Source of the DNA: an uncultured Planctomycetia bacterium
Lineage (GTDB): Bacteria; Omnitrophota; Gorgyraeia; Tantalellales; Tantalellaceae
Direction: 5' to 3'
Assembly: GCA_964409365.1 (NCBI GenBank)
Contig: CAYPCX010000012.1
Span: 178-64,177 of the forward strand
Length of the DNA stretch: 64,000 nucleotides
Position numbers and translations under genes: made by a program. Below are positions 1 to 64,000 of the stretch, one piece after another. The first letter of the stretch is position 1. Each line of letters starts with the position of its first letter. The notes beneath the pieces were generated by a model. It made no database searches. It was not told the origin of the DNA and worked only from the letters and a program-made list of their open reading frames with translations.

Positions 1-129
1 CCTGAGAAAGGGCCTCGGTATGGCAAGCTCTTTCGCCAGATCGTTCACCGAAACGGCTCTCTTACCGGAAGCGGCTATACAGCTTAAGGCCCTGATGGCA
101 TAATCCGTGTCTCTTGTTATCAGTTTCAT
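1..129 (-). CDS. Rrf2-family transcriptional regulator, N-terminal fragment (runs off window start)
   Basis: Minus-strand translation from ATG at 129..127 gives MKLITRDTDYAIRALSCIAASGKRAVSVNDLAKELAIPRPFL, a typical Rrf2/IscR N-terminal wHTH; start overlaps upstream stop (ATGA). Confidence 0.55.
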   Translation of the reverse strand, partial: MKLITRDTDYAIRALSCIAASGKRAVSVNDLAKELAIPRPFLR

Positions 130-533
130 TTCCGCCTCTTGCCGTCGTCCTCGAGTATCTTCACTTTGGACATCTTCAGGCCTTCCTCTTCATCCTCGAC
201 GTAAAAACCCAGGAGAAGCCACTGGCCGGTATCCAGGTCCCTGAAGACGGCCGTGGCGACATAAAAGCCGCCTGACCTGTCTATTTTGTTGTTGAGAATC
301 TGAAATTCCAGTTTCCTCTGTCTTCCCGCGAGAGGGTCGTTTATCCTGAAGAACTTTTCCTTGACCGTCTGATCGTTTATATATTTCATCACCATCTGGT
401 AGACCTGCTGGTCCGTGGTCTCTTTTACAGGTTCCCCTGCCCACCACTGGGCGGCGGCGGCCTGCGCCAGGAACATGGCCGCGACGACTACCGTCAATAT
501 ATACCATGATCTTTTCACGATCCCTCCTGTCAT
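126..533 (-). CDS. secreted hypothetical protein (N-terminal signal peptide)
   Basis: 135 aa ORF; hydrophobic N-terminus ending AQAAAAQ; no recognisable catalytic motif. Confidence 0.45.
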   Translation of the reverse strand: MTGGIVKRSWYILTVVVAAMFLAQAAAAQWWAGEPVKETTDQQVYQMVMKYINDQTVKEKFFRINDPLAGRQRKLEFQILNNKIDRSGGFYVATAVFRDLDTGQWLLLGFYVEDEEEGLKMSKVKILEDDGKRRK

Positions 534-1175
534 TTATTTGAATACTTCACCCGTCTCGGACGACCAGAAAAGAAGATCCAATTCATCCATGGGGATGTTT
601 ATTTTCTTAGAGAACTTCCGCAGTTTATCCTCCAGGGCCAGATAACCTTTCCGGGAAAGACTGCCGGGCGCCTCCTTTATTACGCCGTACCTTACCATGT
701 TCTTCAGTATATGGACGTCAAGTATGGCAAGGCCCTTGCCGAGCCCGATATTCCTCAGGAAATGGCTGGCTTCCTTGAACCCCAGGCCTTTTACGTTGCG
801 CACAAGCCAGAGGCGCGTACCCTGCACATCCCGGGGCTCTATCCGGTCCTTTATCCTTATGGCGCCGCTTTTCGTGAAGAGCTTTCTGGCTCCTACTATA
901 TACCTGGCTTTGTTGTTGTGGAAACGGATAGCCTTGAGCCCCGTATTGATCTCCCGTAAACGGCCTTTGAAAAGAACACCGCTTTTTTCAAGGCCTGATA
1001 TGGCTTTATCGCACTGAATGGCTTTGGATTGGGGGGTACATATGCAAAAACACAGCTCGCTGAAGAGTCTCCTGTCCGGTTCGTCCCAGACTGCCTTAAA
1101 ATCCTTTAGCCTTTCCCTTATCTCGCGTTTCTTCTTCCCGTATTCCGCGGACAGATCAGCTGTCATGATACGCAT
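534..1175 (-). CDS. ogg: N-glycosylase/DNA lyase (8-oxoguanine DNA glycosylase, Ogg2/HhH-GPD type)
   Basis: 213 aa; HhH-GPD motif GLGFKEASHFLRNIG with downstream D; size and layout typical of archaeal-type Ogg. Confidence 0.65.
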   Translation of the reverse strand: MRIMTADLSAEYGKKKREIRERLKDFKAVWDEPDRRLFSELCFCICTPQSKAIQCDKAISGLEKSGVLFKGRLREINTGLKAIRFHNNKARYIVGARKLFTKSGAIRIKDRIEPRDVQGTRLWLVRNVKGLGFKEASHFLRNIGLGKGLAILDVHILKNMVRYGVIKEAPGSLSRKGYLALEDKLRKFSKKINIPMDELDLLFWSSETGEVFK

Positions 1176-1351
1176 TTGATGAGCGTCTTTGCTATCATTA
1201 TATGCAGCTTTTCGTCATTCCTGATGGATGTAAGTACCTTCTTCAGCTCCGCGTCATCCACCTGCTCTATATAATGATCGTAGAAGTTCCTGGCCCTTTC
1301 TTCGAGGGTCAGTATATCCTCGAACTCTTTTCTGAGCACGTCAGTATTCAT
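1163..1351 (-). CDS. small hypothetical protein (ferritin-like ExxH half?)
   Basis: 62 aa ORF with EKLHIMIA (ExxH-like); overlaps ORF 1341..1583 by 11 nt, possibly one split/frameshifted ferritin-like gene. Confidence 0.3.
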   Translation of the reverse strand: MNTDVLRKEFEDILTLEERARNFYDHYIEQVDDAELKKVLTSIRNDEKLHIMIAKTLIKCVS

Positions 1352-1583
1352 TTCTGTCGCTCTTTTCTATCTTTCTTATCAGTTCGTCGACCGTCTCCTT
1401 GTGCCTTGAAGAATCGCGGTAAAGTCTCGTGAGAAGTTTCTGCATCTCTTTCTTCTTTTCTCCATCCAGGCCTTCGGTCTCGCTTACCACGGCCTTGGAG
1501 AAGTTGGCGTAAAGGGTTATCATCCCTTCTTCCACGATTATGAGCTCGTGCAGCCCCGCGAGCAGTCTTTCTTTCGTTATCAT
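1341..1583 (-). CDS. small hypothetical protein
   Basis: 80 aa ORF, helical, immediately downstream of trxB on same strand. Confidence 0.3.
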   Translation of the reverse strand: MITKERLLAGLHELIIVEEGMITLYANFSKAVVSETEGLDGEKKKEMQKLLTRLYRDSSRHKETVDELIRKIEKSDRNEY

Positions 1584-1587
1584 CGTA

Positions 1588-2514
1588 TTATCCCCAGTCT
1601 TTTGTCGACATCCTTGAAATATACTTGAAAGCCCCCAACGCCGCCTTGGCGCCGTCCCCGGCGGCTATGATTATCTGCTTCTCCGGCACATCGGTGACGT
1701 CCCCCGCGGCAAAGATGCCCGGGATACTGGTCTCATTCAGGCAATTGACTTTGAGCTCACCGTGTTCGTTCTTCTCAACTTCCCCCGCAAAATCCGAATT
1801 AGGCTCGAGGCCTATTTCGACAAAAACGCCCTGGACGGGGACCTCTTCTTCTTTTTCTCCCTTTTTCACCCTGACCCCCGTCACGAAAGCATCACCAAGA
1901 ACGGCCGCTATCTCGGAGTCGTTCATCACCGTAACATTATCCGCGGCGACCACCTTCTCACGGATTATGGTATCTCCTCCCAAATCCGGCGTTATGTTCA
2001 CCATGTAGACTTTGTTGGCGATCTTGACCATCTGGAGCGCGGCTTCCAGGGCCGAATTTCCGCCGCCCACCACGACTACATCCTTGCCGGCGAAAAGAGG
2101 CCCGTCACACGTGGCGCAATACGTGACCCCTTTGTTCTTGAACTCTTTCTCGCCGGGAACCTCGAGCTCTTTGGCCCTTTTACCGGAGGCGACGACCACA
2201 GTCCTTGCCTTATAAGCCCCTTTCTCCGTCCCGACAACTATCAGGTTCTTCTGTTTAACGATATTCAGCACCCGTTCGCCGCGTTTCACCGGCACATCGT
2301 ACTGCTTGATATGCTCTTCGAACTTGGAGACCAGATCGGGCCCGGATATGAACTGAAAACCCGTGTAGTTCTCGATATCCGCGGTCCAGCCGGCCTGCCC
2401 GCCCACGTCCCCGGTCAGCACAAGGAAGTCCATGCGCTTACGCGCGGCGTAAACACTGGCCGTTATGCCCGCGGGCCCCGCACCCACAATTATCAAGTCA
2501 TATAATTTGTCCAT
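1588..2514 (-). CDS. trxB: thioredoxin-disulfide reductase
   Basis: 308 aa; FAD GxGxxG (IVGAGPAG), redox CATC (CxxC), NADPH GGGNSA motif. Confidence 0.9.
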   Translation of the reverse strand: MDKLYDLIIVGAGPAGITASVYAARKRMDFLVLTGDVGGQAGWTADIENYTGFQFISGPDLVSKFEEHIKQYDVPVKRGERVLNIVKQKNLIVVGTEKGAYKARTVVVASGKRAKELEVPGEKEFKNKGVTYCATCDGPLFAGKDVVVVGGGNSALEAALQMVKIANKVYMVNITPDLGGDTIIREKVVAADNVTVMNDSEIAAVLGDAFVTGVRVKKGEKEEEVPVQGVFVEIGLEPNSDFAGEVEKNEHGELKVNCLNETSIPGIFAAGDVTDVPEKQIIIAAGDGAKAALGAFKYISRMSTKDWG

Positions 2515-2523
2515 AACCCTAAA

Positions 2524-2561
2524 CTGTCTTCCGTCTTCCGTCTTCTGTCTTCCGTCTTCTG
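2524..2561. repeat. heptanucleotide tandem repeat (CYGTCTT x ~5) in trxB-grx spacer
   Basis: ctgtctt ccgtctt ccgtctt ctgtctt ccgtctt read directly. Confidence 0.85.
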
Positions 2562-2564
2562 TTA

Positions 2565-2801
2565 CTATAGCCCGAGGGCCTGCACGATCCTGTCCTGGTC
2601 GAAACCCACTATTATCTCTCCCTCGATATCCAGGACGGGAACACCCATCTGTCCCGACTTCTCGACCATTTCCTGGACTTTTTCCTGGTCCGCCGAGACG
2701 TCTATATCCTCGAATTCCACGTTGTTCCCCTTCAGGAACTGCTTGACCTTCAAACAGAACGGGCAGGTAGCCGTACTATACACCTTTACATTCTTCATCA
2801 C
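2565..2801 (-). CDS. glutaredoxin / NrdH-like thiol-disulfide protein
   Basis: 78 aa; CPFC active site near N-terminus, thioredoxin-fold spacing. Confidence 0.75.
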   Translation of the reverse strand: MMKNVKVYSTATCPFCLKVKQFLKGNNVEFEDIDVSADQEKVQEMVEKSGQMGVPVLDIEGEIIVGFDQDRIVQALGL

Positions 2802-3276
2802 TGCATTCCTTTCTCAGGTCCAGAAGTCTCTTAAGATGCCCTTTTTCCTCGTTAATAAGCCCCTCGACCAGGGGCCTGTCTTTTTCGGGAACGATCCTCA
2901 ATAACCCTTCGTAAAAAAGGATCGAATCTTTCTCGAACTTGATGCCGAGGTCCATGCCCTCCAGGTAGCCTCTGACATCACGGGCGATCCGGCTTCCTTT
3001 ATCCTTCTGCGTAAAGACATATTGCCGCGCGAGGGCGTTCATATAAGCAAAATACTCATCGGGGTAGGCGCCTTCGGGACTGTGTTCGCATGAAGAAGCG
3101 AATATCTTTTTGAAGATCCCGATGTGCTTTTCTTCTTCCCCGGCGAGATACCTGAAAGCTTCAGCGGCTTTTTTATTCTCGGCGCTCGCGGCAAGCTCTT
3201 TGTAAAAATCCCTGCCGTTCATCTCTATCTGGATCCCGAGCTCGACTATCTCGCATCCCGAATAATCACCGCTCAT
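2776..3276 (-). CDS. rubrerythrin-like ferritin-fold diiron protein
   Basis: 166 aa; two E...ExxH motifs (EEEKHIGIF and NEEKGHLKRL). Confidence 0.55.
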   Translation of the reverse strand: MSGDYSGCEIVELGIQIEMNGRDFYKELAASAENKKAAEAFRYLAGEEEKHIGIFKKIFASSCEHSPEGAYPDEYFAYMNALARQYVFTQKDKGSRIARDVRGYLEGMDLGIKFEKDSILFYEGLLRIVPEKDRPLVEGLINEEKGHLKRLLDLRKECSDEECKGV

Positions 3277-3297
3277 AGAACCTCCGATCCTTTGCGA

Positions 3298-3873
3298 TCA
3301 ATAGTTCTCCGCCATCACTTCATAATAGGCCCGGGGATGGGCGCATGCCGGGCATACTTCCGGGGCCTCCCGCCCCTCGTGCACATACCCGCAATTGCGG
3401 CATCTCCATTTGACGACAGCGTCCTTTTTGAACACTTTTCCTTCCTTGACGTTGGCCAGTAATTTCCGGTATCTTTTTTCGTGCTCTTCCTCTACTTCGG
3501 CTATTTCCCTGAAGACGTCAGCTATCTCGCCGAAACCCTCTTTCCTCGCCGTGCCTTCACAATCCTTGTAAATAGAGGACCATTCGAGTTTTTCGCCGTC
3601 GGCAGCATGCTCCAGGTTCTGGGCCGTGTCGCCTATGACCCCCGCCGGATACGTCGCGGTGATCTCGGCCTCCCCGCCCTCAAGGAATTTGAAGAACTTT
3701 TTCGCGTGTTCTTTTTCATTCTCAGCTGTCTCCAGAAATATGCCCGCTATCTGTTCATAACCGGATTTTTTCGCCACGCTGGCAAAATACGTATAGCGGT
3801 TCCTTGCCTGTGATTCACCCGCAAAAGAGGCAAGCAGGTTCTTTTCCGTCTGTGTGCCTTTGATACTTTTCAT
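3298..3873 (-). CDS. rbr: rubrerythrin (diiron ferritin-like domain plus C-terminal rubredoxin-like domain)
   Basis: 191 aa; ExxH pairs and C-terminal CRNCGY...CPAC. Confidence 0.9.
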   Translation of the reverse strand: MKSIKGTQTEKNLLASFAGESQARNRYTYFASVAKKSGYEQIAGIFLETAENEKEHAKKFFKFLEGGEAEITATYPAGVIGDTAQNLEHAADGEKLEWSSIYKDCEGTARKEGFGEIADVFREIAEVEEEHEKRYRKLLANVKEGKVFKKDAVVKWRCRNCGYVHEGREAPEVCPACAHPRAYYEVMAENY

Positions 3874-3889
3874 TTCCCTCCCTTTCCTT

Positions 3890-3966
3890 GATACTTGATA
3901 CTCGATACTTGATACTCTATACTCGATACTCTATACTCGATACTCGATACTTGATATTCTATACTC
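3890..3966. repeat. heptanucleotide tandem repeat GATACTY x11 between dfx and rbr (overlaps dfx stop)
   Basis: gatactt gatactc gatactt gatactc tatactc gatactc tatactc gatactc gatactt gatattc tatactc. Confidence 0.9.
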
Positions 3967-4336
3967 CCCAAAGCATATGTACATTACAAAATTCCCTTGC
4001 CTCTACGATATCTTTCTTTTCCACACAAAAGTGCGCTTCAGGTTTATCGCCCGGACGCAATTCGGCCCTTAGAACCTTTTCCTTTGTGAGTACCTCGATG
4101 AATTTGATAAAATGCTTTTCTTCCATGGGATGTTCCACACTGCCGACCTTTACCTTGACGCCGCCGGCGTCTTCCTCCACCACAGGAACATGTTTTTCCT
4201 GGCCCTGGTCCTCTGTTTTGGTTTCCAACTTGCCCATGGGCTGACCGCAGCATACGAGCGACGGCGCGCCCTCATGAGCGATTTCCACGACATTCCCGCA
4301 GATCTCACACCTGTAAAGTTCCCTTAACTGTGTCAT
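3959..4336 (-). CDS. dfx: desulfoferrodoxin (2Fe superoxide reductase)
   Basis: 125 aa; N-terminal desulforedoxin Cys motif CEICGNVV...CCGQPM, then SOR domain with H...H...C...H ligands. Confidence 0.85.
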   Translation of the reverse strand: MTQLRELYRCEICGNVVEIAHEGAPSLVCCGQPMGKLETKTEDQGQEKHVPVVEEDAGGVKVKVGSVEHPMEEKHFIKFIEVLTKEKVLRAELRPGDKPEAHFCVEKKDIVEAREFCNVHMLWGV

Positions 4337-4351
4337 GATAAGCCCCCTCTG

Positions 4352-4486
4352 TTAGACCGGCACGAACTGGTCTTTACCCACCCCGCACTCGGGGCAAACC
4401 CAGTCTTCCGCAAGATCCGCGAATTCCACACCGTCATTCTCGGCCGGATCATAGATATAACCGCAAACTTCACATTTGTACTTCAT
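4352..4486 (-). CDS. rubredoxin (not in ORF track, <60 aa)
   Basis: Hand translation: [44 protein letters not shown] (44 aa), canonical CxxCG...CPxCG. Confidence 0.8.
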
Positions 4487-4765
4487 GGCCCCTTCCTTTC
4501 TGTGACAGACAATATTTTAGGGCGGTAAGTCTTAATTATATTCCACTTCAAGCGGTGTTTCTATATTAAAGTTGGATTTTATGGGCAGTTTAACGTCATG
4601 CCCGGGACCAGGTACAGCAGCCTTCTTTACAATGCGCCACGGGGCGCAGCATATATCTGACAGTCACTTTCATCTTTCTCCTCCTTGTTTTTAATGAACA
4701 TCGATATGGCTTCAGTTATAATGATACCATTTTAGTATCATTTGTCAAGGAAAAATCATCTTTTT

Positions 4766-4797
4766 TAACCCCCGGGGGTTAACCCCCGGGGGTTAAA
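4766..4797. repeat. palindromic direct repeat ttaacccccgggggttaa x2 downstream of tlpA-like gene (hairpin, possible terminator)
   Basis: Self-complementary CCCCCGGGGG units duplicated; U-tract not ideally placed for minus strand. Confidence 0.5.
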
Positions 4798-4801
4798 CGG
4801 G

Positions 4802-5299
4802 TTAAATAAGGTCTCGGATGGCGTCCTCAAAAAATGCCTTATCGCGGTAACCTGTGGCTTTTTGTGTTATGATCCCCTTGCGGTCGATAATGAACGTGGT
4901 GGGAATGCCTCTGATGCCGCCGTAAGCGGACGTCACGTTCTGGTCCCCTATAAGCACCTTATAGTTTATACCGTTCGCGGCGGCGAAGGATTTCACCGCC
5001 GATACCCCGCCGCGGTCCAGCGCGACGCCTATAACCTGAAGTCCTCTCGAGCCGTATTCATCCTGCAGGGCTACGAAGTGAGGTATCTCCATCCTGCAGG
5101 GCGGGCACCACGTAGCCCAGAAATCCAGTATCACCACTTTCCCCCTGGTGTCAGCAAGACTGTAAGGATCACCGCTTAAGTCCCTGAGGGTAAAGTCCGG
5201 GGCCTTCGACCCCACCTCTCCCGAAGCGGTCTGGGCCTGGCACGATATCAGACTGATAAGAGCGAACGAACACAGAAGAACGAACAGGGTCTTTCTCAT
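4802..5299 (-). CDS. TlpA/ResA-like thiol-disulfide oxidoreductase lipoprotein
   Basis: WATWCPPC thioredoxin motif; signal peptide with lipobox LISC; start chosen at internal ATG (MRKTLFVLL) with cat at 5297..5299. Confidence 0.75.
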   Translation of the reverse strand: MRKTLFVLLCSFALISLISCQAQTASGEVGSKAPDFTLRDLSGDPYSLADTRGKVVILDFWATWCPPCRMEIPHFVALQDEYGSRGLQVIGVALDRGGVSAVKSFAAANGINYKVLIGDQNVTSAYGGIRGIPTTFIIDRKGIITQKATGYRDKAFFEDAIRDLI

Positions 5300-5312
5300 G
5301 ATCTCTCCTTTA

Positions 5313-6041
5313 TTATTTGGCGAATTTATAAAAAGACTGCGGCATGTACTGAAGCAGCACGCCAAGATTATCGGTAAATATGAGCACCCCTACGGCTATA
5401 AGGAAAAGGCCTGCTATGATCTCCCCCCACCTGATGAACTTCCTGTATCTTTCGAAAAACTTCATAAAGACGCCGACAGCGAACCCCGTGACAACAAAAG
5501 GTATACCCAGACCGAGAGAATATACTAAAAGGAGGAGCATCCCTTTGACCACCGTCTCCTGGGTGGCGGCCAGGGCCAGTATCCCGGCCAGGATAGGCCC
5601 GACGCAGGGCGTCCAGCCGAAAGCGAAAGCAAGGCCTATAATAAAAGCGCCAAAATATCCGGGTGAAAAATTCTTGACCTTTAGTTGCTTCTGATAATTC
5701 AGCCACCCTACCCTCAGCACCCCCAGAAGGTGCAGACCCAAGAGGACTATGACCACTCCGGCTATCTTTGTGAAAATGTGTATATGATCGATCAGGAGTT
5801 TCCCGATGAAAGAAGCCGAAGCCCCCAGAGCGACAAAGACCAGCGAGAAACCCAGGACGAAAAAAATGGAAGTGAAGCCCGCTTTCTTGACGGCGCTCTT
5901 AGGGGCGCCCCCCTGCCTAAGCTCTTCCAGCGATATCCCGGAAAGGAATGAAATATATCCGGGAACAAGGGGCAAAATACAGGGAGAAAGAAAAGAAAGT
6001 ACGCCGGCTAGAAACGCGACTCCAAAAGAAACCTGTTCCAT
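5313..6041 (-). CDS. ccdA: cytochrome c-type biogenesis / disulfide-relay membrane protein CcdA (DsbD family)
   Basis: 242 aa polytopic; conserved Cys in TM1 (LSPCILP) and TM4 (WTPCVGP). Confidence 0.85.
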   Translation of the reverse strand: MEQVSFGVAFLAGVLSFLSPCILPLVPGYISFLSGISLEELRQGGAPKSAVKKAGFTSIFFVLGFSLVFVALGASASFIGKLLIDHIHIFTKIAGVVIVLLGLHLLGVLRVGWLNYQKQLKVKNFSPGYFGAFIIGLAFAFGWTPCVGPILAGILALAATQETVVKGMLLLLVYSLGLGIPFVVTGFAVGVFMKFFERYRKFIRWGEIIAGLFLIAVGVLIFTDNLGVLLQYMPQSFYKFAK

Positions 6042-6081
6042 GAGCTAATTATAAGATAATCCGGCGATGTTTGCAAAAAAA

Positions 6082-6120
6082 GATACAAAAAAAGACCGCC
6101 CGGGGATAACCCCGGGCGAT
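6082..6120 (-). terminator. rho-independent terminator after gdhA
   Basis: Hairpin cgcccgggg ataa ccccgggcg followed on minus strand by U-run (plus A-run 6082-6093). Confidence 0.7.
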
Positions 6121-6145
6121 CTTCGCATTCTCCTGGACCAAAAGG

Positions 6146-7534
<1,389 letters not shown>

Positions 7535-7588
7535 CTATTTAAACATATTTCAGGCAAATGTCTACTGCTTTTTGGTCAAAAATCTATA

Positions 7589-7627
7589 TAAAAAAAGGCG
7601 TTCTCCCGTAAGGGGAAGAACGCCTTT
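7589..7627 (-). terminator. rho-independent terminator after Fe-ADH, sited just upstream of gdhA SD
   Basis: Hairpin aggcgttctcccc..ggggaagaacgcct then U-run on minus strand. Confidence 0.7.
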
Positions 7628-7704
7628 GTTCTTTGCCTTATTCGTATGACTTTTGCCCTGTAATTATCTACGATTTCACCGTATCCGTCAAGAAAAAATT
7701 GCGG

Positions 7705-8871
7705 CTACAGGGAGAAAGTAAGGACCTTGAGGATGTCGTCCGGGGTGAGCTGGGGGAAGTGCTCTACGGGACCTCTGTCCCACAGGACACCCTCTTTGAT
7801 GTTCTGGAAATACTTTTCGGAGAGACCGATCTCGCTGAGGGTAGAGGGAAGTCCCAGGGAATCGAAGAAACCCCTGGTTTTATCGATAGCTTCGGCGGCT
7901 GCCGTTTCATCGCCCGCGGCCTCTTCTATCCCCCATACGTTCCTGCCATATACGGCTATTTTCCCGGGACCATATTTTCCAGAGACGACCTTCATGAAAT
8001 TCGGCATAAGTATCGCCAGGCCCGCCCCGTGACTTACATCGGTCAAAGCGCTCACTTCATGCTCGATCGCATGGCACGTCCAATCGGTCACCCTTCCCCT
8101 TCCCACGACACCGCAAAGAGCGAGAGTGGAGGCCCACATGATGTTCGCCCTGGCATTATAGTCGTCGGGGTCCTTACATGCGACAGGTCCGTAATTCACG
8201 CATATTTTGAGCAATCCCTCCGCCAGGCGGTCCTGCACGTCGGTATCCGGGACGGGGCTTAAATAATACTCGAACACGTGCGCCATGATGTCCGATATAC
8301 CGGCCGCGGTGTGATAAGCGTTCACTGAGAACGTATAGACCGGGTCTAGAACCGAAAAGACCGGTCTGATCACGGGAGCGCTCAAAGCAAGCTTCTGCCG
8401 CGTCTCTTCGTTCGTGATCACTGAATTGGGGTTCATTTCGGACCCCGTGGCAGACACCGTGAGGACGCTTCCTACCGGCAAGGCCTCTCTCGGGCCGGCT
8501 TCGGTCACGAAAAAATCCCATACATCACCATCGTATTTGACGCCGGCAGCTATCGCCTTAGCCGCGTCTATGACGCTCCCCCCTCCCACGGCCAGGATAA
8601 AGTCGACATCTTCTTTCCTGCAAAGCTCTATCCCTTCACGCACGCTGCTGACCCTGGGATTCGGCTGCACGCCGGAAAACTCGATATAGCCCACCCCCGC
8701 TTTCTTGACCTGGTCCAACACTTCGTCAAAGATACCGTGCTTCTTGACGCTGCCCCTTCCCGTTACGACCAGGACCTTGTTCGCGCGCTTCTTCAGCTCT
8801 TCTTCAAGCGCCGCTATCTGACCCTTACCGAAATAGATCACAGTGGGATTGTGGAAGGTGAAGTTAAGCAT
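7705..8871 (-). CDS. iron-containing alcohol dehydrogenase (BdhA/YqhD-like)
   Basis: 388 aa; Fe-ADH fingerprints GGGSVIDAAK and His-rich metal site, NAD-binding GRGS. Confidence 0.85.
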   Translation of the reverse strand: MLNFTFHNPTVIYFGKGQIAALEEELKKRANKVLVVTGRGSVKKHGIFDEVLDQVKKAGVGYIEFSGVQPNPRVSSVREGIELCRKEDVDFILAVGGGSVIDAAKAIAAGVKYDGDVWDFFVTEAGPREALPVGSVLTVSATGSEMNPNSVITNEETRQKLALSAPVIRPVFSVLDPVYTFSVNAYHTAAGISDIMAHVFEYYLSPVPDTDVQDRLAEGLLKICVNYGPVACKDPDDYNARANIMWASTLALCGVVGRGRVTDWTCHAIEHEVSALTDVSHGAGLAILMPNFMKVVSGKYGPGKIAVYGRNVWGIEEAAGDETAAAEAIDKTRGFFDSLGLPSTLSEIGLSEKYFQNIKEGVLWDRGPVEHFPQLTPDDILKVLTFSL

Positions 8872-8890
8872 GGGGATTAGGGATCTTTTC

Positions 8891-9289
8891 TTATTCTTTC
8901 TTTTTGGCTTCGGCTTTTTTCCTGCGGATGGCTTCGATCTTCGGGGCTAAAAAGTCGTCCAGGAACTCCATCCTGAAGGGTTTCGGTATAAAGCCGTCGG
9001 CCCCCAGATGTTTGGCTTTCGTTATGTACTCTTCGCTGTCGTAACCGCTGAACATAAGGACCGTGGTCTCCGGCTTTTCCTTCTTTATCCTCTCCAGAAG
9101 AGGAAAACTTGTTTCGCTTTTCAGGGCTATATCGAGGATGACTATGTCGTATCCCGGGTCGTACTTTTCCATGCCATGCGGAAGGTCATAGGCGACGTCT
9201 ACCTTGAAACCTTTCTTTTCGAAAAAACGTACTACTATATCAGCGATCATCTTCTCATCTTCTACCAGAAGTATCTTTTCCATTGCCAC
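8891..9289 (-). CDS. single-domain response regulator (CheY-like receiver)
   Basis: 132 aa; LLVEDE acidic pocket, phospho-acceptor D in VILD, conserved K in IPKPF. Confidence 0.75.
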   Translation of the reverse strand: MAMEKILLVEDEKMIADIVVRFFEKKGFKVDVAYDLPHGMEKYDPGYDIVILDIALKSETSFPLLERIKKEKPETTVLMFSGYDSEEYITKAKHLGADGFIPKPFRMEFLDDFLAPKIEAIRRKKAEAKKKE

Positions 9290-9310
9290 TCCCCCTTTGA
9301 TACCTGAGAT

Positions 9311-9721
9311 CTACTTAACCAGATACTGCGATAGCGCCCTCGTGGTCTTAGGCCCGACCACGCCGTCCACCTTCAATCCGTGATCAGCCTGGAATTCCTT
9401 TATGGCTTTCTTGGACTGCGGGCCGATCTTACCGTCTATCTTTCCGCCGTAATATCCCGCGCTCCTTAAAGCTCTTTGAATATCTTTTTTGGACAGGGAC
9501 CTTACGGACGGAATGGTCTTTCTGCTTACCTCTTCGACCTCGACGGTCGAGACATAGCTGACGTCTTCCTTCTGCTGCAGGTCATTTTCTACGATCCCCT
9601 GCCGCCTTTCAAGGACATCCACACGGTCATCAAGATCATTGACTTTCCTTCTAAGCTCCTTGGTAGCGCAACCCGAAAGCAGTACGGCAAGACAAAGAAC
9701 GGACACTAATACCCTTTTCAT
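9311..9721 (-). CDS. lipoprotein with C-terminal peptidoglycan-binding (PG_binding_1-like) domain
   Basis: Lipobox LLSGC; coiled-coil middle; C-terminal ...YGGKIDGKIGPQSKKAIKEFQADHGLKVDGVVGPKT. Confidence 0.6.
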   Translation of the reverse strand: MKRVLVSVLCLAVLLSGCATKELRRKVNDLDDRVDVLERRQGIVENDLQQKEDVSYVSTVEVEEVSRKTIPSVRSLSKKDIQRALRSAGYYGGKIDGKIGPQSKKAIKEFQADHGLKVDGVVGPKTTRALSQYLVK

Positions 9722-9800
9722 GCTTCCTCCCGTAAATAGGTATTGAATGAAATGTCATTTTAAGCGGTTTTATATAATAATACGCTATGGTTTGCGATAT

Positions 9801-9821
9801 GGCAAGGGCAAAGGCGCAAGG
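9801..9821. repeat. heptanucleotide tandem repeat (GGCAAGG-like x3)
   Basis: ggcaagg gcaaagg cgcaagg immediately after PEP-synthase-like stop. Confidence 0.6.
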
Positions 9822-9824
9822 AGC

Positions 9825-12401
9825 TCAATCCGTAAAACAGATAAGCCGCTGTGAAACAACGTCCGATATGAGCTTGAGGCCCGCTTCATCAATGTCGAAG
9901 ACCTTTATTATACCTTTATAATCCGCCGCCTCAGGGACCAGTTCGGGAAATTTATCCTTGAAACGTTCCACCCACTCCCTGTTGAAGAACACGTCCTCTC
10001 TTTCAGGGAATATCGCGACATAAAAAATATTGGCCTCCACGAGGTCCTGAAAAAAGTGCGTGCCGAATGAAAGTTCCGGTATCAGGTTCCCGCCTTCAAA
10101 AGATATCTCCCCGAGAACGGCGATATTGTTTATCTCAGCGAATGTTACCGGTACTCCCAACGATGGCGTCGTCGTACCCCACCTGCCCGGACCTAAAAGG
10201 AGGACCGGTAACTCGTTCTTATCGCCGACCTGCTTGTTAAGTTTACCTACTATGCGAGCGACATCGTATTTGCGCCTGACCGGAAGGGCGCAATAATCTT
10301 CCGGGTCCACATATATGATCCTTTTTATGGGCTGCAACGTGTTCCCCCCGAAGAAATAACCCCCCGACTCCAGGAAGATCTTTCCCTTTTCGACGTGTCC
10401 GGGCATTTCAATCCTTTTTTCCTCGCCCTTGGTCTGGAGGGGCCTGCACTGCAAGAGGTTTATACGGAACGTGCCGTCCTTAGTATAATTCACGGTGAAC
10501 TCTATATCTATCGGATAGTTGTATTTGGCCTCCAGGGTCTTGAGTATCTTCCCGAACGTCTCCGTGAACAGGCCCTTTGAAAGAAGCTCGTCGAACGTCA
10601 ATATCCAGTAATCCACGTTCCTGCCGCTGCGCTCCTTGACCTCCCGGGACATCTCATAGTCGCGCACTGCTATGCGGTCCAGCACCTCGGGATCGGGTCC
10701 CTTCTCTATCATCTCCGGCAAAGACACCGTCCTGAACCTGTTCTCCTTCACGTCGATCAGGTCCACTTCATGCTGTGAATACTTCCGCACATCCTTCATG
10801 TCGGCGTGGGGCCTGAGAAGCGGCTTGTCGATCGCCGCTATCCTCGGGTAGTCCCCCTCGACCCTGTTAACGGCGCGCGTACCCAATCCGTATACAACGC
10901 GCAGCATCCCGGCTTCGGGATCCATCTCCTTTTTCCACACGTAAGTGTTGTAGGAAACACCGACACCGGCGAGGTCCGGATAAAAATAGTCTTCGTGCGG
11001 GGACCCGGATACTCTCTGAACTAACAGCGCCATCTGCTCGTCAAGGCGGTCCAGCCCCCTCTGTTGCCTGTAGGTCAGGGCATCCTCGTTCATCGTACTG
11101 GCATATATCCTCCTTACGGCTTCGGCGAATTGCACGTAACGCTGTTCCGGCGTACCCTGATTAGCGCAGAATATGCTCTCGTATTTCCCCGCGAAGGCAT
11201 TGCCGAACCCGTCCTCAAGAAGGCTGCTGGACCTCACTATTATGGGCGCCTGCCCGAAATACTCTATCATCTGCTGGAAATTCTCCATTATTTCTTCCGG
11301 GAAATTTCCATAGAGCATTTTCTCGCCCAACACGGCCGCGGCTTCGAAATACCCTTCACTGGTCTTCTGTTCCATGCGGAGCTTCCACCAACCGTTCTGC
11401 ACTATATAGGAATAGAAGACGTCCGAACCGATGTAAAAAGAGTCGTGCGGCTCGGATAGCTCATCCCACTTCAAAGAACCCTCTTTTGATATCATCTTCC
11501 TGGCAAGGAGCATGCCTACCGCCTTGCCGCCTATGACCCCCGTACCTATGAGCCGCGACTTTACCTCCAGGAGGTCCTCCAGCGTAAAGTGCTCCCTGGC
11601 CAGTTCCAGTATCCGTTTGTCCCTCGAGATCATGATAGCCGTTAATTTATCGATCATTTTCTTCTTTTCTGCCCGGGGCGCCGAAGAATTTACCATCTCT
11701 TCGGCCGCGAGGAACAGGCGGTCCCAGTAATCAAGGTATCTCGTCGCGCCTTCAGCTCCTTTCTTATGAATATGGGAGAGTATCCGTGCCGCGTCGATGC
11801 TGTCGGCCACGGAACTGAATTCCTCGCCTTTCCTGAGATGCGGCAGGAACATGGTCGGAGAATAACGGTTCCAGACCTTGAGAGGATGTACGTAACAGCT
11901 ACCCTCGTACTTGTAAACGTCTATCAGAAGCTGCGTCGTTTCACGGATGCGGGCTATGGTCTTGAATGAATGGCTGTTCCTGAGCAGCGAAAAATAGGCG
12001 ATCGTATCCAACTCATAAAGGAACGGGCATGTGACCATGAAGAAGTTGCCTATCATCAGATCCGTGGCCCATACCGTCAAAAGGTACGAAAGGCAGTCGA
12101 ACACATAGTAAGCTCCCACACCCTCGGCCGCTATTATCTTGTTAACCTGCGTGGTGAACGCTTCGAACCCGCCGGCCGCGTCCAACTGGTGTATCACGAC
12201 GTTCGGCCCCGGTTCCACGAGCGGCGCGTGGTCGGCGAACCTCATATAGACCGTCTTTTTCTCCGAATCCGCGGCCGTCTTAACGTAGGGCCGGACAAAC
12301 TCATGAAAATCCTCTATGTCGTCGACCTGCCATACCACATTGTCGCCGGCCCTCAATCCGGTCAGTATCCTATCAAGGCCTTTCAATCCCGTGCTTATCA
12401 T
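9825..12401 (-). CDS. PEP synthase / pyruvate-phosphate dikinase N-terminal (ATP-grasp) domain protein with degenerate RecA/KaiC-like N-terminus
   Basis: 858 aa; central region resembles the PPDK_N/PEP-utilising ATP-binding domain; N-terminal GLKGLDRILTGL...without P-loop. Confidence 0.45.
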   Translation of the reverse strand: MISTGLKGLDRILTGLRAGDNVVWQVDDIEDFHEFVRPYVKTAADSEKKTVYMRFADHAPLVEPGPNVVIHQLDAAGGFEAFTTQVNKIIAAEGVGAYYVFDCLSYLLTVWATDLMIGNFFMVTCPFLYELDTIAYFSLLRNSHSFKTIARIRETTQLLIDVYKYEGSCYVHPLKVWNRYSPTMFLPHLRKGEEFSSVADSIDAARILSHIHKKGAEGATRYLDYWDRLFLAAEEMVNSSAPRAEKKKMIDKLTAIMISRDKRILELAREHFTLEDLLEVKSRLIGTGVIGGKAVGMLLARKMISKEGSLKWDELSEPHDSFYIGSDVFYSYIVQNGWWKLRMEQKTSEGYFEAAAVLGEKMLYGNFPEEIMENFQQMIEYFGQAPIIVRSSSLLEDGFGNAFAGKYESIFCANQGTPEQRYVQFAEAVRRIYASTMNEDALTYRQQRGLDRLDEQMALLVQRVSGSPHEDYFYPDLAGVGVSYNTYVWKKEMDPEAGMLRVVYGLGTRAVNRVEGDYPRIAAIDKPLLRPHADMKDVRKYSQHEVDLIDVKENRFRTVSLPEMIEKGPDPEVLDRIAVRDYEMSREVKERSGRNVDYWILTFDELLSKGLFTETFGKILKTLEAKYNYPIDIEFTVNYTKDGTFRINLLQCRPLQTKGEEKRIEMPGHVEKGKIFLESGGYFFGGNTLQPIKRIIYVDPEDYCALPVRRKYDVARIVGKLNKQVGDKNELPVLLLGPGRWGTTTPSLGVPVTFAEINNIAVLGEISFEGGNLIPELSFGTHFFQDLVEANIFYVAIFPEREDVFFNREWVERFKDKFPELVPEAADYKGIIKVFDIDEAGLKLISDVVSQRLICFTD

Positions 12402-12452
12402 GTCCTATATCCTCCGCTTTTATTCCGTCCGTCCTGAATACTATATCACATT

Positions 12453-13904
12453 TCACATCTCCGGGAGGCCACTATCTCCCATGAGATAAATGTCCATATC
12501 GCGCGCCGCTCTACGGCCTTCCGAGATAGCCCATACAACGAGCGACTGGCCGCGGCGCATATCTCCCGCGGAAAAAATCTTGTCCGCCGAAGTCTTATAA
12601 TTATCGCCTGTACGGACGTTCCCTCTTTCATCCAGATCCACTCCGGCCTCTTCAAGAAGCCCATCGTGTTCGGGATGGATAAAACCCATTGCCAGAACGA
12701 CCAGGTCCGCTTCGACCTCAAAGGCGCTTCCCGGCACCTCTTTCATGACCGGACATGTTCTTTCATCCGTTTTCCCGAACTCGACCTGAACGCACTCCAG
12801 CTTCTTCACGTTCCCGCGCTTATCGCCCACGAACTTCTTCGTAAGAACAGCCCAGCGCCTTTCGGCGCCTTCCTCGTGGCTCGAAGAGGTCTTCAGCAGC
12901 ATGGGATAGGTCGGCCAAGGCTGGTCTTCCATACGGCACTCGGACGGCTGTTCAAGAAGCTCTATCTGGACCACGCACGAGGCACCCTGCCTGTTAGCGA
13001 TACCCACACAATCGGATCCGGTGTCCCCGCCCCCGATAACGACCACCTTTTTCCCGGAGGCGTCGATCAGCTCCTCCGCCGGTATGGACTCACCCGCCAC
13101 TCTTCTGTTCGACTGGACCAGGTAATCCATAGCGAAATGTATACCGTTAAATTTACGTCCTTTTATATCGAGGTCCCGCGGGACCCTTGAACCGCCCGCC
13201 AGACAAACCGCGTCGTATCCCTCCAACAGTTCTTTCATCTGCTTATCGACTCCTACGTTCACCCCCGTGAAGAATCTTATCCCGGCCTTTTCCATAAGCT
13301 TGACGCGGCGGTCGATGACCCACTTCTCCAGTTTGAAATCCGGTATGCCGTAGCGCAGTATCCCGCCCGGTTTATCGTCCCTTTCGAAAACATCCACTTC
13401 GTGCCCGGCAACGTTAAGCTGGTCCGCGCAAGACAAGCCCGCCGGACCCGAACCGATGATCGCTATTCTTTTTCCCGTCCGCAAAAGAGGCACCCTCGGT
13501 TTGATGACCCCCTCTTTAAAAGCGTGCTCTATTACGGCCAATTCGTTCTCCCTTATCGTAACGGGGTCGTCATTTATGCCGAGTACGCACGCGAACTCGC
13601 ACGTCGCCGGGCATACACGCCCGGTGATCTCCGGCAGATTGTTGGTCGCCTGGAGCATCTGGAAAGCCCGTTCCCAATGTCCCCTGAACATCAGGTCGTT
13701 CCATTCTGGTATATAATTGCCGACCGGGCATCCCCAGTGGCAGAAAGGCGTACCGCAATCCATGCAGCGCGACGCCTGGTCCACTGACTGGCGCTCACCG
13801 CGCATTATACTAACATCTTTATAGTCCTTAACGCGCTCACATACCGGCCGGCATGCCGATTCCTGTCTTGTTATCTTTAAAAACCCTTTGGGATCACCCA
13901 TCAT
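12453..13904 (-). CDS. gltD: glutamate synthase (NADPH) small subunit
   Basis: 483 aa; N-terminal Fe-S cysteines, two Rossmann GxGxxG sites (IIGSGPAGL; VIGGGDTG). Confidence 0.9.
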
Positions 13905-16900
13905 ACACCTCCAGGAGGCCCAGACGGGCCTGGGTGTCCTTGCCCCCGAGCACGCGTTTGTACTCGAACGGTATTACTTTAACGAACTTCCTGGCCGTTT
14001 CTTTGAAGTTCTTCATGACTTCTTTCGCGCGGGGGCTTCCCGTATACTTATGATGATTATGGAGAAGATCGTAAACAAGCGTCCTGTCATCGTCATCAAG
14101 ACGTTCCAGGTGTACCATCTTCTTGTTGCATCTTGATTCGAAACTGCCATCCTCGTCGTAAACATAGGCAATACCGCCGGACATGCCCGCCGCGAAGTTC
14201 TTGCCGGTTTTCCCCAAGACCACCACTCTTCCGCCGGTCATGTATTCACACCCATGGTCGCCTACTCCTTCGACGACCGCATAAAGCCCTGAATTTCTCA
14301 CACAGAACCTTTCGCCGGCCCTGCCGCGTATATACGCTTCCCCTGAAATAGCCCCGTAAAAAGTGGTATTCCCGATCAATATGTTCTCTTCCGCCTTAAA
14401 ACCCGCTTTCTTGTCGGGATAGATTATTATCTTACCGCCGGATATACCTTTACCCACGTAATCGTTCGCCAGGCCTTCCAACTCGAAAGTCACTCCCTTG
14501 GCGAGAAAAGCGCCGAAACTCTGGCCGGCTATGCCCTTGAATCTGCAACTTATTGAATCGGCTGGAAGTCCCATCTCCCCGTGCATCTTGCAGACCTCAC
14601 CGCTCATCATGGCCCCGGTCGCCCTGTCGGTATTATTGATGGGCATCTCTAACTTGACAGTGCCTGATCTTTTTATCACCTCGCCCGCCAGTTCCATAAG
14701 TTTCCGGTCAAGAACACGGTCGATACCATGATGCTGCCCGCAGGTGCAGCGCCTATGGTCCTCATCCTCGAGGTCCGGCTTATAGAGGAGGCGCGAGAAG
14801 TCCAGCCCTCTGGCCTTCTCCGGGATAATATCCTCGTTGATCTCCAACAGTTCCGTGCGACCCACAAGTTCGTCGATCTTTCTTACTCCAAGGGAGGCCA
14901 TTATCTCGCGCAGTTCCCTTGCCACGAAGAGCATGTAGTTCACCACATATTCCGGCCGTCCCTGGAACCTCTTTTCCAGCATCTCGTCCTGTGTGGCGAC
15001 ACCCACGGAACAGTTATTGAGGTGACAGTGCCTCAGCATCACGCATCCCAGCGTGATCAGTACCGCGGTACAAAAACCGAACTCTTCGGCGCCAAGTAAT
15101 GCGGCTATGGCGACGTCCCTTCCCGTACGCATCTGGCCGTCGGTCTGGAGGCGCACGCGGCTGCGGAGGCCGTTAAGGACAAGCGTCTGGTGCGTCTCGG
15201 AAAGTCCCAGTTCCCAGGGAAGGCCGGCATGCCTTATCGAACTTCTGGGCGATGCGCCCGTGCCCCCGTCCCCGCCGGATATCAGTATCATGTCGGCATG
15301 CCCTTTGGCCACGCCCGCCGCTATGGTACCCACGCCTATTTCGGAAACGAGTTTCACGCTGATACGTGCGCGCGGATTAGCGTTCTTCAGGTCGAAAATA
15401 AGCTGGGCCAGATCCTCTATAGAATAAATGTCATGATGCGGAGGCGGGGATATAAGTGTAACGCCCTGCGTTGTATACCGCGTCCGCGCTATTATCGCGC
15501 TTACCTTATGTCCCGGGAGCTGTCCCCCCTCTCCGGGCTTGGCTCCTTGGGCTATCTTGATCTGGAGCTCATCGGCATTGGTCAGGTAATTTATCGTGAC
15601 ACCGAACCTGCCGGAAGCCACCTGCTTTATCGCGCTCCGGACGGAATCGCCGTTGGGCAGGGTGCCGAAACGGGCCGGGTCCTCTCCTCCTTCCCCCGTG
15701 TTCGACTTTGCCCCGAGACGGTTCATGGCAATGGCGATCGCCTCATGCACGCTCCTTGATATGGACCCGAAGCTCATCGCGCCTGTCGCGAACCGTTTCA
15801 CGATCTCTTCTACCGGCTCGACCTCTTCAAGCGGGACCGGTGCGGTCTTTTTGAACTTCAAAAGACCTCTCAGCGTTGTCGGGTTCTTTGACTGGTCGTT
15901 TATCAATCCGGAGAATTCCTTGAAGACGGAATAATCGTTATTCCTCACCGAGTCCTGCAGCTTGGCTATGCTTTCCGGGTTCCACAAATGGAACTCGCCG
16001 TCCCTCTTCCACTGGTATACGCCTCCGGTGTCCAAGTACGGCGTTTCTTCTCCCCTTTCGGGGTACGCGCGCTTGTGCCGCCGGAGCGTTTCTCTGGCGA
16101 TATCATCTATTCCCACTCCCCCTATCCTGGAGACCGTGCCCGTAAAATACTTTTCTATCACATCATCGGCTATCCCCAGGGCCTCGAATATCTGCGCCCC
16201 TCGGTAGCTCCTCATAGTGGAGATACCCATCTTTGAAAGGATCTTAAGGAGCCCCTTACGCACCGCATTTATATAATTCTTTTGTCCCTCCTCCACTTTC
16301 ATGTCCAGGTCGCCTTCCTCCACAAGCCGGGCCACAGCTTCATACGCGAGATACGGGTTGACGCAGTCGGCACCGTATCCCATAAGAAGGGCGAAATGAT
16401 GCACTTCGCGTGGTTCTCCGCTCTCGACTATTATCCCTATCTCTGAGCGTATGGACCTCCTTACGAGATGCTGATGAACCGCGCTCGTCGCCAGAAGCGC
16501 CGGAAGCGCCACGTTATACCTGTCCGCGCCCCGGTCGCTCAGTATTAAAAAGGTGAACCCTTTTTCTACGGCGTACTCGGCCTCAAAACATACCCTTTCA
16601 GTCGCCTGGACAAAATCGTTCTCCGATCCGCTGAAATAAGTGTAGATCGTCTTTGTCTTGAACCCGGCCGTATTCATTTCCCTTATGAGCTCAAGTTCCT
16701 CATCGGTCAGAACAGGGTTTCGCACCTTCAGCTTCCGGCAGTGCTCCCTGCCTTCTTCAAGTATGTTCTTGCCCTTACCCATGTAACTATCGAGATTCAT
16801 CACTATCTCTTCCCTTATAGGGTCGATCGCGGGATTGGTGACCTGGGCGAACAGCTGCTTGAAGTAACTGTAAAGCATTTGCGGCTTTTTAGAAAGGACC

Positions 16901-18420
16901 GCGTGCGGGGTGTCGTTCCCCATCGAACCGACCGGTTCCTTACCCTCCTCCGCCATGGGTTTTATTATTTCTTTTATGTCCTCGCGGGTGTAGCCGAACG
17001 CTTTCATGGCGGAAAGAGCGTCTTCCGCGTTCTTTGTCCTTATTCCCGTTGCGGGCAGATCATCAAGCGAGACCAGGTTATCTTTCAACCATTCACCGTA
17101 AGGCCGGCGGTCCGAGAGTTCCTTCTTGATCTCGGAATCCCCTACTAAACGGCCGCGTGCGGTATCCACAAAAAGCATCTTGCCGGGTTCCAGGCGACCC
17201 GAAACAGCTATATCGGCGGGGTCAAAGTCAAGGACACCCACCTCGGACGCCATCGCGACCATGCCGTTTCTGGTCACGATGTAGCGCGCCGGGCGCAGAC
17301 CGTTCCTGTCCAAGACGGCGCCCACTTCGGTACCGTCCGTAAAAGCTATCGCCGCGGGGCCGTCCCAAGGCTCCATGAAACAGGCATTATACTCATAGAA
17401 ATCCCTTAATGACCCGGTCGTGAACGGGTCTTTTTCCCACGCGGCGGGTATAAGCATCATCATGACGTGCTCAAGCGGCCTTCCCGCCAGCGCGAGAAGC
17501 TCGAAAACATTATCTATGATGGCCGAATCGCTGCCGCCTTCGACGATGACCGGTTTTATCTTCTGTATATCCCGGCCGAAAAGTTCGCTCCCGAGAAGCC
17601 GCTCTTTCGCGCGGAACCAGTTCATATTGCCCCTGAGAGTGTTTATCTCACCGTTATGCGCAAGGAACCTGAACGGCTGCGCCAGGTCCCAGGTGGGAAA
17701 AGTATTAGTGCTGTACCTTGAATGGACAAGCGCTATGGCGCTTTCCACGTCGTTTTGCTTGAGGTCGGGATAAAAATCCCTGACCTGTCCCGGCATGAGA
17801 AGACCCTTGTAGCTGACGGTCCTTGAAGAAAGGTTGGTGATATAGAAAAATGTCTTTTGTTCTATTCCGGAAGACTTGACCGTATTCTCGATACGTTTTC
17901 TTATAACATAAAGTTTCCTTTCGAAAGCAAGCTGGTCGCCCGTCCCCGTCCCTTTTCCGATAAAGACCTGTTTTATCACCGGCTTGGTCTGGCGCGCGCC
18001 CCTGCCTATCAGGGAATCGTCCACGGGCACATCGCGCCATCCCAGGATATCCCCGCCTTCTTCTTTTATGACTTTTCTGAAAACATCCTCGCAGAAGATC
18101 CTTTCGCTCCCCTCGGTGGGAAGAAAGACAATGCCGGTACCGTAATCACCTGGATCCGGCAATTCTATGCCCGCGTCAGAGGAGACCCTGGAATAGAACC
18201 TGTGGGGGATCTGGATCAGGATCCCCGCGCCGTCACCTGTCTTAGGGTCGGCGCCGACCGCGCCGCGGTGGCTCATCCTTTCCAGTATTTCTGTACCCTT
18301 TTGTATGATGTCGTGCGACTTCTTGCCGTTCATCTCGCAGACGAACCCCACCCCGCAGCTGTCGCGTTCGAACCGCCGGTCATAAAGTCCCTGTTTTTCA
18401 GGCAAGCGTCCTTTTTTCAT
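13894..18420 (-). CDS. gltB: glutamate synthase large subunit
   Basis: 1508 aa; N-terminal CGVGF amidotransferase Cys, FMN/Fe-S central domain, C-terminal GXGXG domain. Confidence 0.95.
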   Translation of the reverse strand: MKKGRLPEKQGLYDRRFERDSCGVGFVCEMNGKKSHDIIQKGTEILERMSHRGAVGADPKTGDGAGILIQIPHRFYSRVSSDAGIELPDPGDYGTGIVFLPTEGSERIFCEDVFRKVIKEEGGDILGWRDVPVDDSLIGRGARQTKPVIKQVFIGKGTGTGDQLAFERKLYVIRKRIENTVKSSGIEQKTFFYITNLSSRTVSYKGLLMPGQVRDFYPDLKQNDVESAIALVHSRYSTNTFPTWDLAQPFRFLAHNGEINTLRGNMNWFRAKERLLGSELFGRDIQKIKPVIVEGGSDSAIIDNVFELLALAGRPLEHVMMMLIPAAWEKDPFTTGSLRDFYEYNACFMEPWDGPAAIAFTDGTEVGAVLDRNGLRPARYIVTRNGMVAMASEVGVLDFDPADIAVSGRLEPGKMLFVDTARGRLVGDSEIKKELSDRRPYGEWLKDNLVSLDDLPATGIRTKNAEDALSAMKAFGYTREDIKEIIKPMAEEGKEPVGSMGNDTPHAVLSKKPQMLYSYFKQLFAQVTNPAIDPIREEIVMNLDSYMGKGKNILEEGREHCRKLKVRNPVLTDEELELIREMNTAGFKTKTIYTYFSGSENDFVQATERVCFEAEYAVEKGFTFLILSDRGADRYNVALPALLATSAVHQHLVRRSIRSEIGIIVESGEPREVHHFALLMGYGADCVNPYLAYEAVARLVEEGDLDMKVEEGQKNYINAVRKGLLKILSKMGISTMRSYRGAQIFEALGIADDVIEKYFTGTVSRIGGVGIDDIARETLRRHKRAYPERGEETPYLDTGGVYQWKRDGEFHLWNPESIAKLQDSVRNNDYSVFKEFSGLINDQSKNPTTLRGLLKFKKTAPVPLEEVEPVEEIVKRFATGAMSFGSISRSVHEAIAIAMNRLGAKSNTGEGGEDPARFGTLPNGDSVRSAIKQVASGRFGVTINYLTNADELQIKIAQGAKPGEGGQLPGHKVSAIIARTRYTTQGVTLISPPPHHDIYSIEDLAQLIFDLKNANPRARISVKLVSEIGVGTIAAGVAKGHADMILISGGDGGTGASPRSSIRHAGLPWELGLSETHQTLVLNGLRSRVRLQTDGQMRTGRDVAIAALLGAEEFGFCTAVLITLGCVMLRHCHLNNCSVGVATQDEMLEKRFQGRPEYVVNYMLFVARELREIMASLGVRKIDELVGRTELLEINEDIIPEKARGLDFSRLLYKPDLEDEDHRRCTCGQHHGIDRVLDRKLMELAGEVIKRSGTVKLEMPINNTDRATGAMMSGEVCKMHGEMGLPADSISCRFKGIAGQSFGAFLAKGVTFELEGLANDYVGKGISGGKIIIYPDKKAGFKAEENILIGNTTFYGAISGEAYIRGRAGERFCVRNSGLYAVVEGVGDHGCEYMTGGRVVVLGKTGKNFAAGMSGGIAYVYDEDGSFESRCNKKMVHLERLDDDDRTLVYDLLHNHHKYTGSPRAKEVMKNFKETARKFVKVIPFEYKRVLGGKDTQARLGLLEVYDG

Positions 18421-18431
18421 GCTTCTTACCC

Positions 18432-18662
18432 CTATATTTTGTACCTTCTTACGTTGATGTCAAGCTTCCTTATCTTCACGCGCAGAGTATTCCGGTTTAT
18501 ACCCAGGATCTTCGCGGCAATGGACTGGTTGCCGTAAGACCTTTCGAGCGCCTTTTCGATAAGCGCCTTCTCAGTACCGCGTATGACTTTATCGTATACC
18601 TTACCTTTATCCTTTGTAAAAAACAAACTATCAATGCTTTTTGCTGCTTCCCTGAACATCAT
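18432..18662 (-). CDS. standalone Fis-family HTH DNA-binding protein
   Basis: 76 aa; C-terminus GNQSIAAKILGINRNTLRVKIRKL matches the Fis/NtrC HTH_8 pattern. Confidence 0.6.
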   Translation of the reverse strand: MMFREAAKSIDSLFFTKDKGKVYDKVIRGTEKALIEKALERSYGNQSIAAKILGINRNTLRVKIRKLDINVRRYKI

Positions 18663-18710
18663 CTCGCTACCTCCCGGCTAAAACTGCCCAGATATTGTGC
18701 ATGTAACAGT

Positions 18711-18769
18711 AAAAAAATACCCTTTCCGGAGGCGGGTCCTTCGACCTTTCCGAAAAGGGCATCTTTGCC
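18711..18769 (-). promoter_or_regulatory. leader attenuator upstream of fis-like/gltBD: ANTAR-type hexaloop hairpin overlapping an intrinsic terminator
   Basis: Minus strand: ggc-AAAGAU-gcc whose 3' arm is the 5' arm of terminator cccttttcgg/ccggaaaggg followed by UAUUUUUUU. Confidence 0.5.
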
Positions 18770-18867
18770 TTACTTACCGGTCCCTTCCGCGGGACCTATA
18801 TAAATAAAAAACCCCCGGAAACTTCGTCCCCAAGGGCCTCATTGCCGCTTAACTCCTTTGTTGAATT

Positions 18868-18897
18868 AATTGTAACACTTAGTGGTCTCATTGTCAA
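18868..18897 (-). promoter_or_regulatory. sigma70-type promoter (TTGACA-17-TACAAT) downstream of glnK stop, reading into fis-like/gltBD leader
   Basis: Minus strand reads ttgacaatgagaccactaagtgttacaat. Confidence 0.5.
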
Positions 18898-18945
18898 GTA
18901 AAAAATTGCCTAATAATTAAGCTATTATTGATTAAACCTTAAACA

Positions 18946-19287
18946 TCATCCTATCGCCACGCCTCCCTTCTCCCCCGTACGTATACGTATGCACTCGGGA
19001 AGGTCGAGAACGAAGATCTTACCGTCGCCTATGTTGCCGGTCCGTGCGCCTTTTATTATGGCGTCGATCGTAGGCTGGACGAAATTCTCATTTACCGCTA
19101 TTTCGAGACGCACTTTTTTCAGTAAATTTACGTCGTGCACTACGCCCCTGTAAGTTTCGGTATAGCCTTTCTGCTGGCCGCAGCCAAGGGCGTTAGTGAC
19201 CGTCATCTTGTAGACTTCCGCTTCATATAGCGCCTTTTTTACGTCCGGCAGCTTATGCGGCTGTATCATAGCAATTATAAGTTTCAT
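18946..19287 (-). CDS. glnK: nitrogen regulatory protein P-II
   Basis: 113 aa; T-loop ...[12 protein letters not shown]... with uridylylation Tyr; directly downstream of amtB. Confidence 0.9.
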
Positions 19288-19308
19288 GATCTCCCCTCCT
19301 TATATTTT

Positions 19309-20577
19309 CTACTTTGTGGTGAATATCTGGAAACCCGCGTAAGCCTCCATGCCGTGCTCGGTTATATCGAGCCCTTTGAGCTCTTCGTCCCTTGAGACCC
19401 TCAGGCCCATGATCATGTCGATCGCCTTGAAGATTATCGTCATACCCACCAGAACAAAAAGCACAACGGCACCCACGCCCAGGGCCTGGATACCCAGCTG
19501 GGTAAACCCGCCGCCGTGAAAAAGACCATCCCGGGCGAGGCCGAGCGCTTTGTGCCCGAAAAGGCCCACAGCCAGCGTGCCCCATACACCGTTCATCATG
19601 TGTACGGGAACAGCGCCTACGGGATCATCCACTCGGACCTTGTCCAGAAAAAGCGTTCCGAACACAACTAACACTCCCGCCACGAGGCCTATGATCATTG
19701 ATTCGAACGGAAGCACATAAGCGCACGGTGCCGTAATAGCGACAAGTCCCGCTAACGCACCGTTCATGGTCATTGAAAGATCGGGTTTACCGCAAATCTT
19801 CCAGGCAACGGCCATAGCCGTGAACCCGCCGACCGCCGCCGCGAGATTCGTGTTCATCGCGACTTTCGCCATGAGACTTCCGTTACCGACGCTTAAGGTA
19901 GACCCGGGATTGAACCCGAACCACGCGAACCAGAGTATAAGCGCGCCCAAAGAAGCCAGCGTCATGGAATGGCCCTCTATAGCGTTGGCCGACCCGTCCT
20001 TGTTGTATTTGCCTATCCGGGGACCCAGCATCATGGTCCCGACCAGTGCCGCCGTTCCTCCTACGGCGTGGACGACCGTGGACCCGGCAAAATCACCGAA
20101 ACCCAGGCCAGCCAGCCAACCGCCGCCCCATATCCAGTGTCCCACGAAAGGATAGATCGTGGCCGATATGAGAAAAGAGTATATAAGATAGCACTGGAAT
20201 TTCATCCTTTCGGCTATGCCCCCGGCGACTATAGTCGCGGCGGCCCCGCAAAAGACCGCATGGAAAAGCCACGCCGCCTCAAGAGGAATAGTCCCTTCAT
20301 GGGTGGCGTTCAACAGAAAGAACCCGTTGAACCCCATGAAACCGTTCCCTTTCCCGAACATGAACGCATAACCGAAAATGAAAAATCCCATGGACGCCAT
20401 ACAGAAATCCAGGAAGTTGTTCATAAGCACGTTACATGTGTTCTTTGTACGGATAAGACCGGCTTCAAGCATGCCAAACCCGGCCTGCATTATAAAGACC
20501 AGGAACGCGGCGATAAGTACCCATAAAGTGTCTATCCCCGCCGTACTTGCGAATTGTGTTGTCTCTGTGCCTGTCAT
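19309..20577 (-). CDS. amtB: ammonium transporter
   Basis: 422 aa, 11 TM; Amt family. Confidence 0.9.
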   Translation of the reverse strand: MTGTETTQFASTAGIDTLWVLIAAFLVFIMQAGFGMLEAGLIRTKNTCNVLMNNFLDFCMASMGFFIFGYAFMFGKGNGFMGFNGFFLLNATHEGTIPLEAAWLFHAVFCGAAATIVAGGIAERMKFQCYLIYSFLISATIYPFVGHWIWGGGWLAGLGFGDFAGSTVVHAVGGTAALVGTMMLGPRIGKYNKDGSANAIEGHSMTLASLGALILWFAWFGFNPGSTLSVGNGSLMAKVAMNTNLAAAVGGFTAMAVAWKICGKPDLSMTMNGALAGLVAITAPCAYVLPFESMIIGLVAGVLVVFGTLFLDKVRVDDPVGAVPVHMMNGVWGTLAVGLFGHKALGLARDGLFHGGGFTQLGIQALGVGAVVLFVLVGMTIIFKAIDMIMGLRVSRDEELKGLDITEHGMEAYAGFQIFTTK

Positions 20578-20601
20578 TGTTCCCCTCCTCTTTTATTGCT
20601 A

Positions 20602-21453
20602 TCAATAATCAAAACTTATCGTGATACCACCGTAAAATTCGCTCTCGGAGGCATCATTATATGTATCATGATCCAATATAAGTGAATAGGCCACGCTGGG
20701 CGTCACCGTGAAGTGGTTCAGGAAAGGTACGCTCACCTCTGCCGAGAACACCATATCGGCCCAGCCCGACTTATCCGTCCACTGTTCGTCGTTATACCCC
20801 GTGGTCATGGCCGCTGTCGCGGATATGCCGCTTCGGTCGAACTCGAACGTGTGGGATATCCCGAACAGGAAATACGACCCGTCCCCGCCGCCATCCGGGT
20901 TACCTTTGCCTCTTCCCACGTCCCAGTACCAGGTAAAGAACGGCTGGAGCATAATATCGTAGGATACGCCAAAATACACTTCATGCGTGTCGAAGAACTT
21001 GTCGTCCCAGTCGACGTTAGGAAAAGTGTAATAGATATAACCGACAGACGGCGTGAGCGGTTTCAGAAGATCAGGAATGTCGAAGTCCATCTTTTCCGAC
21101 ATCTCGCCCACATTAAAGGTGTAATCGACGGTGTAATCTATCTCGGTGAACTCCAGATATCGGCCGTTATCTTTTTCCTTGTCGCTGTTCAGCGTGTAGT
21201 TCGCCCACCAGTCGAACGTAAGGCCCCACTTGGACACCGAACCGTCGAGCTGCATTACCGGCTCGTCCCCAAGGTTCCACCCTCTCCATATATATTTGGT
21301 CATGAACGCCGTCGACAGTGAGACGTCCGGCATCCATCCCTCTTTTTCCGGAAGCCAGTCCTTGTCCGTGTCCAGGACCGCATACGCGTTCGCGGCAATA
21401 CCAAGGAACAACGCGACGGCTATCCAGATCAGCTTACCGTTCATTTTGGTCAT
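20602..21453 (-). CDS. putative outer-membrane beta-barrel (porin-like) protein co-oriented with amtB-glnK
   Basis: 283 aa; signal peptide (ANAYA), alternating amphipathic strands rich in Y/W/G/D, C-terminal aromatic ...SFDY. Confidence 0.45.
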   Translation of the reverse strand: MTKMNGKLIWIAVALFLGIAANAYAVLDTDKDWLPEKEGWMPDVSLSTAFMTKYIWRGWNLGDEPVMQLDGSVSKWGLTFDWWANYTLNSDKEKDNGRYLEFTEIDYTVDYTFNVGEMSEKMDFDIPDLLKPLTPSVGYIYYTFPNVDWDDKFFDTHEVYFGVSYDIMLQPFFTWYWDVGRGKGNPDGGGDGSYFLFGISHTFEFDRSGISATAAMTTGYNDEQWTDKSGWADMVFSAEVSVPFLNHFTVTPSVAYSLILDHDTYNDASESEFYGGITISFDY

Positions 21454-21537
21454 TTTTTTCCTCCTTTAAATAAAAAAGCCCTTTCTGATCTCTCCTAGAT
21501 CAAAAAGGGCTTCTATGCCTTGTAAACTTCTTTGTTT
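21454..21537 (-). promoter_or_regulatory. ANTAR-type dual-hairpin antiterminator element plus intrinsic terminator in leader of porin-amtB-glnK operon
   Basis: Minus strand: P1 aaac-AAAGAA-gttt (21524..21537), 4-nt linker, P2 ggc-AUAGAA-gcc (21508..21519) overlapping terminator aagcccttt...aaagggctt (21476..21512), U-tract, SD AGGAGG, ATG. Confidence 0.55.
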
Positions 21538-21569
21538 TTACACGCCTCGACTCCGCGGGGCGCGCCCTG

Positions 21570-22274
21570 CTACCACTTTCTTATCTCATGCGATATGATT
21601 ATGGCCTCCGCTATCTCCTTCATGCTCACGCGTTTGTTCATGCTGGATTTCCTTATAAGGTTGTAGGCCTCGTTCTCCGAAAGGTCCTGCTCCTTCATGA
21701 GGATCCCTTTCGCCTTTTCCACCTTCTTCCTGGTATCCAGCTCTTCCTGTATGACCTTCGTCTTGACCATGAGCTCGGTATTCTCGATGGCTACCGCCGC
21801 CTGGTTGGCCACAGCGCTCAACATGTTCACGTCGCTTTTCGTATACTCGTATGACTCCACGGTATAGACGTTGATCACACCGACGACCCTGTCCTTTACC
21901 ATCATCGGCACGCTCAGCATCGAGACAAGGCCTTCTTCCTTCGCCAGTTTTTTCTCTTTATATCTTTTGTCCTTCGCTACATCCTTGATCATAATGGGCT
22001 TTTTATCCTTGGCCACGAGGCCCACGATACCCTCGCCCACCTTGAGCGACCTTTCCTTGAGGTACTTTTGGCTCATCGACTGGGTCGCCCTGATCTTGAG
22101 CTCCCGCGTATCGGCATCGAGAAGCCACAGCGAGCATATCTTGGCGCTCATCACGTTAGCCGTGAGGTTCACCACGAGCTTGAGGATATCCTCAAGGTAC
22201 AGGTCGCTCGTTATGGCCTTGCTGATCTTGTTCAATGTCGCAAGGTAATCCTTCTCCGATGACTTCTTCATCAT
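21570..22274 (-). CDS. GAF-ANTAR RNA-binding antiterminator regulator
   Basis: 234 aa; N-terminal GAF-like domain; C-terminal ANTAR helices ...AKGILMKEQDLSENEAYNLIRKSSMNKRVSMKEIAEAII... Confidence 0.8.
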   Translation of the reverse strand: MMKKSSEKDYLATLNKISKAITSDLYLEDILKLVVNLTANVMSAKICSLWLLDADTRELKIRATQSMSQKYLKERSLKVGEGIVGLVAKDKKPIMIKDVAKDKRYKEKKLAKEEGLVSMLSVPMMVKDRVVGVINVYTVESYEYTKSDVNMLSAVANQAAVAIENTELMVKTKVIQEELDTRKKVEKAKGILMKEQDLSENEAYNLIRKSSMNKRVSMKEIAEAIIISHEIRKW

Positions 22275-22280
22275 ACGCTC

Positions 22281-24431
22281 CTACATAAGGAACAGCATCT
22301 CCGCGTAAGACGGCAGCGGCCAGACATTTTCCGGGATGAGGCCTTCGAGTGCGTCCACTATCTTACGCAGCTCGTTCATATCCGAGATCATCCCGGATGT
22401 CGAGTCCTTTTCTATGCTTTTTTCCAGCTCCTTGACGCCTTTCAGCGCGTCCTCGGTAAGTGAACATATCCCTTTCAAAAGCACCTGGGCCTCGGGGTTC
22501 TTGCAACCGCACCCCTGTACGTCCTCGATCGTGCCCGCGAGGTCGCTCTGGTATTCAAGCGCCGCCGGGATGATCATCGTATTGGCCATTGTTAGAGCTA
22601 TTCCCGCCTCGATCGTTATCGCCTTCTCGTACTGTTCCATGTATATCTCGCCGCGGGACAAAAGCTCCGACTTGGAGAGCACCTCGTGCCTTTCGAAAAG
22701 GTCCACTATCCTTTTATCCTTCACGACCTTGAGCGCTTCGGGAGTCGTTTTCAGGTTAGGCAGACCTCTCTTCTTGGCCTCTTTGTGCCACTTCTCGGTG
22801 TAATTGTCGCCGTCGAAGAGTATCCTTTTATGCTTCTTGACGATGTCCCGCAATATGGCCTGCAATGACTTGTTGAAATTCTTTCCGGCTTCTTTGTCGG
22901 CTTCCAGTTTCGTGCATATCTCATCCAGGGCGTCCGCCACTATGGTGTTAAGGACCACGTTGGAGCCCGCGCAGCTCTGGTTCGATCCCACCATGCGGAA
23001 CTCGAACTTGTTGCCCGTAAAAGCAAAGGGCGAGGTCCTGTTCCTGTCGGTCACGTCCCTGGGAAGGGTCGGGATCGAGGTAACACCCAGTTCTATAGTT
23101 TTAGCTTTTTTAGATGCCTTTGTTTTCCCTTTGCCGCCGATCTGTTCTATTATCTCCGTCAGCTGGTCCCCCAGAAATATCGACAGTATGGCCGGCGGGG
23201 CCTCATTCGCGCCGAGCCGGTGGTCGTTACCCGCCGTGGCGACGCTTGCCCTCAGCATATCGGCATAGGTATCGATGGCCTTCATCAGGGCACACACCAT
23301 GGTAAGGAATTTCGCGTTCTCCCTCGGATTATCCCCGGGGGCAAGCCAGTTCTTCCCGTCGGGCCCGCAGATCGACCAGTTGTTGTGCTTGCCCGAGCCG
23401 TTCACGCCGGCGTAGGGCTTTTCATGAAGAAGGCACACAAGTCCGTATTTCTCGGCCGTCTTCTTGAGGACTTCCATGGTCACCATGTTGTGGTCCACCG
23501 AAAGGTTCTGCTCCTCGAAAACGGGAGCTATCTCGAACTGCGCCGGGCATACCTCGTTGTGGCGGGTCTTAGCCGGGATACCCAGCCTCCAGAGTTCGCG
23601 GTCCAGGTCGTCCATGAACGACAGTACCCTTGTCTTGATGGCCCCAAAGTAATGGTCTTCCAGCTGCTGGTGTTTGGCCGGGGCCCTGCCGAAAAGCGTC
23701 CTGCCGGTCTGTATCAGGTCGAGCCGCTTTTCATAATGCGCCTTGTCGATGAGGAAATATTCCTGTTCCGGCCCCAGCGTGGAGTACGCCCTCTTATTTT
23801 TCACGTCTATCCCGAACAGCTTCGCCAGACGGCAGACCTGCCTGGAAAGGGCGTTCACCGACCTTAAAAGAGGCGTCTTTTTATCGAGGGCCTCACCGTG
23901 ATAAGAATAAAACGCCGTCGGTATACAAAGGGTGGCGCCGTTCTCCCCTTCTTTTATAAAGGCGGGAGATGTGGGGTCCCATGCCGTGTAACCGCGCGCC
24001 TCAAAAGTAGCCCTTAAGCCCCCGGACGGAAAACTTGACGCGTCAGGCTCGCCTTTTATAAGCTCTTTTCCGGAAAAGGATAGCATTACACCCCCTTCGT
24101 CGTCAGGGTTGATGAACGCGTCATGCTTCTCGGCTGTAGCTCCGGTAAGCGGCTGGAACCAATGGGTAAAGTGGGTCGCCCCTTTCGAAACAGCCCAGGT
24201 CTTCATGGCGTCGGCTACCTCGTCCGCGATCTTCGGGTCCAGGGAACGGCCCTCCCTTATCGTCGATATGAGCGACTTATAAGCTGTATCCGACAGGTAG
24301 TTCCTCATATTCTTGATGCTGAACACGTTCTCACCGTAGAACTCCGGAACGTTATCGATATTCAACATTCTTTCTCTTTTTGCCATGGTCTTTTCTCCTT
24401 CTTTTACCTTCAAAGCTGTTGTTCTTAACAT
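22281..24431 (-). CDS. glnN: glutamine synthetase type III
   Basis: ~717-733 aa, GSIII size; ORF-track start at 24482 is GTG; ATG at 24431 (MLRTT) or 24386 (MAKRER) with SD more plausible. Confidence 0.8.
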
Positions 24432-24549
24432 TTTAACACCCTTCCGTTTAAAATCAACATATAAAAAAACGTCCCATTCCACCGCCAGCTTTGCGGCTGA
24501 AATAGGACGTCTTCATCCTGCCTGTCTTGTCCGGGACCGCGGTGCCCGG

Positions 24550-24581
24550 AAATAAAAAAGGCGTTCTTCCCAGAACGCCTC
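24550..24581 (-). promoter_or_regulatory. intrinsic terminator/attenuator hairpin inside the glnN 5' leader
   Basis: aggcgttc-ugggaa-gaacgccu then UUUUUAUUU on minus strand, downstream of the 24615..24642 promoter and upstream of glnN start. Confidence 0.55.
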
Positions 24582-24614
24582 ATCGCAATTTGTGCACCAT
24601 CTTCGTGCAATTCT

Positions 24615-24642
24615 ATTTTACATGTTTTGCTGTTTTTGTCAA
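24615..24642 (-). promoter_or_regulatory. sigma70-type promoter (TTGACA-17-TAAAAT) for glnN
   Basis: Minus strand reads ttgacaaaaacagcaaaacatgtaaaat just after the hydrolase stop codon. Confidence 0.5.
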
Positions 24643-24648
24643 TACCTT

Positions 24649-26844
24649 TTATCTCACTTTTTTCACTTTACAGGCCGTGTCTTGTGAAAACTCCCGGATA
24701 TTTAACCGCAAAACCCCGCTCTTTGTGGATACCTTTTCCCTGGATATGACATCTCCCTTGAACGTGTCCCACCATTCCACCTTGTAAGCGCCTTCTTCGA
24801 GGTCAAAGACATCCAGGTAAGCGTTTTTGATAGGGGCCGGTTCTTTTGAATAGTAGGTGTTCTTCCAGTTATAGCTCTTATTCTGTATCCAGAAAAGGAT
24901 CTCATCCCCCACCACAAGACCGAGACACCTCGCGTTGGCGTATATTTCGCTGACGTAATCCGTCAGTGTGATCTCTTTTATGCCTATCCAGTCCTTCCCG
25001 GAGTTCTCGATACGGATAGCATGCTTCCCGGCGGGCACGCGTATTTCCAGGAACTGGTCATATACACACTGATATACCTTTTTATCCCTGCGGTAAAGAC
25101 TTCTTTTCCAGGGACCTTCCTTGCCCGGCCCGGTAGTGAACTCCCGGTCCAGCACTTTTTTATCGTCAAGATAGACCAAAAGCCGCGCCTGGTGCGCGAC
25201 CATGCCGACCTTTATCCTGAAGTTCCCTTCGGACGGAAAATCCACGTGATAGACCTGCTTCCCGTCTAACTTCGCGCCTTTCTCTCCCTGGAGATATTTA
25301 GTCGGTGTTCCGCCGATCAGGTCCCCGTTCTTCAGAACGGTGAATTCCTTTGCGTAGACCTTGCCCCATTTATCTGCCGGTTTGATCGTAAGATCTTTCA
25401 GGGCCGGTTTCTTCTTAGGGGCCTTCTTCGAAATGACCTGGCTCGTCACGGGGACTTTAACTATTTCCGAATCCCAGTTCACCCCCCGGAGAAACGCGTT
25501 CAGGCCCTTATAATGAAAATAAAGGTTCTTCGGCCTGATATAAGTATCCCACCACCAGCCCATAGCTGAACCGAAATACCTGCTCAGCGCGGTAGCCCAT
25601 ATACTGTTGTGAAGCAGTGTTCCTTTTCCGCCCGGATCATAGACCTTGTCGTCCTTGCCGGCATCCATCCCTATCTCGGCTATGAGGAACGGCTTATCAT
25701 ATACGGCCGCGAGCTCATAAGACTTCTGTATGCTCTCACTCACCACGTCCTTCACGGTCCTGTTCCCGTACAGGTGGATAGTTATGACGTCAATGTCTTT
25801 CACCGACCAGACCTTGCCCTTGTCAAAGATCTCTCCCCAGGGATATCCCATGCTGGTGGTCAAAAACTGTCCGTGCGGGTTGATCTCTTTTACGAAGGCA
25901 GACATCTCCTCTATCCATTCTCTTGGCGCATTAAGCTCGTTCCAGAACTCGAACGCCAGGATATTAGGCGAATAGCTCCACCTGGAGATAATGTATCTCA
26001 ACTTGTTCTTGTACCAGCGTTTCGCTTCGGGATCGGTAAAAAGATCCTCCGGCCGCGTACAGGGCCCTCCGTTCTTCCTGTTATAGGGATTCATCCCCCA
26101 CCTGTCTTCTGACCAGGATCCCTTTTCGATCATCAGGTCTCCGTACGTCCCAAGGCAGAGTATTATATATATGCCCCTTTTCTTCGCAAGATCGAGAAGC
26201 TTATCCAGATCCAGGGAAGCGTCCCTGTCATACCTGCCCATTTTTTCCCACTCGATCTGGAACGACCACTCCGAAAGCCAAACCCTTGTAAGATTACACC
26301 CGTTCTTTTCCAGCTCAGTGAAATACCTGTCAAAAACGGAAAGGCTGTTCTCATACGCCCAGGCTATGTTATGCCCTATACCGAAAAATGGCTCTCCTGA
26401 ATCGAATACCAGGTAATACGGATTGTTCCTGCTGCGCCGCAGGAATCCCCTGTTTTCGCTTTTTCTTACGTCAAAATGGCGGGTCCCGGTATTTTCATCC
26501 AGGGTTTTCGCAGCCGCATGCAGGGAATAATCGTACCTGCCCGGAACAACAGGGGTAAACCTGACCTCCCACAAGGAGATACCAGTACCCTTCTTATTGT
26601 AAAGACAGAAAGCCGGGATGGTCACTCGTCCTCCGTCGGGCAGGGTTATCCTGGCCTCGACCTTCACGTTGCCGGGATCGTTGGGATTTCCGTTGAAATA
26701 AGGCAGGGTGAACTCTAATATGAACGGCTCATATTGCCTGACCTTTTGCGGGCCGCTTACTTCCAAAGCCGCAGCTGACGCCGCAAGAAAGCAAAGAAAC
26801 ACCGCGAAAGCGGTGATCGCGCGCCTGCAAAAACGGGTATTCAT
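24649..26844 (-). CDS. secreted TIM-barrel glycoside hydrolase (GH5/GH140-like) with N-terminal Ig-like domain
   Basis: 731 aa; signal peptide; FEFWNE (NE catalytic acid/base as in GH5 clan A); N-terminal beta-sandwich resembling DUF5060. Confidence 0.45.
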   Translation of the reverse strand: MNTRFCRRAITAFAVFLCFLAASAAALEVSGPQKVRQYEPFILEFTLPYFNGNPNDPGNVKVEARITLPDGGRVTIPAFCLYNKKGTGISLWEVRFTPVVPGRYDYSLHAAAKTLDENTGTRHFDVRKSENRGFLRRSRNNPYYLVFDSGEPFFGIGHNIAWAYENSLSVFDRYFTELEKNGCNLTRVWLSEWSFQIEWEKMGRYDRDASLDLDKLLDLAKKRGIYIILCLGTYGDLMIEKGSWSEDRWGMNPYNRKNGGPCTRPEDLFTDPEAKRWYKNKLRYIISRWSYSPNILAFEFWNELNAPREWIEEMSAFVKEINPHGQFLTTSMGYPWGEIFDKGKVWSVKDIDVITIHLYGNRTVKDVVSESIQKSYELAAVYDKPFLIAEIGMDAGKDDKVYDPGGKGTLLHNSIWATALSRYFGSAMGWWWDTYIRPKNLYFHYKGLNAFLRGVNWDSEIVKVPVTSQVISKKAPKKKPALKDLTIKPADKWGKVYAKEFTVLKNGDLIGGTPTKYLQGEKGAKLDGKQVYHVDFPSEGNFRIKVGMVAHQARLLVYLDDKKVLDREFTTGPGKEGPWKRSLYRRDKKVYQCVYDQFLEIRVPAGKHAIRIENSGKDWIGIKEITLTDYVSEIYANARCLGLVVGDEILFWIQNKSYNWKNTYYSKEPAPIKNAYLDVFDLEEGAYKVEWWDTFKGDVISREKVSTKSGVLRLNIREFSQDTACKVKKVR

Positions 26845-26853
26845 TACGCTTTT

Positions 26854-27117
26854 TTACACCCGTTGCACTCTTTGTGAGACTCTTCCGGTCAACCTCCAAC
26901 CCACGAAAATAGCCGCTGTTATGGTCACTCCGAGCATCAGGTCTTTAGCCACATTACCCGAGATGAGCAATAGCTCACCATTCCAAAGATGGTCCACCAC
27001 GCCGAATATCGCGGCGCCGTAAAGCATCAGGTTGAGCTGCCATAGCCGGGCGGTCCTTTTTTTCGCCCAGATGACCGTCGTAACCGCTGAAGTCACTAGT
27101 GGAACTGTGTAACACAT
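26854..27117 (-). CDS. small membrane protein, hypothetical
   Basis: 87 aa, two or three predicted TM helices. Confidence 0.3.
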   Translation of the reverse strand: MCYTVPLVTSAVTTVIWAKKRTARLWQLNLMLYGAAIFGVVDHLWNGELLLISGNVAKDLMLGVTITAAIFVGWRLTGRVSQRVQRV

Positions 27118-27142
27118 GGTCTTTCCTCCTTTTTATCTTTTC

Positions 27143-28558
27143 TTAAAAGTCAAGGTGCGCTCTTGCGCCGTACACAAATATGGTCTGGTGGTCGCCCTGT
27201 GGTGAGGACTTTCCTATACCGTTCGGGTTCCAGATAACCTGAAAGTCAGGGCTTATGCCGAGATACGGGTTCAACTGACACCTGTAATATGCCTCAAAAT
27301 GGCCTTCGGCAAAACCGGCATCAGCGGCTCTTTTATATTCTTCACTCGGGAAAAGCTGTCCCACCGCGACCGCGATCACATCTTCTTCCCTGTTCCAGTA
27401 CTTGCCGGTCATCTGTGCGCCCGCCGACCACATCCATTCTACGGTCGGCCCCCCGTCGGCGGGGATAAGATCCGGCCTCTGCCACCCGCACCGCGTGAAG
27501 AAACCGAAGACATCTGTCACCATCTGATCCCAGGTCAACCCGAACCCGTAATTGATCTCCTTGTTGTCACTGCTCTCCGCTTGGCCCAGTTCCGTCAGCT
27601 TCGTATGGAACCTGTCGTTGACCCATCCGTAGAACCTGTAATTGCCTTCATACTGTTCGGGATCCGCCCCGAAAAGGGTCGCAGGTCTCAGGTTGACCTG
27701 CCCTATATAAACGCCGCCTTCGAATACGTCTTCCCAGTTAGCGTCACCTTCAAAAAAACCCGCGCTGAGGACCAGGAATTCGGCCGACTTGGGGCTCACT
27801 TCCGCCCGTAACCCGAAAGCGTTATCGGACGGCCATTCAAGCACGGGAGAATTATTAAAGAGCCCACCGAGGAACTGCGAAGTGTCATCGTTGGCATATT
27901 TGTTATCATCGAAATAATCCGTCGGGTCCAGCTTGCCAGCGGTTACCGTGAACTGTTTATCGAAAAGGTATTGTTCGTAATAGAACTTGTTCCCGATAAC
28001 GTCCGCTCCGGTGTCGTTGGCATTGTTATTTACGATGCTGAAAAGGGCCATCTCACCGTTGAGCGTGTCTCCCTGCCCTATTTCCAGCTCGATAAAAGCG
28101 CGCCCCCAATCCGCGAACCTGTGCTCTATGTCTATATCCCCTTTCCACGAACCATCGAAACGGCTGTCCTCGTCAGCCCCGGCATTATTGGCGTTCGGCG
28201 TACCCTGGACGATCGCCGTTACGTTGGCTCCTATCCTGAAACCCTCCCACTCTAGGACCTCGCTGATCTGTCTCTTGTGATCCACGTGTATGCCGCCTTT
28301 TTCGATCGGGACTTCTCTTTCATGGAACTTTTTGATAATCGGCCCTTCCGGCTTACCTTGCTGCGCCCCCTCGGCGGCAGTACCCTTTGGGGGCATACTT
28401 TGTTCGGAGACTTTCGCTTCAAGTTCGGCTACCCTCGCTTTCAGGGACCGGATCTCTTCCATGAGCTCTTTCACCGTAGGTTCGCCCCCTCCCGCCCGGG
28501 CGGGAACACAGTAAAGGATGAATACGAGGAACATAAAAATCAACATAACCCTTTTCAT
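27143..28558 (-). CDS. OprB-like carbohydrate-selective porin with N-terminal coiled coil
   Basis: 471 aa; signal peptide, coiled-coil KELMEEIRSLKARVAELEAKV, beta-barrel periodicity, terminal ...AHLDF. Confidence 0.45.
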   Translation of the reverse strand: MKRVMLIFMFLVFILYCVPARAGGGEPTVKELMEEIRSLKARVAELEAKVSEQSMPPKGTAAEGAQQGKPEGPIIKKFHEREVPIEKGGIHVDHKRQISEVLEWEGFRIGANVTAIVQGTPNANNAGADEDSRFDGSWKGDIDIEHRFADWGRAFIELEIGQGDTLNGEMALFSIVNNNANDTGADVIGNKFYYEQYLFDKQFTVTAGKLDPTDYFDDNKYANDDTSQFLGGLFNNSPVLEWPSDNAFGLRAEVSPKSAEFLVLSAGFFEGDANWEDVFEGGVYIGQVNLRPATLFGADPEQYEGNYRFYGWVNDRFHTKLTELGQAESSDNKEINYGFGLTWDQMVTDVFGFFTRCGWQRPDLIPADGGPTVEWMWSAGAQMTGKYWNREEDVIAVAVGQLFPSEEYKRAADAGFAEGHFEAYYRCQLNPYLGISPDFQVIWNPNGIGKSSPQGDHQTIFVYGARAHLDF

Positions 28559-28573
28559 GGCACACCGCCCCCT

Positions 28574-28990
28574 TTAGACAAGGTCTTTACCGGTCGTCGC
28601 CGCAGTAAGCTGACCGTGCTTCACGCCCTTTGTTGCCCTCAATTTATTAGCAAGGTCCTGGACTTCCCGAGGTTTCCCCTTCACGACTATAATTTCCAGA
28701 CAATTATGATGGTCCAGATGGATATGCTGGTTGGCTATGATAAGGTGGTGGAAATCATGCTGCACATCGACAAGCGAGTTCAGGAGATCCCTCTTGTGGT
28801 GGTCATAGACAATGGTGATCGTCCCCGCCACTTCTTCCTTCCCGAACCATTCTTTTTTGACGAGCTTTTCCCGTATGAGGTCCCTGAAGGCCTCCGAACG
28901 GTTGACATACTTTTCTTCTTTTATCAGTCCGTCGAATTTATCAAGAAGCCCTTTATCAAGCGAGACCCCGAAACGGATCAGGTCTGACAT
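28574..28990 (-). CDS. nikR: nickel-responsive transcriptional regulator NikR
   Basis: 138 aa from ATG at 28990 (SD GGGAGG); N-terminal RHH (IRFGVSLDKGLLDKFD), C-terminal ACT-like domain with H..H..C metal site (DHHNCLE). Confidence 0.85.
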   Translation of the reverse strand: MSDLIRFGVSLDKGLLDKFDGLIKEEKYVNRSEAFRDLIREKLVKKEWFGKEEVAGTITIVYDHHKRDLLNSLVDVQHDFHHLIIANQHIHLDHHNCLEIIVVKGKPREVQDLANKLRATKGVKHGQLTAATTGKDLV

Positions 28991-29000
28991 CTTGCCTCCC

Positions 29001-29027
29001 GTGTTACGATTTATCAAATAGTAACAC
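29001..29027. promoter_or_regulatory. NikR operator-like dyad GTGTTAC-N13-GTAACAC overlapping nikR promoter/RBS
   Basis: Perfect 7-bp inverted repeat with 13-bp spacer read directly; matches a described non-enterobacterial NikR box type. Confidence 0.55.
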
Positions 29028-29064
29028 GTAAGGGGTCTTGCGTCAAGCGCCTGAGGATCTTTTT

Positions 29065-30081
29065 TTAGCAGATACGGGGAAGCTGGTCAGATTCGAGCAT
29101 AGGAAGGATACGGGTCGATCCGATGCGGGTTCGGAGGCGGACTTCGCCTTTGTGGCGGGTGGTGGTACGGCCTATCAGACGGGCGCCGGGCCCCATGGCC
29201 TTTTTAACCCTGGATGCGTCTTCTTCGCTGACAAAGCAGACAAATTTCCCTTCATTCGCAACATACAGCGGATCAAAGCCCAGGACGTCGCAGAGTTTCC
29301 CGACGGCGGGCTTCACGGGGATATCCTTTTCAGATATTTCAATACCGATGTTCGATGACCGGGCTATCTCATTAAGCGTAGTGGCGAGTCCCCCTCTTGT
29401 GGGATCGCGCATAACGCTGATCTTTTCCGACGCCTTAAGACATTTTTGTGCTTCAAAATTCACATTTGCGCAGTCGCTTTTTATGGGGGGTTTAAACCCG
29501 AGGTCCTCTCTCGCGTTCAATATTGCCATACCATGCTCGGCTATACCGCCGTTTATAAGCACAAGGTCGCCGCTTTTCGGTTTGACGCCAACGCCCTTTC
29601 CTTTCTCTATCACACCTATGCCTGAAGTGTTGATGAACATCCCGTCACAGGCGCCTTGTTCGACGACCTTGATGTCACCTGTCACGACCTTAACATTTGC
29701 TTCCCGAGCGGCCTGCTTTATCGAGGAAGCGACCCTTCCAAGCACGGAGAACTCAAGCCCTTCTTCCAGGATGAACGCAAGCGACAAATAAAGAGGACGC
29801 GCGCCTTTCATGGATATATCGTTCACGGTCCCGCAAACGGCAAGTTTGCCTATGTCGCCGCCGGGAAAGAAAAGCGGTTTCACCACGTAGGAATCGGTAC
29901 TGAAAGCGAGGCGCTCCGCGTCCACCCTCAGTTCTGCGGCATCCGCCATCTCGTCGAGGATCCTGTTAGAGAACTTCAGACGCATATCCTCGACCAGCTC
30001 ATGCATGAGCTTCCCGCCGTTCCCATGCGCAAGAGTTATTGTCTTCCCTGAGACCTGAGACCTGAGACCTGAGACCTTCAT
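29065..30081 (-). CDS. hypE: hydrogenase maturation protein HypE
   Basis: 338 aa; PurM-like fold motifs, C-terminal conserved ...PRIC; coding N-terminus carries GGTCTCA heptamer repeats. Confidence 0.9.
   Translation of the reverse strand: MKVSGLRSQVSGKTITLAHGNGGKLMHELVEDMRLKFSNRILDEMADAAELRVDAERLAFSTDSYVVKPLFFPGGDIGKLAVCGTVNDISMKGARPLYLSLAFILEEGLEFSVLGRVASSIKQAAREANVKVVTGDIKVVEQGACDGMFINTSGIGVIEKGKGVGVKPKSGDLVLINGGIAEHGMAILNAREDLGFKPPIKSDCANVNFEAQKCLKASEKISVMRDPTRGGLATTLNEIARSSNIGIEISEKDIPVKPAVGKLCDVLGFDPLYVANEGKFVCFVSEEDASRVKKAMGPGARLIGRTTTRHKGEVRLRTRIGSTRILPMLESDQLPRIC
30050..30077. repeat. heptanucleotide tandem repeat GAGACCT x4 inside the first codons of hypE
   Basis: gagacct x4 directly after the ATG; encodes VSGLRSQVSG. 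Confidence 0.85.
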
Positions 30082-31116
30082 TTAACTCCCGTACCTAAAA
30101 TACGCCGCGCACGTGCCTTCGGACGATACCATGCACGGCCCCACCGGATGGCGCGGAGTGCATTTCTTTCCGAAAAGCTTACATTCACGGGGCGTCTTTA
30201 TCCCTTGAAGGACTTTCCCGCACACACATCCTTTCGGCAGAACACTTTTCTTTACTTTGACATTGAACTCTTTCTCCGCGTCAAGATCCTCGTACTTCTT
30301 TTTGATCTTTAGCCCGCTTCTTTCGATCTTTCCTATACCGCGCCAGACGGAATCAGCCTGTTCAAAAACCTTTTTGATAAGTTTTTTGGCTTTTGCGTTC
30401 CCGCTCCTTTTTACGGCTCTTTTGTATTCTACCTCGACACAGGCATAGCCTCTTTTTATCTGTCTTACCAGCCGTGTAACGCCTTTTATGATATCATTGT
30501 CCTCAAAACCCGTTATAACACAAGGTATTACATACTTTTTTACCACGGGCTCATAAGGAGCGCTCCCGGTTATCACGCTCACGTGTCCCGGACAGATAAA
30601 ACCGTTGACCTTGAGTTCCTTTGAGCCGGCTATCGCTTCAAGCGCCGGAAAGATGACCTTGAAACCGGAAAGCACAAAAAAGTTCTTCACTCCACGTTTT
30701 TTGGCTTCGATTATCGTCGCCGCCACCGTAGGAGAAGTGGTCTCAAAACCCACTCCCATGAAGACAACCCTTTTCGAAGGGTTCTTCTCGGCTATTTCCA
30801 AAGCATCCGCCGAGGAATACACCACACGCACATCCGCGCCTTCGGTTTTCATCCGGTCCAAACTTCCCGAACTTCCGGGCACGCGCATCATATCACCGAA
30901 GGTCGTCATGATGACGTTCTCCTCCCCGGCTATCTTCAGGGCCTTGTCTATATCTTCCTGGGAGGTCACGCACACGGGACAACCCGGGCCGGATATAAGC
31001 TCGACTTCTTTGGGTAGGAGCTTTTTTATGCCCGACCTGGCGATAGCCATCGTATGCGTCCCGCAGACCTCCATCAGCTTGATCGTCTTCATAATAGAAA
31101 TATATTCTGGGGACAT
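30082..31116 (-). CDS. hypD: hydrogenase maturation protein HypD
   Basis: 344 aa; CGTHT...GPGCPVC motifs. Confidence 0.9.
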   Translation of the reverse strand: MSPEYISIMKTIKLMEVCGTHTMAIARSGIKKLLPKEVELISGPGCPVCVTSQEDIDKALKIAGEENVIMTTFGDMMRVPGSSGSLDRMKTEGADVRVVYSSADALEIAEKNPSKRVVFMGVGFETTSPTVAATIIEAKKRGVKNFFVLSGFKVIFPALEAIAGSKELKVNGFICPGHVSVITGSAPYEPVVKKYVIPCVITGFEDNDIIKGVTRLVRQIKRGYACVEVEYKRAVKRSGNAKAKKLIKKVFEQADSVWRGIGKIERSGLKIKKKYEDLDAEKEFNVKVKKSVLPKGCVCGKVLQGIKTPRECKLFGKKCTPRHPVGPCMVSSEGTCAAYFRYGS

Positions 31117-31137
31117 TTTTGCGCGCCTACATACCGC

Positions 31138-31398
31138 CTACACAAAAGTGTCCCCAGAACCTCCGTTTACACTCTCGGCGTTTATCACCGCTCTTAATTC
31201 GCCCAGGACCTTCTCCGTGTCTTCCGCCTCTTCCTTTGTGACTTTCCCGATCGCAAAACCGGCGTGCACGAGGACATGGTCGCCCTTCTTTACGCCGGCC
31301 AGGACGCCGAGCGATATCTCCCTTTTCACGCCGCCGAAATCAACGACGGCTTTTTCTCCCAAAATTTTAGTAATCCTCGCTGGAACTGCCAAACACAT
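31138..31398 (-). CDS. hypC: hydrogenase maturation chaperone HypC
   Basis: 86 aa beginning MCLAVP (Cys2). Confidence 0.85.
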   Translation of the reverse strand: MCLAVPARITKILGEKAVVDFGGVKREISLGVLAGVKKGDHVLVHAGFAIGKVTKEEAEDTEKVLGELRAVINAESVNGGSGDTFV

Positions 31399-31482
31399 AG
31401 TATTACCTCATAGTATTATAAACACCCGCCATAAAGAGGTATCTTAATTGCCTTGAGCGGGGCGTCAATGACCGAGCGAGCA

Positions 31483-31572
31483 TGGTGTCCGCGCGAAGCG
31501 CGGACGAGCGAGGGAATTGTCGAGACCGATTCCCTCGCTGGGGAAATCGGTCGTCCCTGCGAGAGGCAGTTA
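31483..31572. repeat. ~90 bp palindromic repeat element, copy 1 (hairpin gtccgcgcgaagcgcggac + gagcgagggaat..attccctcgctgggg + atcggtcgtccctgcgag)
   Basis: ~85% identical to 32684..32771; internal inverted repeats. Confidence 0.8.
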
Positions 31573-32637
31573 AGATACCCAGTGACAAGCCACGAAATAC
31601 TGCCCCATCGCGATATTCAGGTCGTTCACCGGATTTGACCTGTTAATGAAAGTTTGATATCCCGCTCCTATCAAATCCCTGAGCGCTCTTTCCTTCAGGT
31701 ACCCGTTCTGGAACACGCCTCCGCTGAGCGCGATATCCCTTACGCCCGTCTTCTTTGACAATTTCTTCACGACCTCCACGATAATATTCCCCATGGAATT
31801 ATGGAACCTGGCCGCTATGATCTTCTTACTTTTTCCCCTACCCATATCCCGTACCATACCGCGAAAAAGGCCGTCTGTCCCGATCACGCACATACCGTTC
31901 TCCCTGGATATGTCAAAGGGATATGAACCCTCTTCTTTCTTATCGCACATCGCCTCGAGCTTTATCGGACCTTCTGATTCACGTGAAGCATGCGTACAGA
32001 TCCCTAAAAGAGCCGCGGCGGCGTCAAAGAGGCGTCCCGCGCTCGATGTGAGCGGCGAGTTGATCTCTTTTGACATCATTTCTAACACAAGACCTTTTTG
32101 TTTTCTACTGACGCCCTTGACCATCTTCGCCCCGCCGGGACCCAGCACGCTGAGCACCATTCTCCAGGGCTCGGATACTGCTTTATCTCCGCCGGGCATC
32201 ATGCGGTATTTCAGGTGAGCGAGCCGCTTAAAACCCTTTTTGTCCACAAGAAGGAACTCCCCTCCCCATATGTTGCCGTCAGTGCCATAACCGGTACCAT
32301 CGAAGGAAACACCTATAACGGGACCTTTAAGGGAGTATTCCTCCATCACGCTTGCAATATGAGCGTGGTGATGCTGCACGGGAAGTATCGAGTATCGGGT
32401 ATCGAGTATCGAGAGTTCCTTGGCAAACCGTGTGGAAAAATAAGCGGGGTGCAGGTCACATGCTATAACACCGGGGCTTACCTTTCCGGCCGCCTTGCGG
32501 ACTTGGCGCCTAAAGCGCTCATAGTTCTCCGCATCGCCCAGGTCCCCCATCTCGGGGCCGGCTTTAAAGCTCTTCCCCTCCGCGAGAAGAAACCTGTTCT
32601 TTATATCCGCTCCTAATGCGAGTATTGTCTTACTCAT
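31570..32637 (-). CDS. hypF: HypF C-terminal (Kae1/YgjD-like carbamoyltransferase) domain protein; acylphosphatase, Zn-finger and YrdC domains absent
   Basis: 355 aa from ATG 32637; ACDLHPAYFST...VQHHHAHIASV metal-binding motif; ORF-track N-terminal extension is translation of the repeat element. Confidence 0.7.
   Translation of the reverse strand: MSKTILALGADIKNRFLLAEGKSFKAGPEMGDLGDAENYERFRRQVRKAAGKVSPGVIACDLHPAYFSTRFAKELSILDTRYSILPVQHHHAHIASVMEEYSLKGPVIGVSFDGTGYGTDGNIWGGEFLLVDKKGFKRLAHLKYRMMPGGDKAVSEPWRMVLSVLGPGGAKMVKGVSRKQKGLVLEMMSKEINSPLTSSAGRLFDAAAALLGICTHASRESEGPIKLEAMCDKKEEGSYPFDISRENGMCVIGTDGLFRGMVRDMGRGKSKKIIAARFHNSMGNIIVEVVKKLSKKTGVRDIALSGGVFQNGYLKERALRDLIGAGYQTFINRSNPVNDLNIAMGQYFVACHWVS
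32385..32412. repeat. heptanucleotide tandem repeat (GATACTC, minus orientation) x4 embedded in hypF coding sequence
   Basis: gtatcga gtatcgg gtatcga gtatcga; encodes SILDTRYSIL just upstream of the HHHAH motif. Confidence 0.85.
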
Positions 32638-32683
32638 GACTGGTCTACTGGAAATGTTCGAACTGTTCCGAGCGGGCACGGTC

Positions 32684-32771
32684 CCCGAGGGCCAAAGGCC
32701 CGAGGGGGAGCGAGGGAATGACAGAGGCCGATTCCCTCGCTGGGGGGATCGGCCGTCCCTGCGAGGACAGC
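32684..32771. repeat. ~90 bp palindromic repeat element, copy 2 (between truncated hypA and hypF fragment)
   Basis: gagcgagggaatgacagaggccgattccctcgctggggggatcggccgtccctgcgag; preceded by gggccaaaggccc hairpin. Confidence 0.8.
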
Positions 32772-32789
32772 TCAAACATTTGTTGTACA

Positions 32790-33032
32790 TCATTCTATAT
32801 CAAATGACAATACCTGGATTATCGTTCCCGGGAACATGGTTATCTCGAGGTCCGCCCCTTCAAGAAGAGTTCCCTTAGCCAGGACGGAAAAGGTTTCTTT
32901 GAAAGAATCCTCTTTCACACCTGTTAATTCCCCGACCTTGAGTTTCACGTTGGTGACCTTCTTGCCGCCTTCTTTCTCCGTATGCTCGGCTATACCCTTT
33001 ATGATAGGCTCTATAAGATGTGTCTCATGCAT
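32790..33032 (-). CDS. hypA: HypA-like N-terminal fragment (MHE Ni-site retained, Zn-finger CxxC...CxxC missing); probably truncated
   Basis: 80 aa MHETHLIEPI...LEGADLEI aligns to the HypA N-terminal half; no cysteines, stop 18 bp before repeat copy 2; no Zn finger in any downstream frame. Confidence 0.5.
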   Translation of the reverse strand: MHETHLIEPIIKGIAEHTEKEGGKKVTNVKLKVGELTGVKEDSFKETFSVLAKGTLLEGADLEITMFPGTIIQVLSFDIE

Positions 33033-33054
33033 TTTTTGCCTCCTTAAAAATTAA

Positions 33055-33162
33055 ATGGTACGACAAACAGTAACCAGAAACCAGTTTCCAGTCCAGTTAC
33101 TGGTTACCGGTTACTGGTCACTTGTTACTCTATCCTTTTTCCTTTATCCTTGTTACTGTTCA
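33055..33162. repeat. heptamer-periodic repeat block (AACCAGW / GTTACYG / TATCCTT units) between protease gene and hypA, overlapping protease stop
   Basis: gttactg gttaccg gttactg gtcactt gttactc tatcctt tttcctt tatcctt gttactg ttcactg gttactt; includes palindromes aaaccagttt and ccagttactgg. Confidence 0.8.
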
Positions 33163-33617
33163 CTGGTTACTTTTTTAATCGCCGCCACGATCTCTCCAAG
33201 CGCCTTTTTCACGCTATCCGACATCTCTTCCCCGAATGCCACGTTACCCGGCTGCACCGCGAGCATGTAGATATCGGCTTTTGTTTCTTGCTCAAGGTAT
33301 TCAATGGCCATGACCGGTGAAAGGTCATGCGTGGTAAAACCCGACCTCACTATTTCGTCCTTATGCAGTATATCGTATGTCCCCGGGGCGGCATCCATAT
33401 GGACCGCATCGGCTATTATCACGGTATCCGGCTTCTCCCTGGCTATCTTGCCCAGGTAATTTTCCGGGGCGCTGCCGGCATCGATGCATATAAGGTGTCC
33501 TTCACCGGCAAGTATTTCCGCCAGCCGGGGGCCGAAGGCATCATCCCCCTTAAGGATGTTGCCTACACCCAGAAGAACGGTCTTCCCTTTAATAATCTTA
33601 TTAAAGATATTATCCAT
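33153..33617 (-). CDS. hydrogenase maturation endopeptidase (HycI/HybD family)
   Basis: 154 aa; GVGNILKGDDAFG metal-binding motif and conserved downstream H. Confidence 0.85.
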   Translation of the reverse strand: MDNIFNKIIKGKTVLLGVGNILKGDDAFGPRLAEILAGEGHLICIDAGSAPENYLGKIAREKPDTVIIADAVHMDAAPGTYDILHKDEIVRSGFTTHDLSPVMAIEYLEQETKADIYMLAVQPGNVAFGEEMSDSVKKALGEIVAAIKKVTSEQ

Positions 33618-33653
33618 AAAGCAAAGGTGGCGTTTGGAGGTGGCGTTCGCGCT

Positions 33654-34286
33654 CTACTTCTTCGCCGGTTCTTCTTTAGTAGTAAGGGTGGACTCCCGCC
33701 TGCAACGTGCGCATACTATCTTCACCCTGTCGGACCTCCCGTAATCCTTCATAGCGGAAATAATATTTTCATCTACAATACCAAGTTCCTTGAGACGGGT
33801 AAGATACAGGGTGGGGTTGGAGAACGTCAGTTCTCCCAGTCTTTCCGCTATCCATTTCAGGTGGTCCTTGCATGCGATGGGGTCGCCGCAGCATTCACAG
33901 AGCTGGAGTTCTTTTTCTATCGATTCCTCGGCCTCTTTCCTCTCGAAGAAAGAAAGCTCCCAGTCGGTCGAAAGTTTTATGCCTTCCTTGTCGGCCAGGC
34001 AGTTGGCTTCGCACTGGCCGCAAAATATGCATGTATCCGTATAATGTATCATTTTTCTTTTCGGGTCGGCCGGGTCGGTAGAATCCTCAAAAGCCAGGGC
34101 CTCGACCGGGCACACGCTCACGCAAGCCAGGCACCCCACGCACTTTTCTTCGTTATATTTCGGCTGACCCCGAAAGTTCTTATGGGCTACGTGCTCGGCC
34201 TTGGGGAACTTCGAAGTGTATGGCCCTTTAATAAGCGCCTTCACCGCTTCTATGATCTCTCTTATCTTCGGCTTGGGGATCCTCAT
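33654..34286 (-). CDS. NuoI-like 2x[4Fe-4S] ferredoxin subunit of membrane-bound hydrogenase (MbhN/EchF-like)
   Basis: 210 aa; CVGCLACVSVCP and CIFCGQCEANCL, plus extra C-terminal Cys-rich tail. Confidence 0.7.
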   Translation of the reverse strand: MRIPKPKIREIIEAVKALIKGPYTSKFPKAEHVAHKNFRGQPKYNEEKCVGCLACVSVCPVEALAFEDSTDPADPKRKMIHYTDTCIFCGQCEANCLADKEGIKLSTDWELSFFERKEAEESIEKELQLCECCGDPIACKDHLKWIAERLGELTFSNPTLYLTRLKELGIVDENIISAMKDYGRSDRVKIVCARCRRESTLTTKEEPAKK

Positions 34287-34622
34287 CTATTTTTCACCCT
34301 CTTTATCCTCGGCATACCTGTCGATGACGCTTTTCTCCCACAGCTTCACGCCGGCCCTGTGCGCGCCCCTTGCCACCGCATGCGCCGCCACGGGCGCCGT
34401 GAGTAGAATGAATATAATACAGAGAAGCGACTTAAGCCCGGCCGCGGTGAACCCCACGATCATGAACACACCGAAAAGTATGCTGCACGTGCCCAGGGTA
34501 ACGCTCTTCGTGGCGGCCTGCAAGCGGTTATACACATCCGGCAGGCGCACAAGACCTAAGCATCCGAGGAGGTCGAATGCCAGGCCTATGCTCACGAATG
34601 CCAGACCTATGATATCACTCAT
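34287..34622 (-). CDS. Mrp/Mnh antiporter subunit G-like
   Basis: 111 aa, 3 TM; MnhG-like. Confidence 0.65.
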   Translation of the reverse strand: MSDIIGLAFVSIGLAFDLLGCLGLVRLPDVYNRLQAATKSVTLGTCSILFGVFMIVGFTAAGLKSLLCIIFILLTAPVAAHAVARGAHRAGVKLWEKSVIDRYAEDKEGEK

Positions 34623-34983
34623 CGAAATCCTTCCCTTCGAGATATTTCGAAAGCGCCAGCGTACCTATGAAGCTCTGTAGCGCCCAGGCAATGCCTATGT
34701 CTATGTACCACATCCTGCCCGTGGAAATGCTCAGGATGGCGCAAAAACCTATGATCATGATACCGAAAATATCAATAGCAACGATACGGTCCGCCCCAGT
34801 CGGGCCCCTGAATATCCTGAAGAGGCACAGACAGCATGAGAGGACCAATATATAGATCGCCCTTCCCATGAAACCCGTGTAAGGCAGGTCGGGATAGAAA
34901 AGATATGCGAACGGCCTGAAGAGTATTATGAATATTATGACTCCCAGTATCGCCGCCCCTATGATCCACCTTATTATTTTCAT
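34615..34983 (-). CDS. Mrp/Mnh antiporter subunit F-like
   Basis: 122 aa, 3 TM; conserved RGPTxxDR. Confidence 0.65.
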   Translation of the reverse strand: MKIIRWIIGAAILGVIIFIILFRPFAYLFYPDLPYTGFMGRAIYILVLSCCLCLFRIFRGPTGADRIVAIDIFGIMIIGFCAILSISTGRMWYIDIGIAWALQSFIGTLALSKYLEGKDFDE

Positions 34984-34995
34984 CTATCTTGTCCT

Positions 34996-35496
34996 CTATT
35001 CAAATATCTTTTCGAGTATGTGCTCGAACTTGTCCACAATGATCTTAGTGGCTTTCTCAACGTCCTTGTCCTGCACATTGATCCAGTGGATGTAAAGCAC
35101 CCCGTTGTCGGCGTCTATATCCACGCTCATGGTCCCGGGCGTCAAGGTTATAGAATTGGCCAGGAACGTCAACCCCGTATCGGATCTTAATTTAGTTTTC
35201 ACTTTCACTATACCGGGATTTATAGGGAGCGCCGGATGTAGCACGCGGTAAGCCACGTCGATGTTCGCCTTGATACACTCCCACAGGAACTTCGGGAGAT
35301 AATGGGCCACAAAATACCAGTACCTGTGCGGATGACTGAGCATCTGCGTCCTTTTCACGAACATGTCCCCCGTCAGGAGCGCCACGAGAAGCGCCACCGG
35401 GATACCGACCAGAAGGTCCTGCCAGTCCGGCACCCAGTTCAGGAAACACCAGATAATGAAGCCCAGAATGAAGAGGATCGCCCTGCTTTTCATCAT
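34996..35496 (-). CDS. Mrp/Mnh antiporter subunit E-like
   Basis: 166 aa; MnhE-like membrane N-terminus plus soluble C-domain. Confidence 0.65.
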   Translation of the reverse strand: MMKSRAILFILGFIIWCFLNWVPDWQDLLVGIPVALLVALLTGDMFVKRTQMLSHPHRYWYFVAHYLPKFLWECIKANIDVAYRVLHPALPINPGIVKVKTKLRSDTGLTFLANSITLTPGTMSVDIDADNGVLYIHWINVQDKDVEKATKIIVDKFEHILEKIFE

Positions 35497-36998
35497 CCTA
35501 TCTCCTTAAAAACGACCGCGGCGTACTTTACCCCTTCCAGCAGGGTGTCAGCCGCCTTGCTCAGGAACATCTCGTCTATCTTTCCGTAAGCGAGTATGCC
35601 GCCGGCCAAACAAACCAGGGCAAGCGTCGCCATCGAGATCTTCATGAAAAGCGGCACTTCCCTGATCCCGGCCCATTTCTCTTTGAGTTTGTCGAAAAAG
35701 GCATATTTCATGACCTTCATGAAGGACGCCAGAGTGAGCACGCTCGCCACCACGGCCCAGAACGCATATCCGTACCGGCCTGCCTGCACACACGCGATTA
35801 TTATTATCAGCTTGCTCCAGAAACCGTTAAAGGGCGGTATGCCGGCGATCGCCATGGATGCGAAAAGACTGGTCGTCCCCGTAACCGGCATCTTTTGTAT
35901 CAGCCCTCCCATTTCCTTCAGGTCACGCGTATCCGTGGAATATTCTACCGCTCCTGAATTCAAGAAAAGAAGCGATTTAAAGACGGAGTGGTTAAAAAGA
36001 TGGAAAAGCCCCCCCAGTATCCCGAGCGGGGTCCCCAAGCCTATACCGAGTATCACGTACCCTATCTGGCTGATCGAGTGGTACGCTAAAAGACGTTTGA
36101 AATCCCACTGCCCGATAGCCAAAAAGACGCCTATGACCATTGAAAGCGCCCCCAGAAAGAGAAGTATATTGGATACCTCAGGCGTGAACCCCAGTACATT
36201 AAAGAATATCCTGCAGATCGCATAGACACCGAGCGATTTGATAAGCACTCCTGAAAGCATGGCCGATATGGGCGCCGGTGCCGAGGGATGCGCATCAGGC
36301 AGCCATGCATGGAACGGAACGAGCGCCGCCTTGAGGCCGAAACCCATCAGGAAAAGAACCGTCGTCATTATAACTATATCCGCTCCACCCTTCTGGGCCA
36401 GGACCTGGGCCATGTCGGCCATATTCAGCGTAGAAGTATAGCCGTACAGAAATACTATCCCGAGAAGCACGAAAAGCGACCCCACCGAGCTCATTATCGC
36501 ATATTTGAAAGCCGCTTCAAGTTCATGTTTTTCCGTCCCGTACGCGACAAGGGCGTAACTGGCGACCGAAGCGATCTCAAGAAATACGAACAGGTTGAAC
36601 ATGTCGCCGGATATCACTACCCCGTTCATACCCGCGAGCATCAGGAGGAACAGGCAGTAGAACTTCCACTTGGATGTGAACTTCTCCATGTAGTTTATAG
36701 AGAACACCGCTATGGCGAATGCCATAAGGTTCACGGTGACCAGCATGAACGAGGTCATGCCGTCCATCACCATGGCTATACCTATGGGAGGTTTCCACCC
36801 GCCGACCGCGTACACTAAAGTCCCGTAGTCGTTCACCAGTTTGACGGAAAAGATCGAAAGCGCAAAAAGTGTCAGGGTCAGGACGCTTCCCAGGATGTCC
36901 GGTACACCTTTTATCTTCTTGCCGAGAATGGGCATCAAAAAGGCGCCGGCCAGCGGGACGGCCACAAAAAGCGGTATTATATTCTCGGCCGGTATCAT
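35493..36998 (-). CDS. MrpD/NuoM-like proton-conducting antiporter subunit
   Basis: 501 aa, ~14 TM; proton-pumping TM7/TM12 signature region. Confidence 0.8.
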   Translation of the reverse strand: MIPAENIIPLFVAVPLAGAFLMPILGKKIKGVPDILGSVLTLTLFALSIFSVKLVNDYGTLVYAVGGWKPPIGIAMVMDGMTSFMLVTVNLMAFAIAVFSINYMEKFTSKWKFYCLFLLMLAGMNGVVISGDMFNLFVFLEIASVASYALVAYGTEKHELEAAFKYAIMSSVGSLFVLLGIVFLYGYTSTLNMADMAQVLAQKGGADIVIMTTVLFLMGFGLKAALVPFHAWLPDAHPSAPAPISAMLSGVLIKSLGVYAICRIFFNVLGFTPEVSNILLFLGALSMVIGVFLAIGQWDFKRLLAYHSISQIGYVILGIGLGTPLGILGGLFHLFNHSVFKSLLFLNSGAVEYSTDTRDLKEMGGLIQKMPVTGTTSLFASMAIAGIPPFNGFWSKLIIIIACVQAGRYGYAFWAVVASVLTLASFMKVMKYAFFDKLKEKWAGIREVPLFMKISMATLALVCLAGGILAYGKIDEMFLSKAADTLLEGVKYAAVVFKEIG

Positions 36999-37333
36999 CC
37001 TCTTAACTCCCTGATCTTCGTTATATCGAAAGTGCCGTATTTTTCATAAATTCTCATAGCTATACCTACGAGTAAAGCGGTGGTCGCAAGACCGATGACT
37101 ATCGCGGTCAGAACGAGCGCGTGCGGCAGCGGATCGACCATATTAGCGACGTCCTGTGTCTTCGAAAAGATAGGCGCGCGGCCTTCCACCCTGTATGCGG
37201 TCAGGATAAAGAAGAGGTTCACCGCATACTCTATGATGATGACCCCTATGATCAGCTTTATGACGTTGCGCTTCCTCACGACACAGTAGATGCCCACACA
37301 AAAAAGCGCCAGAGTAAGAAGGTAAACTATCAT
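36995..37333 (-). CDS. MrpC/NuoK-like subunit
   Basis: 112 aa, 3 TM with conserved Glu in TM2/TM3 (IIEYAVNLFF). Confidence 0.7.
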   Translation of the reverse strand: MIVYLLTLALFCVGIYCVVRKRNVIKLIIGVIIIEYAVNLFFILTAYRVEGRAPIFSKTQDVANMVDPLPHALVLTAIVIGLATTALLVGIAMRIYEKYGTFDITKIRELRG

Positions 37334-37335
37334 GT

Positions 37336-37785
37336 CTATTTCTTCCCCGTGTCAAATTTTACAAGGACCAGCGCGACGAATATGGCGAAGATACCCGCGC
37401 CGACCTTAAAAGATATCGCTATATTACAGAGCGGTATGATACCCGCGCTGAAAAGATGAAAAGGCTCTCCCTTGTGCAGGAAGTTCAGGAAAAAATACCC
37501 TCCCGTGAGCCCGAGAAGCGATATTGTCAGGAACATGATCGCACCCGTACTCTCCCAGACGGACGCCGCTGACCTTGACAACTTCTTGAAAGCGGCCTCT
37601 TTTCCGTATGCCAGCATGAGATGTATGAAGGAAAGCGCTATGATAACACCCCCTGCGAACCCCCCGCCGGGCGTAAGGTGTCCATGGAGCACTATATACA
37701 TGCCGTAAAGGAAGATGGCCCCGACCGTGAGGCGGGTTATCGTCTTCACTATCAGCGACATGCCTTTACCGTGTTCGTGGCTCAT
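37336..37785 (-). CDS. MrpB (MnhB)-like subunit
   Basis: 149 aa; HLTPGGGFAGG MnhB signature. Confidence 0.7.
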   Translation of the reverse strand: MSHEHGKGMSLIVKTITRLTVGAIFLYGMYIVLHGHLTPGGGFAGGVIIALSFIHLMLAYGKEAAFKKLSRSAASVWESTGAIMFLTISLLGLTGGYFFLNFLHKGEPFHLFSAGIIPLCNIAISFKVGAGIFAIFVALVLVKFDTGKK

Positions 37786-38327
37786 TCTTCTTCCTCTACC
37801 TTTTCACCGACTTTTTTCCTGCCTATACGCCGCACCACGGCCAGTACGCCTATAACGGCCGTAAAAAGTATTGTCGCCTCCCCCAGCGTGTCATAAGCCC
37901 TGAAATCCAGTATCACCGACCCGACCAGGTTGGTCGCGCCCGTCCTTGAAAGCCCTTCCTGTATATATGTCTTAGAGACCCTCATTATGGGATACCCGAA
38001 TTCCGGGAGGTCCTTGAAACACCTCAGCGCTACAAGGAAAAAGATAGCGATAAAACATATGGTGATCACCGTATTTAACAGCCACCTGCCCGTCGTCGAA
38101 AAAGGCAGGTCCTTTTTCAGGGTGGCCCTTATCAGGATTATGAGCGCCAATATCTCGACCACCAGCTGCGTAATGGCCACGTCAGGCGCCTTGAGCTGCA
38201 AAAATACTATCGAGAGCGCGAGGCCCACCGCTCCTACCGCTATGACGGAAGAAAGCAGGTCCTTCAGCTCAACCGCTATTATCGCGCCTATGATCATCAG
38301 GACCATCAGTATTAAAAGTTCTACCAT
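37782..38327 (-). CDS. MbhD/MrpA C-terminal-like membrane subunit (DUF4040-like)
   Basis: 181 aa, 4 TM; position and size match MbhD/E-type subunits. Confidence 0.45.
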   Translation of the reverse strand: MVELLILMVLMIIGAIIAVELKDLLSSVIAVGAVGLALSIVFLQLKAPDVAITQLVVEILALIILIRATLKKDLPFSTTGRWLLNTVITICFIAIFFLVALRCFKDLPEFGYPIMRVSKTYIQEGLSRTGATNLVGSVILDFRAYDTLGEATILFTAVIGVLAVVRRIGRKKVGEKVEEEE

Positions 38328-38330
38328 AAG

Positions 38331-39986
38331 TTATCGCCTCAATAAATAAAAGAAAAGCACGCCCATCCCGAGCAGGCACCACGCCAGGTACGTAAGAAGA
38401 ACCCCGTTGTGGATAAAACGCAGCACCCTGTTGAACCCGAGCGTGAATTTCACGCCTACTTCGTACACGTCAAAGAATTTCTTCTCCGCCCACCTGTATA
38501 TGATCCTCAATATGCCAATATCCTTTATCGTCTCGTAGAATTCGACGCCGGAGACCCGCATATCCGGGTATTGCTTTACGGTCTCGCCGCCTATAAAGAT
38601 ATCCGTGGTCCTGGTCCTGACCGCCGTCCCCGCAAGATATATGAGAAAACCTATTATGATACCTATAACGATCAGGGCCGTGGCAAGACCCGAATCCCAT
38701 ATGCCCGTAAATCCGGGGATCCCGCCCATGGACGGGAATATCAGCATCTTGAGCGGTATGGCCACGGCGAACACGCCGAAAACCACGCAAAGGGCGGCCA
38801 GGATAACGGACGGTATCCACATGGTCGCGCCCGTCTCTTTTCTCTCGCCCACCAGGTCCTTCATTTCCGCGGAAGGCTGGCCGAGGAATATAGCGTGAAG
38901 AAGCTTCATGAAGCTGGCCAGGGTAAGAGCGCTGCCGAACATGGCGGCGACAAGCCACAATATCCACAGCTTACTGCCGCCGGCGGTATTTATTATGCCC
39001 TGGTATATCATCCATTTCGACGCGAACCCGTTAAAGGGCGGCACGCCGGATATGGCCAGCGAGGCTATAAGAAAGGCCCCGAACGTGACCGGCATCACTT
39101 TGGCTAACCCGCCCAGCTTGCTGAGATCGGTCGTGCCTGTCCTCTTTTCCACCGCCCCGCCCGAGAGGAACAGGCCCGACTTGTATATGGCATTATTCAG
39201 CATATGAAAAAGACCGCCCGCTATGCCTACCGGGTTACCCGTTCCGATGCCGAGTATCATGTACCCCACCTGGCTGACGGCATGGTAACCAAGAAGCCGT
39301 TTGAGATCATGCTGGACAAGCGCCATCATGACCGCGGCCACTATGGTGAAACTCCCGAGGGCCATCAGGAAAATATTCATTCCCTTCGTCATCACGAAAA
39401 TATCCAGCGTCAGACGCACGAGAAAATAAATGCCAAGCAGCTTATCAAGTGCTGCCGGCAGATACGCGGCTACCGGGATCGGCGCGTCTTCGGCGGTGTC
39501 GGGTACCCACGTGTGGAAGGGCATGGCCCCCGCCTTCGCGAAGGCGCCTGAAGCCAGGCACAGGTAAGCCACAATGGCCGTCTTCGAGGTCAGGGCCACG
39601 CTCAGATCGTTCATCTGGAGAGTCCCGGCAAGGTGCCAGAGAAAACCAAGACCCAGGATCATGAACGCGTCGGTCCCGCCTATTATGATGAACGTCTTCT
39701 TTGCCGTGTACGCGGTGCTCTTTTTCTCGCCGAACCCTATCAAGAGATAAAGAAGCAGCCCGAGAAAACCCCAGAATACGATGAAGAGCACCAGGTTATC
39801 GGAAAAGACCGCCCCTATGGAAGCAGCCATCGTCAGGAGGATATAGATGTAATAGCGCAAGAGGCCCTTCTTCCCCTTCATAAAACCGAAGGAGTAAAAG
39901 ATGATCAGCGCGGAGAATACCATCACGAATATCGCGACGAACATCGACAGGTGGTCTACCCTGAAAAGCTGCGTATCGAACATCAT
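38331..39986 (-). CDS. NuoL/MrpA-like antiporter subunit (MbhH/HyfB-like)
   Basis: 551 aa, ~16 TM. Confidence 0.8.
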   Translation of the reverse strand: MMFDTQLFRVDHLSMFVAIFVMVFSALIIFYSFGFMKGKKGLLRYYIYILLTMAASIGAVFSDNLVLFIVFWGFLGLLLYLLIGFGEKKSTAYTAKKTFIIIGGTDAFMILGLGFLWHLAGTLQMNDLSVALTSKTAIVAYLCLASGAFAKAGAMPFHTWVPDTAEDAPIPVAAYLPAALDKLLGIYFLVRLTLDIFVMTKGMNIFLMALGSFTIVAAVMMALVQHDLKRLLGYHAVSQVGYMILGIGTGNPVGIAGGLFHMLNNAIYKSGLFLSGGAVEKRTGTTDLSKLGGLAKVMPVTFGAFLIASLAISGVPPFNGFASKWMIYQGIINTAGGSKLWILWLVAAMFGSALTLASFMKLLHAIFLGQPSAEMKDLVGERKETGATMWIPSVILAALCVVFGVFAVAIPLKMLIFPSMGGIPGFTGIWDSGLATALIVIGIIIGFLIYLAGTAVRTRTTDIFIGGETVKQYPDMRVSGVEFYETIKDIGILRIIYRWAEKKFFDVYEVGVKFTLGFNRVLRFIHNGVLLTYLAWCLLGMGVLFFYLLRR

Positions 39987-41158
39987 ATCTTCTTCCTGAT
40001 ATCCTCTGTCTTTTTCTGGGAGAGCTTTACGAGATCCTCTCCACCGTAAAGTTTTTTGCCCTTCGAGTCACGGACGGCCACCCTCTCGGTGCAACAATAG
40101 CACGGGTCTATGGCTGCCAGGATTATGGTCGCGTCCGATATCGTCTCACCGACCACGGTCGCTTTATAGGTCGGGAGGTTCATGAAGGTCGGGGCCCTTA
40201 CCTTATGCCTCGCGGGGCTGTTGGTGCCGTCGCTCTTCACATAATGGAACGTTTCACCTCTGGGCGCTTCGATATGCCCTATGCCTTCTCCCGGAGGCAC
40301 GTTCTTGAGATTAAGGTCTATATCCCCCGCCGGGAGGTTCTCAAGGCAATATTTCATTATCTTGTGCGATTCCAGCATCTCAAGCACCCTCACGATGACC
40401 TTGTCATAGACGTCACCGTTCTCGGCCACTATCATGTCCCATTCTACCCGGTCATAGACCCCATAAGGAGAATCCTTCCTGACGTCCCTGGCAACGCCTG
40501 AGGCACGCGACGTCGGCCCGAGTGCGCAATAATCGATAGCTTCTTCCTTAGTAAGTATACCCACGCCCTTGGTCCTGGCATGCAGCACAGGATCGTCCGT
40601 TACCGCCTTTCTGAGCATATCCAGCGTCGGGACTATGGAATCGATCTTCTTCACACACACCGGTATATCCTCTTCCTTGAAGTCCCTTCTTACTCCGCCC
40701 GGCTTGAACATCGCATAGTTGTTCCTGTTACCGGAAAGTATCTCCATGACATCCAGGATCTCTTCGCGGAGCTTCCATGCCCACATGTAGACGGTGTTAT
40801 ATCCAAGGAAATGTCCCGCCAGGCCCAGCCACAAAAGGTGCGAGTGGATCCTTTCCCCCTCGGCTATAACTGTTCTGATGAACTTCGCCCGATCCGGCAC
40901 TTCAACGGGGAATATATCCTCGACCGCCCTCGTGTACGCGAAAGGATGGCTCGTCGAACATATGCCGCAGATCCTTTCTATAACGAACGTTGACTGGTCA
41001 AAGCTTTTCATCTCGGAAAGCTTCTCTATACCCCTGTGGTTATATCCCACCTGCATGTCTATATCGACGACCTTCTCACCTTCCACCGTGAGGGTGAAAA
41101 ACTCCGGCTCTTCCTGGAGCGGATGGTACGGTCCTATTGGTACTATTGTCTTAGCCAT
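39983..41158 (-). CDS. group-4 (energy-converting) [NiFe] hydrogenase large subunit, NuoD-like
   Basis: 391 aa; N-terminal RICGICSTSH (L1), C-terminal DPCYCCTER (L2), then 31-aa C-terminal extension for protease cleavage. Confidence 0.9.
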   Translation of the reverse strand: MAKTIVPIGPYHPLQEEPEFFTLTVEGEKVVDIDMQVGYNHRGIEKLSEMKSFDQSTFVIERICGICSTSHPFAYTRAVEDIFPVEVPDRAKFIRTVIAEGERIHSHLLWLGLAGHFLGYNTVYMWAWKLREEILDVMEILSGNRNNYAMFKPGGVRRDFKEEDIPVCVKKIDSIVPTLDMLRKAVTDDPVLHARTKGVGILTKEEAIDYCALGPTSRASGVARDVRKDSPYGVYDRVEWDMIVAENGDVYDKVIVRVLEMLESHKIMKYCLENLPAGDIDLNLKNVPPGEGIGHIEAPRGETFHYVKSDGTNSPARHKVRAPTFMNLPTYKATVVGETISDATIILAAIDPCYCCTERVAVRDSKGKKLYGGEDLVKLSQKKTEDIRKKI

Positions 41159-41163
41159 GTCAG

Positions 41164-41191
41164 TTCTTAGTTCTTAGTTATTAGTTCAGAG
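41164..41191. repeat. heptanucleotide tandem repeat TTCTTAG x4 between nuoC-like and large-subunit genes
   Basis: ttcttag ttcttag ttattag ttcagag. Confidence 0.85.
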
Positions 41192-41206
41192 TCAAATATT
41201 TCAAAA

Positions 41207-41677
41207 TCATATTCCGCGATCTCTTATCGCTTTCTTGTCCCACTCTTCGTAATCACACCTCAAAGGATACACCCCTTCCGGCCATTCATCCGAAAGCAGC
41301 AGCCTCCTCTTATCCGGGTGACCTTTGAAATCGATACCTAAAAGCTCACTCATCTCCCTTTCTATCCAGTTCGCCCCTTCAAAAACGGGGGCGAGAGAAT
41401 CTATTTCAAGTTTATCGACAGGCAATTTCACCCTGAACGAGATGAGAAGGTTTATATCTTCTACCGTAAAATGGTAAAGTATCTCGAAATGATGCCTGCA
41501 ATCCACGCCGGAAGCGATGTTGAACCTCGCCTTGATCTGGCGAAGAGCATACGTCGCTATCTTGACCAGCGCTTCCTTCCTGATCTCGATGTACACTCTC
41601 GAGGGCGACTTGTCGAAGACATCGACTATGTCGTCCTTGAATCTTCCCGTAATATCTTTAAGTATCTCTTCTCTCAT
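41207..41677 (-). CDS. NuoC-like 30 kDa subunit of group-4 hydrogenase
   Basis: 156 aa from ATG 41677 (MREEILKD), overlapping small-subunit stop (ATGA); ORF-track N-terminal extension is GC-rich out-of-frame sequence. Confidence 0.75.
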   Translation of the reverse strand: MREEILKDITGRFKDDIVDVFDKSPSRVYIEIRKEALVKIATYALRQIKARFNIASGVDCRHHFEILYHFTVEDINLLISFRVKLPVDKLEIDSLAPVFEGANWIEREMSELLGIDFKGHPDKRRLLLSDEWPEGVYPLRCDYEEWDKKAIRDRGI

Positions 41678-42111
41678 TTTTTCTCGGCTGCCTGCGCCTT
41701 CACCTTCTCTATCAGCTTCACGACACCGGCTATTATCGCCTCGGGTTTCGGGGGACATCCCGGGATATACACATCGACCGGTATGATCTTGTCCAGCGGC
41801 TGTGGACAGTTGTAACTGTGCACGAACATGCCCCGGGACATCGAACATTCCCCGATAGCCACTACAAGACAGGGCTTAGGCGCCTGTTCATAAAGCCTCT
41901 TGAGCCTCTCGGCCGATTTCCTGTTGCAGGAACCCGTAATGAGAAGCACATCGGCATGTTTTATGCTCGGCGCCAGAAGCATCCCGAACCTTTCGATGTC
42001 GAACCTGGGCGTGAGACAGTCCAGCACCTCGATATCACAGTTGTTGCAACTGCCCGTGGACAGGTGGAACACCCACGGTGACCTCAAAAGCGCATTAAGT
42101 TTAAAGCTCAT
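41674..42111 (-). CDS. NuoB-like [NiFe] hydrogenase small subunit (proximal 4Fe-4S)
   Basis: 145 aa; CxxC...GxC...GCPP cysteines (GSCNNCD, IGECS, PGCPP). Confidence 0.85.
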   Translation of the reverse strand: MSFKLNALLRSPWVFHLSTGSCNNCDIEVLDCLTPRFDIERFGMLLAPSIKHADVLLITGSCNRKSAERLKRLYEQAPKPCLVVAIGECSMSRGMFVHSYNCPQPLDKIIPVDVYIPGCPPKPEAIIAGVVKLIEKVKAQAAEKK

Positions 42112-42123
42112 ATCCTCAATTCC

Positions 42124-43047
42124 CTATTTTCCAAAATAAGCCAAGACTACCGCCCCGACAGCCAGGACCGTCATCGGTCCCCAGAAGAATTTTACGGCCT
42201 GGTCTATCCTGAGACGCGGGTTAGTATTGCGTATTACCGTTATCAACGCCACAAGCAGCACATATTTAAGGATGCCGTACAAGAGATGTATACCGTCAAA
42301 CCGCAAGCCTCCCATGTAAAGTATCATCAGGAAAAAAGGCAGCGTGAAAAGGAGCATGTTCTTGGTCAGTCGGAACATGGCGAGGGCCGTTCCCGAATAT
42401 TCTATCAGCGCGCCGCCCGAGATCTCGGTCTCCGCCTCCGGTATATCGAACGGCACCAACGCGAGTTTCGCCTGGACGCTCATGAGCGCCACGACCAGGG
42501 CTATGAACCCCGACAGGCTCCCTACCACTACTCCATTCTGCGCCTGCGCGCCGAGTATCTCGCCTATCCTTATGGAATACCCCGACTTGATCACTGGCAC
42601 CATCACCGCGAACACGAAAGGCAGTTCGTACGCTAATATCAGTTTCATCTCGCGCGAGGCGCCGATACTCGCCAGGGGGTTGGCCGAAGCGAAACCGCCC
42701 ATTATTATGCTCATAGAAGGTATCGTCAAAAGATAGATGGCCACTATTATATCGCCCACAAACCCCTGGCCTAACCTGATATCGTTGATCCAGAGCAGGG
42801 TCGAGACCAGGACCACACTGCTAAAGCCCACTACCGGCGCCATTAAAAAGGTCGTCCTGGAAGCCCCCGCGGGCACAAGCGTTTCCTTTCCGAGAAGTTT
42901 TATTATATCGATCAACGGCTGAAGGAGCGGAGGTCCCACCCTGTACTGCACGCGGGCCGTGACCTTCCGGTCTATCCAGCTCGCCAGAAGTCCTATGACC
43001 GCGGTCAGGAAAAACCCGAAAAATATAAGGTAAAAAATATATATCAT
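42124..43047 (-). CDS. NuoH-like membrane subunit (MbhM/EchB/HycD-like)
   Basis: ~307 aa from ATG 43047 (MIYIFYL); 8 TM; ORF-track extension MGYGPWTVDEK is translation of heptamer repeats. Confidence 0.8.
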   Translation of the reverse strand: MIYIFYLIFFGFFLTAVIGLLASWIDRKVTARVQYRVGPPLLQPLIDIIKLLGKETLVPAGASRTTFLMAPVVGFSSVVLVSTLLWINDIRLGQGFVGDIIVAIYLLTIPSMSIIMGGFASANPLASIGASREMKLILAYELPFVFAVMVPVIKSGYSIRIGEILGAQAQNGVVVGSLSGFIALVVALMSVQAKLALVPFDIPEAETEISGGALIEYSGTALAMFRLTKNMLLFTLPFFLMILYMGGLRFDGIHLLYGILKYVLLVALITVIRNTNPRLRIDQAVKFFWGPMTVLAVGAVVLAYFGK

Positions 43048-43053
43048 CTTCTC

Positions 43054-43109
43054 GTCCACGGTCCACGGTCCATAGCCCACGGTTGACAGTGGACTATGGT
43101 CTGTGGACT
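43054..43109. repeat. heptamer-periodic tandem repeat (GTCCACG-like x8) upstream of nuoH-like start
   Basis: gtccacg gtccacg gtccata gcccacg gttgaca gtggact atggtct gtggact. Confidence 0.8.
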
Positions 43110-43135
43110 GAACTCCGTACCCGTTAATTTCATTC

Positions 43136-43705
43136 TCATGCCTTTTCCCACTCCCAGTGCGTGGAATGGACTATAATATTATTTCCTACTAAAAAGGTAT
43201 TCTCGCCTAGTTCTTCGTCAGCCCCCACCAGCTTAAGCGCGCCGTAAGGGCATGTCTTTATGCACAGAGGTTCGTCCTTCTCGGTCCTTCTGTCCAGGCA
43301 AAAATCGCAGTTATGCACAAGATATGGTACGGTCTCCGGATATATGGTGCCGTAAGGACACGCGTGCGAACATGACCTGCAGCTCACGCAGCGCATGTTA
43401 TGCCTTATGAGCATCTTGTCCTTTTTTTCGTCCTCCTGCTGCTCGAGGGCCTCGAACGGACAGGAAGCGACACAATGGGGTTCTTCGCACCTGCGGCAGA
43501 CAAGCGCATATGTCGCCAGTTCGACGACCGACATAATGCCGTTGTTGTTCGTCTGGCGGTGATAGAGATAGCTGCATTTAACAACGCAGTCCTCACACTC
43601 ACCGGAGGCGCAGGCATCGAGGTCGATAAAAAGGCGCTTATCTTTGCCCTTTTCCGGCTCTGTATTAAATCTTCCCTGATGTATCTGTTCGGCGCTCGAG
43701 TCCAT
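43136..43705 (-). CDS. polyferredoxin, ~4x[4Fe-4S] (HycB/HydN-like electron-transfer subunit)
   Basis: 189 aa; four CxxCxxC(xxx)CP-like groups. Confidence 0.7.
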   Translation of the reverse strand: MDSSAEQIHQGRFNTEPEKGKDKRLFIDLDACASGECEDCVVKCSYLYHRQTNNNGIMSVVELATYALVCRRCEEPHCVASCPFEALEQQEDEKKDKMLIRHNMRCVSCRSCSHACPYGTIYPETVPYLVHNCDFCLDRRTEKDEPLCIKTCPYGALKLVGADEELGENTFLVGNNIIVHSTHWEWEKA

Positions 43706-43706
43706 G

Positions 43707-44537
43707 TTAATCCCAGATCCCGTGGAAACCCTTTATCTTTGAATACTGAAAGACCGGGCCGTCTTTGCACGCGTAATAAGTGCCCAGCCGGCAGTGCCCG
43801 CATTTGCCTATACCGCAGGACATGTTCTTTTCCATAGAAAGATATATATTATCTTCCTGAAAACCCATATCGAGAAGTTTAAGTGTGGCGAACTTCATCA
43901 TGATCGGGGGGCCGCAAACCACGGCAATGGCTTCTTTACAGTCTACTCTTATATCGTCAAATATCGTCGTCACGACACCGACATTGCCCTTCCATTTATC
44001 GTCACCGTGATCGACCGTAAGACGCAAGTCAAGGTCGTCCCGCTTTGCCCATTCATCGGTCTCGCTCCTGTAGACCATTTCTTTGGGCGTCTTACACCCG
44101 CCCCTGAAATAGAGTTTCTTGAACTTCCCGCTCCTGTTGAAGAACTCGTACATAAGGCTGCGAAGGGGGGCGAAACCGCATCCGCCGCCTATTACCACCA
44201 CTTCCCTGCCCTCGAACTCATCTATTGGGTATGCCGTGCCCAACGGGCCTCTTACACCTATAACATCACCCTTTTTAAGGTCGTGCACTTTATCCGTGAC
44301 CTTGCCCACCTTCATGATGGTCACTTCCATTATGTCCTTCTGGGCGGGATTCGACGACGGCGTAAAGGGCGCCTCACCCACCCCGGGCACCGTTATCTCC
44401 ACGAACTGCCCGGAAAGGAATTCGATAGGCTCCTCGGGTTTGAAGCGGATCGTCTTTATGGTAGGGGTCTCCGGGATGACCTCTATGACTTCCGCTTTGA
44501 CCGGCCTGTATGGATTGGTTATCTTTTTCTCAGCCAC
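43707..44537 (-). CDS. FAD/NAD(P)H-binding 2Fe-2S oxidoreductase subunit (HydG/AsrB/PyrK-like)
   Basis: 276 aa; ferredoxin-NADP reductase-like fold and C-terminal CGIGKCGHC cluster. Confidence 0.75.
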   Translation of the reverse strand: MAEKKITNPYRPVKAEVIEVIPETPTIKTIRFKPEEPIEFLSGQFVEITVPGVGEAPFTPSSNPAQKDIMEVTIMKVGKVTDKVHDLKKGDVIGVRGPLGTAYPIDEFEGREVVVIGGGCGFAPLRSLMYEFFNRSGKFKKLYFRGGCKTPKEMVYRSETDEWAKRDDLDLRLTVDHGDDKWKGNVGVVTTIFDDIRVDCKEAIAVVCGPPIMMKFATLKLLDMGFQEDNIYLSMEKNMSCGIGKCGHCRLGTYYACKDGPVFQYSKIKGFHGIWD

Positions 44538-45564
44538 TTTCCACCAGCTTTTTCAGGACTTCCCTTATGTCTATCTTGGCGGGACACGCCGAGACGCACC
44601 TGCCGCACCCCGTGCACGCGTACACATCCGCTACTTTCGGGAAAAAGTCGAACTTTTTCTCGAACCTGTTCCTGAGGCGCATCCAGAGGTGCGGCCGCGG
44701 GTTCGCCCCGCCGGCCACCCTGGCGTAATCCTTGATCATGCAGGAATCCCACACGCGAAGGCGCGCCATTTTCTCTTCGCTCTTCTGGTCATAAAGGAGG
44801 AAGCAATGACAGGTCGGGCAGATTATCGTGCACGCCCCGCACTCCACGCACGTCTTCGCTTCTTCCTCCCATATCTCGGACTCGAAATTCCTCTCTATTA
44901 TGCCTTTATATTTTTTCTGGTCGGGTATGCCGTTCTCCTTGATATTGCGCTTGACCTCATCAACGACCTTCTTCCTGGCTTTTTCCTGTCGCGAAACCAG
45001 GCGTTCGTTGGCTTCCTGGAACAGCGAAGTGTTGCTCTCCAGTATCTCCTCACCCTTGTCGGAACCGGCTTCCACCAGGAAACCGTGGTCCACCTCGGTA
45101 AGGTTGATGTCGAAGTCCTTTTCCGGATAGGGCTTTATCCCCACGGCCATGCAGAAACATGTCTCTATCGCACAGGTGCAGTCGGAAGATATGATAAGGT
45201 TCTCGTCGCGGTTCTTGATGTAGATGGGGTCTTTATAGTCGTGGTCAAGGAACACATGGTCCTGGATCTTGAACCCCTTCAGGTCGCATGCTTTCACGCC
45301 GACTATGGCGAAGGGCTTGTCCTCGGAATGCGGTATCTTGGGGCTGAAGTCCTCCGCCACTACTTCGCGGGCCCTCGTGAAGAAAGCTTTAAGCGGTTCG
45401 AACGGCCTTACCTCTCCTATTGTAACGTCATCCGTGAATTTTTCGTATCTGGCGTAAAAACGCTGTTCACCCTTTTTCACGGGCACGAAAACGTTATAGC
45501 CCTTCCTGAGCGAATTCAGGAATTTCACGAAATTTTCATGGGTGATGTATCTCATCTTCTTCAT
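44530..45564 (-). CDS. 4Fe-4S dicluster subunit (HydB/AsrA-like)
   Basis: 344 aa; CVECGACTIICPTC and CTGCGRCVSACP ferredoxin motifs plus extra Cys cluster (SSDCTCAIETCFC). Confidence 0.7.
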   Translation of the reverse strand: MKKMRYITHENFVKFLNSLRKGYNVFVPVKKGEQRFYARYEKFTDDVTIGEVRPFEPLKAFFTRAREVVAEDFSPKIPHSEDKPFAIVGVKACDLKGFKIQDHVFLDHDYKDPIYIKNRDENLIISSDCTCAIETCFCMAVGIKPYPEKDFDINLTEVDHGFLVEAGSDKGEEILESNTSLFQEANERLVSRQEKARKKVVDEVKRNIKENGIPDQKKYKGIIERNFESEIWEEEAKTCVECGACTIICPTCHCFLLYDQKSEEKMARLRVWDSCMIKDYARVAGGANPRPHLWMRLRNRFEKKFDFFPKVADVYACTGCGRCVSACPAKIDIREVLKKLVESG

Positions 45565-46190
45565 TTTTTCGCGACCATGAAATAGGTCAGGGTCTCCAGC
45601 TCGCGCGAAAGATCGACGTTCTTTACTTTCACGTCCTCCGGGACGTTCAGGCTTACCGGCGCGAAATTAAGTACGCATTTGACACCGGCTTCCACCAGCT
45701 TGTCAGCCACTTCCTGCGCGTTCCCGGCCGGAACAGCCACTATCCCGATGCTTATCTTTTTTTCCGCTATCGTCTTTTTAAGCTCGGTGATCGGCCGGAC
45801 CTCTATATCCCCGAGTTTCGTACCGATCTTGTCGACGTGGGCGTCGAACGCGGCGACCACTTCAAGCCCGTGCCTTTTAAAACCCGGGTAGTTCAAAAGC
45901 GCTGAACCCAGATGCCCGGCTCCCACTACGGCAACGCTCCAGGTCTTATCCTTACCGAGTATTTTTTCCAGGGCTTTTTTCAGTTCGGCGGTGTCATAAC
46001 CCGAACCGCTGACCCCGAACTGGCCGAAATACCCGAGGTCTTTTCTTACCTGCGCGTCGCTGAGGTTCGTCCTCTCACCCAGCTCGGCAGACGATATCGT
46101 CCTTATGTTCATCCCGGCGAGTTCCGTGACTTCTCTCAGATAGACGAAAAGCCGTGATATCGTACCTTCTGGCACCTTTTTACCGTTCAT
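45561..46190 (-). CDS. rex: redox-sensing transcriptional repressor Rex
   Basis: 209 aa; N-terminal wHTH (RLFVYLR...), Rossmann NADH-binding VAVVGAGHLG. Confidence 0.85.
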   Translation of the reverse strand: MNGKKVPEGTISRLFVYLREVTELAGMNIRTISSAELGERTNLSDAQVRKDLGYFGQFGVSGSGYDTAELKKALEKILGKDKTWSVAVVGAGHLGSALLNYPGFKRHGLEVVAAFDAHVDKIGTKLGDIEVRPITELKKTIAEKKISIGIVAVPAGNAQEVADKLVEAGVKCVLNFAPVSLNVPEDVKVKNVDLSRELETLTYFMVAKK

Positions 46191-46215
46191 GGGACCTCAA
46201 ACCGCATTCGGGACT

Positions 46216-46254
46216 TTGTGACAATATTCACAGACTTTGTTATTAAGTTCACAA
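46216..46254. promoter_or_regulatory. two tandem Rex operator-like palindromes (TTGTGAcaataTTCACAg and TTGTtAttaagTTCACAA) upstream of rex
   Basis: Both match TTGTGAA-N4-TTCACAA at 16/18 positions; 3 bp apart in the rex promoter region. Confidence 0.6.
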
Positions 46255-46313
46255 ATATAATATGTTTCCTTTATAAAGTCAAGGGGTTTTTTAAAGAAAG
46301 GGTAGGGAAAAAG

Positions 46314-48158
46314 TTATTTATTGCGTTCCCGTTTTCCGAGAAGGACGATGTCCCTCAGGGCCTCTTTATCCTTGGCCTGCATCCACCTTTTTTCGAAAAG
46401 CGGATCCTGGACGATCTGGGCTATGGCCGAAAGGGCCCGGAGGTGGAAATTCCTCTCGTCCCTCGTGCCTGCTATAACGAAAACGGTATGGACCTTTCGC
46501 TCTTTCCCGGGGAATATGATGCCTTCTTTGCTGCGCGCCAAAAGTATGGTGAAAATATTATTCCCGTCGACCACTATATGCGGAATGGCCAAGCCGGGGC
46601 TTAAGACCGTACTGCTCTGCTCCTCCCTGTCCAGAAGAAGCGTCAACATGACCGCGGATTCCACACCCGTTCTCTCGGAAAGCTTCTCCGCCGCCAGCTT
46701 AAAAAAATCACCGGCTGTCATGAAACCAGTTATATCAAGAACGATGCCCTCCTCTACGATGCGATCGAACCTGTCCTTTATTATGTCATCCCTCTCCCGG
46801 ATGATCTCCTTGAGCTCCGCTTCGAGAGAAACGTCGGCGAATTCCCGTGCCGCGACGCGTTCAATGAGATGCAAAAGCGCGAAATCCCTCTTTGCCCTCT
46901 CCCTGCCATAGAACCAGAAAACCGCCAGACCCGCGGCAAAAAGCAGGGATCCCGCAAAAAGAGCCTGTTTGCCCATATTCACTACCAGCAGCCAGCAGCC
47001 AAAAATACCGATGACCTGCACCCAGGGATAGAAAGGTGACCTGAACTGCGGCCTGTAATTAAGGACGCCGCTCTGCCTCATGATGATCACGCAAAGACAG
47101 GAGAACATAAAGGTCATTATCAGGACCGTCGACGCCACTTCAACAAGGACATAAAGGTCAAGGAAAAGCGCCAGGATCATTATGCCGCCGGTGAACAGTA
47201 TCGCTACGGCGGGCGTCTTGAACTTTTTATGTACATTGCCGAAAAGATCCGGCAGCAGGCGGTCACGGCTCAAAGCAAAGGGATATCTCGAGGCGGCCAT
47301 GATGCCGGCGTTAGCCGTTGAAATAAAAGCTAAAATAGCCGCGATACTCATAGCTATCACGCCCCAGTTCCCCATGAAAACGGCCGCGCCGTCGGAAATG
47401 GGAGTAAGGGAACTATCCAGTTGTCTTGCCCCCAGAACACCCGTAGTGACAAAAACCGTCAATGTGTATAAGATCGTAACAGCGACAAGTGACAGTATCA
47501 TGCCCAGCGGCACTGTCTTGGACGGGTCCTTCACTTCCTCGGCTATACTGGCCACTTTTATAAGACCGCCGTAAGATATGAACACAAATCCGGCGGTAAA
47601 GAATACAGCCGGCGCCCCGCGGGGCGCGAAAGGCTCAAAGTGCACCGCGCTCATAGCGGGCAGGCCGCGTGCTATATAGACCACAAGGAGGGCGACGAGC
47701 GTTACGACTATAGCTACCTGGACCTTGCCCGCCTCCTTGATGCCGATATAATTGAGAGCGACAAAAATAATGCAAAAAGCGAGAGCTATAAGCCGCGGGT
47801 CAACATTGACGAGGATCCTTGTGAACGCGGCCATACCCACCAGCGCGAAAGAGCTCTTAAGGGATATGGACATCCACGTGAGAAGCCCGTCTATCGTGCC
47901 GACAGCGGGTCCCATGCTCCTGGTCACGTAGAAATAAGTGCCTCCTGCCCTGGGCATGGCGGAAACGAGCTCCGCCTGGCTAAGCATGCCGGTCATGGCC
48001 AGAAAACCAGCCAGAAGATACGAGATCACCACGGCCGGTCCCGCCTGCGCGTGGGCAAGTCCCGGGAGGATAAAAAGCCCCGAACTGATCATCGCTCCCG
48101 AAGCGATGCAGAAAACGTCCAGAAGCCCCAGTTCTTTTTTTAACTTTGCGTCTTCCAT
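46314..48158 (-). CDS. APC-family amino acid permease fused to C-terminal PTS EIIA(Ntr/fructose-type) regulatory domain
   Basis: 614 aa; ~430-aa 12-TM APC core; C-terminal ~150 aa with LSPGLAIPH active-site His motif of PtsN-type EIIA. Confidence 0.65.
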   Translation of the reverse strand: MEDAKLKKELGLLDVFCIASGAMISSGLFILPGLAHAQAGPAVVISYLLAGFLAMTGMLSQAELVSAMPRAGGTYFYVTRSMGPAVGTIDGLLTWMSISLKSSFALVGMAAFTRILVNVDPRLIALAFCIIFVALNYIGIKEAGKVQVAIVVTLVALLVVYIARGLPAMSAVHFEPFAPRGAPAVFFTAGFVFISYGGLIKVASIAEEVKDPSKTVPLGMILSLVAVTILYTLTVFVTTGVLGARQLDSSLTPISDGAAVFMGNWGVIAMSIAAILAFISTANAGIMAASRYPFALSRDRLLPDLFGNVHKKFKTPAVAILFTGGIMILALFLDLYVLVEVASTVLIMTFMFSCLCVIIMRQSGVLNYRPQFRSPFYPWVQVIGIFGCWLLVVNMGKQALFAGSLLFAAGLAVFWFYGRERAKRDFALLHLIERVAAREFADVSLEAELKEIIRERDDIIKDRFDRIVEEGIVLDITGFMTAGDFFKLAAEKLSERTGVESAVMLTLLLDREEQSSTVLSPGLAIPHIVVDGNNIFTILLARSKEGIIFPGKERKVHTVFVIAGTRDERNFHLRALSAIAQIVQDPLFEKRWMQAKDKEALRDIVLLGKRERNK

Positions 48159-48284
48159 GAAAGGATCGCTTGCAGCTACAGAAGTCCCTTATTACTAAAT
48201 ATAATAGATAAAATTGCTTTTGCAAATTTGGGGCTAATTAATTCAGATCAGAAAGGGGAAAAAAGAAGGGTTTGACCCGCTTTA

Positions 48285-51017
48285 TTATTCCATGACCAAT
48301 TCCCCGCCCTGGGACCAGGTACCGCCGCCGACACCGTGGAAAGTGCCGTTGTCGTCGTTATACGTGCCCCCCGCTTCCCCGGAGATATTCACGTTCTCGC
48401 TGGGCATGTTACCGCTCACGAGGGCGTGCCACTGACCGTCCGACCACTGGTCACCGGAAAGGGTGACGTTATGGCCGCTCGCGTTGTCGATCGTGAGGGA
48501 CCACGTGTCGGTGATCGCGCCTGAGTGCGTGCCGTGGATATAGCCTGCCCATATATTGTTCAGGGAGTTGCTGTAAAGATTGATGCCCATGCTGGCGGAC
48601 ATATTGGCGTTGGCGCCGGACAGCACCGAAGAGTAGGCTTCGGTGATGGGGACCGAGACAAAACTCTCGAACTCGGATATCGTGAAACCCAGGTTCGCTT
48701 CCGTGAGGAGGTCGGTGACATCGAACCATTCGCCGCCGCCGACGGCTTCCCACGTGAATGACAGTTCGCAATAATCGCCGACCACGTCCCCGTGAAAGAT
48801 GTGACCCGCGTGGACGACGCCTTCACCGTCATCATCAAAAAAATAACCGAGCATCGTACCGCTCATGCCTCCCAAATTCCACTCGTTACCGTTGATAGTG
48901 CCTAACCAGGGAGAACTGCCTCCTTCTCCCGGATCCTGATGCATACCTCCTATGGCAAGCTTCCAGTCATCGTCAGTCACCGGCGTGAACGAGCCCACCC
49001 CGTTCATGAACCATATACCCCACCGTTCTCCCTGAAGGCTCAGGGTCTCACCACTGAGATCAGTGCAAACGACCGAACCGCCGAGGCCACCCGCGAAACC
49101 GCCCATGCCCGATCCGCCGTAGAGATCGCCTGTCTCCTTAGGCGCGGAATCAAGCTGGTCCGGGGTTATGCCTACCATACTCCTCGGTGAGAACCAGACA
49201 GGGAAGTTGCCTACGCTGTTGAAGTGCCCCGGACTGACATCTCCTTCATAAAGGGCCGAGAAAGTGCCGCCATGGCCCGTGGTATCCACGTATATCCCGA
49301 GCGCTTTACCCTTAAGACGGGTACCTATCATCGTCCCGCCGGTACGCCCTATCATCCTGCCGCCGTCCGAAGCGGTGTAGGCGATGTTATCACATCCCCA
49401 TAGACGGTCAAGCCCTTTACCGATAAACAACCCGTGCACGTCGTTCCCGCTCGGGGAAAACCCCGCCCACATGCCGCCCGCCCCGGGGACCGAAAAAGCG
49501 AGACTCCCCACAACGTGGCTGTCGGAATTCATGACAAAATTTAAGTCGCTTTCGCCTTCATACCCTATATACCCGAAATGTCCGGTAAAATTAGCGGCTT
49601 CTTCCGGCGGTGGCGGTGGCGGGAGAAGGCCGCCTAAAATAGTAGCGATAGGTACGCCGACAATAGTACCACCGGGAAGGTCCTCCGGAAGTAAGTTGCC
49701 TATAGGAGGAAGTACACCCGGCGGCAGAGGACGCGTAGCCAGAGGGCTCCGAAGACCGGTCCCGCTACTGTAATTGGTCATAGCGACACCCTGGCTCCAG
49801 AATTCCTCGAGGGTTATTCTGTCCTTGACGGTGGTATAAACGGGCGTTCCGAGGTTACCCGCGGAATTGGCCGTGGAATTCTGTCCGGGATCCAGCACCA
49901 CCATATCGCCGGAGACGAGGCTTGTCATATCCCCCTGCCCGCCTTCATACCAGGCCTGTGTCCACCCCTCGGTTATATCAAGGTACATCACTGTCCCTCT
50001 CACGCCGCATACGGCGGACGGGGTCTTCACACGGAACGTGGACTTCTTGCCGAGCCTTTCCACTATGGCCCTTATCTTTCCCCTGTCCGCCTCGAATGAA
50101 TTCTCATATTCCCCGGTCTTCGGGTCGTGGCGTATGCGCTTCATGAATATCTCGGAATTCGCCTGGAGCGAAAGCATATTGCCGTTCTCCATGGTTATTT
50201 CCACGCCGCCGTCGGGGCCGGTCATCACTTTGTCGCCTTCCGTGAGGACCTCATCTATCTTCGCCAGACGGAACTTTTTATTACCGTGCTTGTAAACGCG
50301 TACCTCTCCCTGGACCGAGGTTATGAGGCCCTTCATCTTCCTTACACCCTTGCCCTCGAGCGTGTCCCTGGACATCTGGCTCGGCTTGGTGTCCTTTTCA
50401 TGCGCCGAGAACTCCGCGTCGACGTACGGGCGCGGTTTATCCGGAATGTCGCTTAAGGGTATCGTGACAAAATCGCCTTTGCTTAATTTCGTCACGTCAT
50501 CGGGATAGGCCGGGTTATACACCGATATCTGGCCGTCCTTCACAAAGACGCCGGTCTTGTCCGCCTGGTGGAAAGCCACGATATCGGTGCCCTTTACCGT
50601 GCCTTTGGCGCTGGGGGTCACGATGTGGAAGTTGGAAGTGCCTCCGTTCTTGGAAACGATCGCCCGCATCTTCCCGCGGTATAACCTTACGGTCGCGTTC
50701 TGTCTTTTGTTCCCGTCCTTGATGTCATATTCTTCGATGGCGACACGGGAATTCGGGGCGAGCCGGAGAACCGTACCGTCCTTAAAGGTGACCTCTGCCC
50801 TGGAATTGCTCTTTGTCCTTATGACGTCACGGAGAAAGACCGGTTCCTCTTTTTTGACGCGGGAAGCCGTGTCCTCTTCCAAACGGGTAACGTCTATCCT
50901 TCCCTCCAGGGACGTATATGTCCCCACTTCCGTTCCATCCGCGAAACAAACGGCGGAAAGAAAGACGGACATTATCAACAGAAATAGTATCTTCTTCATT
51001 ATTATTTTAGTCCTCAA
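48285..51017 (-). CDS. large secreted protein with two FecR-like domains and a Gly-rich C-terminal region
   Basis: 910 aa; signal peptide; FecR-like beta segments (AEVTFKDGTVLRLAPNSRVAI and GEVRVYKHG...TGPDGGVEITMENGNMLSLQANS). Confidence 0.45.
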   Translation of the reverse strand: MRTKIIMKKILFLLIMSVFLSAVCFADGTEVGTYTSLEGRIDVTRLEEDTASRVKKEEPVFLRDVIRTKSNSRAEVTFKDGTVLRLAPNSRVAIEEYDIKDGNKRQNATVRLYRGKMRAIVSKNGGTSNFHIVTPSAKGTVKGTDIVAFHQADKTGVFVKDGQISVYNPAYPDDVTKLSKGDFVTIPLSDIPDKPRPYVDAEFSAHEKDTKPSQMSRDTLEGKGVRKMKGLITSVQGEVRVYKHGNKKFRLAKIDEVLTEGDKVMTGPDGGVEITMENGNMLSLQANSEIFMKRIRHDPKTGEYENSFEADRGKIRAIVERLGKKSTFRVKTPSAVCGVRGTVMYLDITEGWTQAWYEGGQGDMTSLVSGDMVVLDPGQNSTANSAGNLGTPVYTTVKDRITLEEFWSQGVAMTNYSSGTGLRSPLATRPLPPGVLPPIGNLLPEDLPGGTIVGVPIATILGGLLPPPPPPEEAANFTGHFGYIGYEGESDLNFVMNSDSHVVGSLAFSVPGAGGMWAGFSPSGNDVHGLFIGKGLDRLWGCDNIAYTASDGGRMIGRTGGTMIGTRLKGKALGIYVDTTGHGGTFSALYEGDVSPGHFNSVGNFPVWFSPRSMVGITPDQLDSAPKETGDLYGGSGMGGFAGGLGGSVVCTDLSGETLSLQGERWGIWFMNGVGSFTPVTDDDWKLAIGGMHQDPGEGGSSPWLGTINGNEWNLGGMSGTMLGYFFDDDGEGVVHAGHIFHGDVVGDYCELSFTWEAVGGGEWFDVTDLLTEANLGFTISEFESFVSVPITEAYSSVLSGANANMSASMGINLYSNSLNNIWAGYIHGTHSGAITDTWSLTIDNASGHNVTLSGDQWSDGQWHALVSGNMPSENVNISGEAGGTYNDDNGTFHGVGGGTWSQGGELVME

Positions 51018-51022
51018 GACCG

Positions 51023-52549
51023 TTAAAACTTATACTTCATCCCTACGCTATAAACGTTCCGTTTATAGTTATACACTTTAATATTGCAAGAGTCGTATAC
51101 GTGTATATAGTTTAGCATAATTTCAACATTTTTTACAATATCAAAAGCGAGAAAAGTGGACAAAGTCAGAATGTCGTCCCTGCGTTGCTGCTTAAAGATA
51201 AAATTGGTCTCCGTGAACCTCTGAAAAAAAAGGTCCAGCGTACCCCCTATCCTCATTTTTTCCATGATCGGCACGGTAGCACCCAGTGTGATCTTGTTAC
51301 CTATATATCTCCAATTGTCTTCTTCGGTATCGTCGTAATTCAGGGCATATTTCAGGTAAGCGATACCCTTACCCTCGCCGAAAAAGTAGAACCATGCAAG
51401 ATGCCCCGTATACTCGTCGGAATCCCTGTCTTCCTCGGGGCCGTTGGGAGACCACAGGAATTTATCTTTATTATAGAACATGCCGAGCTGGCCCATCACA
51501 TTCCTGCCCAGTTTGATATTATCCAGGTTGCCTATACTGACAGTGGAAAGGTATCCCTTATCATTGACGGTGACAAAGTTGTAATAGATCGGGAAGCTGA
51601 TAGCCGCGTTCTCGAGATAAAAAGCCGGCTGTGTAGTGAAATTGTGGGACGTCATGTCATAGAAACCCAGGTCGAACTGCTTGGCCAGGTAGAACGAATA
51701 CCCGAATTTCGCGCCGAAGTTCTCCCAGGGCTTCAGGTTATATTCACCGTTGAAGGTGTAAACCTGCCGCCAATCACCTTTGTCCCCGATGGCCGACACC
51801 AGGACATCGCTCCCCGGCGACAGGACGACGTTATCGTCATACTGCAGGGCGAAACCGACATTCCCGCGGAAGGGTCTTGTGGCTTCCTCTTTCTTGTCTA
51901 TGGCGGCGATATATTCATCGGCGAAACCGGCAAGATCGCTGTGCGGAGCCTCTTTCACGACGTCGCCGAAGATCTTCTTCGCCTCTTTCAGCCTTTCGTT
52001 CTTCACGTACGCCAGGCCGATATAATACTCAAGCGTCTGGTACGGCGCCCCGTCTATCCCCTTCGCTTCCTCGAAGGACTCTATCGCCGTATCAAGGTCC
52101 TCCCCCTCTTTCAGATAGACCATGCCTTTGAAAAAAGAGGTCTGGGCCGGGTTTATCCCTTCGTCTTCCGCCAGCTTGATCCACTTTTTTGCCTCGTCCA
52201 GCTCGCCCTTCTTGTAAAGAAGGTCTATGAGTTCCGTAAGCGCGTTCTTTATCCTTGGCTTCATCATCACGGCGGCTTCCAGATAAGACCTGGCCTCATC
52301 ATAGTTCTGCATTTGTTTGCAGGTAACACCGAGATAATAGGCGACGAGGGTCGACTGGGGCCTTTCCTTCCATAGCCTCTTCAAAAGGTCATAGGCCTCT
52401 TCGTAATCCTCGTGCTTGTAAAGCCATATGGCCTTCGTCAGCTGTTCGTCCCCTTTGGCATCGAGTTCGTCGGAAAAGACCTGCGGCACGCAGAAAATAC
52501 CCGCGAACAGTGAGAGAACCGTGAAAATGATAATTACTTTGGTTTTCAT
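51023..52549 (-). CDS. TPR-repeat protein with C-terminal beta-barrel-like domain (outer membrane?)
   Basis: 508 aa; signal peptide; N-terminal TPR helices; C-terminal alternating strands ending ...GMKYKF. Confidence 0.4.
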   Translation of the reverse strand: MKTKVIIIFTVLSLFAGIFCVPQVFSDELDAKGDEQLTKAIWLYKHEDYEEAYDLLKRLWKERPQSTLVAYYLGVTCKQMQNYDEARSYLEAAVMMKPRIKNALTELIDLLYKKGELDEAKKWIKLAEDEGINPAQTSFFKGMVYLKEGEDLDTAIESFEEAKGIDGAPYQTLEYYIGLAYVKNERLKEAKKIFGDVVKEAPHSDLAGFADEYIAAIDKKEEATRPFRGNVGFALQYDDNVVLSPGSDVLVSAIGDKGDWRQVYTFNGEYNLKPWENFGAKFGYSFYLAKQFDLGFYDMTSHNFTTQPAFYLENAAISFPIYYNFVTVNDKGYLSTVSIGNLDNIKLGRNVMGQLGMFYNKDKFLWSPNGPEEDRDSDEYTGHLAWFYFFGEGKGIAYLKYALNYDDTEEDNWRYIGNKITLGATVPIMEKMRIGGTLDLFFQRFTETNFIFKQQRRDDILTLSTFLAFDIVKNVEIMLNYIHVYDSCNIKVYNYKRNVYSVGMKYKF

Positions 52550-52644
52550 GATTTATAACTTATAATACAAAACCCCACACGTGTCAAGAATATTTCCCCC
52601 TGTACAACCCCGGGGGTTGAACCCTTGCCAAACCCCACCGTATT

Positions 52645-52677
52645 TATACATCGGGTGTATTATACACCCGATGTATA
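52645..52677. repeat. 30-bp perfect palindrome tatacatcgggtgtattatacacccgatgtata (copy 1)
   Basis: Identical core at 56239..56270. Confidence 0.85.
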
Positions 52678-53748
52678 TGCGGTGAGGCGTTTGAAGGCTT
52701 TAAGCTTTTCGGAGCGGCCGATCTTTGCCCTGGAGACGGCGTCATTGAGGAAAGAGATGGTACCGTCATAAACAGAACGGTTTACGGGATATGGGTGGCC
52801 GTCCTTTCCGCCATGGGCGAAACTGAACCTTGCCGGGTCGCGTAAGCTCGGTTTTTCGCCGTAGACAAGCTCGGATATGAGGGCCAGAGCCCTTATCGTC
52901 CTGGGGCCGACGCCCTGTATGCCCAGGAGCTCTTCGAAGTTCCCGGGTCTTTTTTCATACGTGGAAAGCAGTATCTTTTTCAGGTTCTCCGGCCTTATTT
53001 CCTTGCCGCGGATATCATGATGAGCGGGGAGCGATAATTTTTCAACGCGCCTGTACTCTTCCAGGACCTTTTCCGGGTTCACGCGGGAGATCTCAACGCT
53101 GACTTCCCTCGCCTTTTCGCTTTCCCGGGCGACCATATTGAGGACCTCTCCCTTGTGGTCACAGCATACCGCGTTATGCGGCTCGCACACGAAATCATTC
53201 ACGCTTTCGCCGAGCCAGTGGTAACGCCTCGCCCACCGGGTCCGGTCGTTCATACCCTGCTGGACCACGGCCCAGCGGCCGCTTTTGTCGACGATGAAAG
53301 TATGATGATATAACTGGTACCCGTCCTGGACGGCGGTATTATCCACTTTCGCCGACATGCGGCTCGCGTAGACCAAACCGGCAGGATCGCGATCTATGAA
53401 CCGTTTCTCGGCGAGTTCTTCTATCTCCGAGGGGGTTTTTCTCGATGTTCCGCCCTTCCCGCCGCAGACGAACACACCCATGTCCCGGCCCGCATTCTTA
53501 AGCCCGGCCTTGAGCGCGCCGCAGACCGTAGTAGTGAGTCCCGATGAATGCCAGTCAAAACCCAGGACACACCCGAATGCCTGGAACCAGAAAGGATCCG
53601 CCATCCTTCTCAAGTACTCTTCGGACCCTAATTCACCGCACAGGATCATGCTTATCTCTCTCGCGAGAAGCGTCATCCTGTCGAAAAGCCACCTCGGGGC
53701 TTTCCCGCCGTGAAGGGGTAAATGCGCAGTGCCTGTTTTTCTGGACAT
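52660..53748 (-). CDS. conserved hypothetical protein (DUF763-like, with HhH motif)
   Basis: 362 aa; N-terminal TGxAHLPLHGGKAPRWLF pattern typical of archaeal/bacterial DUF763; GIQGVGPRTIRAL HhH. Confidence 0.4.
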   Translation of the reverse strand: MSRKTGTAHLPLHGGKAPRWLFDRMTLLAREISMILCGELGSEEYLRRMADPFWFQAFGCVLGFDWHSSGLTTTVCGALKAGLKNAGRDMGVFVCGGKGGTSRKTPSEIEELAEKRFIDRDPAGLVYASRMSAKVDNTAVQDGYQLYHHTFIVDKSGRWAVVQQGMNDRTRWARRYHWLGESVNDFVCEPHNAVCCDHKGEVLNMVARESEKAREVSVEISRVNPEKVLEEYRRVEKLSLPAHHDIRGKEIRPENLKKILLSTYEKRPGNFEELLGIQGVGPRTIRALALISELVYGEKPSLRDPARFSFAHGGKDGHPYPVNRSVYDGTISFLNDAVSRAKIGRSEKLKAFKRLTAYTSGV

Positions 53749-53762
53749 ATGACAGGTATTAC

Positions 53763-53935
53763 AGTTACTGGTTACTCCAAAAGTAACCCGTTTCAGATAA
53801 GTCTGGTTACTGTTTACTGGCTACTGGTTACGACACTTGATACTTGCTATTTTTCCTTGTTACTTTTTCCTTTTTCCTTGATACTTCTTCCTTTTTCCTT
53901 GATACTTGTCACTTGTTGCTACTTACTGGTTACTC
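53763..53935. repeat. heptamer-periodic repeat block (GTTACTG, CCTTGAT/ACTTCTT/CCTTTTT units) between DUF763 gene and sufBD
   Basis: gttactg gttactc ... gttactg tttactg gctactg gttacga; 21-mer ttcctttttccttgatacttc x2. Confidence 0.8.
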
Positions 53936-53944
53936 CCCCCTCAG

Positions 53945-55048
53945 CTATAATCCGCCCTGGAGGGTCTGATCCTCTAACTGCTTGATCTCGTCTTTAAGGA
54001 GTTCCGGAAGGGCGAGGATATCCACGTCCATGAACCCCCTGATGATCACCGACTGGGCCTGGTCAGGCGTCATCCCGCGGGAACACAGGTACTCTATCTC
54101 TTCCTTGCTGATCCTGCCGATAGCCGCTTCATGCGAAAGGTCCACGTCACGCAGGTCTGTTTCAAGTTCGGGGATGGCGTGGATCGTGCCTTCCTCCGAA
54201 AGGACAAGGCCCCTGCACTCAAGATGAGCCCTTACGCCGGGGTTCTCAGCTTTAAGATGCCCGCGCGCCACGACCTTACCGCCCAGGCTTACGGCCCTTG
54301 AGACTATTTCCGCATAAGTTTCGGATGACTTGAAGATGACCCGCGCGCCTATATCCTGTAAAGTGTCCGGATGGGAAAGAATGAGCGAATTGAAGCTAGC
54401 CCTGGCCCCGTGGCCCATGAGAACGGCCGTCGGGTACATCGTGATATCCCTGACGGGCTTAAGGCAGACATAGTTCGATATGAAACTCCCCCCTTCTTCC
54501 ACTACAGCGACACTCATGGGCCTTACTGATACGTCCTCCCGCCATGAATGGATCATCGTAAAGTTCAGGTAGGCCCCCTTTTGCACAAAGAACTCGGAGA
54601 TGCCGAGATGGAAGGATCCCCGGGCGGCCTCTGAGGCGGAACACCCGGTAATAAGATAGACCCTGGCGCCCTCTTCTATGATGATCATGTTGTGGACCTT
54701 CTGCTCGAACGCCTGCTTCTTGAGAAAAAGACAGGCCTGGATGGGCAGGCTTACTTCGGCACCTTTCATGACCCTGATAAAATAACCGCCGGCCGTATCG
54801 GCGGGGTATTCCTTGTTCAGCATCTTGAAGGATTTTCCGTAATAATTCCTTACCCCGGGATACCTTTCAAGGGCTTCTTCCATCTTTACGATGTCCACCC
54901 CCTCGAACAGGCTCTTGGAAAAGAGTATGTCATCGTCCTGCTGCAGAAAAGAAGCCGAACGTGTCTTCTCGGAAAGGTCCATCCCCGAAGAAGTCACCTT
55001 GTCGCCGTCCTCTTTATTTAACACGTTCCTGAGATCAGGGTCTGCCAT
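53945..55048 (-). CDS. Fe-S cluster assembly scaffold SufB/SufD-family protein
   Basis: 367 aa; C-terminal beta-helix region; adjacent sufC. Confidence 0.75.
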   Translation of the reverse strand: MADPDLRNVLNKEDGDKVTSSGMDLSEKTRSASFLQQDDDILFSKSLFEGVDIVKMEEALERYPGVRNYYGKSFKMLNKEYPADTAGGYFIRVMKGAEVSLPIQACLFLKKQAFEQKVHNMIIIEEGARVYLITGCSASEAARGSFHLGISEFFVQKGAYLNFTMIHSWREDVSVRPMSVAVVEEGGSFISNYVCLKPVRDITMYPTAVLMGHGARASFNSLILSHPDTLQDIGARVIFKSSETYAEIVSRAVSLGGKVVARGHLKAENPGVRAHLECRGLVLSEEGTIHAIPELETDLRDVDLSHEAAIGRISKEEIEYLCSRGMTPDQAQSVIIRGFMDVDILALPELLKDEIKQLEDQTLQGGL

Positions 55049-55751
55049 GGCACTTCCTACAGTATCCGTACCCTTTTTCCTTTATCTCTTCGAACATCTC
55101 GGCGGGCTTGTGCCCCGTGCACCACAGCTGACCGTCTATCATGAGACAGCCTTTTTCCGCCTTCACATAATCCAGGATATAACCGGTGTGCGTAATAATA
55201 AGCGCTGACTTGCCCTCGCCTTTAAGATAATCGTCAAGTACCTTTCCCATTATAGAGATATTCTCGATGTCCACGCCCGACTCGGGCTCATCCAGAAGGA
55301 CCATGTCGGGATCCTGAAGTACGAGCTGGTAAAGCTCGGAACGCTTCATCTCGCCGCCGGAGAAGTCCAGGTTTATCTCGCGCTCAAGAAGTTCCTCAAG
55401 CGAAAGTCTTTCCGCCATGGAAGCTACCTTTTTTTCGTCACTGCAAAGGTAGCGGGATATCTGGTCAAGCTTCACCCCTCTTATTTTCGGAGGGTGCTGG
55501 TACATTATGCCGAGGCCGAGTTTCACCCTTTCATCCGTCCCGAGCCCGTTCAGGCCCTTACCCTTGTAGCTTATCTCGCCCTTTTCGACGGAATATCCGC
55601 CGAAACCCATAACGGTCTTTATGAGCGTGGACTTCCCGCTGCCGTTAGGCCCGAAAAGCACCATGACCTCGCCCTTGCCTATGGTCAGGTTTATGTTCTT
55701 GAGAACCGGCTTGCCCGCAACATCCACGGAAAGATCTTTTATCTCCAGCAT
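55035..55751 (-). CDS. sufC: Fe-S cluster assembly ATPase SufC
   Basis: 238 aa from ATG 55751 (MLEIKDL); Walker A GPNGSGKST, ABC signature LSGGEMKR, Walker B LLDEPESG. Confidence 0.85.
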   Translation of the reverse strand: MLEIKDLSVDVAGKPVLKNINLTIGKGEVMVLFGPNGSGKSTLIKTVMGFGGYSVEKGEISYKGKGLNGLGTDERVKLGLGIMYQHPPKIRGVKLDQISRYLCSDEKKVASMAERLSLEELLEREINLDFSGGEMKRSELYQLVLQDPDMVLLDEPESGVDIENISIMGKVLDDYLKGEGKSALIITHTGYILDYVKAEKGCLMIDGQLWCTGHKPAEMFEEIKEKGYGYCRKCHGRP

Positions 55752-55791
55752 CCCGTCACCTCGTCCGACATCCAATATCCAACATCTAACA

Positions 55792-56223
55792 TCAGTTTCT
55801 TTTATACAAACCCACAAGCTCCGCCTGGTCGAGTATGTGTCCTTCCATGGCCTTTTCCAGTTCTCCTTTGCTGATGCCATCGTCCAGTTCGAGCTCGCGG
55901 TCCAGGGCATACGCCTTGAAAAAATACCTGTGGGTCCCGGACGGGGGGCACGGCCCTCCGTAACTCAGCCTGCCGAAATCGTTCATGCCCTGCTTACCCG
56001 GAACGGTACCCTCACCGATACGCTCCGTGACCGGCATATCGTAGACCACCCAGTGGACCCATGTCCCCATGGGAGCGTCCGGGTCGTCGACGATGACGGC
56101 CATGCTTTTGGTCTGGTCGGGTATCTCCTCGATATTGAGCTCGGGGTTCACGTCCTGTCCCTGGCACGTGAACTTTGAAGGAATGTAGCTGTTGTTGCTG
56201 AATTCCGGACTCTTTATTTTCAT
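55792..56223 (-). CDS. YbhB/YbcL-family PEBP (Raf kinase inhibitor-like) protein
   Basis: 143 aa; DPDAP...H...GPxPP....HRY PEBP signature. Confidence 0.75.
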   Translation of the reverse strand: MKIKSPEFSNNSYIPSKFTCQGQDVNPELNIEEIPDQTKSMAVIVDDPDAPMGTWVHWVVYDMPVTERIGEGTVPGKQGMNDFGRLSYGGPCPPSGTHRYFFKAYALDRELELDDGISKGELEKAMEGHILDQAELVGLYKRN

Positions 56224-56238
56224 CTTTCCCCCCTCGTT

Positions 56239-56270
56239 CTATACATCGGGTGTATTATACACCCGATGTG
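56239..56270. repeat. 30-bp perfect palindrome (copy 2) directly after nrdJ stop
   Basis: ctatacatcgggtgtattatacacccgatgtg. Confidence 0.85.
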
Positions 56271-58400
56271 TCAAAATGGGCATGTGCCCGTTGTACATCC
56301 TCCCGAATACTCGGGTCCCGTCGTAAGAAGTTCCGTTTTCCCGGACGAACGTCCCCTGGTGCCGTAATCAAAGGTAAGCACCTGGTCTTCCTTGCTGCCG
56401 TACCTGTATACCGTGATACCTTTACACTTCAGCTTATGCGCCATCATATAGATCGTCCTTACATCCTCGACCGAAGCGTCGGGCGGCAGGTTTATCGTCT
56501 TGGAAACCGAATTGTCGGTATACTTCTGGAAAGCCGCCTGGACGGCAAGGTGTTTTTCGGGTGTCACGTCAAAAGCCGTAACGAATACCTTCTTGACGTC
56601 CTCCGGTATGTTCTTGATCCCCTTCAACGAACCTTGCCGGGCTATTTCCGCGAGTGTCGCTTTTTTTAAAAACCCCCTCTGTCCGGCTACTTTTTCGAAC
56701 AGAGGATTTATCTCCAAAAGCTTCGTTCCCGAGAGAACGTTCCTGACGAAACTTATAGCGAACAAAGGCTCTATCCCGCTGGAACACCCCGCTATTATGC
56801 TTATGGAACCGGTCGGCGCTATGGTGTTAACCGTAGCGTTACGCAACCTCATGCCTTTTTTGACATATAACGACCTCCTGTAGTCCGGAAAAACACCCCT
56901 CTCGCCCGCCAGAAAAGTGGATGCTTTAAGCGATTCGGCGCGTATGAACCGCATCAGTTTTTCCGCGAGGTCCACCGACCGCTTCGACCCGTACGGTACG
57001 CCCAGTTTTATCAGCATGTCGGCGAACCCCATAACGCCGAGGCCTATCTTCCTGTTGGCCAGTGTCGCCTTTTTGATGGCCGGGAGGGGGAATTTGTTAA
57101 CTTCGATAACGTCGTCGAGGAACCTTACGGCGAAATGCACGCTTTTCTTCAATTTGTTCCAGTCGGGACGCGCACCTGTCACCATCTTAGCAAGATTTAC
57201 CGAAGCGAGGTTACAGCTTTCATGAGGAAGAAGCGGAAGCTCTCCGCAGGGATTGGTCGCTTCTATCCTTCCGGCCCGGGGCACGGTATTTTTCCTGTTT
57301 ATCGCGTCGAGAAAGACCAGTCCGGGGTCCCCGGTACGCCACGAGGCGTTGACCATAAGATCGAATACCGCCCTTGCCTTGACCTTCTTTATCCTCTTCC
57401 CGTTCCTGGGATTGACAAGCGGGAATTCCCCGTTCTTTTTTACCGCCTCCATGAAAGAATCGGTCACGCCGACGGAAAGGTTGAAATTAGTGAAAGCGTT
57501 CTTCTCGATTTTCGCCCCGATGAACTCTACGATATCCGGGTGATCGCACCGCAGTACCCCCATGTTGGCGCCGCGCCTCCTCCCGCCCTGGACTATAACG
57601 CCGGTCGCTTCGTCGAAAATGCTCATGAACGAAACAGGACCCGACGCCTCGCCTTTTGTAGAGCTGACAAGGTCCCCCTTGGGCCTCAACTTCGAAAAAT
57701 TGAACCCCGTGCCGCCGCCGGTCTGGTGGATCTTGGCCATGTCTTTCAGGGCCGAGAATATCCCGTCCATCGAATCCTCGACCGGTATGACGAAACACGC
57801 GGAAAGCTGCCCGAGCAAAGTGCCCGCGTTCATGAGCGTGGGAGAGTTCGGCAAGAATTCCAGTTCGCGCATCATGTGATAGAACGTTTCTTCCACCTCC
57901 CGCGCTTTTTTGGCGGGAACATATTTCTTCTCGGCTTTCGCCACGGCGGAAGCCACCCTCCTGAAAAGTTCGCTCGGCGTCTCTATCACGGTCCTCTTAT
58001 CATCCTTCAGAAGATACCTTCTCCTAAGCACTTCCATGGTGTTCAGCGGGAGCTTGAGATCGTCCTTCAGCCCGAGCGCGGATTTGGCCGTCCGCACCTC
58101 CGCGTGTTTTTCCCTGTGCAAAATATAGCTTTTCGCTACATGGCTGTAACCCTCGCTCATCAAGGTGATCTCGACGATATCCTGGATAGATTCGACGGCA
58201 GGAGCTTTAACTTTGTATAAAGCCGCCAATCTTTCCACGATTATGTCAGAGACATAAACCGCGATCGAGCGGGCCCGTGCCCTGCTCCCCAGCACCTCGA
58301 ACGCGGCCCCTTCAATAGCGTGTGTGATCTTTTCTTTCCTGAACTTTACTTCGGAACCATCCCTTTTTCTCACCTTTTTCGGTGAACCTGTTTTTGCCAT
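56271..58400 (-). CDS. nrdJ: class II (adenosylcobalamin-dependent) ribonucleotide reductase with N-terminal ATP-cone
   Basis: 709 aa; ATP-cone VRKRDGSEVKF; catalytic NPCGE loop; C-terminal CxxC redox tail (GGCTTGTCPF). Confidence 0.8.
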   Translation of the reverse strand: MAKTGSPKKVRKRDGSEVKFRKEKITHAIEGAAFEVLGSRARARSIAVYVSDIIVERLAALYKVKAPAVESIQDIVEITLMSEGYSHVAKSYILHREKHAEVRTAKSALGLKDDLKLPLNTMEVLRRRYLLKDDKRTVIETPSELFRRVASAVAKAEKKYVPAKKAREVEETFYHMMRELEFLPNSPTLMNAGTLLGQLSACFVIPVEDSMDGIFSALKDMAKIHQTGGGTGFNFSKLRPKGDLVSSTKGEASGPVSFMSIFDEATGVIVQGGRRRGANMGVLRCDHPDIVEFIGAKIEKNAFTNFNLSVGVTDSFMEAVKKNGEFPLVNPRNGKRIKKVKARAVFDLMVNASWRTGDPGLVFLDAINRKNTVPRAGRIEATNPCGELPLLPHESCNLASVNLAKMVTGARPDWNKLKKSVHFAVRFLDDVIEVNKFPLPAIKKATLANRKIGLGVMGFADMLIKLGVPYGSKRSVDLAEKLMRFIRAESLKASTFLAGERGVFPDYRRSLYVKKGMRLRNATVNTIAPTGSISIIAGCSSGIEPLFAISFVRNVLSGTKLLEINPLFEKVAGQRGFLKKATLAEIARQGSLKGIKNIPEDVKKVFVTAFDVTPEKHLAVQAAFQKYTDNSVSKTINLPPDASVEDVRTIYMMAHKLKCKGITVYRYGSKEDQVLTFDYGTRGRSSGKTELLTTGPEYSGGCTTGTCPF

Positions 58401-58413
58401 AACCTTCTCCGAT

Positions 58414-59949
58414 CTATTTTTCGCGCCGCCTCCTGCCGGATATGGCAGGCGTGGCCCTCATTTTTAATTCCCCTATTACCATTTTCTGATATTCTCCCAG
58501 CGTCGAACCGAACCTCGGGCTTATCTCAAAACGACGGTCGGGGTATTTTCGCATCCTGTCTATGGCCAGCCGGGCCATATCGGCCATGCTCGATACGGGC
58601 TCTATATCGATCACCTTATTGAGCTCTTCGTACGCGCGGGAACGGTTATGTTTATAATCATAATAGCACACCCCCAGAAGATAGTGGGCATGCTGTTCGT
58701 CAGGACCCAGTTCTATTATTTTCCTGTACCCGTCCATGGCCTCGTCGTATTCATCGTGGTCGAGATATATCCCGCTTATGTAATAAAGCGCTTCTATATA
58801 GAATTCCTTTGTATCCTTATCCATCTTCGGCAAAAGCTCCATCTTTTCCCTGAAAAGGTCGAACTCGGCAAACCCTTTTTCCGGTTTCCTCTCGAGGATA
58901 TATGCCCTTCCCAAATAAAGATGCGTGATGGGATAATCGGGAACGCGCTTTATCACTTTCCTGAAAAGCTTTATCGCCGCACGTTTATTTCCTTTCAGCC
59001 AGTAAATATTGCCCAGCTGAGTGATAGCCGCGTAATCACCGGGATTAAGTGATATCCTCTTCCGGCATGTCTCTTCGGCCTCGTCCAGCCGGTCGGCCTC
59101 CATGAGATCGGAGATGTCTTTATATTTTTTAGGCAGCGCCATCCTGACCTTCCTGAGCCGTCGTATCTCCCCGGCGCTGTCTTTCAGGCCCAGGTCCTTG
59201 TAAAGCTCTATAGCCCTGTCATAATATTCCTGGGCGTTGTCAAAATCGCCTATCGCTACATGACACTCGGCGAGCGTCCGGACGAGCCGCGCGTCCTGCG
59301 GATCGTCCTCGATCGCTTTCTTGTAGCCTTCGATCGCCTTATCATAGAACATGGCCGAATAATACACATCCGCCGAGAATTTATCGAGGCCCGGGAAGTC
59401 CGCCACGTTCTCCTTAAGCCAGATGATGTGCGGCATGACGACGGAAGCGTAATAATACTTTTCCTCCAACAGTGAAGTAAGCACGACGAAATGCCAGGTG
59501 GCTACCTTTTCCCTGAGGTCCGTGACCACCGGCCCTTCCCCTTTTTCCAAAAGGGGGTACGCTTCTTCCATGGCACGCAGCGTTTCCTTGTTCTTTTCCA
59601 TGCCGGAGATCGCGTATTCCAAAGCGTCCTCGTATTGCCAGTCAACTCCCATTTCCTCCGCTCTTTTGAAATACTCATAAGCGTCGGAATACCTCATGAG
59701 GCCGTAATACGCCGTGCCGAGGTCCATGTGGATACGGGGATTATCCGGGTAAGTTTCGAGAAGCGAGTTCAGCTTCTTTACGGCTTCGGTGTAATTCCCA
59801 TCAGTGATCATCTCCCGTTCTATTTTCTCCGTTTTTTCGCGAAGGCCGGTATCTTCTCCAGACCCCTCGGAAGAAAAGACCACCGTTAAGAACACCGCTG
59901 TCATCAACGATCGGTATATTTTTCTTTTTAAACGCATACCCGCCTTCAA
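58414..59949 (-). CDS. secreted TPR-repeat protein
   Basis: 511 aa; signal peptide; multiple 34-aa TPR-like helical repeats. Confidence 0.55.
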   Translation of the reverse strand: MKAGMRLKRKIYRSLMTAVFLTVVFSSEGSGEDTGLREKTEKIEREMITDGNYTEAVKKLNSLLETYPDNPRIHMDLGTAYYGLMRYSDAYEYFKRAEEMGVDWQYEDALEYAISGMEKNKETLRAMEEAYPLLEKGEGPVVTDLREKVATWHFVVLTSLLEEKYYYASVVMPHIIWLKENVADFPGLDKFSADVYYSAMFYDKAIEGYKKAIEDDPQDARLVRTLAECHVAIGDFDNAQEYYDRAIELYKDLGLKDSAGEIRRLRKVRMALPKKYKDISDLMEADRLDEAEETCRKRISLNPGDYAAITQLGNIYWLKGNKRAAIKLFRKVIKRVPDYPITHLYLGRAYILERKPEKGFAEFDLFREKMELLPKMDKDTKEFYIEALYYISGIYLDHDEYDEAMDGYRKIIELGPDEQHAHYLLGVCYYDYKHNRSRAYEELNKVIDIEPVSSMADMARLAIDRMRKYPDRRFEISPRFGSTLGEYQKMVIGELKMRATPAISGRRRREK

Positions 59950-60761
59950 TATCTTACGATAGCATAATTGACGAACCCTATCCCTATCGAGACCAGATTG
60001 TATAAAAAGTGCATCTTGATGGCAAGATAAGTCGAACCGGTCCTTGCCTTAGCGTATGTGATCATCAGGCTGAGCGCGAATATCACGGCCATAAAAACGA
60101 TATCCTCTTTTATCTGAGGATAATGCGCAAGGGTAAAAAGCAAAGAAGTGATAAACACGGCGGGGTGGATACCCAGGTGCCTGTTCAGGCCCGGATAAAG
60201 AAACCCCCTGAACAATACCTCCTCGACGAACGGGGCCACAAGAAGCACGGAAAATATCGTGACCGCGTTCCCTACGACCAGCGCCTCCGTGAACAATGAA
60301 TTGAACGGGATATTCGGGACAAGGGGGTTCATGATACTCACCAGACGCATGACCACGCAGGCTATGATATACAGCGGGAGCCACACCTCCCATGAAGGCG
60401 GGACCCTACCCGGCGACAGGACCGACCGCCGGAAAGATATACCCCGGAGTTTCACGAGCGCCGCAAGAAGGACCAGGCTTACGCATTTGAATATTATCGA
60501 GCCGATATATATGCTGAGATAATAGAGAAGTTTCGGTTCTTTGGTGAAGATGAAAAAATGAAGACGCAGATACCTGATAATATGCGCGCCTAGATGGAAA
60601 GGATCTTTAAAGGCGAATACCGCGATGAGCACGGAAAAAGCGAGCACATCCACAAGCGACCACTGGCAGGCCTCCGGGTCCCGGCCGCCGAAGATCACCG
60701 ACAGAATTTCATTTTTGATACGCTCAATATTCGTCAAGGTGGTTGAACTCCGCGTTCTCAA
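59946..60761 (-). CDS. CPBP-family (CAAX/Abi) intramembrane metalloprotease
   Basis: EEVLFRG...FxxxH (FTLAHY) motifs; listed start is TTG and overlaps upstream gene, so true start probably internal. Confidence 0.65.
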   Translation of the reverse strand: MRTRSSTTLTNIERIKNEILSVIFGGRDPEACQWSLVDVLAFSVLIAVFAFKDPFHLGAHIIRYLRLHFFIFTKEPKLLYYLSIYIGSIIFKCVSLVLLAALVKLRGISFRRSVLSPGRVPPSWEVWLPLYIIACVVMRLVSIMNPLVPNIPFNSLFTEALVVGNAVTIFSVLLVAPFVEEVLFRGFLYPGLNRHLGIHPAVFITSLLFTLAHYPQIKEDIVFMAVIFALSLMITYAKARTGSTYLAIKMHFLYNLVSIGIGFVNYAIVRY

Positions 60762-61209
60762 GCCATGCTTCCGGACGCGATAGGAACTCTATTATATTGT
60801 CGATAAGGAAATAATGTTTTTTTTCCTCTTCGGCGACCTTATTGAACATATCCCTTTGATAAGAGAGTTTAACTTCTTTCGCCTTCTGGAGATAATACTC
60901 CTCGCTCGCTTTCTCTATCTCCTGGGCCTTCCGGTAGAGGGCAAGCTGCGAGACCTGAAGGTCGAATTTCTCACTCTTGCCGGCCATCTTCGAGAAGATA
61001 TCCTTAGCCCCGGGCAGGAGAACCGATTCTCTCAGTTCGGGGCTGGCTCCCTCTTTCATCTTTTCGAACAGGCCATAATGCCTTACCTCTTCATCCGCCA
61101 GCCATTCCAGTATGCTCTTAAGCCCTTCACTGCCGCACTTGCCCGCCAGCTCCCTGTAATAGGTCTCACCTTCTTTTTCCAGCTGCATGGCATGATCGAA
61201 AATATCCAT
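60724..61209 (-). CDS. rubrerythrin-family ferritin-like diiron protein (no rubredoxin domain)
   Basis: 161 aa; E...ExxH twice (ADEEVRHY; EEEKKHYF). Confidence 0.55.
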   Translation of the reverse strand: MDIFDHAMQLEKEGETYYRELAGKCGSEGLKSILEWLADEEVRHYGLFEKMKEGASPELRESVLLPGAKDIFSKMAGKSEKFDLQVSQLALYRKAQEIEKASEEYYLQKAKEVKLSYQRDMFNKVAEEEKKHYFLIDNIIEFLSRPEAWLENAEFNHLDEY

Positions 61210-61368
61210 TTCGCCCCCCGGTCGACTAGAATGAAAGGTCGGTAAGTATATATGTTGTATATATATTATAGGATAATGCGCCGAAATTCAAAGCAAATAG
61301 TGGTTCCCCGGGCGCGATATGAAAAGCCTGCTATCACTTGATCAGACAGGTCCGGCCAGGATTGGATC

Positions 61369-62415
61369 CTAAAAAATACGCTCATCACTTAAACTTACAA
61401 TAAAATCCCCGTTCGGCAAGGACCTGCACCTTGTTAAATGCCATTCAACCTTACCAAGCAGCCACTCTCCCGATCCATTCTGTCCCAATTCCACTTTCAG
61501 CACGATACCGTATTGATATTTTTTTGTTGTCAAGGCCCCGGAAAAATCTCCCAGGGAATATGCCACGACTTTATTGATCCCATTTACGGATTCGGCGCTC
61601 ACCGGTTGCGGACAATGGGAATGGTGCCCTATTATAGCGCCGAATTTCCGGATCAGATGTCGCGCCAGCGCGACTATCTCCGGCCTGGGATAAAGTTCAA
61701 ATTCGTATCCAAAATGAGGATAAAGAAAATTGAACGCGCCGGGTCTCATTTGATGTTCGGCGTCCTTCAGCATGAACACGTAATCACGGTCCCGGTTTGA
61801 CCACATCGTGCCGGAAACGATCCTGATATCGTCATTAATATCGAAATAAGGACGCTCGTTCCAGCCGAACACGTTAAAGTTCCGCGATTCCAGGACCTTG
61901 ACCGACTTGAGGAATTCCTCCTTACCGAAATCTCCCGCGTGATTATTGGAGACGGAGAGATAGGTTCTTTCCGGCGGGAAAAGATCAATAAGTGTTTCGA
62001 TATTTTTCTTATTATGTCGCAGATCGGACAGCAATATCAGTGCATTTTTCCGAGATCCGGTGATCGTGCCTTCAAAATTCCCGATAAGATAATCGCTGTC
62101 ACTAAAAAATTCTTTGACCCCGGGGCTGATATTTACGGACCTGTTCTTGGCCGGCAGTATGTCCCCTACAAAGCCCAGTTTATATCTCGATCTGACGTTC
62201 CTGTTCAAGATGCAAGAATTCGGGATGTTTTCGACGATCCCGGAATTATTCCTGATGGTGCCTGACACATTCTTTGCCAGCCAGTATATACTTTCGGTCA
62301 CGTTATAGGGAGATGCCAGGGTGGAAAGGATGTTCCGGATCATGAATCCTGTTCTGATGAACAGGACTACTACCAGGATCACAAAAATGAATTTAATAAG
62401 GGATCTGAACTTCAT
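61369..62415 (-). CDS. CapA/PGA_cap-family metallophosphatase-like protein
   Basis: 348 aa; N-terminal TM helix; GD...GNFE...NNHAGDFG...GHHSH motif series; lower GC than flanks. Confidence 0.6.
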   Translation of the reverse strand: MKFRSLIKFIFVILVVVLFIRTGFMIRNILSTLASPYNVTESIYWLAKNVSGTIRNNSGIVENIPNSCILNRNVRSRYKLGFVGDILPAKNRSVNISPGVKEFFSDSDYLIGNFEGTITGSRKNALILLSDLRHNKKNIETLIDLFPPERTYLSVSNNHAGDFGKEEFLKSVKVLESRNFNVFGWNERPYFDINDDIRIVSGTMWSNRDRDYVFMLKDAEHQMRPGAFNFLYPHFGYEFELYPRPEIVALARHLIRKFGAIIGHHSHCPQPVSAESVNGINKVVAYSLGDFSGALTTKKYQYGIVLKVELGQNGSGEWLLGKVEWHLTRCRSLPNGDFIVSLSDERIF

Positions 62416-62521
62416 TTATCGGTTTTTGGTGTGGGATAACTAGAAATTCGACATTCGTAAGTCGACCGCATTCCCGATCCTCTGAACACTTCTAATTTCG
62501 ACTTTCGAATCTCGAATGCTC

Positions 62522-62562
62522 TAAAAAATTAAACCCTTTCAAAAGAAGGGTTTAATTTTTTG
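62522..62562. terminator. bidirectional intrinsic-terminator-like hairpin (A-run, aattaaaccctt..aagggtttaatt, T-run)
   Basis: Perfect 12-bp stem with A/T runs on both sides. Confidence 0.55.
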
Positions 62563-62629
62563 GCTCCCCACTACGGACTCGGAACACTACAGGGGGCGCT
62601 TCTCTAAGTATAAGGAAATACACATACTT

Positions 62630-63004
62630 GTGAAGATGTACCGCCGCCGCGGCAAGGGCACATCTATCAGTTTGTACGCTCCATTGCCTAGTTTACCCCA
62701 AAAACCGGCCCCAGTCTACAAAAATATTGTAGCCATGGCAGTTAAGGTTAATGAATACCTTGTTCAAAACCCTCAAAGAACATATACCTCAGCGGGCAAC
62801 CACTTCGGTGTCACCCGGGCCCGCATATCCCAGCTCATGACCATCCACGAGAAGCTCCCGGACGACTTCATTGAGATGATGGGGCAGTGCGATGACCAGG
62901 CTCTCATCAAACGCTTCTCCGGGAAGACCCTGCTAAAAATAGCCGCTAAAGAAAGCCCCAAACAACGCCAATTATATATAAAAAATCTCTGCGATCAAAT
63001 TTGA
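62630..63004 (+). CDS. small HTH DNA-binding protein (only plus-strand gene); alternative ATG at 62735
   Basis: HTH-like TYTSAGNHFGVTRARISQLM; low-GC region. Confidence 0.4.
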   Translation: MKMYRRRGKGTSISLYAPLPSLPQKPAPVYKNIVAMAVKVNEYLVQNPQRTYTSAGNHFGVTRARISQLMTIHEKLPDDFIEMMGQCDDQALIKRFSGKTLLKIAAKESPKQRQLYIKNLCDQI

Positions 63005-63018
63005 GTATCGCTCAGAAC

Positions 63019-63977
63019 CTACCAGACTGATTTCAGGCAAATCTCATAATCTCCGATATTAAAAGATTCTTCATCCGGCTTTTGCTGTCTCTCGGATAAT
63101 GAAAGATACTCACGATACAATAAGTTATGTAACACTTCCAGTTTATTAGGAACATTTCGTGGGATCTGACTAAATACTTTCACCATCTGCCATATTGAGG
63201 ACCATGTTGCCCGTTTATCCGGCTCATGGCCTGTGAAAAAAGTACCGTAACGACACACTACAAAAAAGAGGACTTTTACAGGCTCCTCACCGGAATAACC
63301 TATACCAAATTTTCGCATACCGTTCCTGGGATTTGATTCTTTGATCCAGGTTTCAACTTTATCTATCCACTCTTTCGTTTTCGGATATAAATTGGATATG
63401 CGGCTGTATCTTTCCTTGAGTGAAGCGCCGAATCTTTCCTGCCATTTAAGTTGAAACAGGCCAAGCACATTGGTATTTTTATCGTATACACGGCATCTAT
63501 ATCACTTGCGCCCCTGCTACTGTCAAAACTGATATTTCTGTCGACTTTAATATAGTTGCCTTCCTCAAAGAAAGTATACAATTGATCTCTGAAAGTCTTC
63601 TCCCGGGCATTAACCGCATTAAAATAATCTTTTTCATACCTGCGTCTAATTTCGCAATTAAGGAAATCATAAGGGTTTACCTGTGAACCAACTACCGAAT
63701 GGAGAAGCGAGTTATCCGCAATTTTAATATAGGGCGGCGGAGCGCTTCTCATCCGGTCAGAGTGATATTCGATATTCTCAGGTGATAACGTTATCGTATC
63801 CAGTATCTGCTCCGCATTATTTTCACTGATATCAAGATAACGTGACATTGAGTTAACAAGATCCATTCTGCCCCTGGTTATTGTTATTATATCCGGGAAA
63901 CTAACTTCATCCTTATATTTTTCATACAACTCAAGACAAAAGAAATAATGCTTCAAAGCGACCCCGCATGTAACCAT
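63019..63977 (-). pseudogene. hypothetical protein split into two overlapping ORFs (apparent frameshift near 63440-63475) in AT-rich island; may extend past window end
   Basis: ORFs 63363..63977 and 63019..63468 overlap by ~105 nt in different frames; T5 run at ~63475; ~40% GC versus ~57% elsewhere. Confidence 0.3.
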
Positions 63978-64000
63978 GACGAATTCGCAATATTTATGAT

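Follow-up and report, generated by a model that had tools for sequence, protein, structure and literature searches.

Heptamer arrays in and around hydrogenase maturation genes of an uncultured Omnitrophota bacterium, with a predicted latent frameshift site in hypE

Do heptamer repeats that run into the coding sequence of hydrogenase maturation genes form a phase-variable switch, or are they members of a more general class of repeats? The question arises from a 64-kb stretch of a Candidatus Omnitrophota contig (hereafter, the window), in which a sequence-only reading had placed such repeats in the hypE N terminus, the hypF interior, and the 5′ end of a nuoH-like gene, and had proposed that slippage there could toggle hydrogenase maturation. 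Omnitrophota are small-genome, uncultured bacteria, and the source organism is known from metagenomes only. With 11 heptamer loci in 64 kb (Table 1), arrays in the window are not peculiar to hydrogenase maturation; the repeats in hypE and hypF are real, lie in frame, and belong to a class of heptamer arrays found across the contig.

Table 1. Heptamer arrays of the window and the genes and signals discussed with them
Feature	Coordinates	Strand	Remarks
(GGAAGAC)x4.9 array	2526..2559	-	ends 11 nt upstream of thioredoxin-reductase-like gene
GAGTATC/AAGTATC array, 11 copies, sense orientation	3887..3966	-	ends 13 nt upstream of rubrerythrin (rbr) ATG
hypE CDS, 338 aa from ATG 30081	29065..30081	-	
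hypE heptamer array (AGGTCTC)x4.4	30047..30077	-	perfect 31-nt period-7 run, encodes VSGLRSQVSG
hypE Shine-Dalgarno (SD) GGGAG	30086..30090	-	4 nt upstream of ATG; read directly from sequence
hypF CDS, Kae1-like C-terminal half only, 355 aa from ATG 32637	31570..32637	-	
hypF heptamer array CTCGATA x4.3, one mismatch	32384..32413	-	TRF 91% matches
Composite AGTAACC / AAGGAWA arrays and inverted arm	33057..33171	-	hycI-hypA spacer; hairpin -36 kcal/mol
(AGAACTA)x3.7 array	41162..41187	-	ends 3 nt upstream of [NiFe] hydrogenase large-subunit (mbhL) ATG
NuoH/MbhM-like membrane subunit CDS, 307 aa from ATG 43047	42124..43047	-	
Inverted heptamer arrays, 5′-UTR hairpin	43054..43113	-	ends 6 nt before mbhM/nuoH-like ATG
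Composite AGTAACC, AAGGAAA, AAGTATC arrays	53803..53914	-	leader of DUF763 gene
(GGATGTT)x4.3 array	55764..55793	-	~12 nt upstream of likely ATG, ABC ATPase gene
(ATTCGAA)x4 array	62490..62517	-	PGA_cap-family gene leader, directly downstream of terminator-like hairpin

How specific is the 7-nt period? No comparable tandem array of any other period occurs in the window. A scan of periods 4 to 15 for segments that match the period at 18 or more of 21 positions returned five for period 7, three for period 14, and none for all remaining periods, while 20 Markov shuffles of the window gave no qualifying segment at any period. Exact tandem runs tell the same story (seven at period 7, 0–1 at other periods). 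Eight of the 11 loci are intergenic, most in the leaders of unrelated genes, and in 6 of 8–9 intergenic arrays the repeat ends no more than 13 nt from the downstream ATG. The arrays are built from at least eight distinct, unrelated unit sequences; GATACTC recurs at three loci and GTTACYG at two to three. GTTACYG/AAGGAWA composites occupy two homologous loci, 33040–33180 and 53750–53985, which align at 70% identity.

Where does the hypE array sit relative to the conserved protein? On the minus strand the gene opens with ATG AAG, followed by four GTCTCAG units, and the array begins 1 nt past the ATG; the four exact units described from the sequence alone are thus present, as part of a perfect run of 31 nt. 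The hypD stop codon (TAA, 30082–30084) directly adjoins the start, giving TAAATG without a spacer. About 30 Omnitrophota HypE orthologues lack the array and carry only M plus two to five residues before the conserved I/V-T-L-A-H-G. One orthologous gene (L087) reads ATG AAG AAG ACA ATA ACA, and the window gene has the same sequence plus 30 nt, placed between ATG AAG and the conserved KTITLAHGNGG. Matches in tblastn with the window HypE begin at query residues 13–15, and the solved DvMF HypE aligns with it from residue 10. These alignments mark the array as a 30-nt insertion that is lineage-specific, as had been suspected, and that falls in an N-terminal tail lacking conservation. The perfection of a 31-nt tract in coding DNA suggests recent or continuing turnover. 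All three Omnitrophota HypE genes with repeat-derived N-terminal tails (the window, L008, and L021) are in frame. In Chloroflexota and Bacteroidales, heptamer arrays lie in the hypD–hypE spacer, adjoining the hypE ATG; in the window, where that spacer is missing, the array consequently lies just inside the ORF and not just ahead of it.

The hypF array presents a different picture. The gene product contains HypF_C and HypF_C_2 (Kae1-like) domains and aligns to residues 400–745 of 3VTH; acylphosphatase, Zn-finger, and YrdC-like domains are absent from it. Because only these two domains are present, we classify the gene as encoding a putative C-terminal-domain-only HypF homologue, not a full-length HypF. 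On the minus strand the array reads CTCGATA CTCGATA CCCGATA CTCGATA CTT and encodes LSILDTRYSIL, three residues before HHHAH, in the variable loop that precedes QHHHAH. The sequence-only reading had correctly seen four GATACTC units here, one of which carries a mismatch, and had rightly assigned them to the family of the 11-copy array upstream of rbr (3887–3966): the two arrays have a common double-stranded unit, in opposite orientations to transcription. An insertion, by contrast with hypE, is not what the orthologue alignment returned. The loop is 57 nt (19 codons) long in the window and equally long in 13 other Omnitrophota, within a range of 14 to 41 codons among 103 loci, and it exceeds the 3VTH loop by five residues. 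Strong period 7 appears in 12 loops, with unrelated units, and several Omnitrophota and Chloroflexota have their own heptamer arrays in that loop, all in frame. Counting all heptamer arrays inside HypF C-domains, 18/18 are in frame (10 distinct genomes).

The nuoH-like (mbhM) repeats lie well outside the interval 30050–32412 to which they had been assigned, at 43054–43113. Since three of four gene callers start at ATG 43047, the repeats fall in the 5′-UTR; the GTG-43080 call (318 aa) alone translates them. ATG 43047 is the likelier start, with the repeats upstream of it and non-coding, and the claim that they intrude into coding sequence is not upheld. Eight GTCCACG-like units had been described directly before the gene. 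Repeats do precede it, but as four direct GTGGAC-type units (CGTGGGC TATGGAC CGTGGAC CGTGGAC) and three GTCCAC-type units, mutually inverted, which fold to a hairpin of -33.5 kcal/mol (z = -4.5).

What could leave arrays in these positions? We give a probability of roughly 0.6 to an account in which arrays of STRR (short tandemly repeated repetitive) type arise by slippage and are then screened by selection, one of them leaving hypE with a latent frameshift site. Slippage during replication, or repair on a misaligned template, would create and homogenise the arrays; in many bacteria this favours 7-nt units. Some arrays would, in addition, have spread as composite blocks. Bacterial SSRs contain an excess of heptamers, for which a polymerase-footprint cause has been proposed (PMC4692102). 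Selection would then clear arrays from constrained sequence—the filtering step is backed by comparison—and those that persist would lie in intercistronic spacers or in the leaders of mRNAs, as a rule no farther than 13 nt from a start codon. Inside proteins, they would last only at sites that accept any peptide, and the length would have to be a multiple of three. Both coding arrays are at tolerant sites, the HypE N-terminal tail and the HypF variable loop; the latter array would occupy a surface loop while keeping the 19-codon length of relatives. In a copy-number simulation, full-length hypE product appears at 1, 4, or 7 units only, and no alternative in-frame start lies upstream of the conserved motif. 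The simulation bears out the earlier prediction that gain or loss of one unit would frameshift hypE at its start, and it would make the perfect tract a latent frameshift site; since the unit count is only about four, slippage is probably infrequent. Several observations sit uneasily with this slippage-plus-selection account. A purely neutral tolerance model does not explain the concentration of arrays in the hypF-hypC-hypD region (6.6-fold, below) or the repeated use of one HypF loop across phyla. It is not obvious how slippage could derive the hypE unit GTCTCAG from array-less orthologous sequence, and stepwise growth from one to four units would, in the simulation, cross OFF states. The turnover suggested by the perfect hypE tract and a break in one assembly at a k-mer of the hypE array (below) also count against this account.

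Could the arrays instead be functional elements of the transcripts that carry them? They might be RNA or DNA elements acting in cis around translation-initiation regions, with direct arrays keeping the region unstructured or binding a single-strand-binding factor (S1, Csp, or CsrA, for example), and with inverted arrays forming processing or stability hairpins; the hypE array would then be such an element that by chance falls at +4 to +34 of the ORF. We consider this unlikely. The closeness of most intergenic arrays to an ATG is consistent with it, as are the mbhL array, 3 nt upstream of an ATG with no recognisable SD, and the arrays that adjoin the hypE ATG in several phyla. Folding of the hypE initiation region does not exceed that of shuffled sequence (z = +0.87), and strong hairpins are found in the mbhM leader and in that of hypA (z = -2.9 versus shuffles). 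In a compact genome, however, neutral arrays too would survive at these sites next to start codons. The presence of at least eight unrelated units in 64 kb argues against one sequence-specific binding factor, and the hypF array lies mid-gene, oriented opposite to the rbr-leader array with which it has a common unit. Precedents come from other lineages: TAACTGA repeats have been proposed to act in translation (PMC4679880), STRR hairpins are known between hupS and hupL (PMC2670836), and deletion and reporter evidence shows that contiguous heptamer repeats in Nostoc affect recF/recO expression (bioRxiv 10.1101/2022.06.06.494920).

Are heptamer arrays associated with hyp operons beyond the window? 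Across 138 loci from several phyla, array density in the hypF-hypC-hypD region is about 6.6-fold higher than in the flanking DNA at these loci, an enrichment that also suits a leader function. A set of 157 hyp loci yielded 118 arrays of period 7, against 0–14 for the other periods between 5 and 11. Both the hypD-hypE junction and the one HypF loop repeatedly carry arrays with unrelated units, often inverted ones that would form long hairpins inside coding mRNA. It is a tentative and rather improbable proposition that the arrays are specifically tied to [NiFe]-hydrogenase maturation operons in at least four phyla (Omnitrophota, Chloroflexota, and Bacteroidota, with Cyanobacteria added from the literature), implying an unrecognised cis-acting role. 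If true, it would point to a regulator or RNA-structure code, or to selected local mutability, of which the window hypE tract would be one instance.

Does the hypE tract switch? Slipped-strand mispairing in hypE, and perhaps hypF, could reversibly frameshift the gene and produce a mixed population of cells able and unable to mature [NiFe] hydrogenase, analogous to neuO. Phase variation of hypE, and hence an on/off switch of hydrogenase maturation, is possible: the tract directly follows the start codon, shows no imperfection along its 31 nt, has a unit that is not a multiple of three, and would be ON in few copy-number states, and enrichment of arrays in hyp operons across phyla fits as well. 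Nevertheless, we doubt that such a contingency switch operates here. The hyp genes encode cytoplasmic, housekeeping-type maturases, and phase variation usually concerns surface or restriction-modification genes. Repeat length does not differ among the assemblies: those of ENA, JGI, and Logan all have four units, the consensus state is ON in each, and 10/11 contigs run through the array. The sole hint of variation is an ambiguous break in a de Bruijn graph. The Logan k=31 assembly of SRR14699967 has one contig ending at 30048 and its neighbour starting at 30076, a gap that leaves out exactly the 31-mer (AGGTCTC)4AGG. Such a gap is expected if reads with at least five units branch that node, and neither the 64-kb window nor 160 other loci contain a second AGGTCTC array; another (AGGTCTC)n locus in the genome or metagenome could, however, equally cause the break, which we therefore read as an ambiguous hint of a longer hypE allele. 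For hypF the case is poorer, as the tract is imperfect and loop length is conserved. None of the 10 distinct genomes whose HypF carries such arrays has an OFF (out-of-frame) genotype, versus roughly two thirds expected for a free switch. Of the slippage toggle as first proposed, the frameshift-prone hypE thus stands on the simulation, and the hypF component is not supported, given an imperfect tract and HypF arrays that are in frame throughout. The hypE tract, at 4.4 units, is also short beside the 3–53 units of neuO (PMC13001214) and the 13–38 upstream of the hmw genes (PMC2651432; PMC8262952).

That the units were created by mis-assembly is effectively refuted: repeats are generally difficult to assemble and one Logan contig breaks at the hypE array, but independent assemblers (an ENA k141 contig of MEGAHIT type, JGI, and Logan) agree letter for letter across all arrays over 11–21 kb, and both coding arrays keep the reading frame of conserved proteins.

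These results have practical as well as biological consequences. In Omnitrophota and similar genomes, short heptamer arrays mislead start-codon calling: HypE is cut to an internal start (M26, ATG 30006, 313 aa) in three of four public calls, and one call extends the NuoH-like protein through repeats. A lone coding heptamer array should not be taken for a phase switch. Should the hypE tract prove to vary, it would be a rare case, in an uncultured bacterium with a small genome, of a core metabolic maturation pathway under contingency-type switching. The concentration of arrays in hyp operons and the HypF loop, if confirmed genome-wide, would offer a concrete way into the old question of what heptamers of STRR type do.

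How do the window arrays compare with known heptamer systems? In neuO of Escherichia coli K1, (AAGACTC)n, as in hypE, a 7-nt tract lies directly inside the 5′ end of the ORF, full-length product is made for one copy-number class modulo 3 only, and the tract encodes a repeated peptide tail, in neuO a heptapeptide (PMC13001214). The most common neuO tract has 20 units, 65.6% of genomes are OFF, and length heterogeneity is measurable within cultures, whereas hypE has four units and is ON in all assemblies (PMC13001214). The neuO product modifies the surface capsule; HypE is a cytoplasmic maturase. In Haemophilus influenzae, arrays upstream of hmw1A and hmw2A likewise consist of heptamers, and copy number modulates expression, but these strain-variable tracts lie about 100 bp upstream, in adhesin-gene promoters, unlike the short window arrays (3–11 units) that adjoin start codons (PMC2651432; PMC8262952).

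The resemblance to TAACTGA repeats of marine Beggiatoaceae, some cyanobacteria, and Bacteroidetes (MacGregor 2015, PMC4679880) is closer in layout. Both are tandem 7-nt units at many loci (two to six or more copies per locus for TAACTGA), most lie just upstream of start codons—within a few nucleotides for TAACTGA—and often without a canonical SD, the downstream genes share no functional theme, and the rare coding intrusions are at protein termini or peripheries (PMC4679880). Unlike the Beggiatoaceae, which use essentially one unit, the window has at least eight, only some of them recurring; one of its arrays lies in an internal enzyme loop (HypF), and several pair with inverted copies as hairpins. 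Cyanobacterial STRR differ in phylum and unit sequence from the window arrays, which also run in frame inside hypE and hypF; we found no description of in-frame heptamer arrays in cyanobacterial hyp genes in the literature searched. Like the window heptamers, STRR are mainly intergenic and can form hairpins from inverted arrays, a role in transcript stability or translational coupling has been suggested for them, and they have repeatedly been noted beside hydrogenase genes, including as hairpins between hupS and hupL and upstream of hoxW (PMC2670836; PMC4692102).

How widespread are heptamer repeats in this stretch of Candidatus Omnitrophota DNA, which carries nearly all of its genes on the minus strand? 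TRF placed period-7 arrays at 11 loci in the 64 kb. At a threshold of 18/21 matches, we found five period-7 and three period-14 segments and none at any other period from 4 to 15; 20 shuffles of the window gave no segment at any period at that threshold. Period 7 is far beyond chance here, and the arrays form a class that extends across the window rather than a peculiarity of the hyp genes. At least eight different unit sequences occur, and the GATACTC unit is found at three loci, the hypF copy being opposite in orientation to that in the rubrerythrin (rbr) leader. One further run, 17 nt of TGGCTGC within a permease gene (46985), was left out as too short. We consider it most likely (probability about 0.6) that these are slippage arrays, akin to the cyanobacterial heptamer repeats (STRRs), that have been filtered by selection. 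Such arrays, slipping at inferred rates, would survive in leaders and spacers, in an N-terminal tail, and in a variable loop; in coding DNA, they would be kept only at lengths divisible by three, and the hypE tract would be a latent frameshift site.

Genes, arrays, and structured elements by window position
Feature	Position	Strand	Description
Mbh/Mrp-type group 4 [NiFe] hydrogenase, then hycI, hypA, Kae1-domain-only hypF, hypC, hypD, hypE, nikR	28.5-43.1 kb		
hypE	29065-30081	minus	ATG AAG, then GTCTCAG x4
hypE perfect period-7 run	30047-30077	minus	31 nt
hypF array	32384-32413	minus	CTCGATA CTCGATA CCCGATA CTCGATA CTT; encodes LSILDTRYSIL, three residues before HHHAH
NuoH-like (mbhM) repeats	43054-43113		4 direct + 3 inverted units
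Arrays in mRNA-sense leaders			thioredoxin-reductase-like gene, rubrerythrin, hypA, hydrogenase large subunit, NuoH-like subunit, DUF763 gene, ABC ATPase, PGA_cap gene
hypA-leader composite array	33040-33180		
DUF763-leader composite array	53750-53985		
HypF ORF	31570-32637		355 aa
HypA	32790-33032		80 aa
hypF-flanking element	31455-31585, 32655-32785		two direct copies
Palindromic tandem	4765-4796		perfect (TTAACCCCCGGGGG)x2.3
Promoter-like motif, small Cys-rich ORF, rubredoxin-like ORF	4480-4700		TTGACA...TATCAT
Near-perfect palindrome	52644-52676		TATACATCGGGTGTA T TATACACCCGATGTATA

Six of the leader arrays end no more than 13 nt from an ATG. The composite arrays of the hypA and DUF763 leaders align at 70% identity and share their unit order (AGTAACC..., AAGGAWA..., AGTAACA..., GTRACCAGTARCC..., GGTTACT); arrays therefore spread by block copying as well as by growth in situ. 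Direct and inverted arrays pair into strong hairpins in the hypA leader and in that of mbhM, the NuoH-like membrane subunit gene, where the fold reaches -33.5 kcal/mol (z = -4.5) and the repeats stop 6 nt short of ATG 43047. The sequence-only reading had counted the mbhM repeats among coding intrusions; they are present, but they lie outside the interval it assigned and upstream of this ATG, where three of the four public calls begin the gene (Logan alone uses GTG 43080). Closeness to start codons, hairpins, and published hints all support a functional leader element, which would have some regulatory effect. The many unlike units weaken that case, however, and we regard it as rather unlikely.

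The hypE array lies within the first codons of its gene. The hypD stop abuts the hypE ATG (30081), GGGAG stands 4 nt upstream, and the segment from the array to the conserved ITLAHGNGG contains no ATG, GTG, or TTG, so that translation has to pass through the array. The arrangement that had been described, ATG AAG followed by four 7-nt units, is correct, as is the claim that gaining or losing a unit shifts the frame: simulated unit numbers gave full-length HypE at one, four, or seven units only, and zero units is OFF (frame shifted). In about 30 Omnitrophota orthologues, M plus two to five residues precedes I/V-T-L-A-H-G. At one comparison locus (L087), hypE starts ATG AAG AAG ACA ATA ACA, and the window gene equals this start plus 30 nt, (GTCTCAG)4 GG. 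The segment is a lineage-specific 10-residue insertion in a nonconserved tail; alignments of the window protein to solved HypE structures begin no earlier than its residue 10. Repeat-derived HypE tails occur in two other Omnitrophota, both in frame (L008, period 8; L021, A-rich period 7). Chloroflexota and Bacteroidales carry heptamer arrays in the hypD-hypE spacer, often touching the hypE ATG, whereas the window has no spacer and its array sits just inside the hypE ORF. The array is not palindromic, and a hairpin reading was ruled out (z = +0.87, no structure). Gene calls from NCBI, JGI, ENA, and Logan start HypE at internal M26 (30006 rather than 30081), yielding 313 aa and losing ITLAHGNGG; an exact look-up of the 338-aa HypE was empty because of this choice of start, not because the sequence varies.

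In hypF, the repeats do lie immediately before HHHAH, but the idea of a lineage-specific insertion fails. The stretch from the conserved Y-x-S to QHHH, variable loop included, spans 14 to 41 codons across 103 loci; it is 19 codons both in the window and in 13 Omnitrophota relatives, so the segment is no insertion relative to them. Compared with the Caldanaerobacter structure 3VTH, the window loop has five extra residues. Period 7 is strong in 12 loops, any other period in one, and the units are unrelated (AACTGTS, CAGCTTA, GCATCAC, GTTTCAR/AACCTGA, and GACGAAA/TTCGTCC). Such loops in Anaerolineae often hold inverted, hairpin-forming arrays inside the ORF, and hypF genes there carry at least three in-frame arrays apiece. 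All arrays inside HypF C-domains are in frame (18/18, from 10 distinct genomes), and a search of 111 loci for a frameshifted (OFF) hypF found no heptamer frameshift. The sole split hypF among them (L041, Anaerolineaceae) is broken at an assembly gap: a long in-frame 15-nt tandem at 3390-3600 of that locus (CTGGAACACGCCGCG, encoding LEHAA) is cut by Ns. This is a further HypF loop that tolerates repeats, here not of period 7. Heptamer arrays of unrelated units occupy the same loop before QHHH in Omnitrophota and Chloroflexota (loci L008-L010, L016, L031, L039, L054, L057, L059, L060, and L116-L120). A hairpin reading of the window hypF array was ruled out (z only -2.1).

The window HypF is the Kae1-like C-terminal half alone, as in other Omnitrophota; the ORF lacks the acylphosphatase, Zn-finger, and YrdC parts. 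HypA is likewise short, matching positions 1-70 of a 112-position profile. A GC-rich structured element of ~110-130 nt stands on either side of hypF, with a core of GAGCGAGGGAAT-N9-CGATTCCCTCGCTGGGG (12-bp stem), a second hairpin in which the copies differ while pairing is kept, and fold z-scores of -3.2 to -6 on both strands. It has no Rfam match, and its core was not found in 160 other hyp loci. The 407-aa ORF call gives HypF an N-terminal extension of 52 aa that is translated from the upstream copy and overlaps hypA. An Rfam scan of the window at the gathering threshold gave no match. Elsewhere, a terminator-like palindromic tandem is followed by a promoter-like motif, a small Cys-rich ORF (MKVTVRYMLRPVAHCKEGCCTWSRA), and a rubredoxin-like ORF, all (4480-4796) upstream of the desulfoferrodoxin-rubrerythrin genes.

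Does the hypE array vary in the population? Apart from one SNP in the 21,224 nt of a JGI contig, that contig, the ENA contig, and two Logan contigs match the window exactly, and all have four hypE units; HypD was found on 11 contigs, 10 of which run on through hypE. The one 99%-identical HypF variant (P0004) was set aside: it belongs to a JGI contig with one SNP in 21 kb and with the window's own arrays. The exact hypD-hypE junction had no match in JGI metagenomes. The nearest HypE among GTDB species representatives is 76% identical, the top ~30 matches all being Omnitrophota MAGs, and protein-guided scans found nothing nearer than 76% in GTDB genomes or 74% in JGI metagenomes. In the Logan assembly of SRR14699967, one contig (L002) ends at 30048 and the next (L166) starts at 30076, leaving out exactly the 31-mer (AGGTCTC)4AGG, which is how a branched node shows itself in a k=31 de Bruijn graph. 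By our reasoning, a four-unit allele alone would give no branch and a three-unit allele would break the graph elsewhere; the pattern would be expected from an allele of at least five units or from the same array at a further locus. Neither the window nor any of 160 other loci has a second AGGTCTC array. The other Logan contig end is broken because of a 33-nt palindrome that directly precedes the 3' neighbor of the DUF763 gene. A true contingency switch, as first suggested, fits the hypE geometry; however, the tract is short, every consensus state is ON (frame intact), and the signs of variation are ambiguous, making a switch distinctly improbable. An assembly artefact is excluded.

In the 4-kb regions that precede hypE at 138 distinct hyp loci, 418 kb altogether, we counted 67 period-7 arrays vs. 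30 in the flanks (1.24 Mb), a 6.6-fold higher density; 19 loci were denser in the hyp region vs. 7 denser elsewhere (per-locus sign test, P = 0.03), and other periods showed no like excess at these loci. Reading the arrays as tolerated slippage products does not explain this excess, which is the basis for tying heptamer arrays specifically to [NiFe]-hydrogenase maturation operons, a reading we hold doubtful. Among known systems, neuO of Escherichia coli K1 is a formal analogue, with a heptanucleotide switch in its 5' coding region. That free switch is OFF in 65.6% of genomes (PMC13001214), whereas none of the 10 HypF-array genomes is out of frame; and where neuO is polymorphic in length, hypE has four units in every assembly, with one k=31 graph break at the array. 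Cyanobacterial STRRs are close to the window arrays and form hairpins between hupS and hupL (PMC2670836). The closest match is the TAACTGA heptamer repeats of Beggiatoaceae and cyanobacteria, which lie a few nucleotides from start codons and intrude into coding sequence only at protein peripheries (PMC4679880).

Follow-up and report, generated by a model that had tools for sequence, protein, structure and literature searches.

[quoted passage not shown] In the window (the whole stretch of DNA analysed, 64,000 nucleotides), we located the following features.

46254..46282, minus strand: sigma-70-like promoter (TTGACT at 46282-46277, 17-nt spacer, TATATT at 46259-46254)
46237..46254, minus strand: Rex operator 1, TTGTGAACTTAATAACAA, two mismatches to the Rex consensus
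46216..46233, minus strand: Rex operator 2, CTGTGAATATTGTCACAA, two mismatches to the Rex consensus
45561..46190, minus strand: rex, redox-sensing (NADH/NAD+) repressor, 209 aa (NCBIfam, Pfam)
44530..45564, minus strand: hunA, HydB/ShyB/AsrA-like iron-sulfur subunit, 344 aa (PDB, NCBIfam comparison)
43707..44537, minus strand: hunB, HydG/ShyC/AsrB-like FAD, NAD(P), and [2Fe-2S] subunit, 276 aa (Pfam, PDB)
43136..43705, minus strand: hunC, CooF/HycB/DmsB-type ferredoxin with four [4Fe-4S] motifs, 189 aa (Pfam Fer4_11)
42124..43047, minus strand: hunD, NuoH/MbhM-like membrane anchor, 307 aa (Pfam NADHdh, 4.6e-64; gene call)
41674..42111, minus strand: hunE, NuoB-like hydrogenase small subunit (Pfam Oxidored_q6; NCBIfam NF005012, 146 bits, cutoff 116)
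41207..41677, minus strand: hunF, NuoC-like, 156 aa (Pfam Complex1_30kDa; gene call)
39983..41158, minus strand: hunG, group-4 [NiFe] large subunit, 391 aa (motifs, PDB matches)
38331..39986, minus strand: hunH, NuoL/MrpA-like antiporter subunit (Pfam Proton_antipo_M/N)
37782..38327, minus strand: hunI, MbhD and MbhE domains, MrpA C-terminal part (Pfam PF13244, PF20501)
37336..37785, minus strand: hunJ, MrpB/MnhB-like (Pfam MnhB)
36995..37333, minus strand: hunK, MrpC/NuoK-like (Pfam Oxidored_q2)
35493..36998, minus strand: hunL, MrpD-like second antiporter subunit (Pfam Proton_antipo_M, 8e-71)
34996..35496, minus strand: hunM, MrpE (Pfam MNHE)
34615..34983, minus strand: hunN, MrpF (Pfam MrpF_PhaF)
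34287..34622, minus strand: hunO, MrpG (Pfam PhaG_MnhG_YufB)
33654..34286, minus strand: hunP, NuoI/HycF-like 2x[4Fe-4S] subunit with a Cys-bearing C-terminal extension (PDB match)
33153..33617, minus strand: hycI-type maturation endopeptidase (Pfam HycI, 1.7e-16)
29065..33032, minus strand: maturation genes hypA (80 aa), N-terminally truncated hypF (407 aa), hypC, hypD, and hypE (Pfam)

An intact operon of the Hun family

The first-pass annotation had listed 18 genes from rex to hycI, and all 18 were verified in that order on the minus strand, at its coordinates or a few codons away, by open reading frames, Pfam, NCBIfam, and independent gene calls taken from an identical metagenome contig as a cross-check. 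A few details changed: the NuoC-like protein has 156 aa and is not the 213-aa open reading frame, the gene call starts the NuoH-like gene at 43047, and the gene described as MbhD-like has that domain but carries an MbhE domain as well. The stretch from 46282 to 33153 on the minus strand is a real, intact operon with a promoter, two Rex operators, rex, 16 hydrogenase genes, and hycI; it was right to run it from rex to hycI but not to end it there, since the five hyp genes follow. The short forms of hypA and hypF are also kept in related loci. The operon genes are tightly coupled, with numerous overlaps and within-operon junctions of at most 88 nt, the largest lying between hunC and hunD.

The operon agrees exactly with Hun in the order of its 16 hydrogenase genes and in the CGIC/CYCC signature, and we therefore assign it, as rex-hunABCDEFGHIJKLMNOP-hycI-hyp, on sequence grounds to this published and widespread family of hydrogenase-Na+/H+ antiporter supercomplexes. 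Its host is most likely a member of the Omnitrophota. The hun operon (hunA-P) was named by Glass et al. 2021 (bioRxiv 10.1101/536078), who reported it in Atribacteria, Omnitrophica, Elusimicrobia, and cultured Kosmotoga, took the CGIC...CYCC nickel-iron motif as the mark of the family, and predicted ferredoxin as the donor; the HydDB classifier puts the large subunit in group 4g. Earlier, the cluster had been described as the 'Mbh-Mrp-oxidoreductase type' (Meheust 2020) and as the 'enigmatic group 4 hydrogenase' of Saganbacteria (Matheus Carnevali 2019), and its donor had been given as "ferredoxin or NADH" by Bird et al. 2019, who reported that Atribacteria in situ transcribe the hydrogenase together with the oxidoreductase next to it. 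The proposed architecture, a HydB/HydG-like pair and a polyferredoxin before a group-4 core with a complete Mrp set, was borne out, but the idea of an unusual or novel hybrid was not: the large-subunit clade routinely carries the same three input genes at every locus with enough flank, and the module order that had seemed unusual, with the catalytic core ahead of Mrp and NuoI at the end, matches the standard hunA-P arrangement published by Glass et al. 2021. The Hun cluster being already known, what our analysis would add is an NADH-sensing Rex switch and stronger evidence for NAD(P)H binding by HunB.

Linkage of the input genes to the hydrogenase

hunA, hunB, and hunC lie directly upstream on the same strand in all 59 genome loci with enough sequence, the submitter labels of which cover roughly a dozen phylum-level groups or more and include cultured Desulfosarcina variabilis. 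A reciprocal scan from HunA found hunB, hunC, and hunG in 33 of 34 metagenome loci, and no insertion separates hunB from hunC in 126 loci. Median gene junctions across related loci range from -11 to +41 nt, and in Spirochaetota the Mrp genes are rearranged while the hunABC linkage is kept. Among the related loci, we found no conserved formate or CO dehydrogenase partner, and the genes upstream of hunA are mutually unrelated. This synteny indicates that the input trio is integral to the hydrogenase locus. The 88-nt gap, as the widest within-operon junction of the window, would suit a separate soluble enzyme encoded by hunABC beside the hydrogenase genes and working outside the membrane complex, but the adjacency is kept in about 92 loci of many phyla, including those with scrambled downstream order, no excess of terminators was found, and co-transcription was reported in Atribacteria (Bird et al. 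2019), all of which makes such an arrangement exceedingly improbable.

The input module

HunA matches the beta subunit of the NADPH-binding beta/gamma pair of Pyrococcus furiosus sulfhydrogenase I (SHI; PDB 9NEZ_B) over residues 7-338 (E-value 1.9e-44), and 15 of its 16 Cys are invariant in 139 orthologs. HunB matches the gamma subunit over its full length (9NEZ_C; 1.5e-54) and scores above the Pfam cutoffs for FAD_binding_6, NAD_binding_1, and DHODB_Fe-S_bind. The NAD(P)-binding fold expected in 43707..44537 is therefore present, and it is also conserved: in 121 HunB orthologs (52-80 per cent identity to the window protein), PFTPSS, the Gly/Ala/Pro/Arg of GGGxGxAPxR, CGPP, and the four cluster Cys are 99-100 per cent conserved, R145 is kept in 118, and K/R149 in every one. 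All 16 Cys of HunC are invariant in 97 orthologs, and its PDB matches are AorA (8C0Z_C), FdnH, and HycB3. Such conservation indicates that the HunB nucleotide site is under selection, and we infer that NAD(P)H is probably the actual substrate of Hun. A conserved GC[K/R][T/N/S] stretch in HunB looks NADPH-like by FNR-family signatures, which are a weak guide, whereas Rex senses NADH.

HunA scores 203 bits against ShyB and 130 bits against AsrA in NCBIfam, and HunA and HunB fall below every named equivalog cutoff (AsrA and AsrB, and by a wide margin ShyB, ShyC, HydB, and HydG), so function cannot be transferred by orthology. The homology of HunAB to both AsrA/AsrB and SHI beta/gamma, for which such activity was first proposed, together with the phrase 'and/or reduce sulfur compounds' in Bird et al. 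2019, raises the prospect that HunAB reduces sulfur, polysulfide, or sulfite and that the complex is a membrane-bound sulfur-compound reductase or sulfhydrogenase. We regard this as very unlikely: no AsrC or siroheme subunit gene occurs at any locus, in the window or among its relatives, and the intact [NiFe] ligands, HycI, and Hyp maturation genes point to a real hydrogenase. Moreover, sulfur reduction is no longer counted among the physiological roles of SHI.

The catalytic core

HunG contains both motifs claimed for it, RICGICSTSH (L1) and DPCYCCTER (L2), followed by a C-terminal extension of 32 aa, and it matches MbhL (6CFW_L; 3.5e-87) and HycE (7Z0S_E; 2.1e-80). C64, C67, C353, C355, and C356 are invariant in 109 orthologs, and DPCYCC is present in all 115 large subunits of at least 60 per cent identity. 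HunP is closer to HycF (7Z0S_F; 5.6e-19) than to MbhN (6.3e-12), with its eight cluster Cys and C130, C133, C192, and C195 conserved. With HunC as a polyferredoxin of the HycB/CooF class, these matches indicate an electron wire of the formate hydrogenlyase (FHL) type.

Rex control

The Rex protein scores above cutoff against NF003995 (263.6 bits; cutoff 126) and NF003993 (256.4 bits; cutoff 217), has the Put_DNA-bind_N and CoA_binding domains of Pfam, and its stop codon overlaps the hunA start by 4 nt; by these features, rex is bona fide and translationally coupled to hunA. When the window was scanned with the consensus TTGTGAANNNNTTCACAA, allowing up to two mismatches, the two tandem boxes anticipated at the operon head were the only sites, with 0.15 expected by chance. 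Both abut the promoter, which with 10 of 12 matches is the top-scoring minus-strand promoter-like site in 28500-46500: operator 1 shares the last base of the -10 hexamer, and operator 2 lies 21 nt 3' of operator 1 and 26 nt 5' of the rex ATG. Paired boxes 21 nt apart, as here, are also present at the related loci L002, L003, L006, L016, L017, and L018. Overall, 19 of 66 related loci have boxes with up to two mismatches in their upstream region, compared with 25 sites in 1.22 Mb in total; some of the loci that bear them have no rex gene at the operon head, and in this 66-locus scan most loci outside Omnitrophota have no Rex boxes. Control of the hun operon by Rex is well supported in silico: Rex would repress the operon at low NADH/NAD+ and release it as NADH accumulates. 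Rex regulons of other anaerobes include ferredoxin-dependent hydrogenases, however, and Rex control thus does not prove direct use of NADH.

Electron donor and direction

From the gene content, motifs, synteny, and operator sites seen directly, we infer complex formation, an NAD(P)H substrate, a direction, and ion coupling, and we give a probability of roughly 0.5 to Hun being, in this organism, a reversible, ion-coupled NAD(P)H:H+ oxidoreductase that is derepressed at high NADH. NAD(P)H would bind HunB at its FNR-type FAD/NAD(P) site, and electrons would pass through the HunB [2Fe-2S] cluster and the HunA clusters to HunC, which with its four [4Fe-4S] clusters would serve as an adaptor of the CooF/HycB type. 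HycF-like HunP would carry them on to the HunE proximal cluster, and from there they would arrive at the HunG [NiFe] site. Where HunD meets HunG, redox turnover would be coupled to H+/Na+ movement through the full Mrp module, with HunH and HunL as antiporter-like subunits. Hun would thus resemble a formate-hydrogenlyase or CO-hydrogenase machine with an NAD(P)H dehydrogenase as its substrate dehydrogenase.

Reducing protons to H2 with NAD(P)H is endergonic under standard conditions (about +18 kJ/mol, from E0' of -320 and -414 mV), and H2 evolution would therefore need the pull of a low H2 partial pressure, the push of ion influx (reverse electron transport), or both. Combined with outward pumping, it would be impossible except at very low H2, which makes the large Mrp module hard to explain unless it is reversed. 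An uptake hydrogenase, in which H2 reduces NAD(P)+ (about -18 kJ/mol, standard state) and Na+/H+ is pumped outward, would run in the exergonic direction with an obvious role for the Mrp module; acetogens and hydrogenotrophs could benefit from such a respiratory H2:NAD(P)+ oxidoreductase. Soluble SHI is likewise thought to run from H2 to NADPH, and the 'Mbh-Mrp-oxidoreductase' type occurs in Elusimicrobia lineages predicted to be acetogens (Meheust et al.). We nonetheless consider uptake unlikely, because, at least where Rex is in control, high NADH/NAD+ would switch the genes on, the opposite of what an NAD+-reducing enzyme calls for. In addition, the Ace Lake Omnitrophota genera with an Mrp-linked group 4g enzyme, from which no other hydrogenase has been reported, are inferred fermenters in need of an electron sink. 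As Rex would release the operon when NADH accumulates, the likely direction here is the disposal of excess reducing equivalents as H2.

A ferredoxin-driven Hun (Glass et al. 2021), in which reduced ferredoxin feeds HunABC or HunP for H2 production with outward H+/Na+ pumping as in Mbh, is a possibility we take seriously but hold doubtful; the HunB flavin site would then be vestigial or a mere side outlet making NAD(P)H. That direction is thermodynamically straightforward and accounts for the large ion-translocating module, HydDB group 4g is annotated 'putatively ferredoxin-coupled', the nearest solved large subunit, MbhL, is ferredoxin-dependent, and Omnitrophota with Hun also encode Rnf, a possible NADH-ferredoxin link. 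Mbh and Ech, which do depend on ferredoxin, are however not known to require an additional polyferredoxin or flavoprotein (PDB 6CFW subunit set). Neither would a vestigial site keep its FAD/NAD(P) motifs 99-100 per cent conserved in 121 orthologs, and AsrB-type proteins have a pyridine-nucleotide site, not a ferredoxin site. In several genomes, a second, plain group-4 hydrogenase (DPCIAC motif, without HunABC) adjoins hun, which argues for different donors of the two enzymes.

Comparison with known systems

The published Hun (Glass et al. 2021), in which Omnitrophica MAGs were already included, has the same 16 genes in the same order, CGIC...CYCC, a full Mrp-like module, and, as in the window, AsrA/AsrB-like HunAB without AsrC. 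The window operon differs in being headed by rex and two Rex operators, in having hycI and hyp genes directly after hunP, and in having no molybdopterin protein between HunB and HunC. Rex goes unmentioned in Glass et al. 2021, whose predicted donor is ferredoxin, compared with NAD(P)H in our reading.

Mbh of P. furiosus (group 4d, PDB 6CFW) shares the NuoB/C/D/H/I-like core, the Mrp-derived ion module, and the MbhD/E domains, but has its Mrp genes first, one antiporter-like subunit, no input module, and free ferredoxin as donor; by the account of Glass et al. 2021, who give CxxC for the other group 4 enzymes, its L2 motif differs from CYCC. Escherichia coli Hyc (group 4a, PDB 7Z0S) and the CO-dehydrogenase/hydrogenase complexes Coo and Thermococcus Mch-Mnh (4b/4c) follow the plan proposed for Hun: a soluble dehydrogenase supplies the [NiFe] core by way of a four-cluster ferredoxin of the HycB/CooF type and a HycF-like subunit. 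Thermococcus 4b clusters also place catalytic genes before Mrp genes. In place of the FdhH or CooS of FHL and CO complexes, Hun has an FNR-type flavoprotein and iron-sulfur pair, and no molybdopterin or Ni-CODH gene was found in the window operon by Pfam or among the genes upstream of hunA in related loci.

The beta and gamma subunits of sulfhydrogenases I and II (group 3b; HydBGDA/ShyBCDA; PDB 9NEZ) are full-length homologs of HunA and HunB, which retain the FAD, NAD(P), [2Fe-2S], and [4Fe-4S] motifs of the SHI subunits, but the partner in Hun is a membrane group-4 hydrogenase and not the 3b alpha/delta pair. One related locus (L080) has a true 3b-like paralog set beside hun, with 28 and 38 per cent identity to the window proteins. 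Finally, Hun is like complex I in that a pyridine-nucleotide dehydrogenase module would feed a NuoB/D/H/I core coupled to antiporter-like subunits, but its input module is unrelated to NuoEFG, and its acceptor would be H+ at the [NiFe] site instead of quinone.

Organization of the hydrogenase operon

Positions 46282–33153 of the window hold a single tightly packed gene string on the minus strand, followed downstream by maturation genes. The ORF listing, Pfam and NCBIfam matches, and genes called independently on an ENA metagenome contig of the same sequence confirm the rex-to-HycI succession that a first-pass annotation had claimed.

Minus strand, 5′ part: rex; HydB/AsrA-like FeS protein (hunA); HydG/AsrB-like FAD/NAD(P)/[2Fe-2S] protein (hunB); four-cluster CooF/HycB/DmsB-type ferredoxin (hunC)
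Minus strand, core: NuoH-like (hunD), NuoB-like (hunE), NuoC-like (hunF), and NuoD-like (hunG) subunits, the last being the [NiFe] large subunit
Minus strand, rest: NuoL/MrpA-like subunit (hunH); MbhD/E, MrpB, C, D, E, F, and G (hunI–O); NuoI/HycF-like ferredoxin (hunP); HycI
Minus strand, downstream of hycI: hypA, truncated hypF, hypC, hypD, hypE

As far as hycI, genes overlap by 4–8 nt or are separated by gaps of at most 88 nt, the rex stop codon overlaps the start of hunA, and terminator-like sites are not enriched (15, versus 17.2 in shuffled sequence). HunG, the large subunit, bears the motifs RICGICSTSH and DPCYCCTER, and its last 32 residues form a tail like those that HycI-type proteases cut off. 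In the window, hunG runs 4 nt into hunH; about 13 related operons (L004, L011, L013, L018, L040, L079, L083, L089, L090, L093, L115, L138, and L144) have a gap of approximately 600 nt there, which in the one locus examined (L004:11182–11784) contains a gene for a 200-aa PhoU-domain protein. HunH (38331–39986) apparently lacks the first one or two transmembrane helices of its canonical homologs, because its alignment to the NCBIfam models of NuoL, MrpA, and HyfB begins at residue 8 and at profile positions of approximately 66–78.

Two of the maturation proteins are short. HypA (32790–33032) has just 80 aa and covers positions 1–70 of the 112 in the Pfam profile, and HypF (31570–32793; 407 aa) consists of the Kae1-like C-terminal half only, without acylphosphatase, zinc-finger, and YrdC domains. 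Beside hun operons, HypA is exactly 80 aa long in 24 of 28 ORFs and HypF measures 348–425 aa in 13 of 13. Because both short forms are kept next to hun operons, they represent a minimal maturation set rather than assembly artefacts. In the window cluster, hypB was not found.

Elsewhere in the window (6146–24482) lies a nitrogen-assimilation neighbourhood, with all genes on the same strand:

6146–7525: glutamate dehydrogenase
12453–13904: GOGAT small subunit
13894–18420: GOGAT large subunit
19309–20577: ammonium transporter
20602–21453: 283-aa ORF without a Pfam match
21570–22274: GAF-ANTAR regulator
22281–24482: type III glutamine synthetase

Relatives and distribution

Among the large classes of energy-converting [NiFe] hydrogenases, group 4g is, to our knowledge, alone in having its role given as undetermined in HydDB. 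Clusters like that of the window have been described several times: as an "enigmatic" group-4 hydrogenase of Saganbacteria with Mrp, cooF-like, asrA-like, and asrB-like genes that may act like nuoE and nuoF (Matheus Carnevali et al. 2019), as a "Mbh-Mrp-oxidoreductase type" of unknown function (Meheust et al. 2020), and as the 16-gene operon named Hun (hunA–P), found in MAGs of Atribacteria, Firmicutes, Omnitrophica, Elusimicrobia, and Bacteroidetes and in Kosmotoga isolates (Glass et al. 2021, bioRxiv 10.1101/536078). [quoted passage not shown] 2021).

When a single genome from each GTDB species was scanned with HunG, at least 590 confirmed matches, Hun-type or other, were obtained, and the best 80 of these (65–88 per cent identity) were examined as loci. 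The submitter labels of these 80 span Omnitrophota, Elusimicrobiota, Fermentibacterota/Aegiribacteria, Hydrogenedentota, Spirochaetota, Sumerlaeota, Atribacterota, Desulfobacterota, Nitrospinota, Nitrospirota, Acidobacteriota, Binatia, Planctomycetota, Clostridia, and Auribacterota. Among the 80 is a cultured bacterium, Desulfosarcina variabilis str. Montpellier (L056), a possible experimental host that is new with respect to the published work. All 115 large subunits of at least 60 per cent identity have DPCYCC; the motif of the plain group-4 paralogs from the same loci is DPCI[SA]C. In a 50%-identity protein library, the cluster representative P0123 (57 per cent identity) is the only inspected full-length one with DPCYCC; its sister P0122 has DPCYSC and a NuoCD fusion, and other full-length relatives are at most 47 per cent identical. 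The Hun clade within group 4g is very common and, at 50 per cent clustering, appears to be represented by one full-length cluster, P0123. The locus of the Tritonobacter lacicola MAG (L075), whose Mrp-linked enzyme was reported as group 4g (Williams et al.), has a large subunit 66 per cent identical to that of the window and the same synteny.

Several loci depart from the common layout. In Spirochaetota-labelled loci (L031, L049, L058–L061, L064, L067, and L070), the order is rearranged to hunA,B,C – E,F,G,P – hycI – hunD, hunH, Mrp; in some of them, the Mrp genes are divergent and upstream, with the input trio still joined to the catalytic core. In L087 (5551–10542) and L085, a HunA-like gene (71 per cent identity) is followed directly by MrpE,F,G, MbhD/E, and MrpB,C,D (approximately 45 per cent identity), with no hunB or hunC in between, and the contig stops before catalytic genes. 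Directly upstream of hunA in L080 is a group 3b-like set of a HydB-like gene (28 per cent identity), a HydG-like gene (38 per cent), and a small-subunit-like gene; 3b-type and Hun-type beta and gamma paralogs therefore co-occur in one genome. A plain second group-4 cluster adjoins hun upstream of rex/hunA in L119, L127, L130, L155, L156, and L157, and lies downstream on the opposite strand in L041 and L047; these neighbours have large subunits 39–45 per cent identical to HunG, with DPCIAC or DPCISC, and are devoid of HunABC.

An obligate input module

The first-pass annotation held that HydB/HydG-type subunits are partners of soluble group-3b sulfhydrogenases and not of membrane-bound group-4 enzymes. 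In the related loci, hunA-hunB-hunC lies directly upstream of the catalytic genes, on the same strand, in every genome locus that extends far enough (tblastn of all window proteins), and the linkage is kept in Spirochaetota loci despite reshuffled NuoH, NuoI, and Mrp genes. Conversely, when metagenome contigs were scanned with the HydB-like protein, genes for the HydG-like protein, the ferredoxin, and the large subunit turned up in 33 of the 34 loci that extend at least 4.5 kb further downstream. Median intergenic distances range from −11 to +41 nt (57–135 loci per junction).

Genes upstream of the trio vary by lineage and encode SLT/TPR proteins, (PAS) histidine kinases, glycosyltransferases, a methyltransferase, and a permease (nearest upstream ORFs in 59 loci; Pfam searches of 10 long ORFs from seven of these). 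Some MAGs are reported to have a molybdopterin gene separating hunB from hunC (Matheus Carnevali et al. 2019; Glass et al. 2021). We found no such gene in 126 loci, where the biggest gap at this junction is 449 nt, and no FdhH or CODH/CooS partner either in the window cluster (Pfam) or among the 10 Pfam-searched upstream ORFs from 7 of the 59 related loci.

Cofactor sites are strongly conserved. In HunA, 15 of 16 cysteines are invariant among 139 distinct orthologs, as are all 16 cysteines of HunC in 97. Across 121 HunB orthologs, the four [2Fe-2S] cysteines, the FAD-site motif PFTPSS, CGPP, and the glycines, alanine, proline, and arginine of GGGxGxAPxR are conserved at 99–100 per cent, R145 in 118, and K/R149 in all 121. 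Judged by this conservation, the HunABC cofactor sites are under selection. Collectively, these data provide quantitative evidence, new with respect to the literature, that HunABC is an integral, selected, and obligate part of the enzyme and its only conserved input.

HunA and HunB match P. furiosus sulfhydrogenase I beta (PDB 9NEZ; E = 1.9e-44) and gamma (9NEZ_C; E = 1.5e-54) over their full lengths, and their folds are settled by these matches. The NAD(P)-binding fold that the earlier annotation made worth checking at 43707–44537 is present (Pfam, motifs, 9NEZ_C alignment): HunB has FAD-binding and NAD(P)-binding Pfam domains above cutoff and is predicted from its motifs to be an FNR-type NAD(P)H oxidoreductase. 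Its conserved GC[K/R][T/N/S] stretch looks NADPH-like, a weak lead. Because HunA and HunB fall far below every curated NCBIfam equivalog cutoff (ShyB, HydB, AsrA, AsrB, HydG, and ShyC), they form their own subfamily. HunC is, by its sequence, a polyferredoxin of the HycB/CooF/DmsB class, and HunP is closer to HycF of formate hydrogenlyase (FHL; 5.6e-19) than to MbhN (6.3e-12) in PDB comparisons. Outside the regions of HunP (33654–34286) aligned with either protein, a C-terminal extension has four cysteines (C130, C133, C192, and C195) conserved at 97–100 per cent in 59 orthologs, so that HunP may bind an additional metal, either zinc or another cluster.

Against the models of ShyC and HydG, HunB also reaches E = 1e-54. 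'Sulfhydrogenase' was counted in the Ace Lake study by homology to ShyC (K17995) at thresholds of 35 per cent identity and 50 per cent coverage (Williams et al.). Surveys of this kind could also catch Hun operons, and sulfur-reducing potential would then be overestimated.

Predicted Rex regulation

The rex product scores above two curated NCBIfam Rex cutoffs and has Pfam DNA-binding and NAD(H)-binding domains. The top promoter-like site of the 18 kb scanned on both strands (28500–46500) is followed, directly after its −10 hexamer, by two predicted Rex operators spaced 21 nt apart:

46282–46254, minus strand: promoter-like site, TTGACT-17-TATATT
46254–46237, minus strand: predicted Rex operator, TTGTGAACTTAATAACAA
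46233–46216, minus strand: predicted Rex operator, CTGTGAATATTGTCACAA

Both have two mismatches to the Rex consensus TTGTGAANNNNTTCACAA and are the sole sites with at most two in 64 kb (chance expectation, 0.15). The repressor and tandem boxes proposed earlier for the operon head are thus borne out. Rex-like sites with three mismatches at 5450, 15786, and 31755 were dismissed as chance (three seen, 1.9 expected).

Boxes with at most two mismatches occur within 300 bp upstream of the operon in 19 of 66 related loci (25 sites in the 1.22 Mb of all loci together), including several without a rex gene heading the operon. The Tritonobacter MAG locus has a perfect site, and tandem boxes with the 21-nt spacing recur, at up to three mismatches, in at least six Omnitrophota-type loci. 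The same scan found no box upstream of the operon in loci labelled Spirochaetota, Fermentibacteria, or Desulfosarcina. Because the predicted operators recur in these 19 loci and are missing from other lineages, Rex control is real by in-silico standards, but lineage-specific. The survey of rex-hydBG-fdx-nuoHBCD-mrp synteny that the first-pass annotation had proposed returned a widespread linkage of input trio and core and, in part of the loci, Rex boxes. Recurrent Rex operators are new with respect to published work; Rex is not mentioned by Glass et al. (2021).

Electron donor, direction, and energetics

Glass et al. (2021) predicted ferredoxin as the donor and nowhere mentioned NAD(P)H in this role, Bird et al. 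(2019) named ferredoxin or NADH, and "Group 4g, Mrp-linked" enzymes of Omnitrophota and Auribacterota were treated as ferredoxin-dependent Mbh (Williams et al. 2021, 2022). The layout of Hun suggests another donor. In FHL and CO-dependent hydrogenases, a soluble dehydrogenase is joined to the [NiFe] core via a HycB/CooF polyferredoxin and a HycF/CooX subunit; we know of no such adaptor in ferredoxin-dependent Mbh and Ech. In sulfhydrogenase I, gamma has the NADPH/FAD site and beta is an electron relay. Hun would accordingly be built like FHL, its dehydrogenase replaced by an NAD(P)H dehydrogenase, with electrons probably passing from HunB through HunA, HunC, HunP, and HunE to HunG. A plain group-4 paralog beside hun in several genomes fits two enzymes with different donors. 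Rex regulons elsewhere also cover ferredoxin-dependent hydrogenases. We put at roughly 40 per cent the probability that Hun is an ion-coupled hydrogenase of the membrane with pyridine nucleotides as its direct substrates, much like a 'complex I with protons as the acceptor'.

From standard potentials, H2 formation from NAD(P)H costs approximately +18 kJ/mol, and its equilibrium lies at approximately 70 Pa H2 at NADH/NAD+ = 1. Because of these values, outward ion pumping while NADH evolves H2 is implausible. It is more likely, on this arithmetic, that ions flowing in through the large Mrp module power the formation of H2, or that the module conserves energy when the enzyme runs backwards and oxidises H2. 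Release from Rex repression when NADH is high would favour the H2-evolving, electron-disposal direction in this organism, and Rex would couple hun expression to the NADH/NAD+ ratio. Running on ion influx, Hun would dump NAD(P)H as H2 for fermenters and syntrophs in many phyla, without a ferredoxin or Rnf detour; in reverse, the reduction of NAD(P)+ by H2 would allow it to conserve energy.

If direct use of pyridine nucleotides is true, much of the uncharacterised HydDB group 4g would gain a function, and there would be a new route from NADH to H2, a long-standing thermodynamic puzzle of fermentation and syntrophy. If the invariant flavoprotein module uses NAD(P)H, reconstructions that draw a ferredoxin-dependent Mbh misstate redox balance and energy conservation in these anaerobes. 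The cluster itself is no discovery; the donor question matters for many uncultured phyla and can be tested directly in the cultured hosts Kosmotoga (per Glass et al. 2021) and D. variabilis str. Montpellier.

Comparison with known systems

The window enzyme shares with [NiFe] group 4 the four Ni-Fe cysteine ligands (invariant in 109 HunG orthologs), a NuoB-type small subunit, a NuoH-type membrane subunit, and a HycI-type cleavable extension. It differs from group 3b sulfhydrogenases, as its large subunit reaches 48.8 bits against ShyA (cutoff 700), HunA 203 bits against ShyB (cutoff 690), and HunB 185 bits against ShyC (cutoff 600). It differs from AsrABC sulfite reductase in the lack of AsrC and in scores of 129.9 bits for AsrA (TIGR02910 cutoff 323) and 234.2 bits for AsrB (TIGR02911 cutoff 288.6), and domain searches found no sulfite-reductase catalytic domain in the operon or its flanks. 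Formate hydrogenlyase and CODH-hydrogenase (4a–4c) share the HycB/CooF-like and HycF-like wiring, but the window cluster lacks FdhH and CooS. In the P. furiosus-type Mbh (4d), Mrp genes come first, and there is one antiporter-like subunit and no known dedicated input module; the window operon differs in gene order and has two Proton_antipo_M subunits.

In contrast, the window operon matches Hun in each defining feature tested: the 16-gene order from AsrA-like to NuoI is identical to the published description (Pfam, NCBIfam, gene calls), the large subunit bears the CGIC…CYCC signature, and the AsrAB-like pair occurs without the siroheme protein AsrC (Glass et al. 2021). The modules and Rex control recognized in the first-pass annotation stand in silico, but its claim of an unusual hybrid fails, because the DPCYCC clade routinely carries these accessory genes in what is the published Hun order. 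The window cluster is a member, with a Rex front end, of the known but uncharacterised Hun family.
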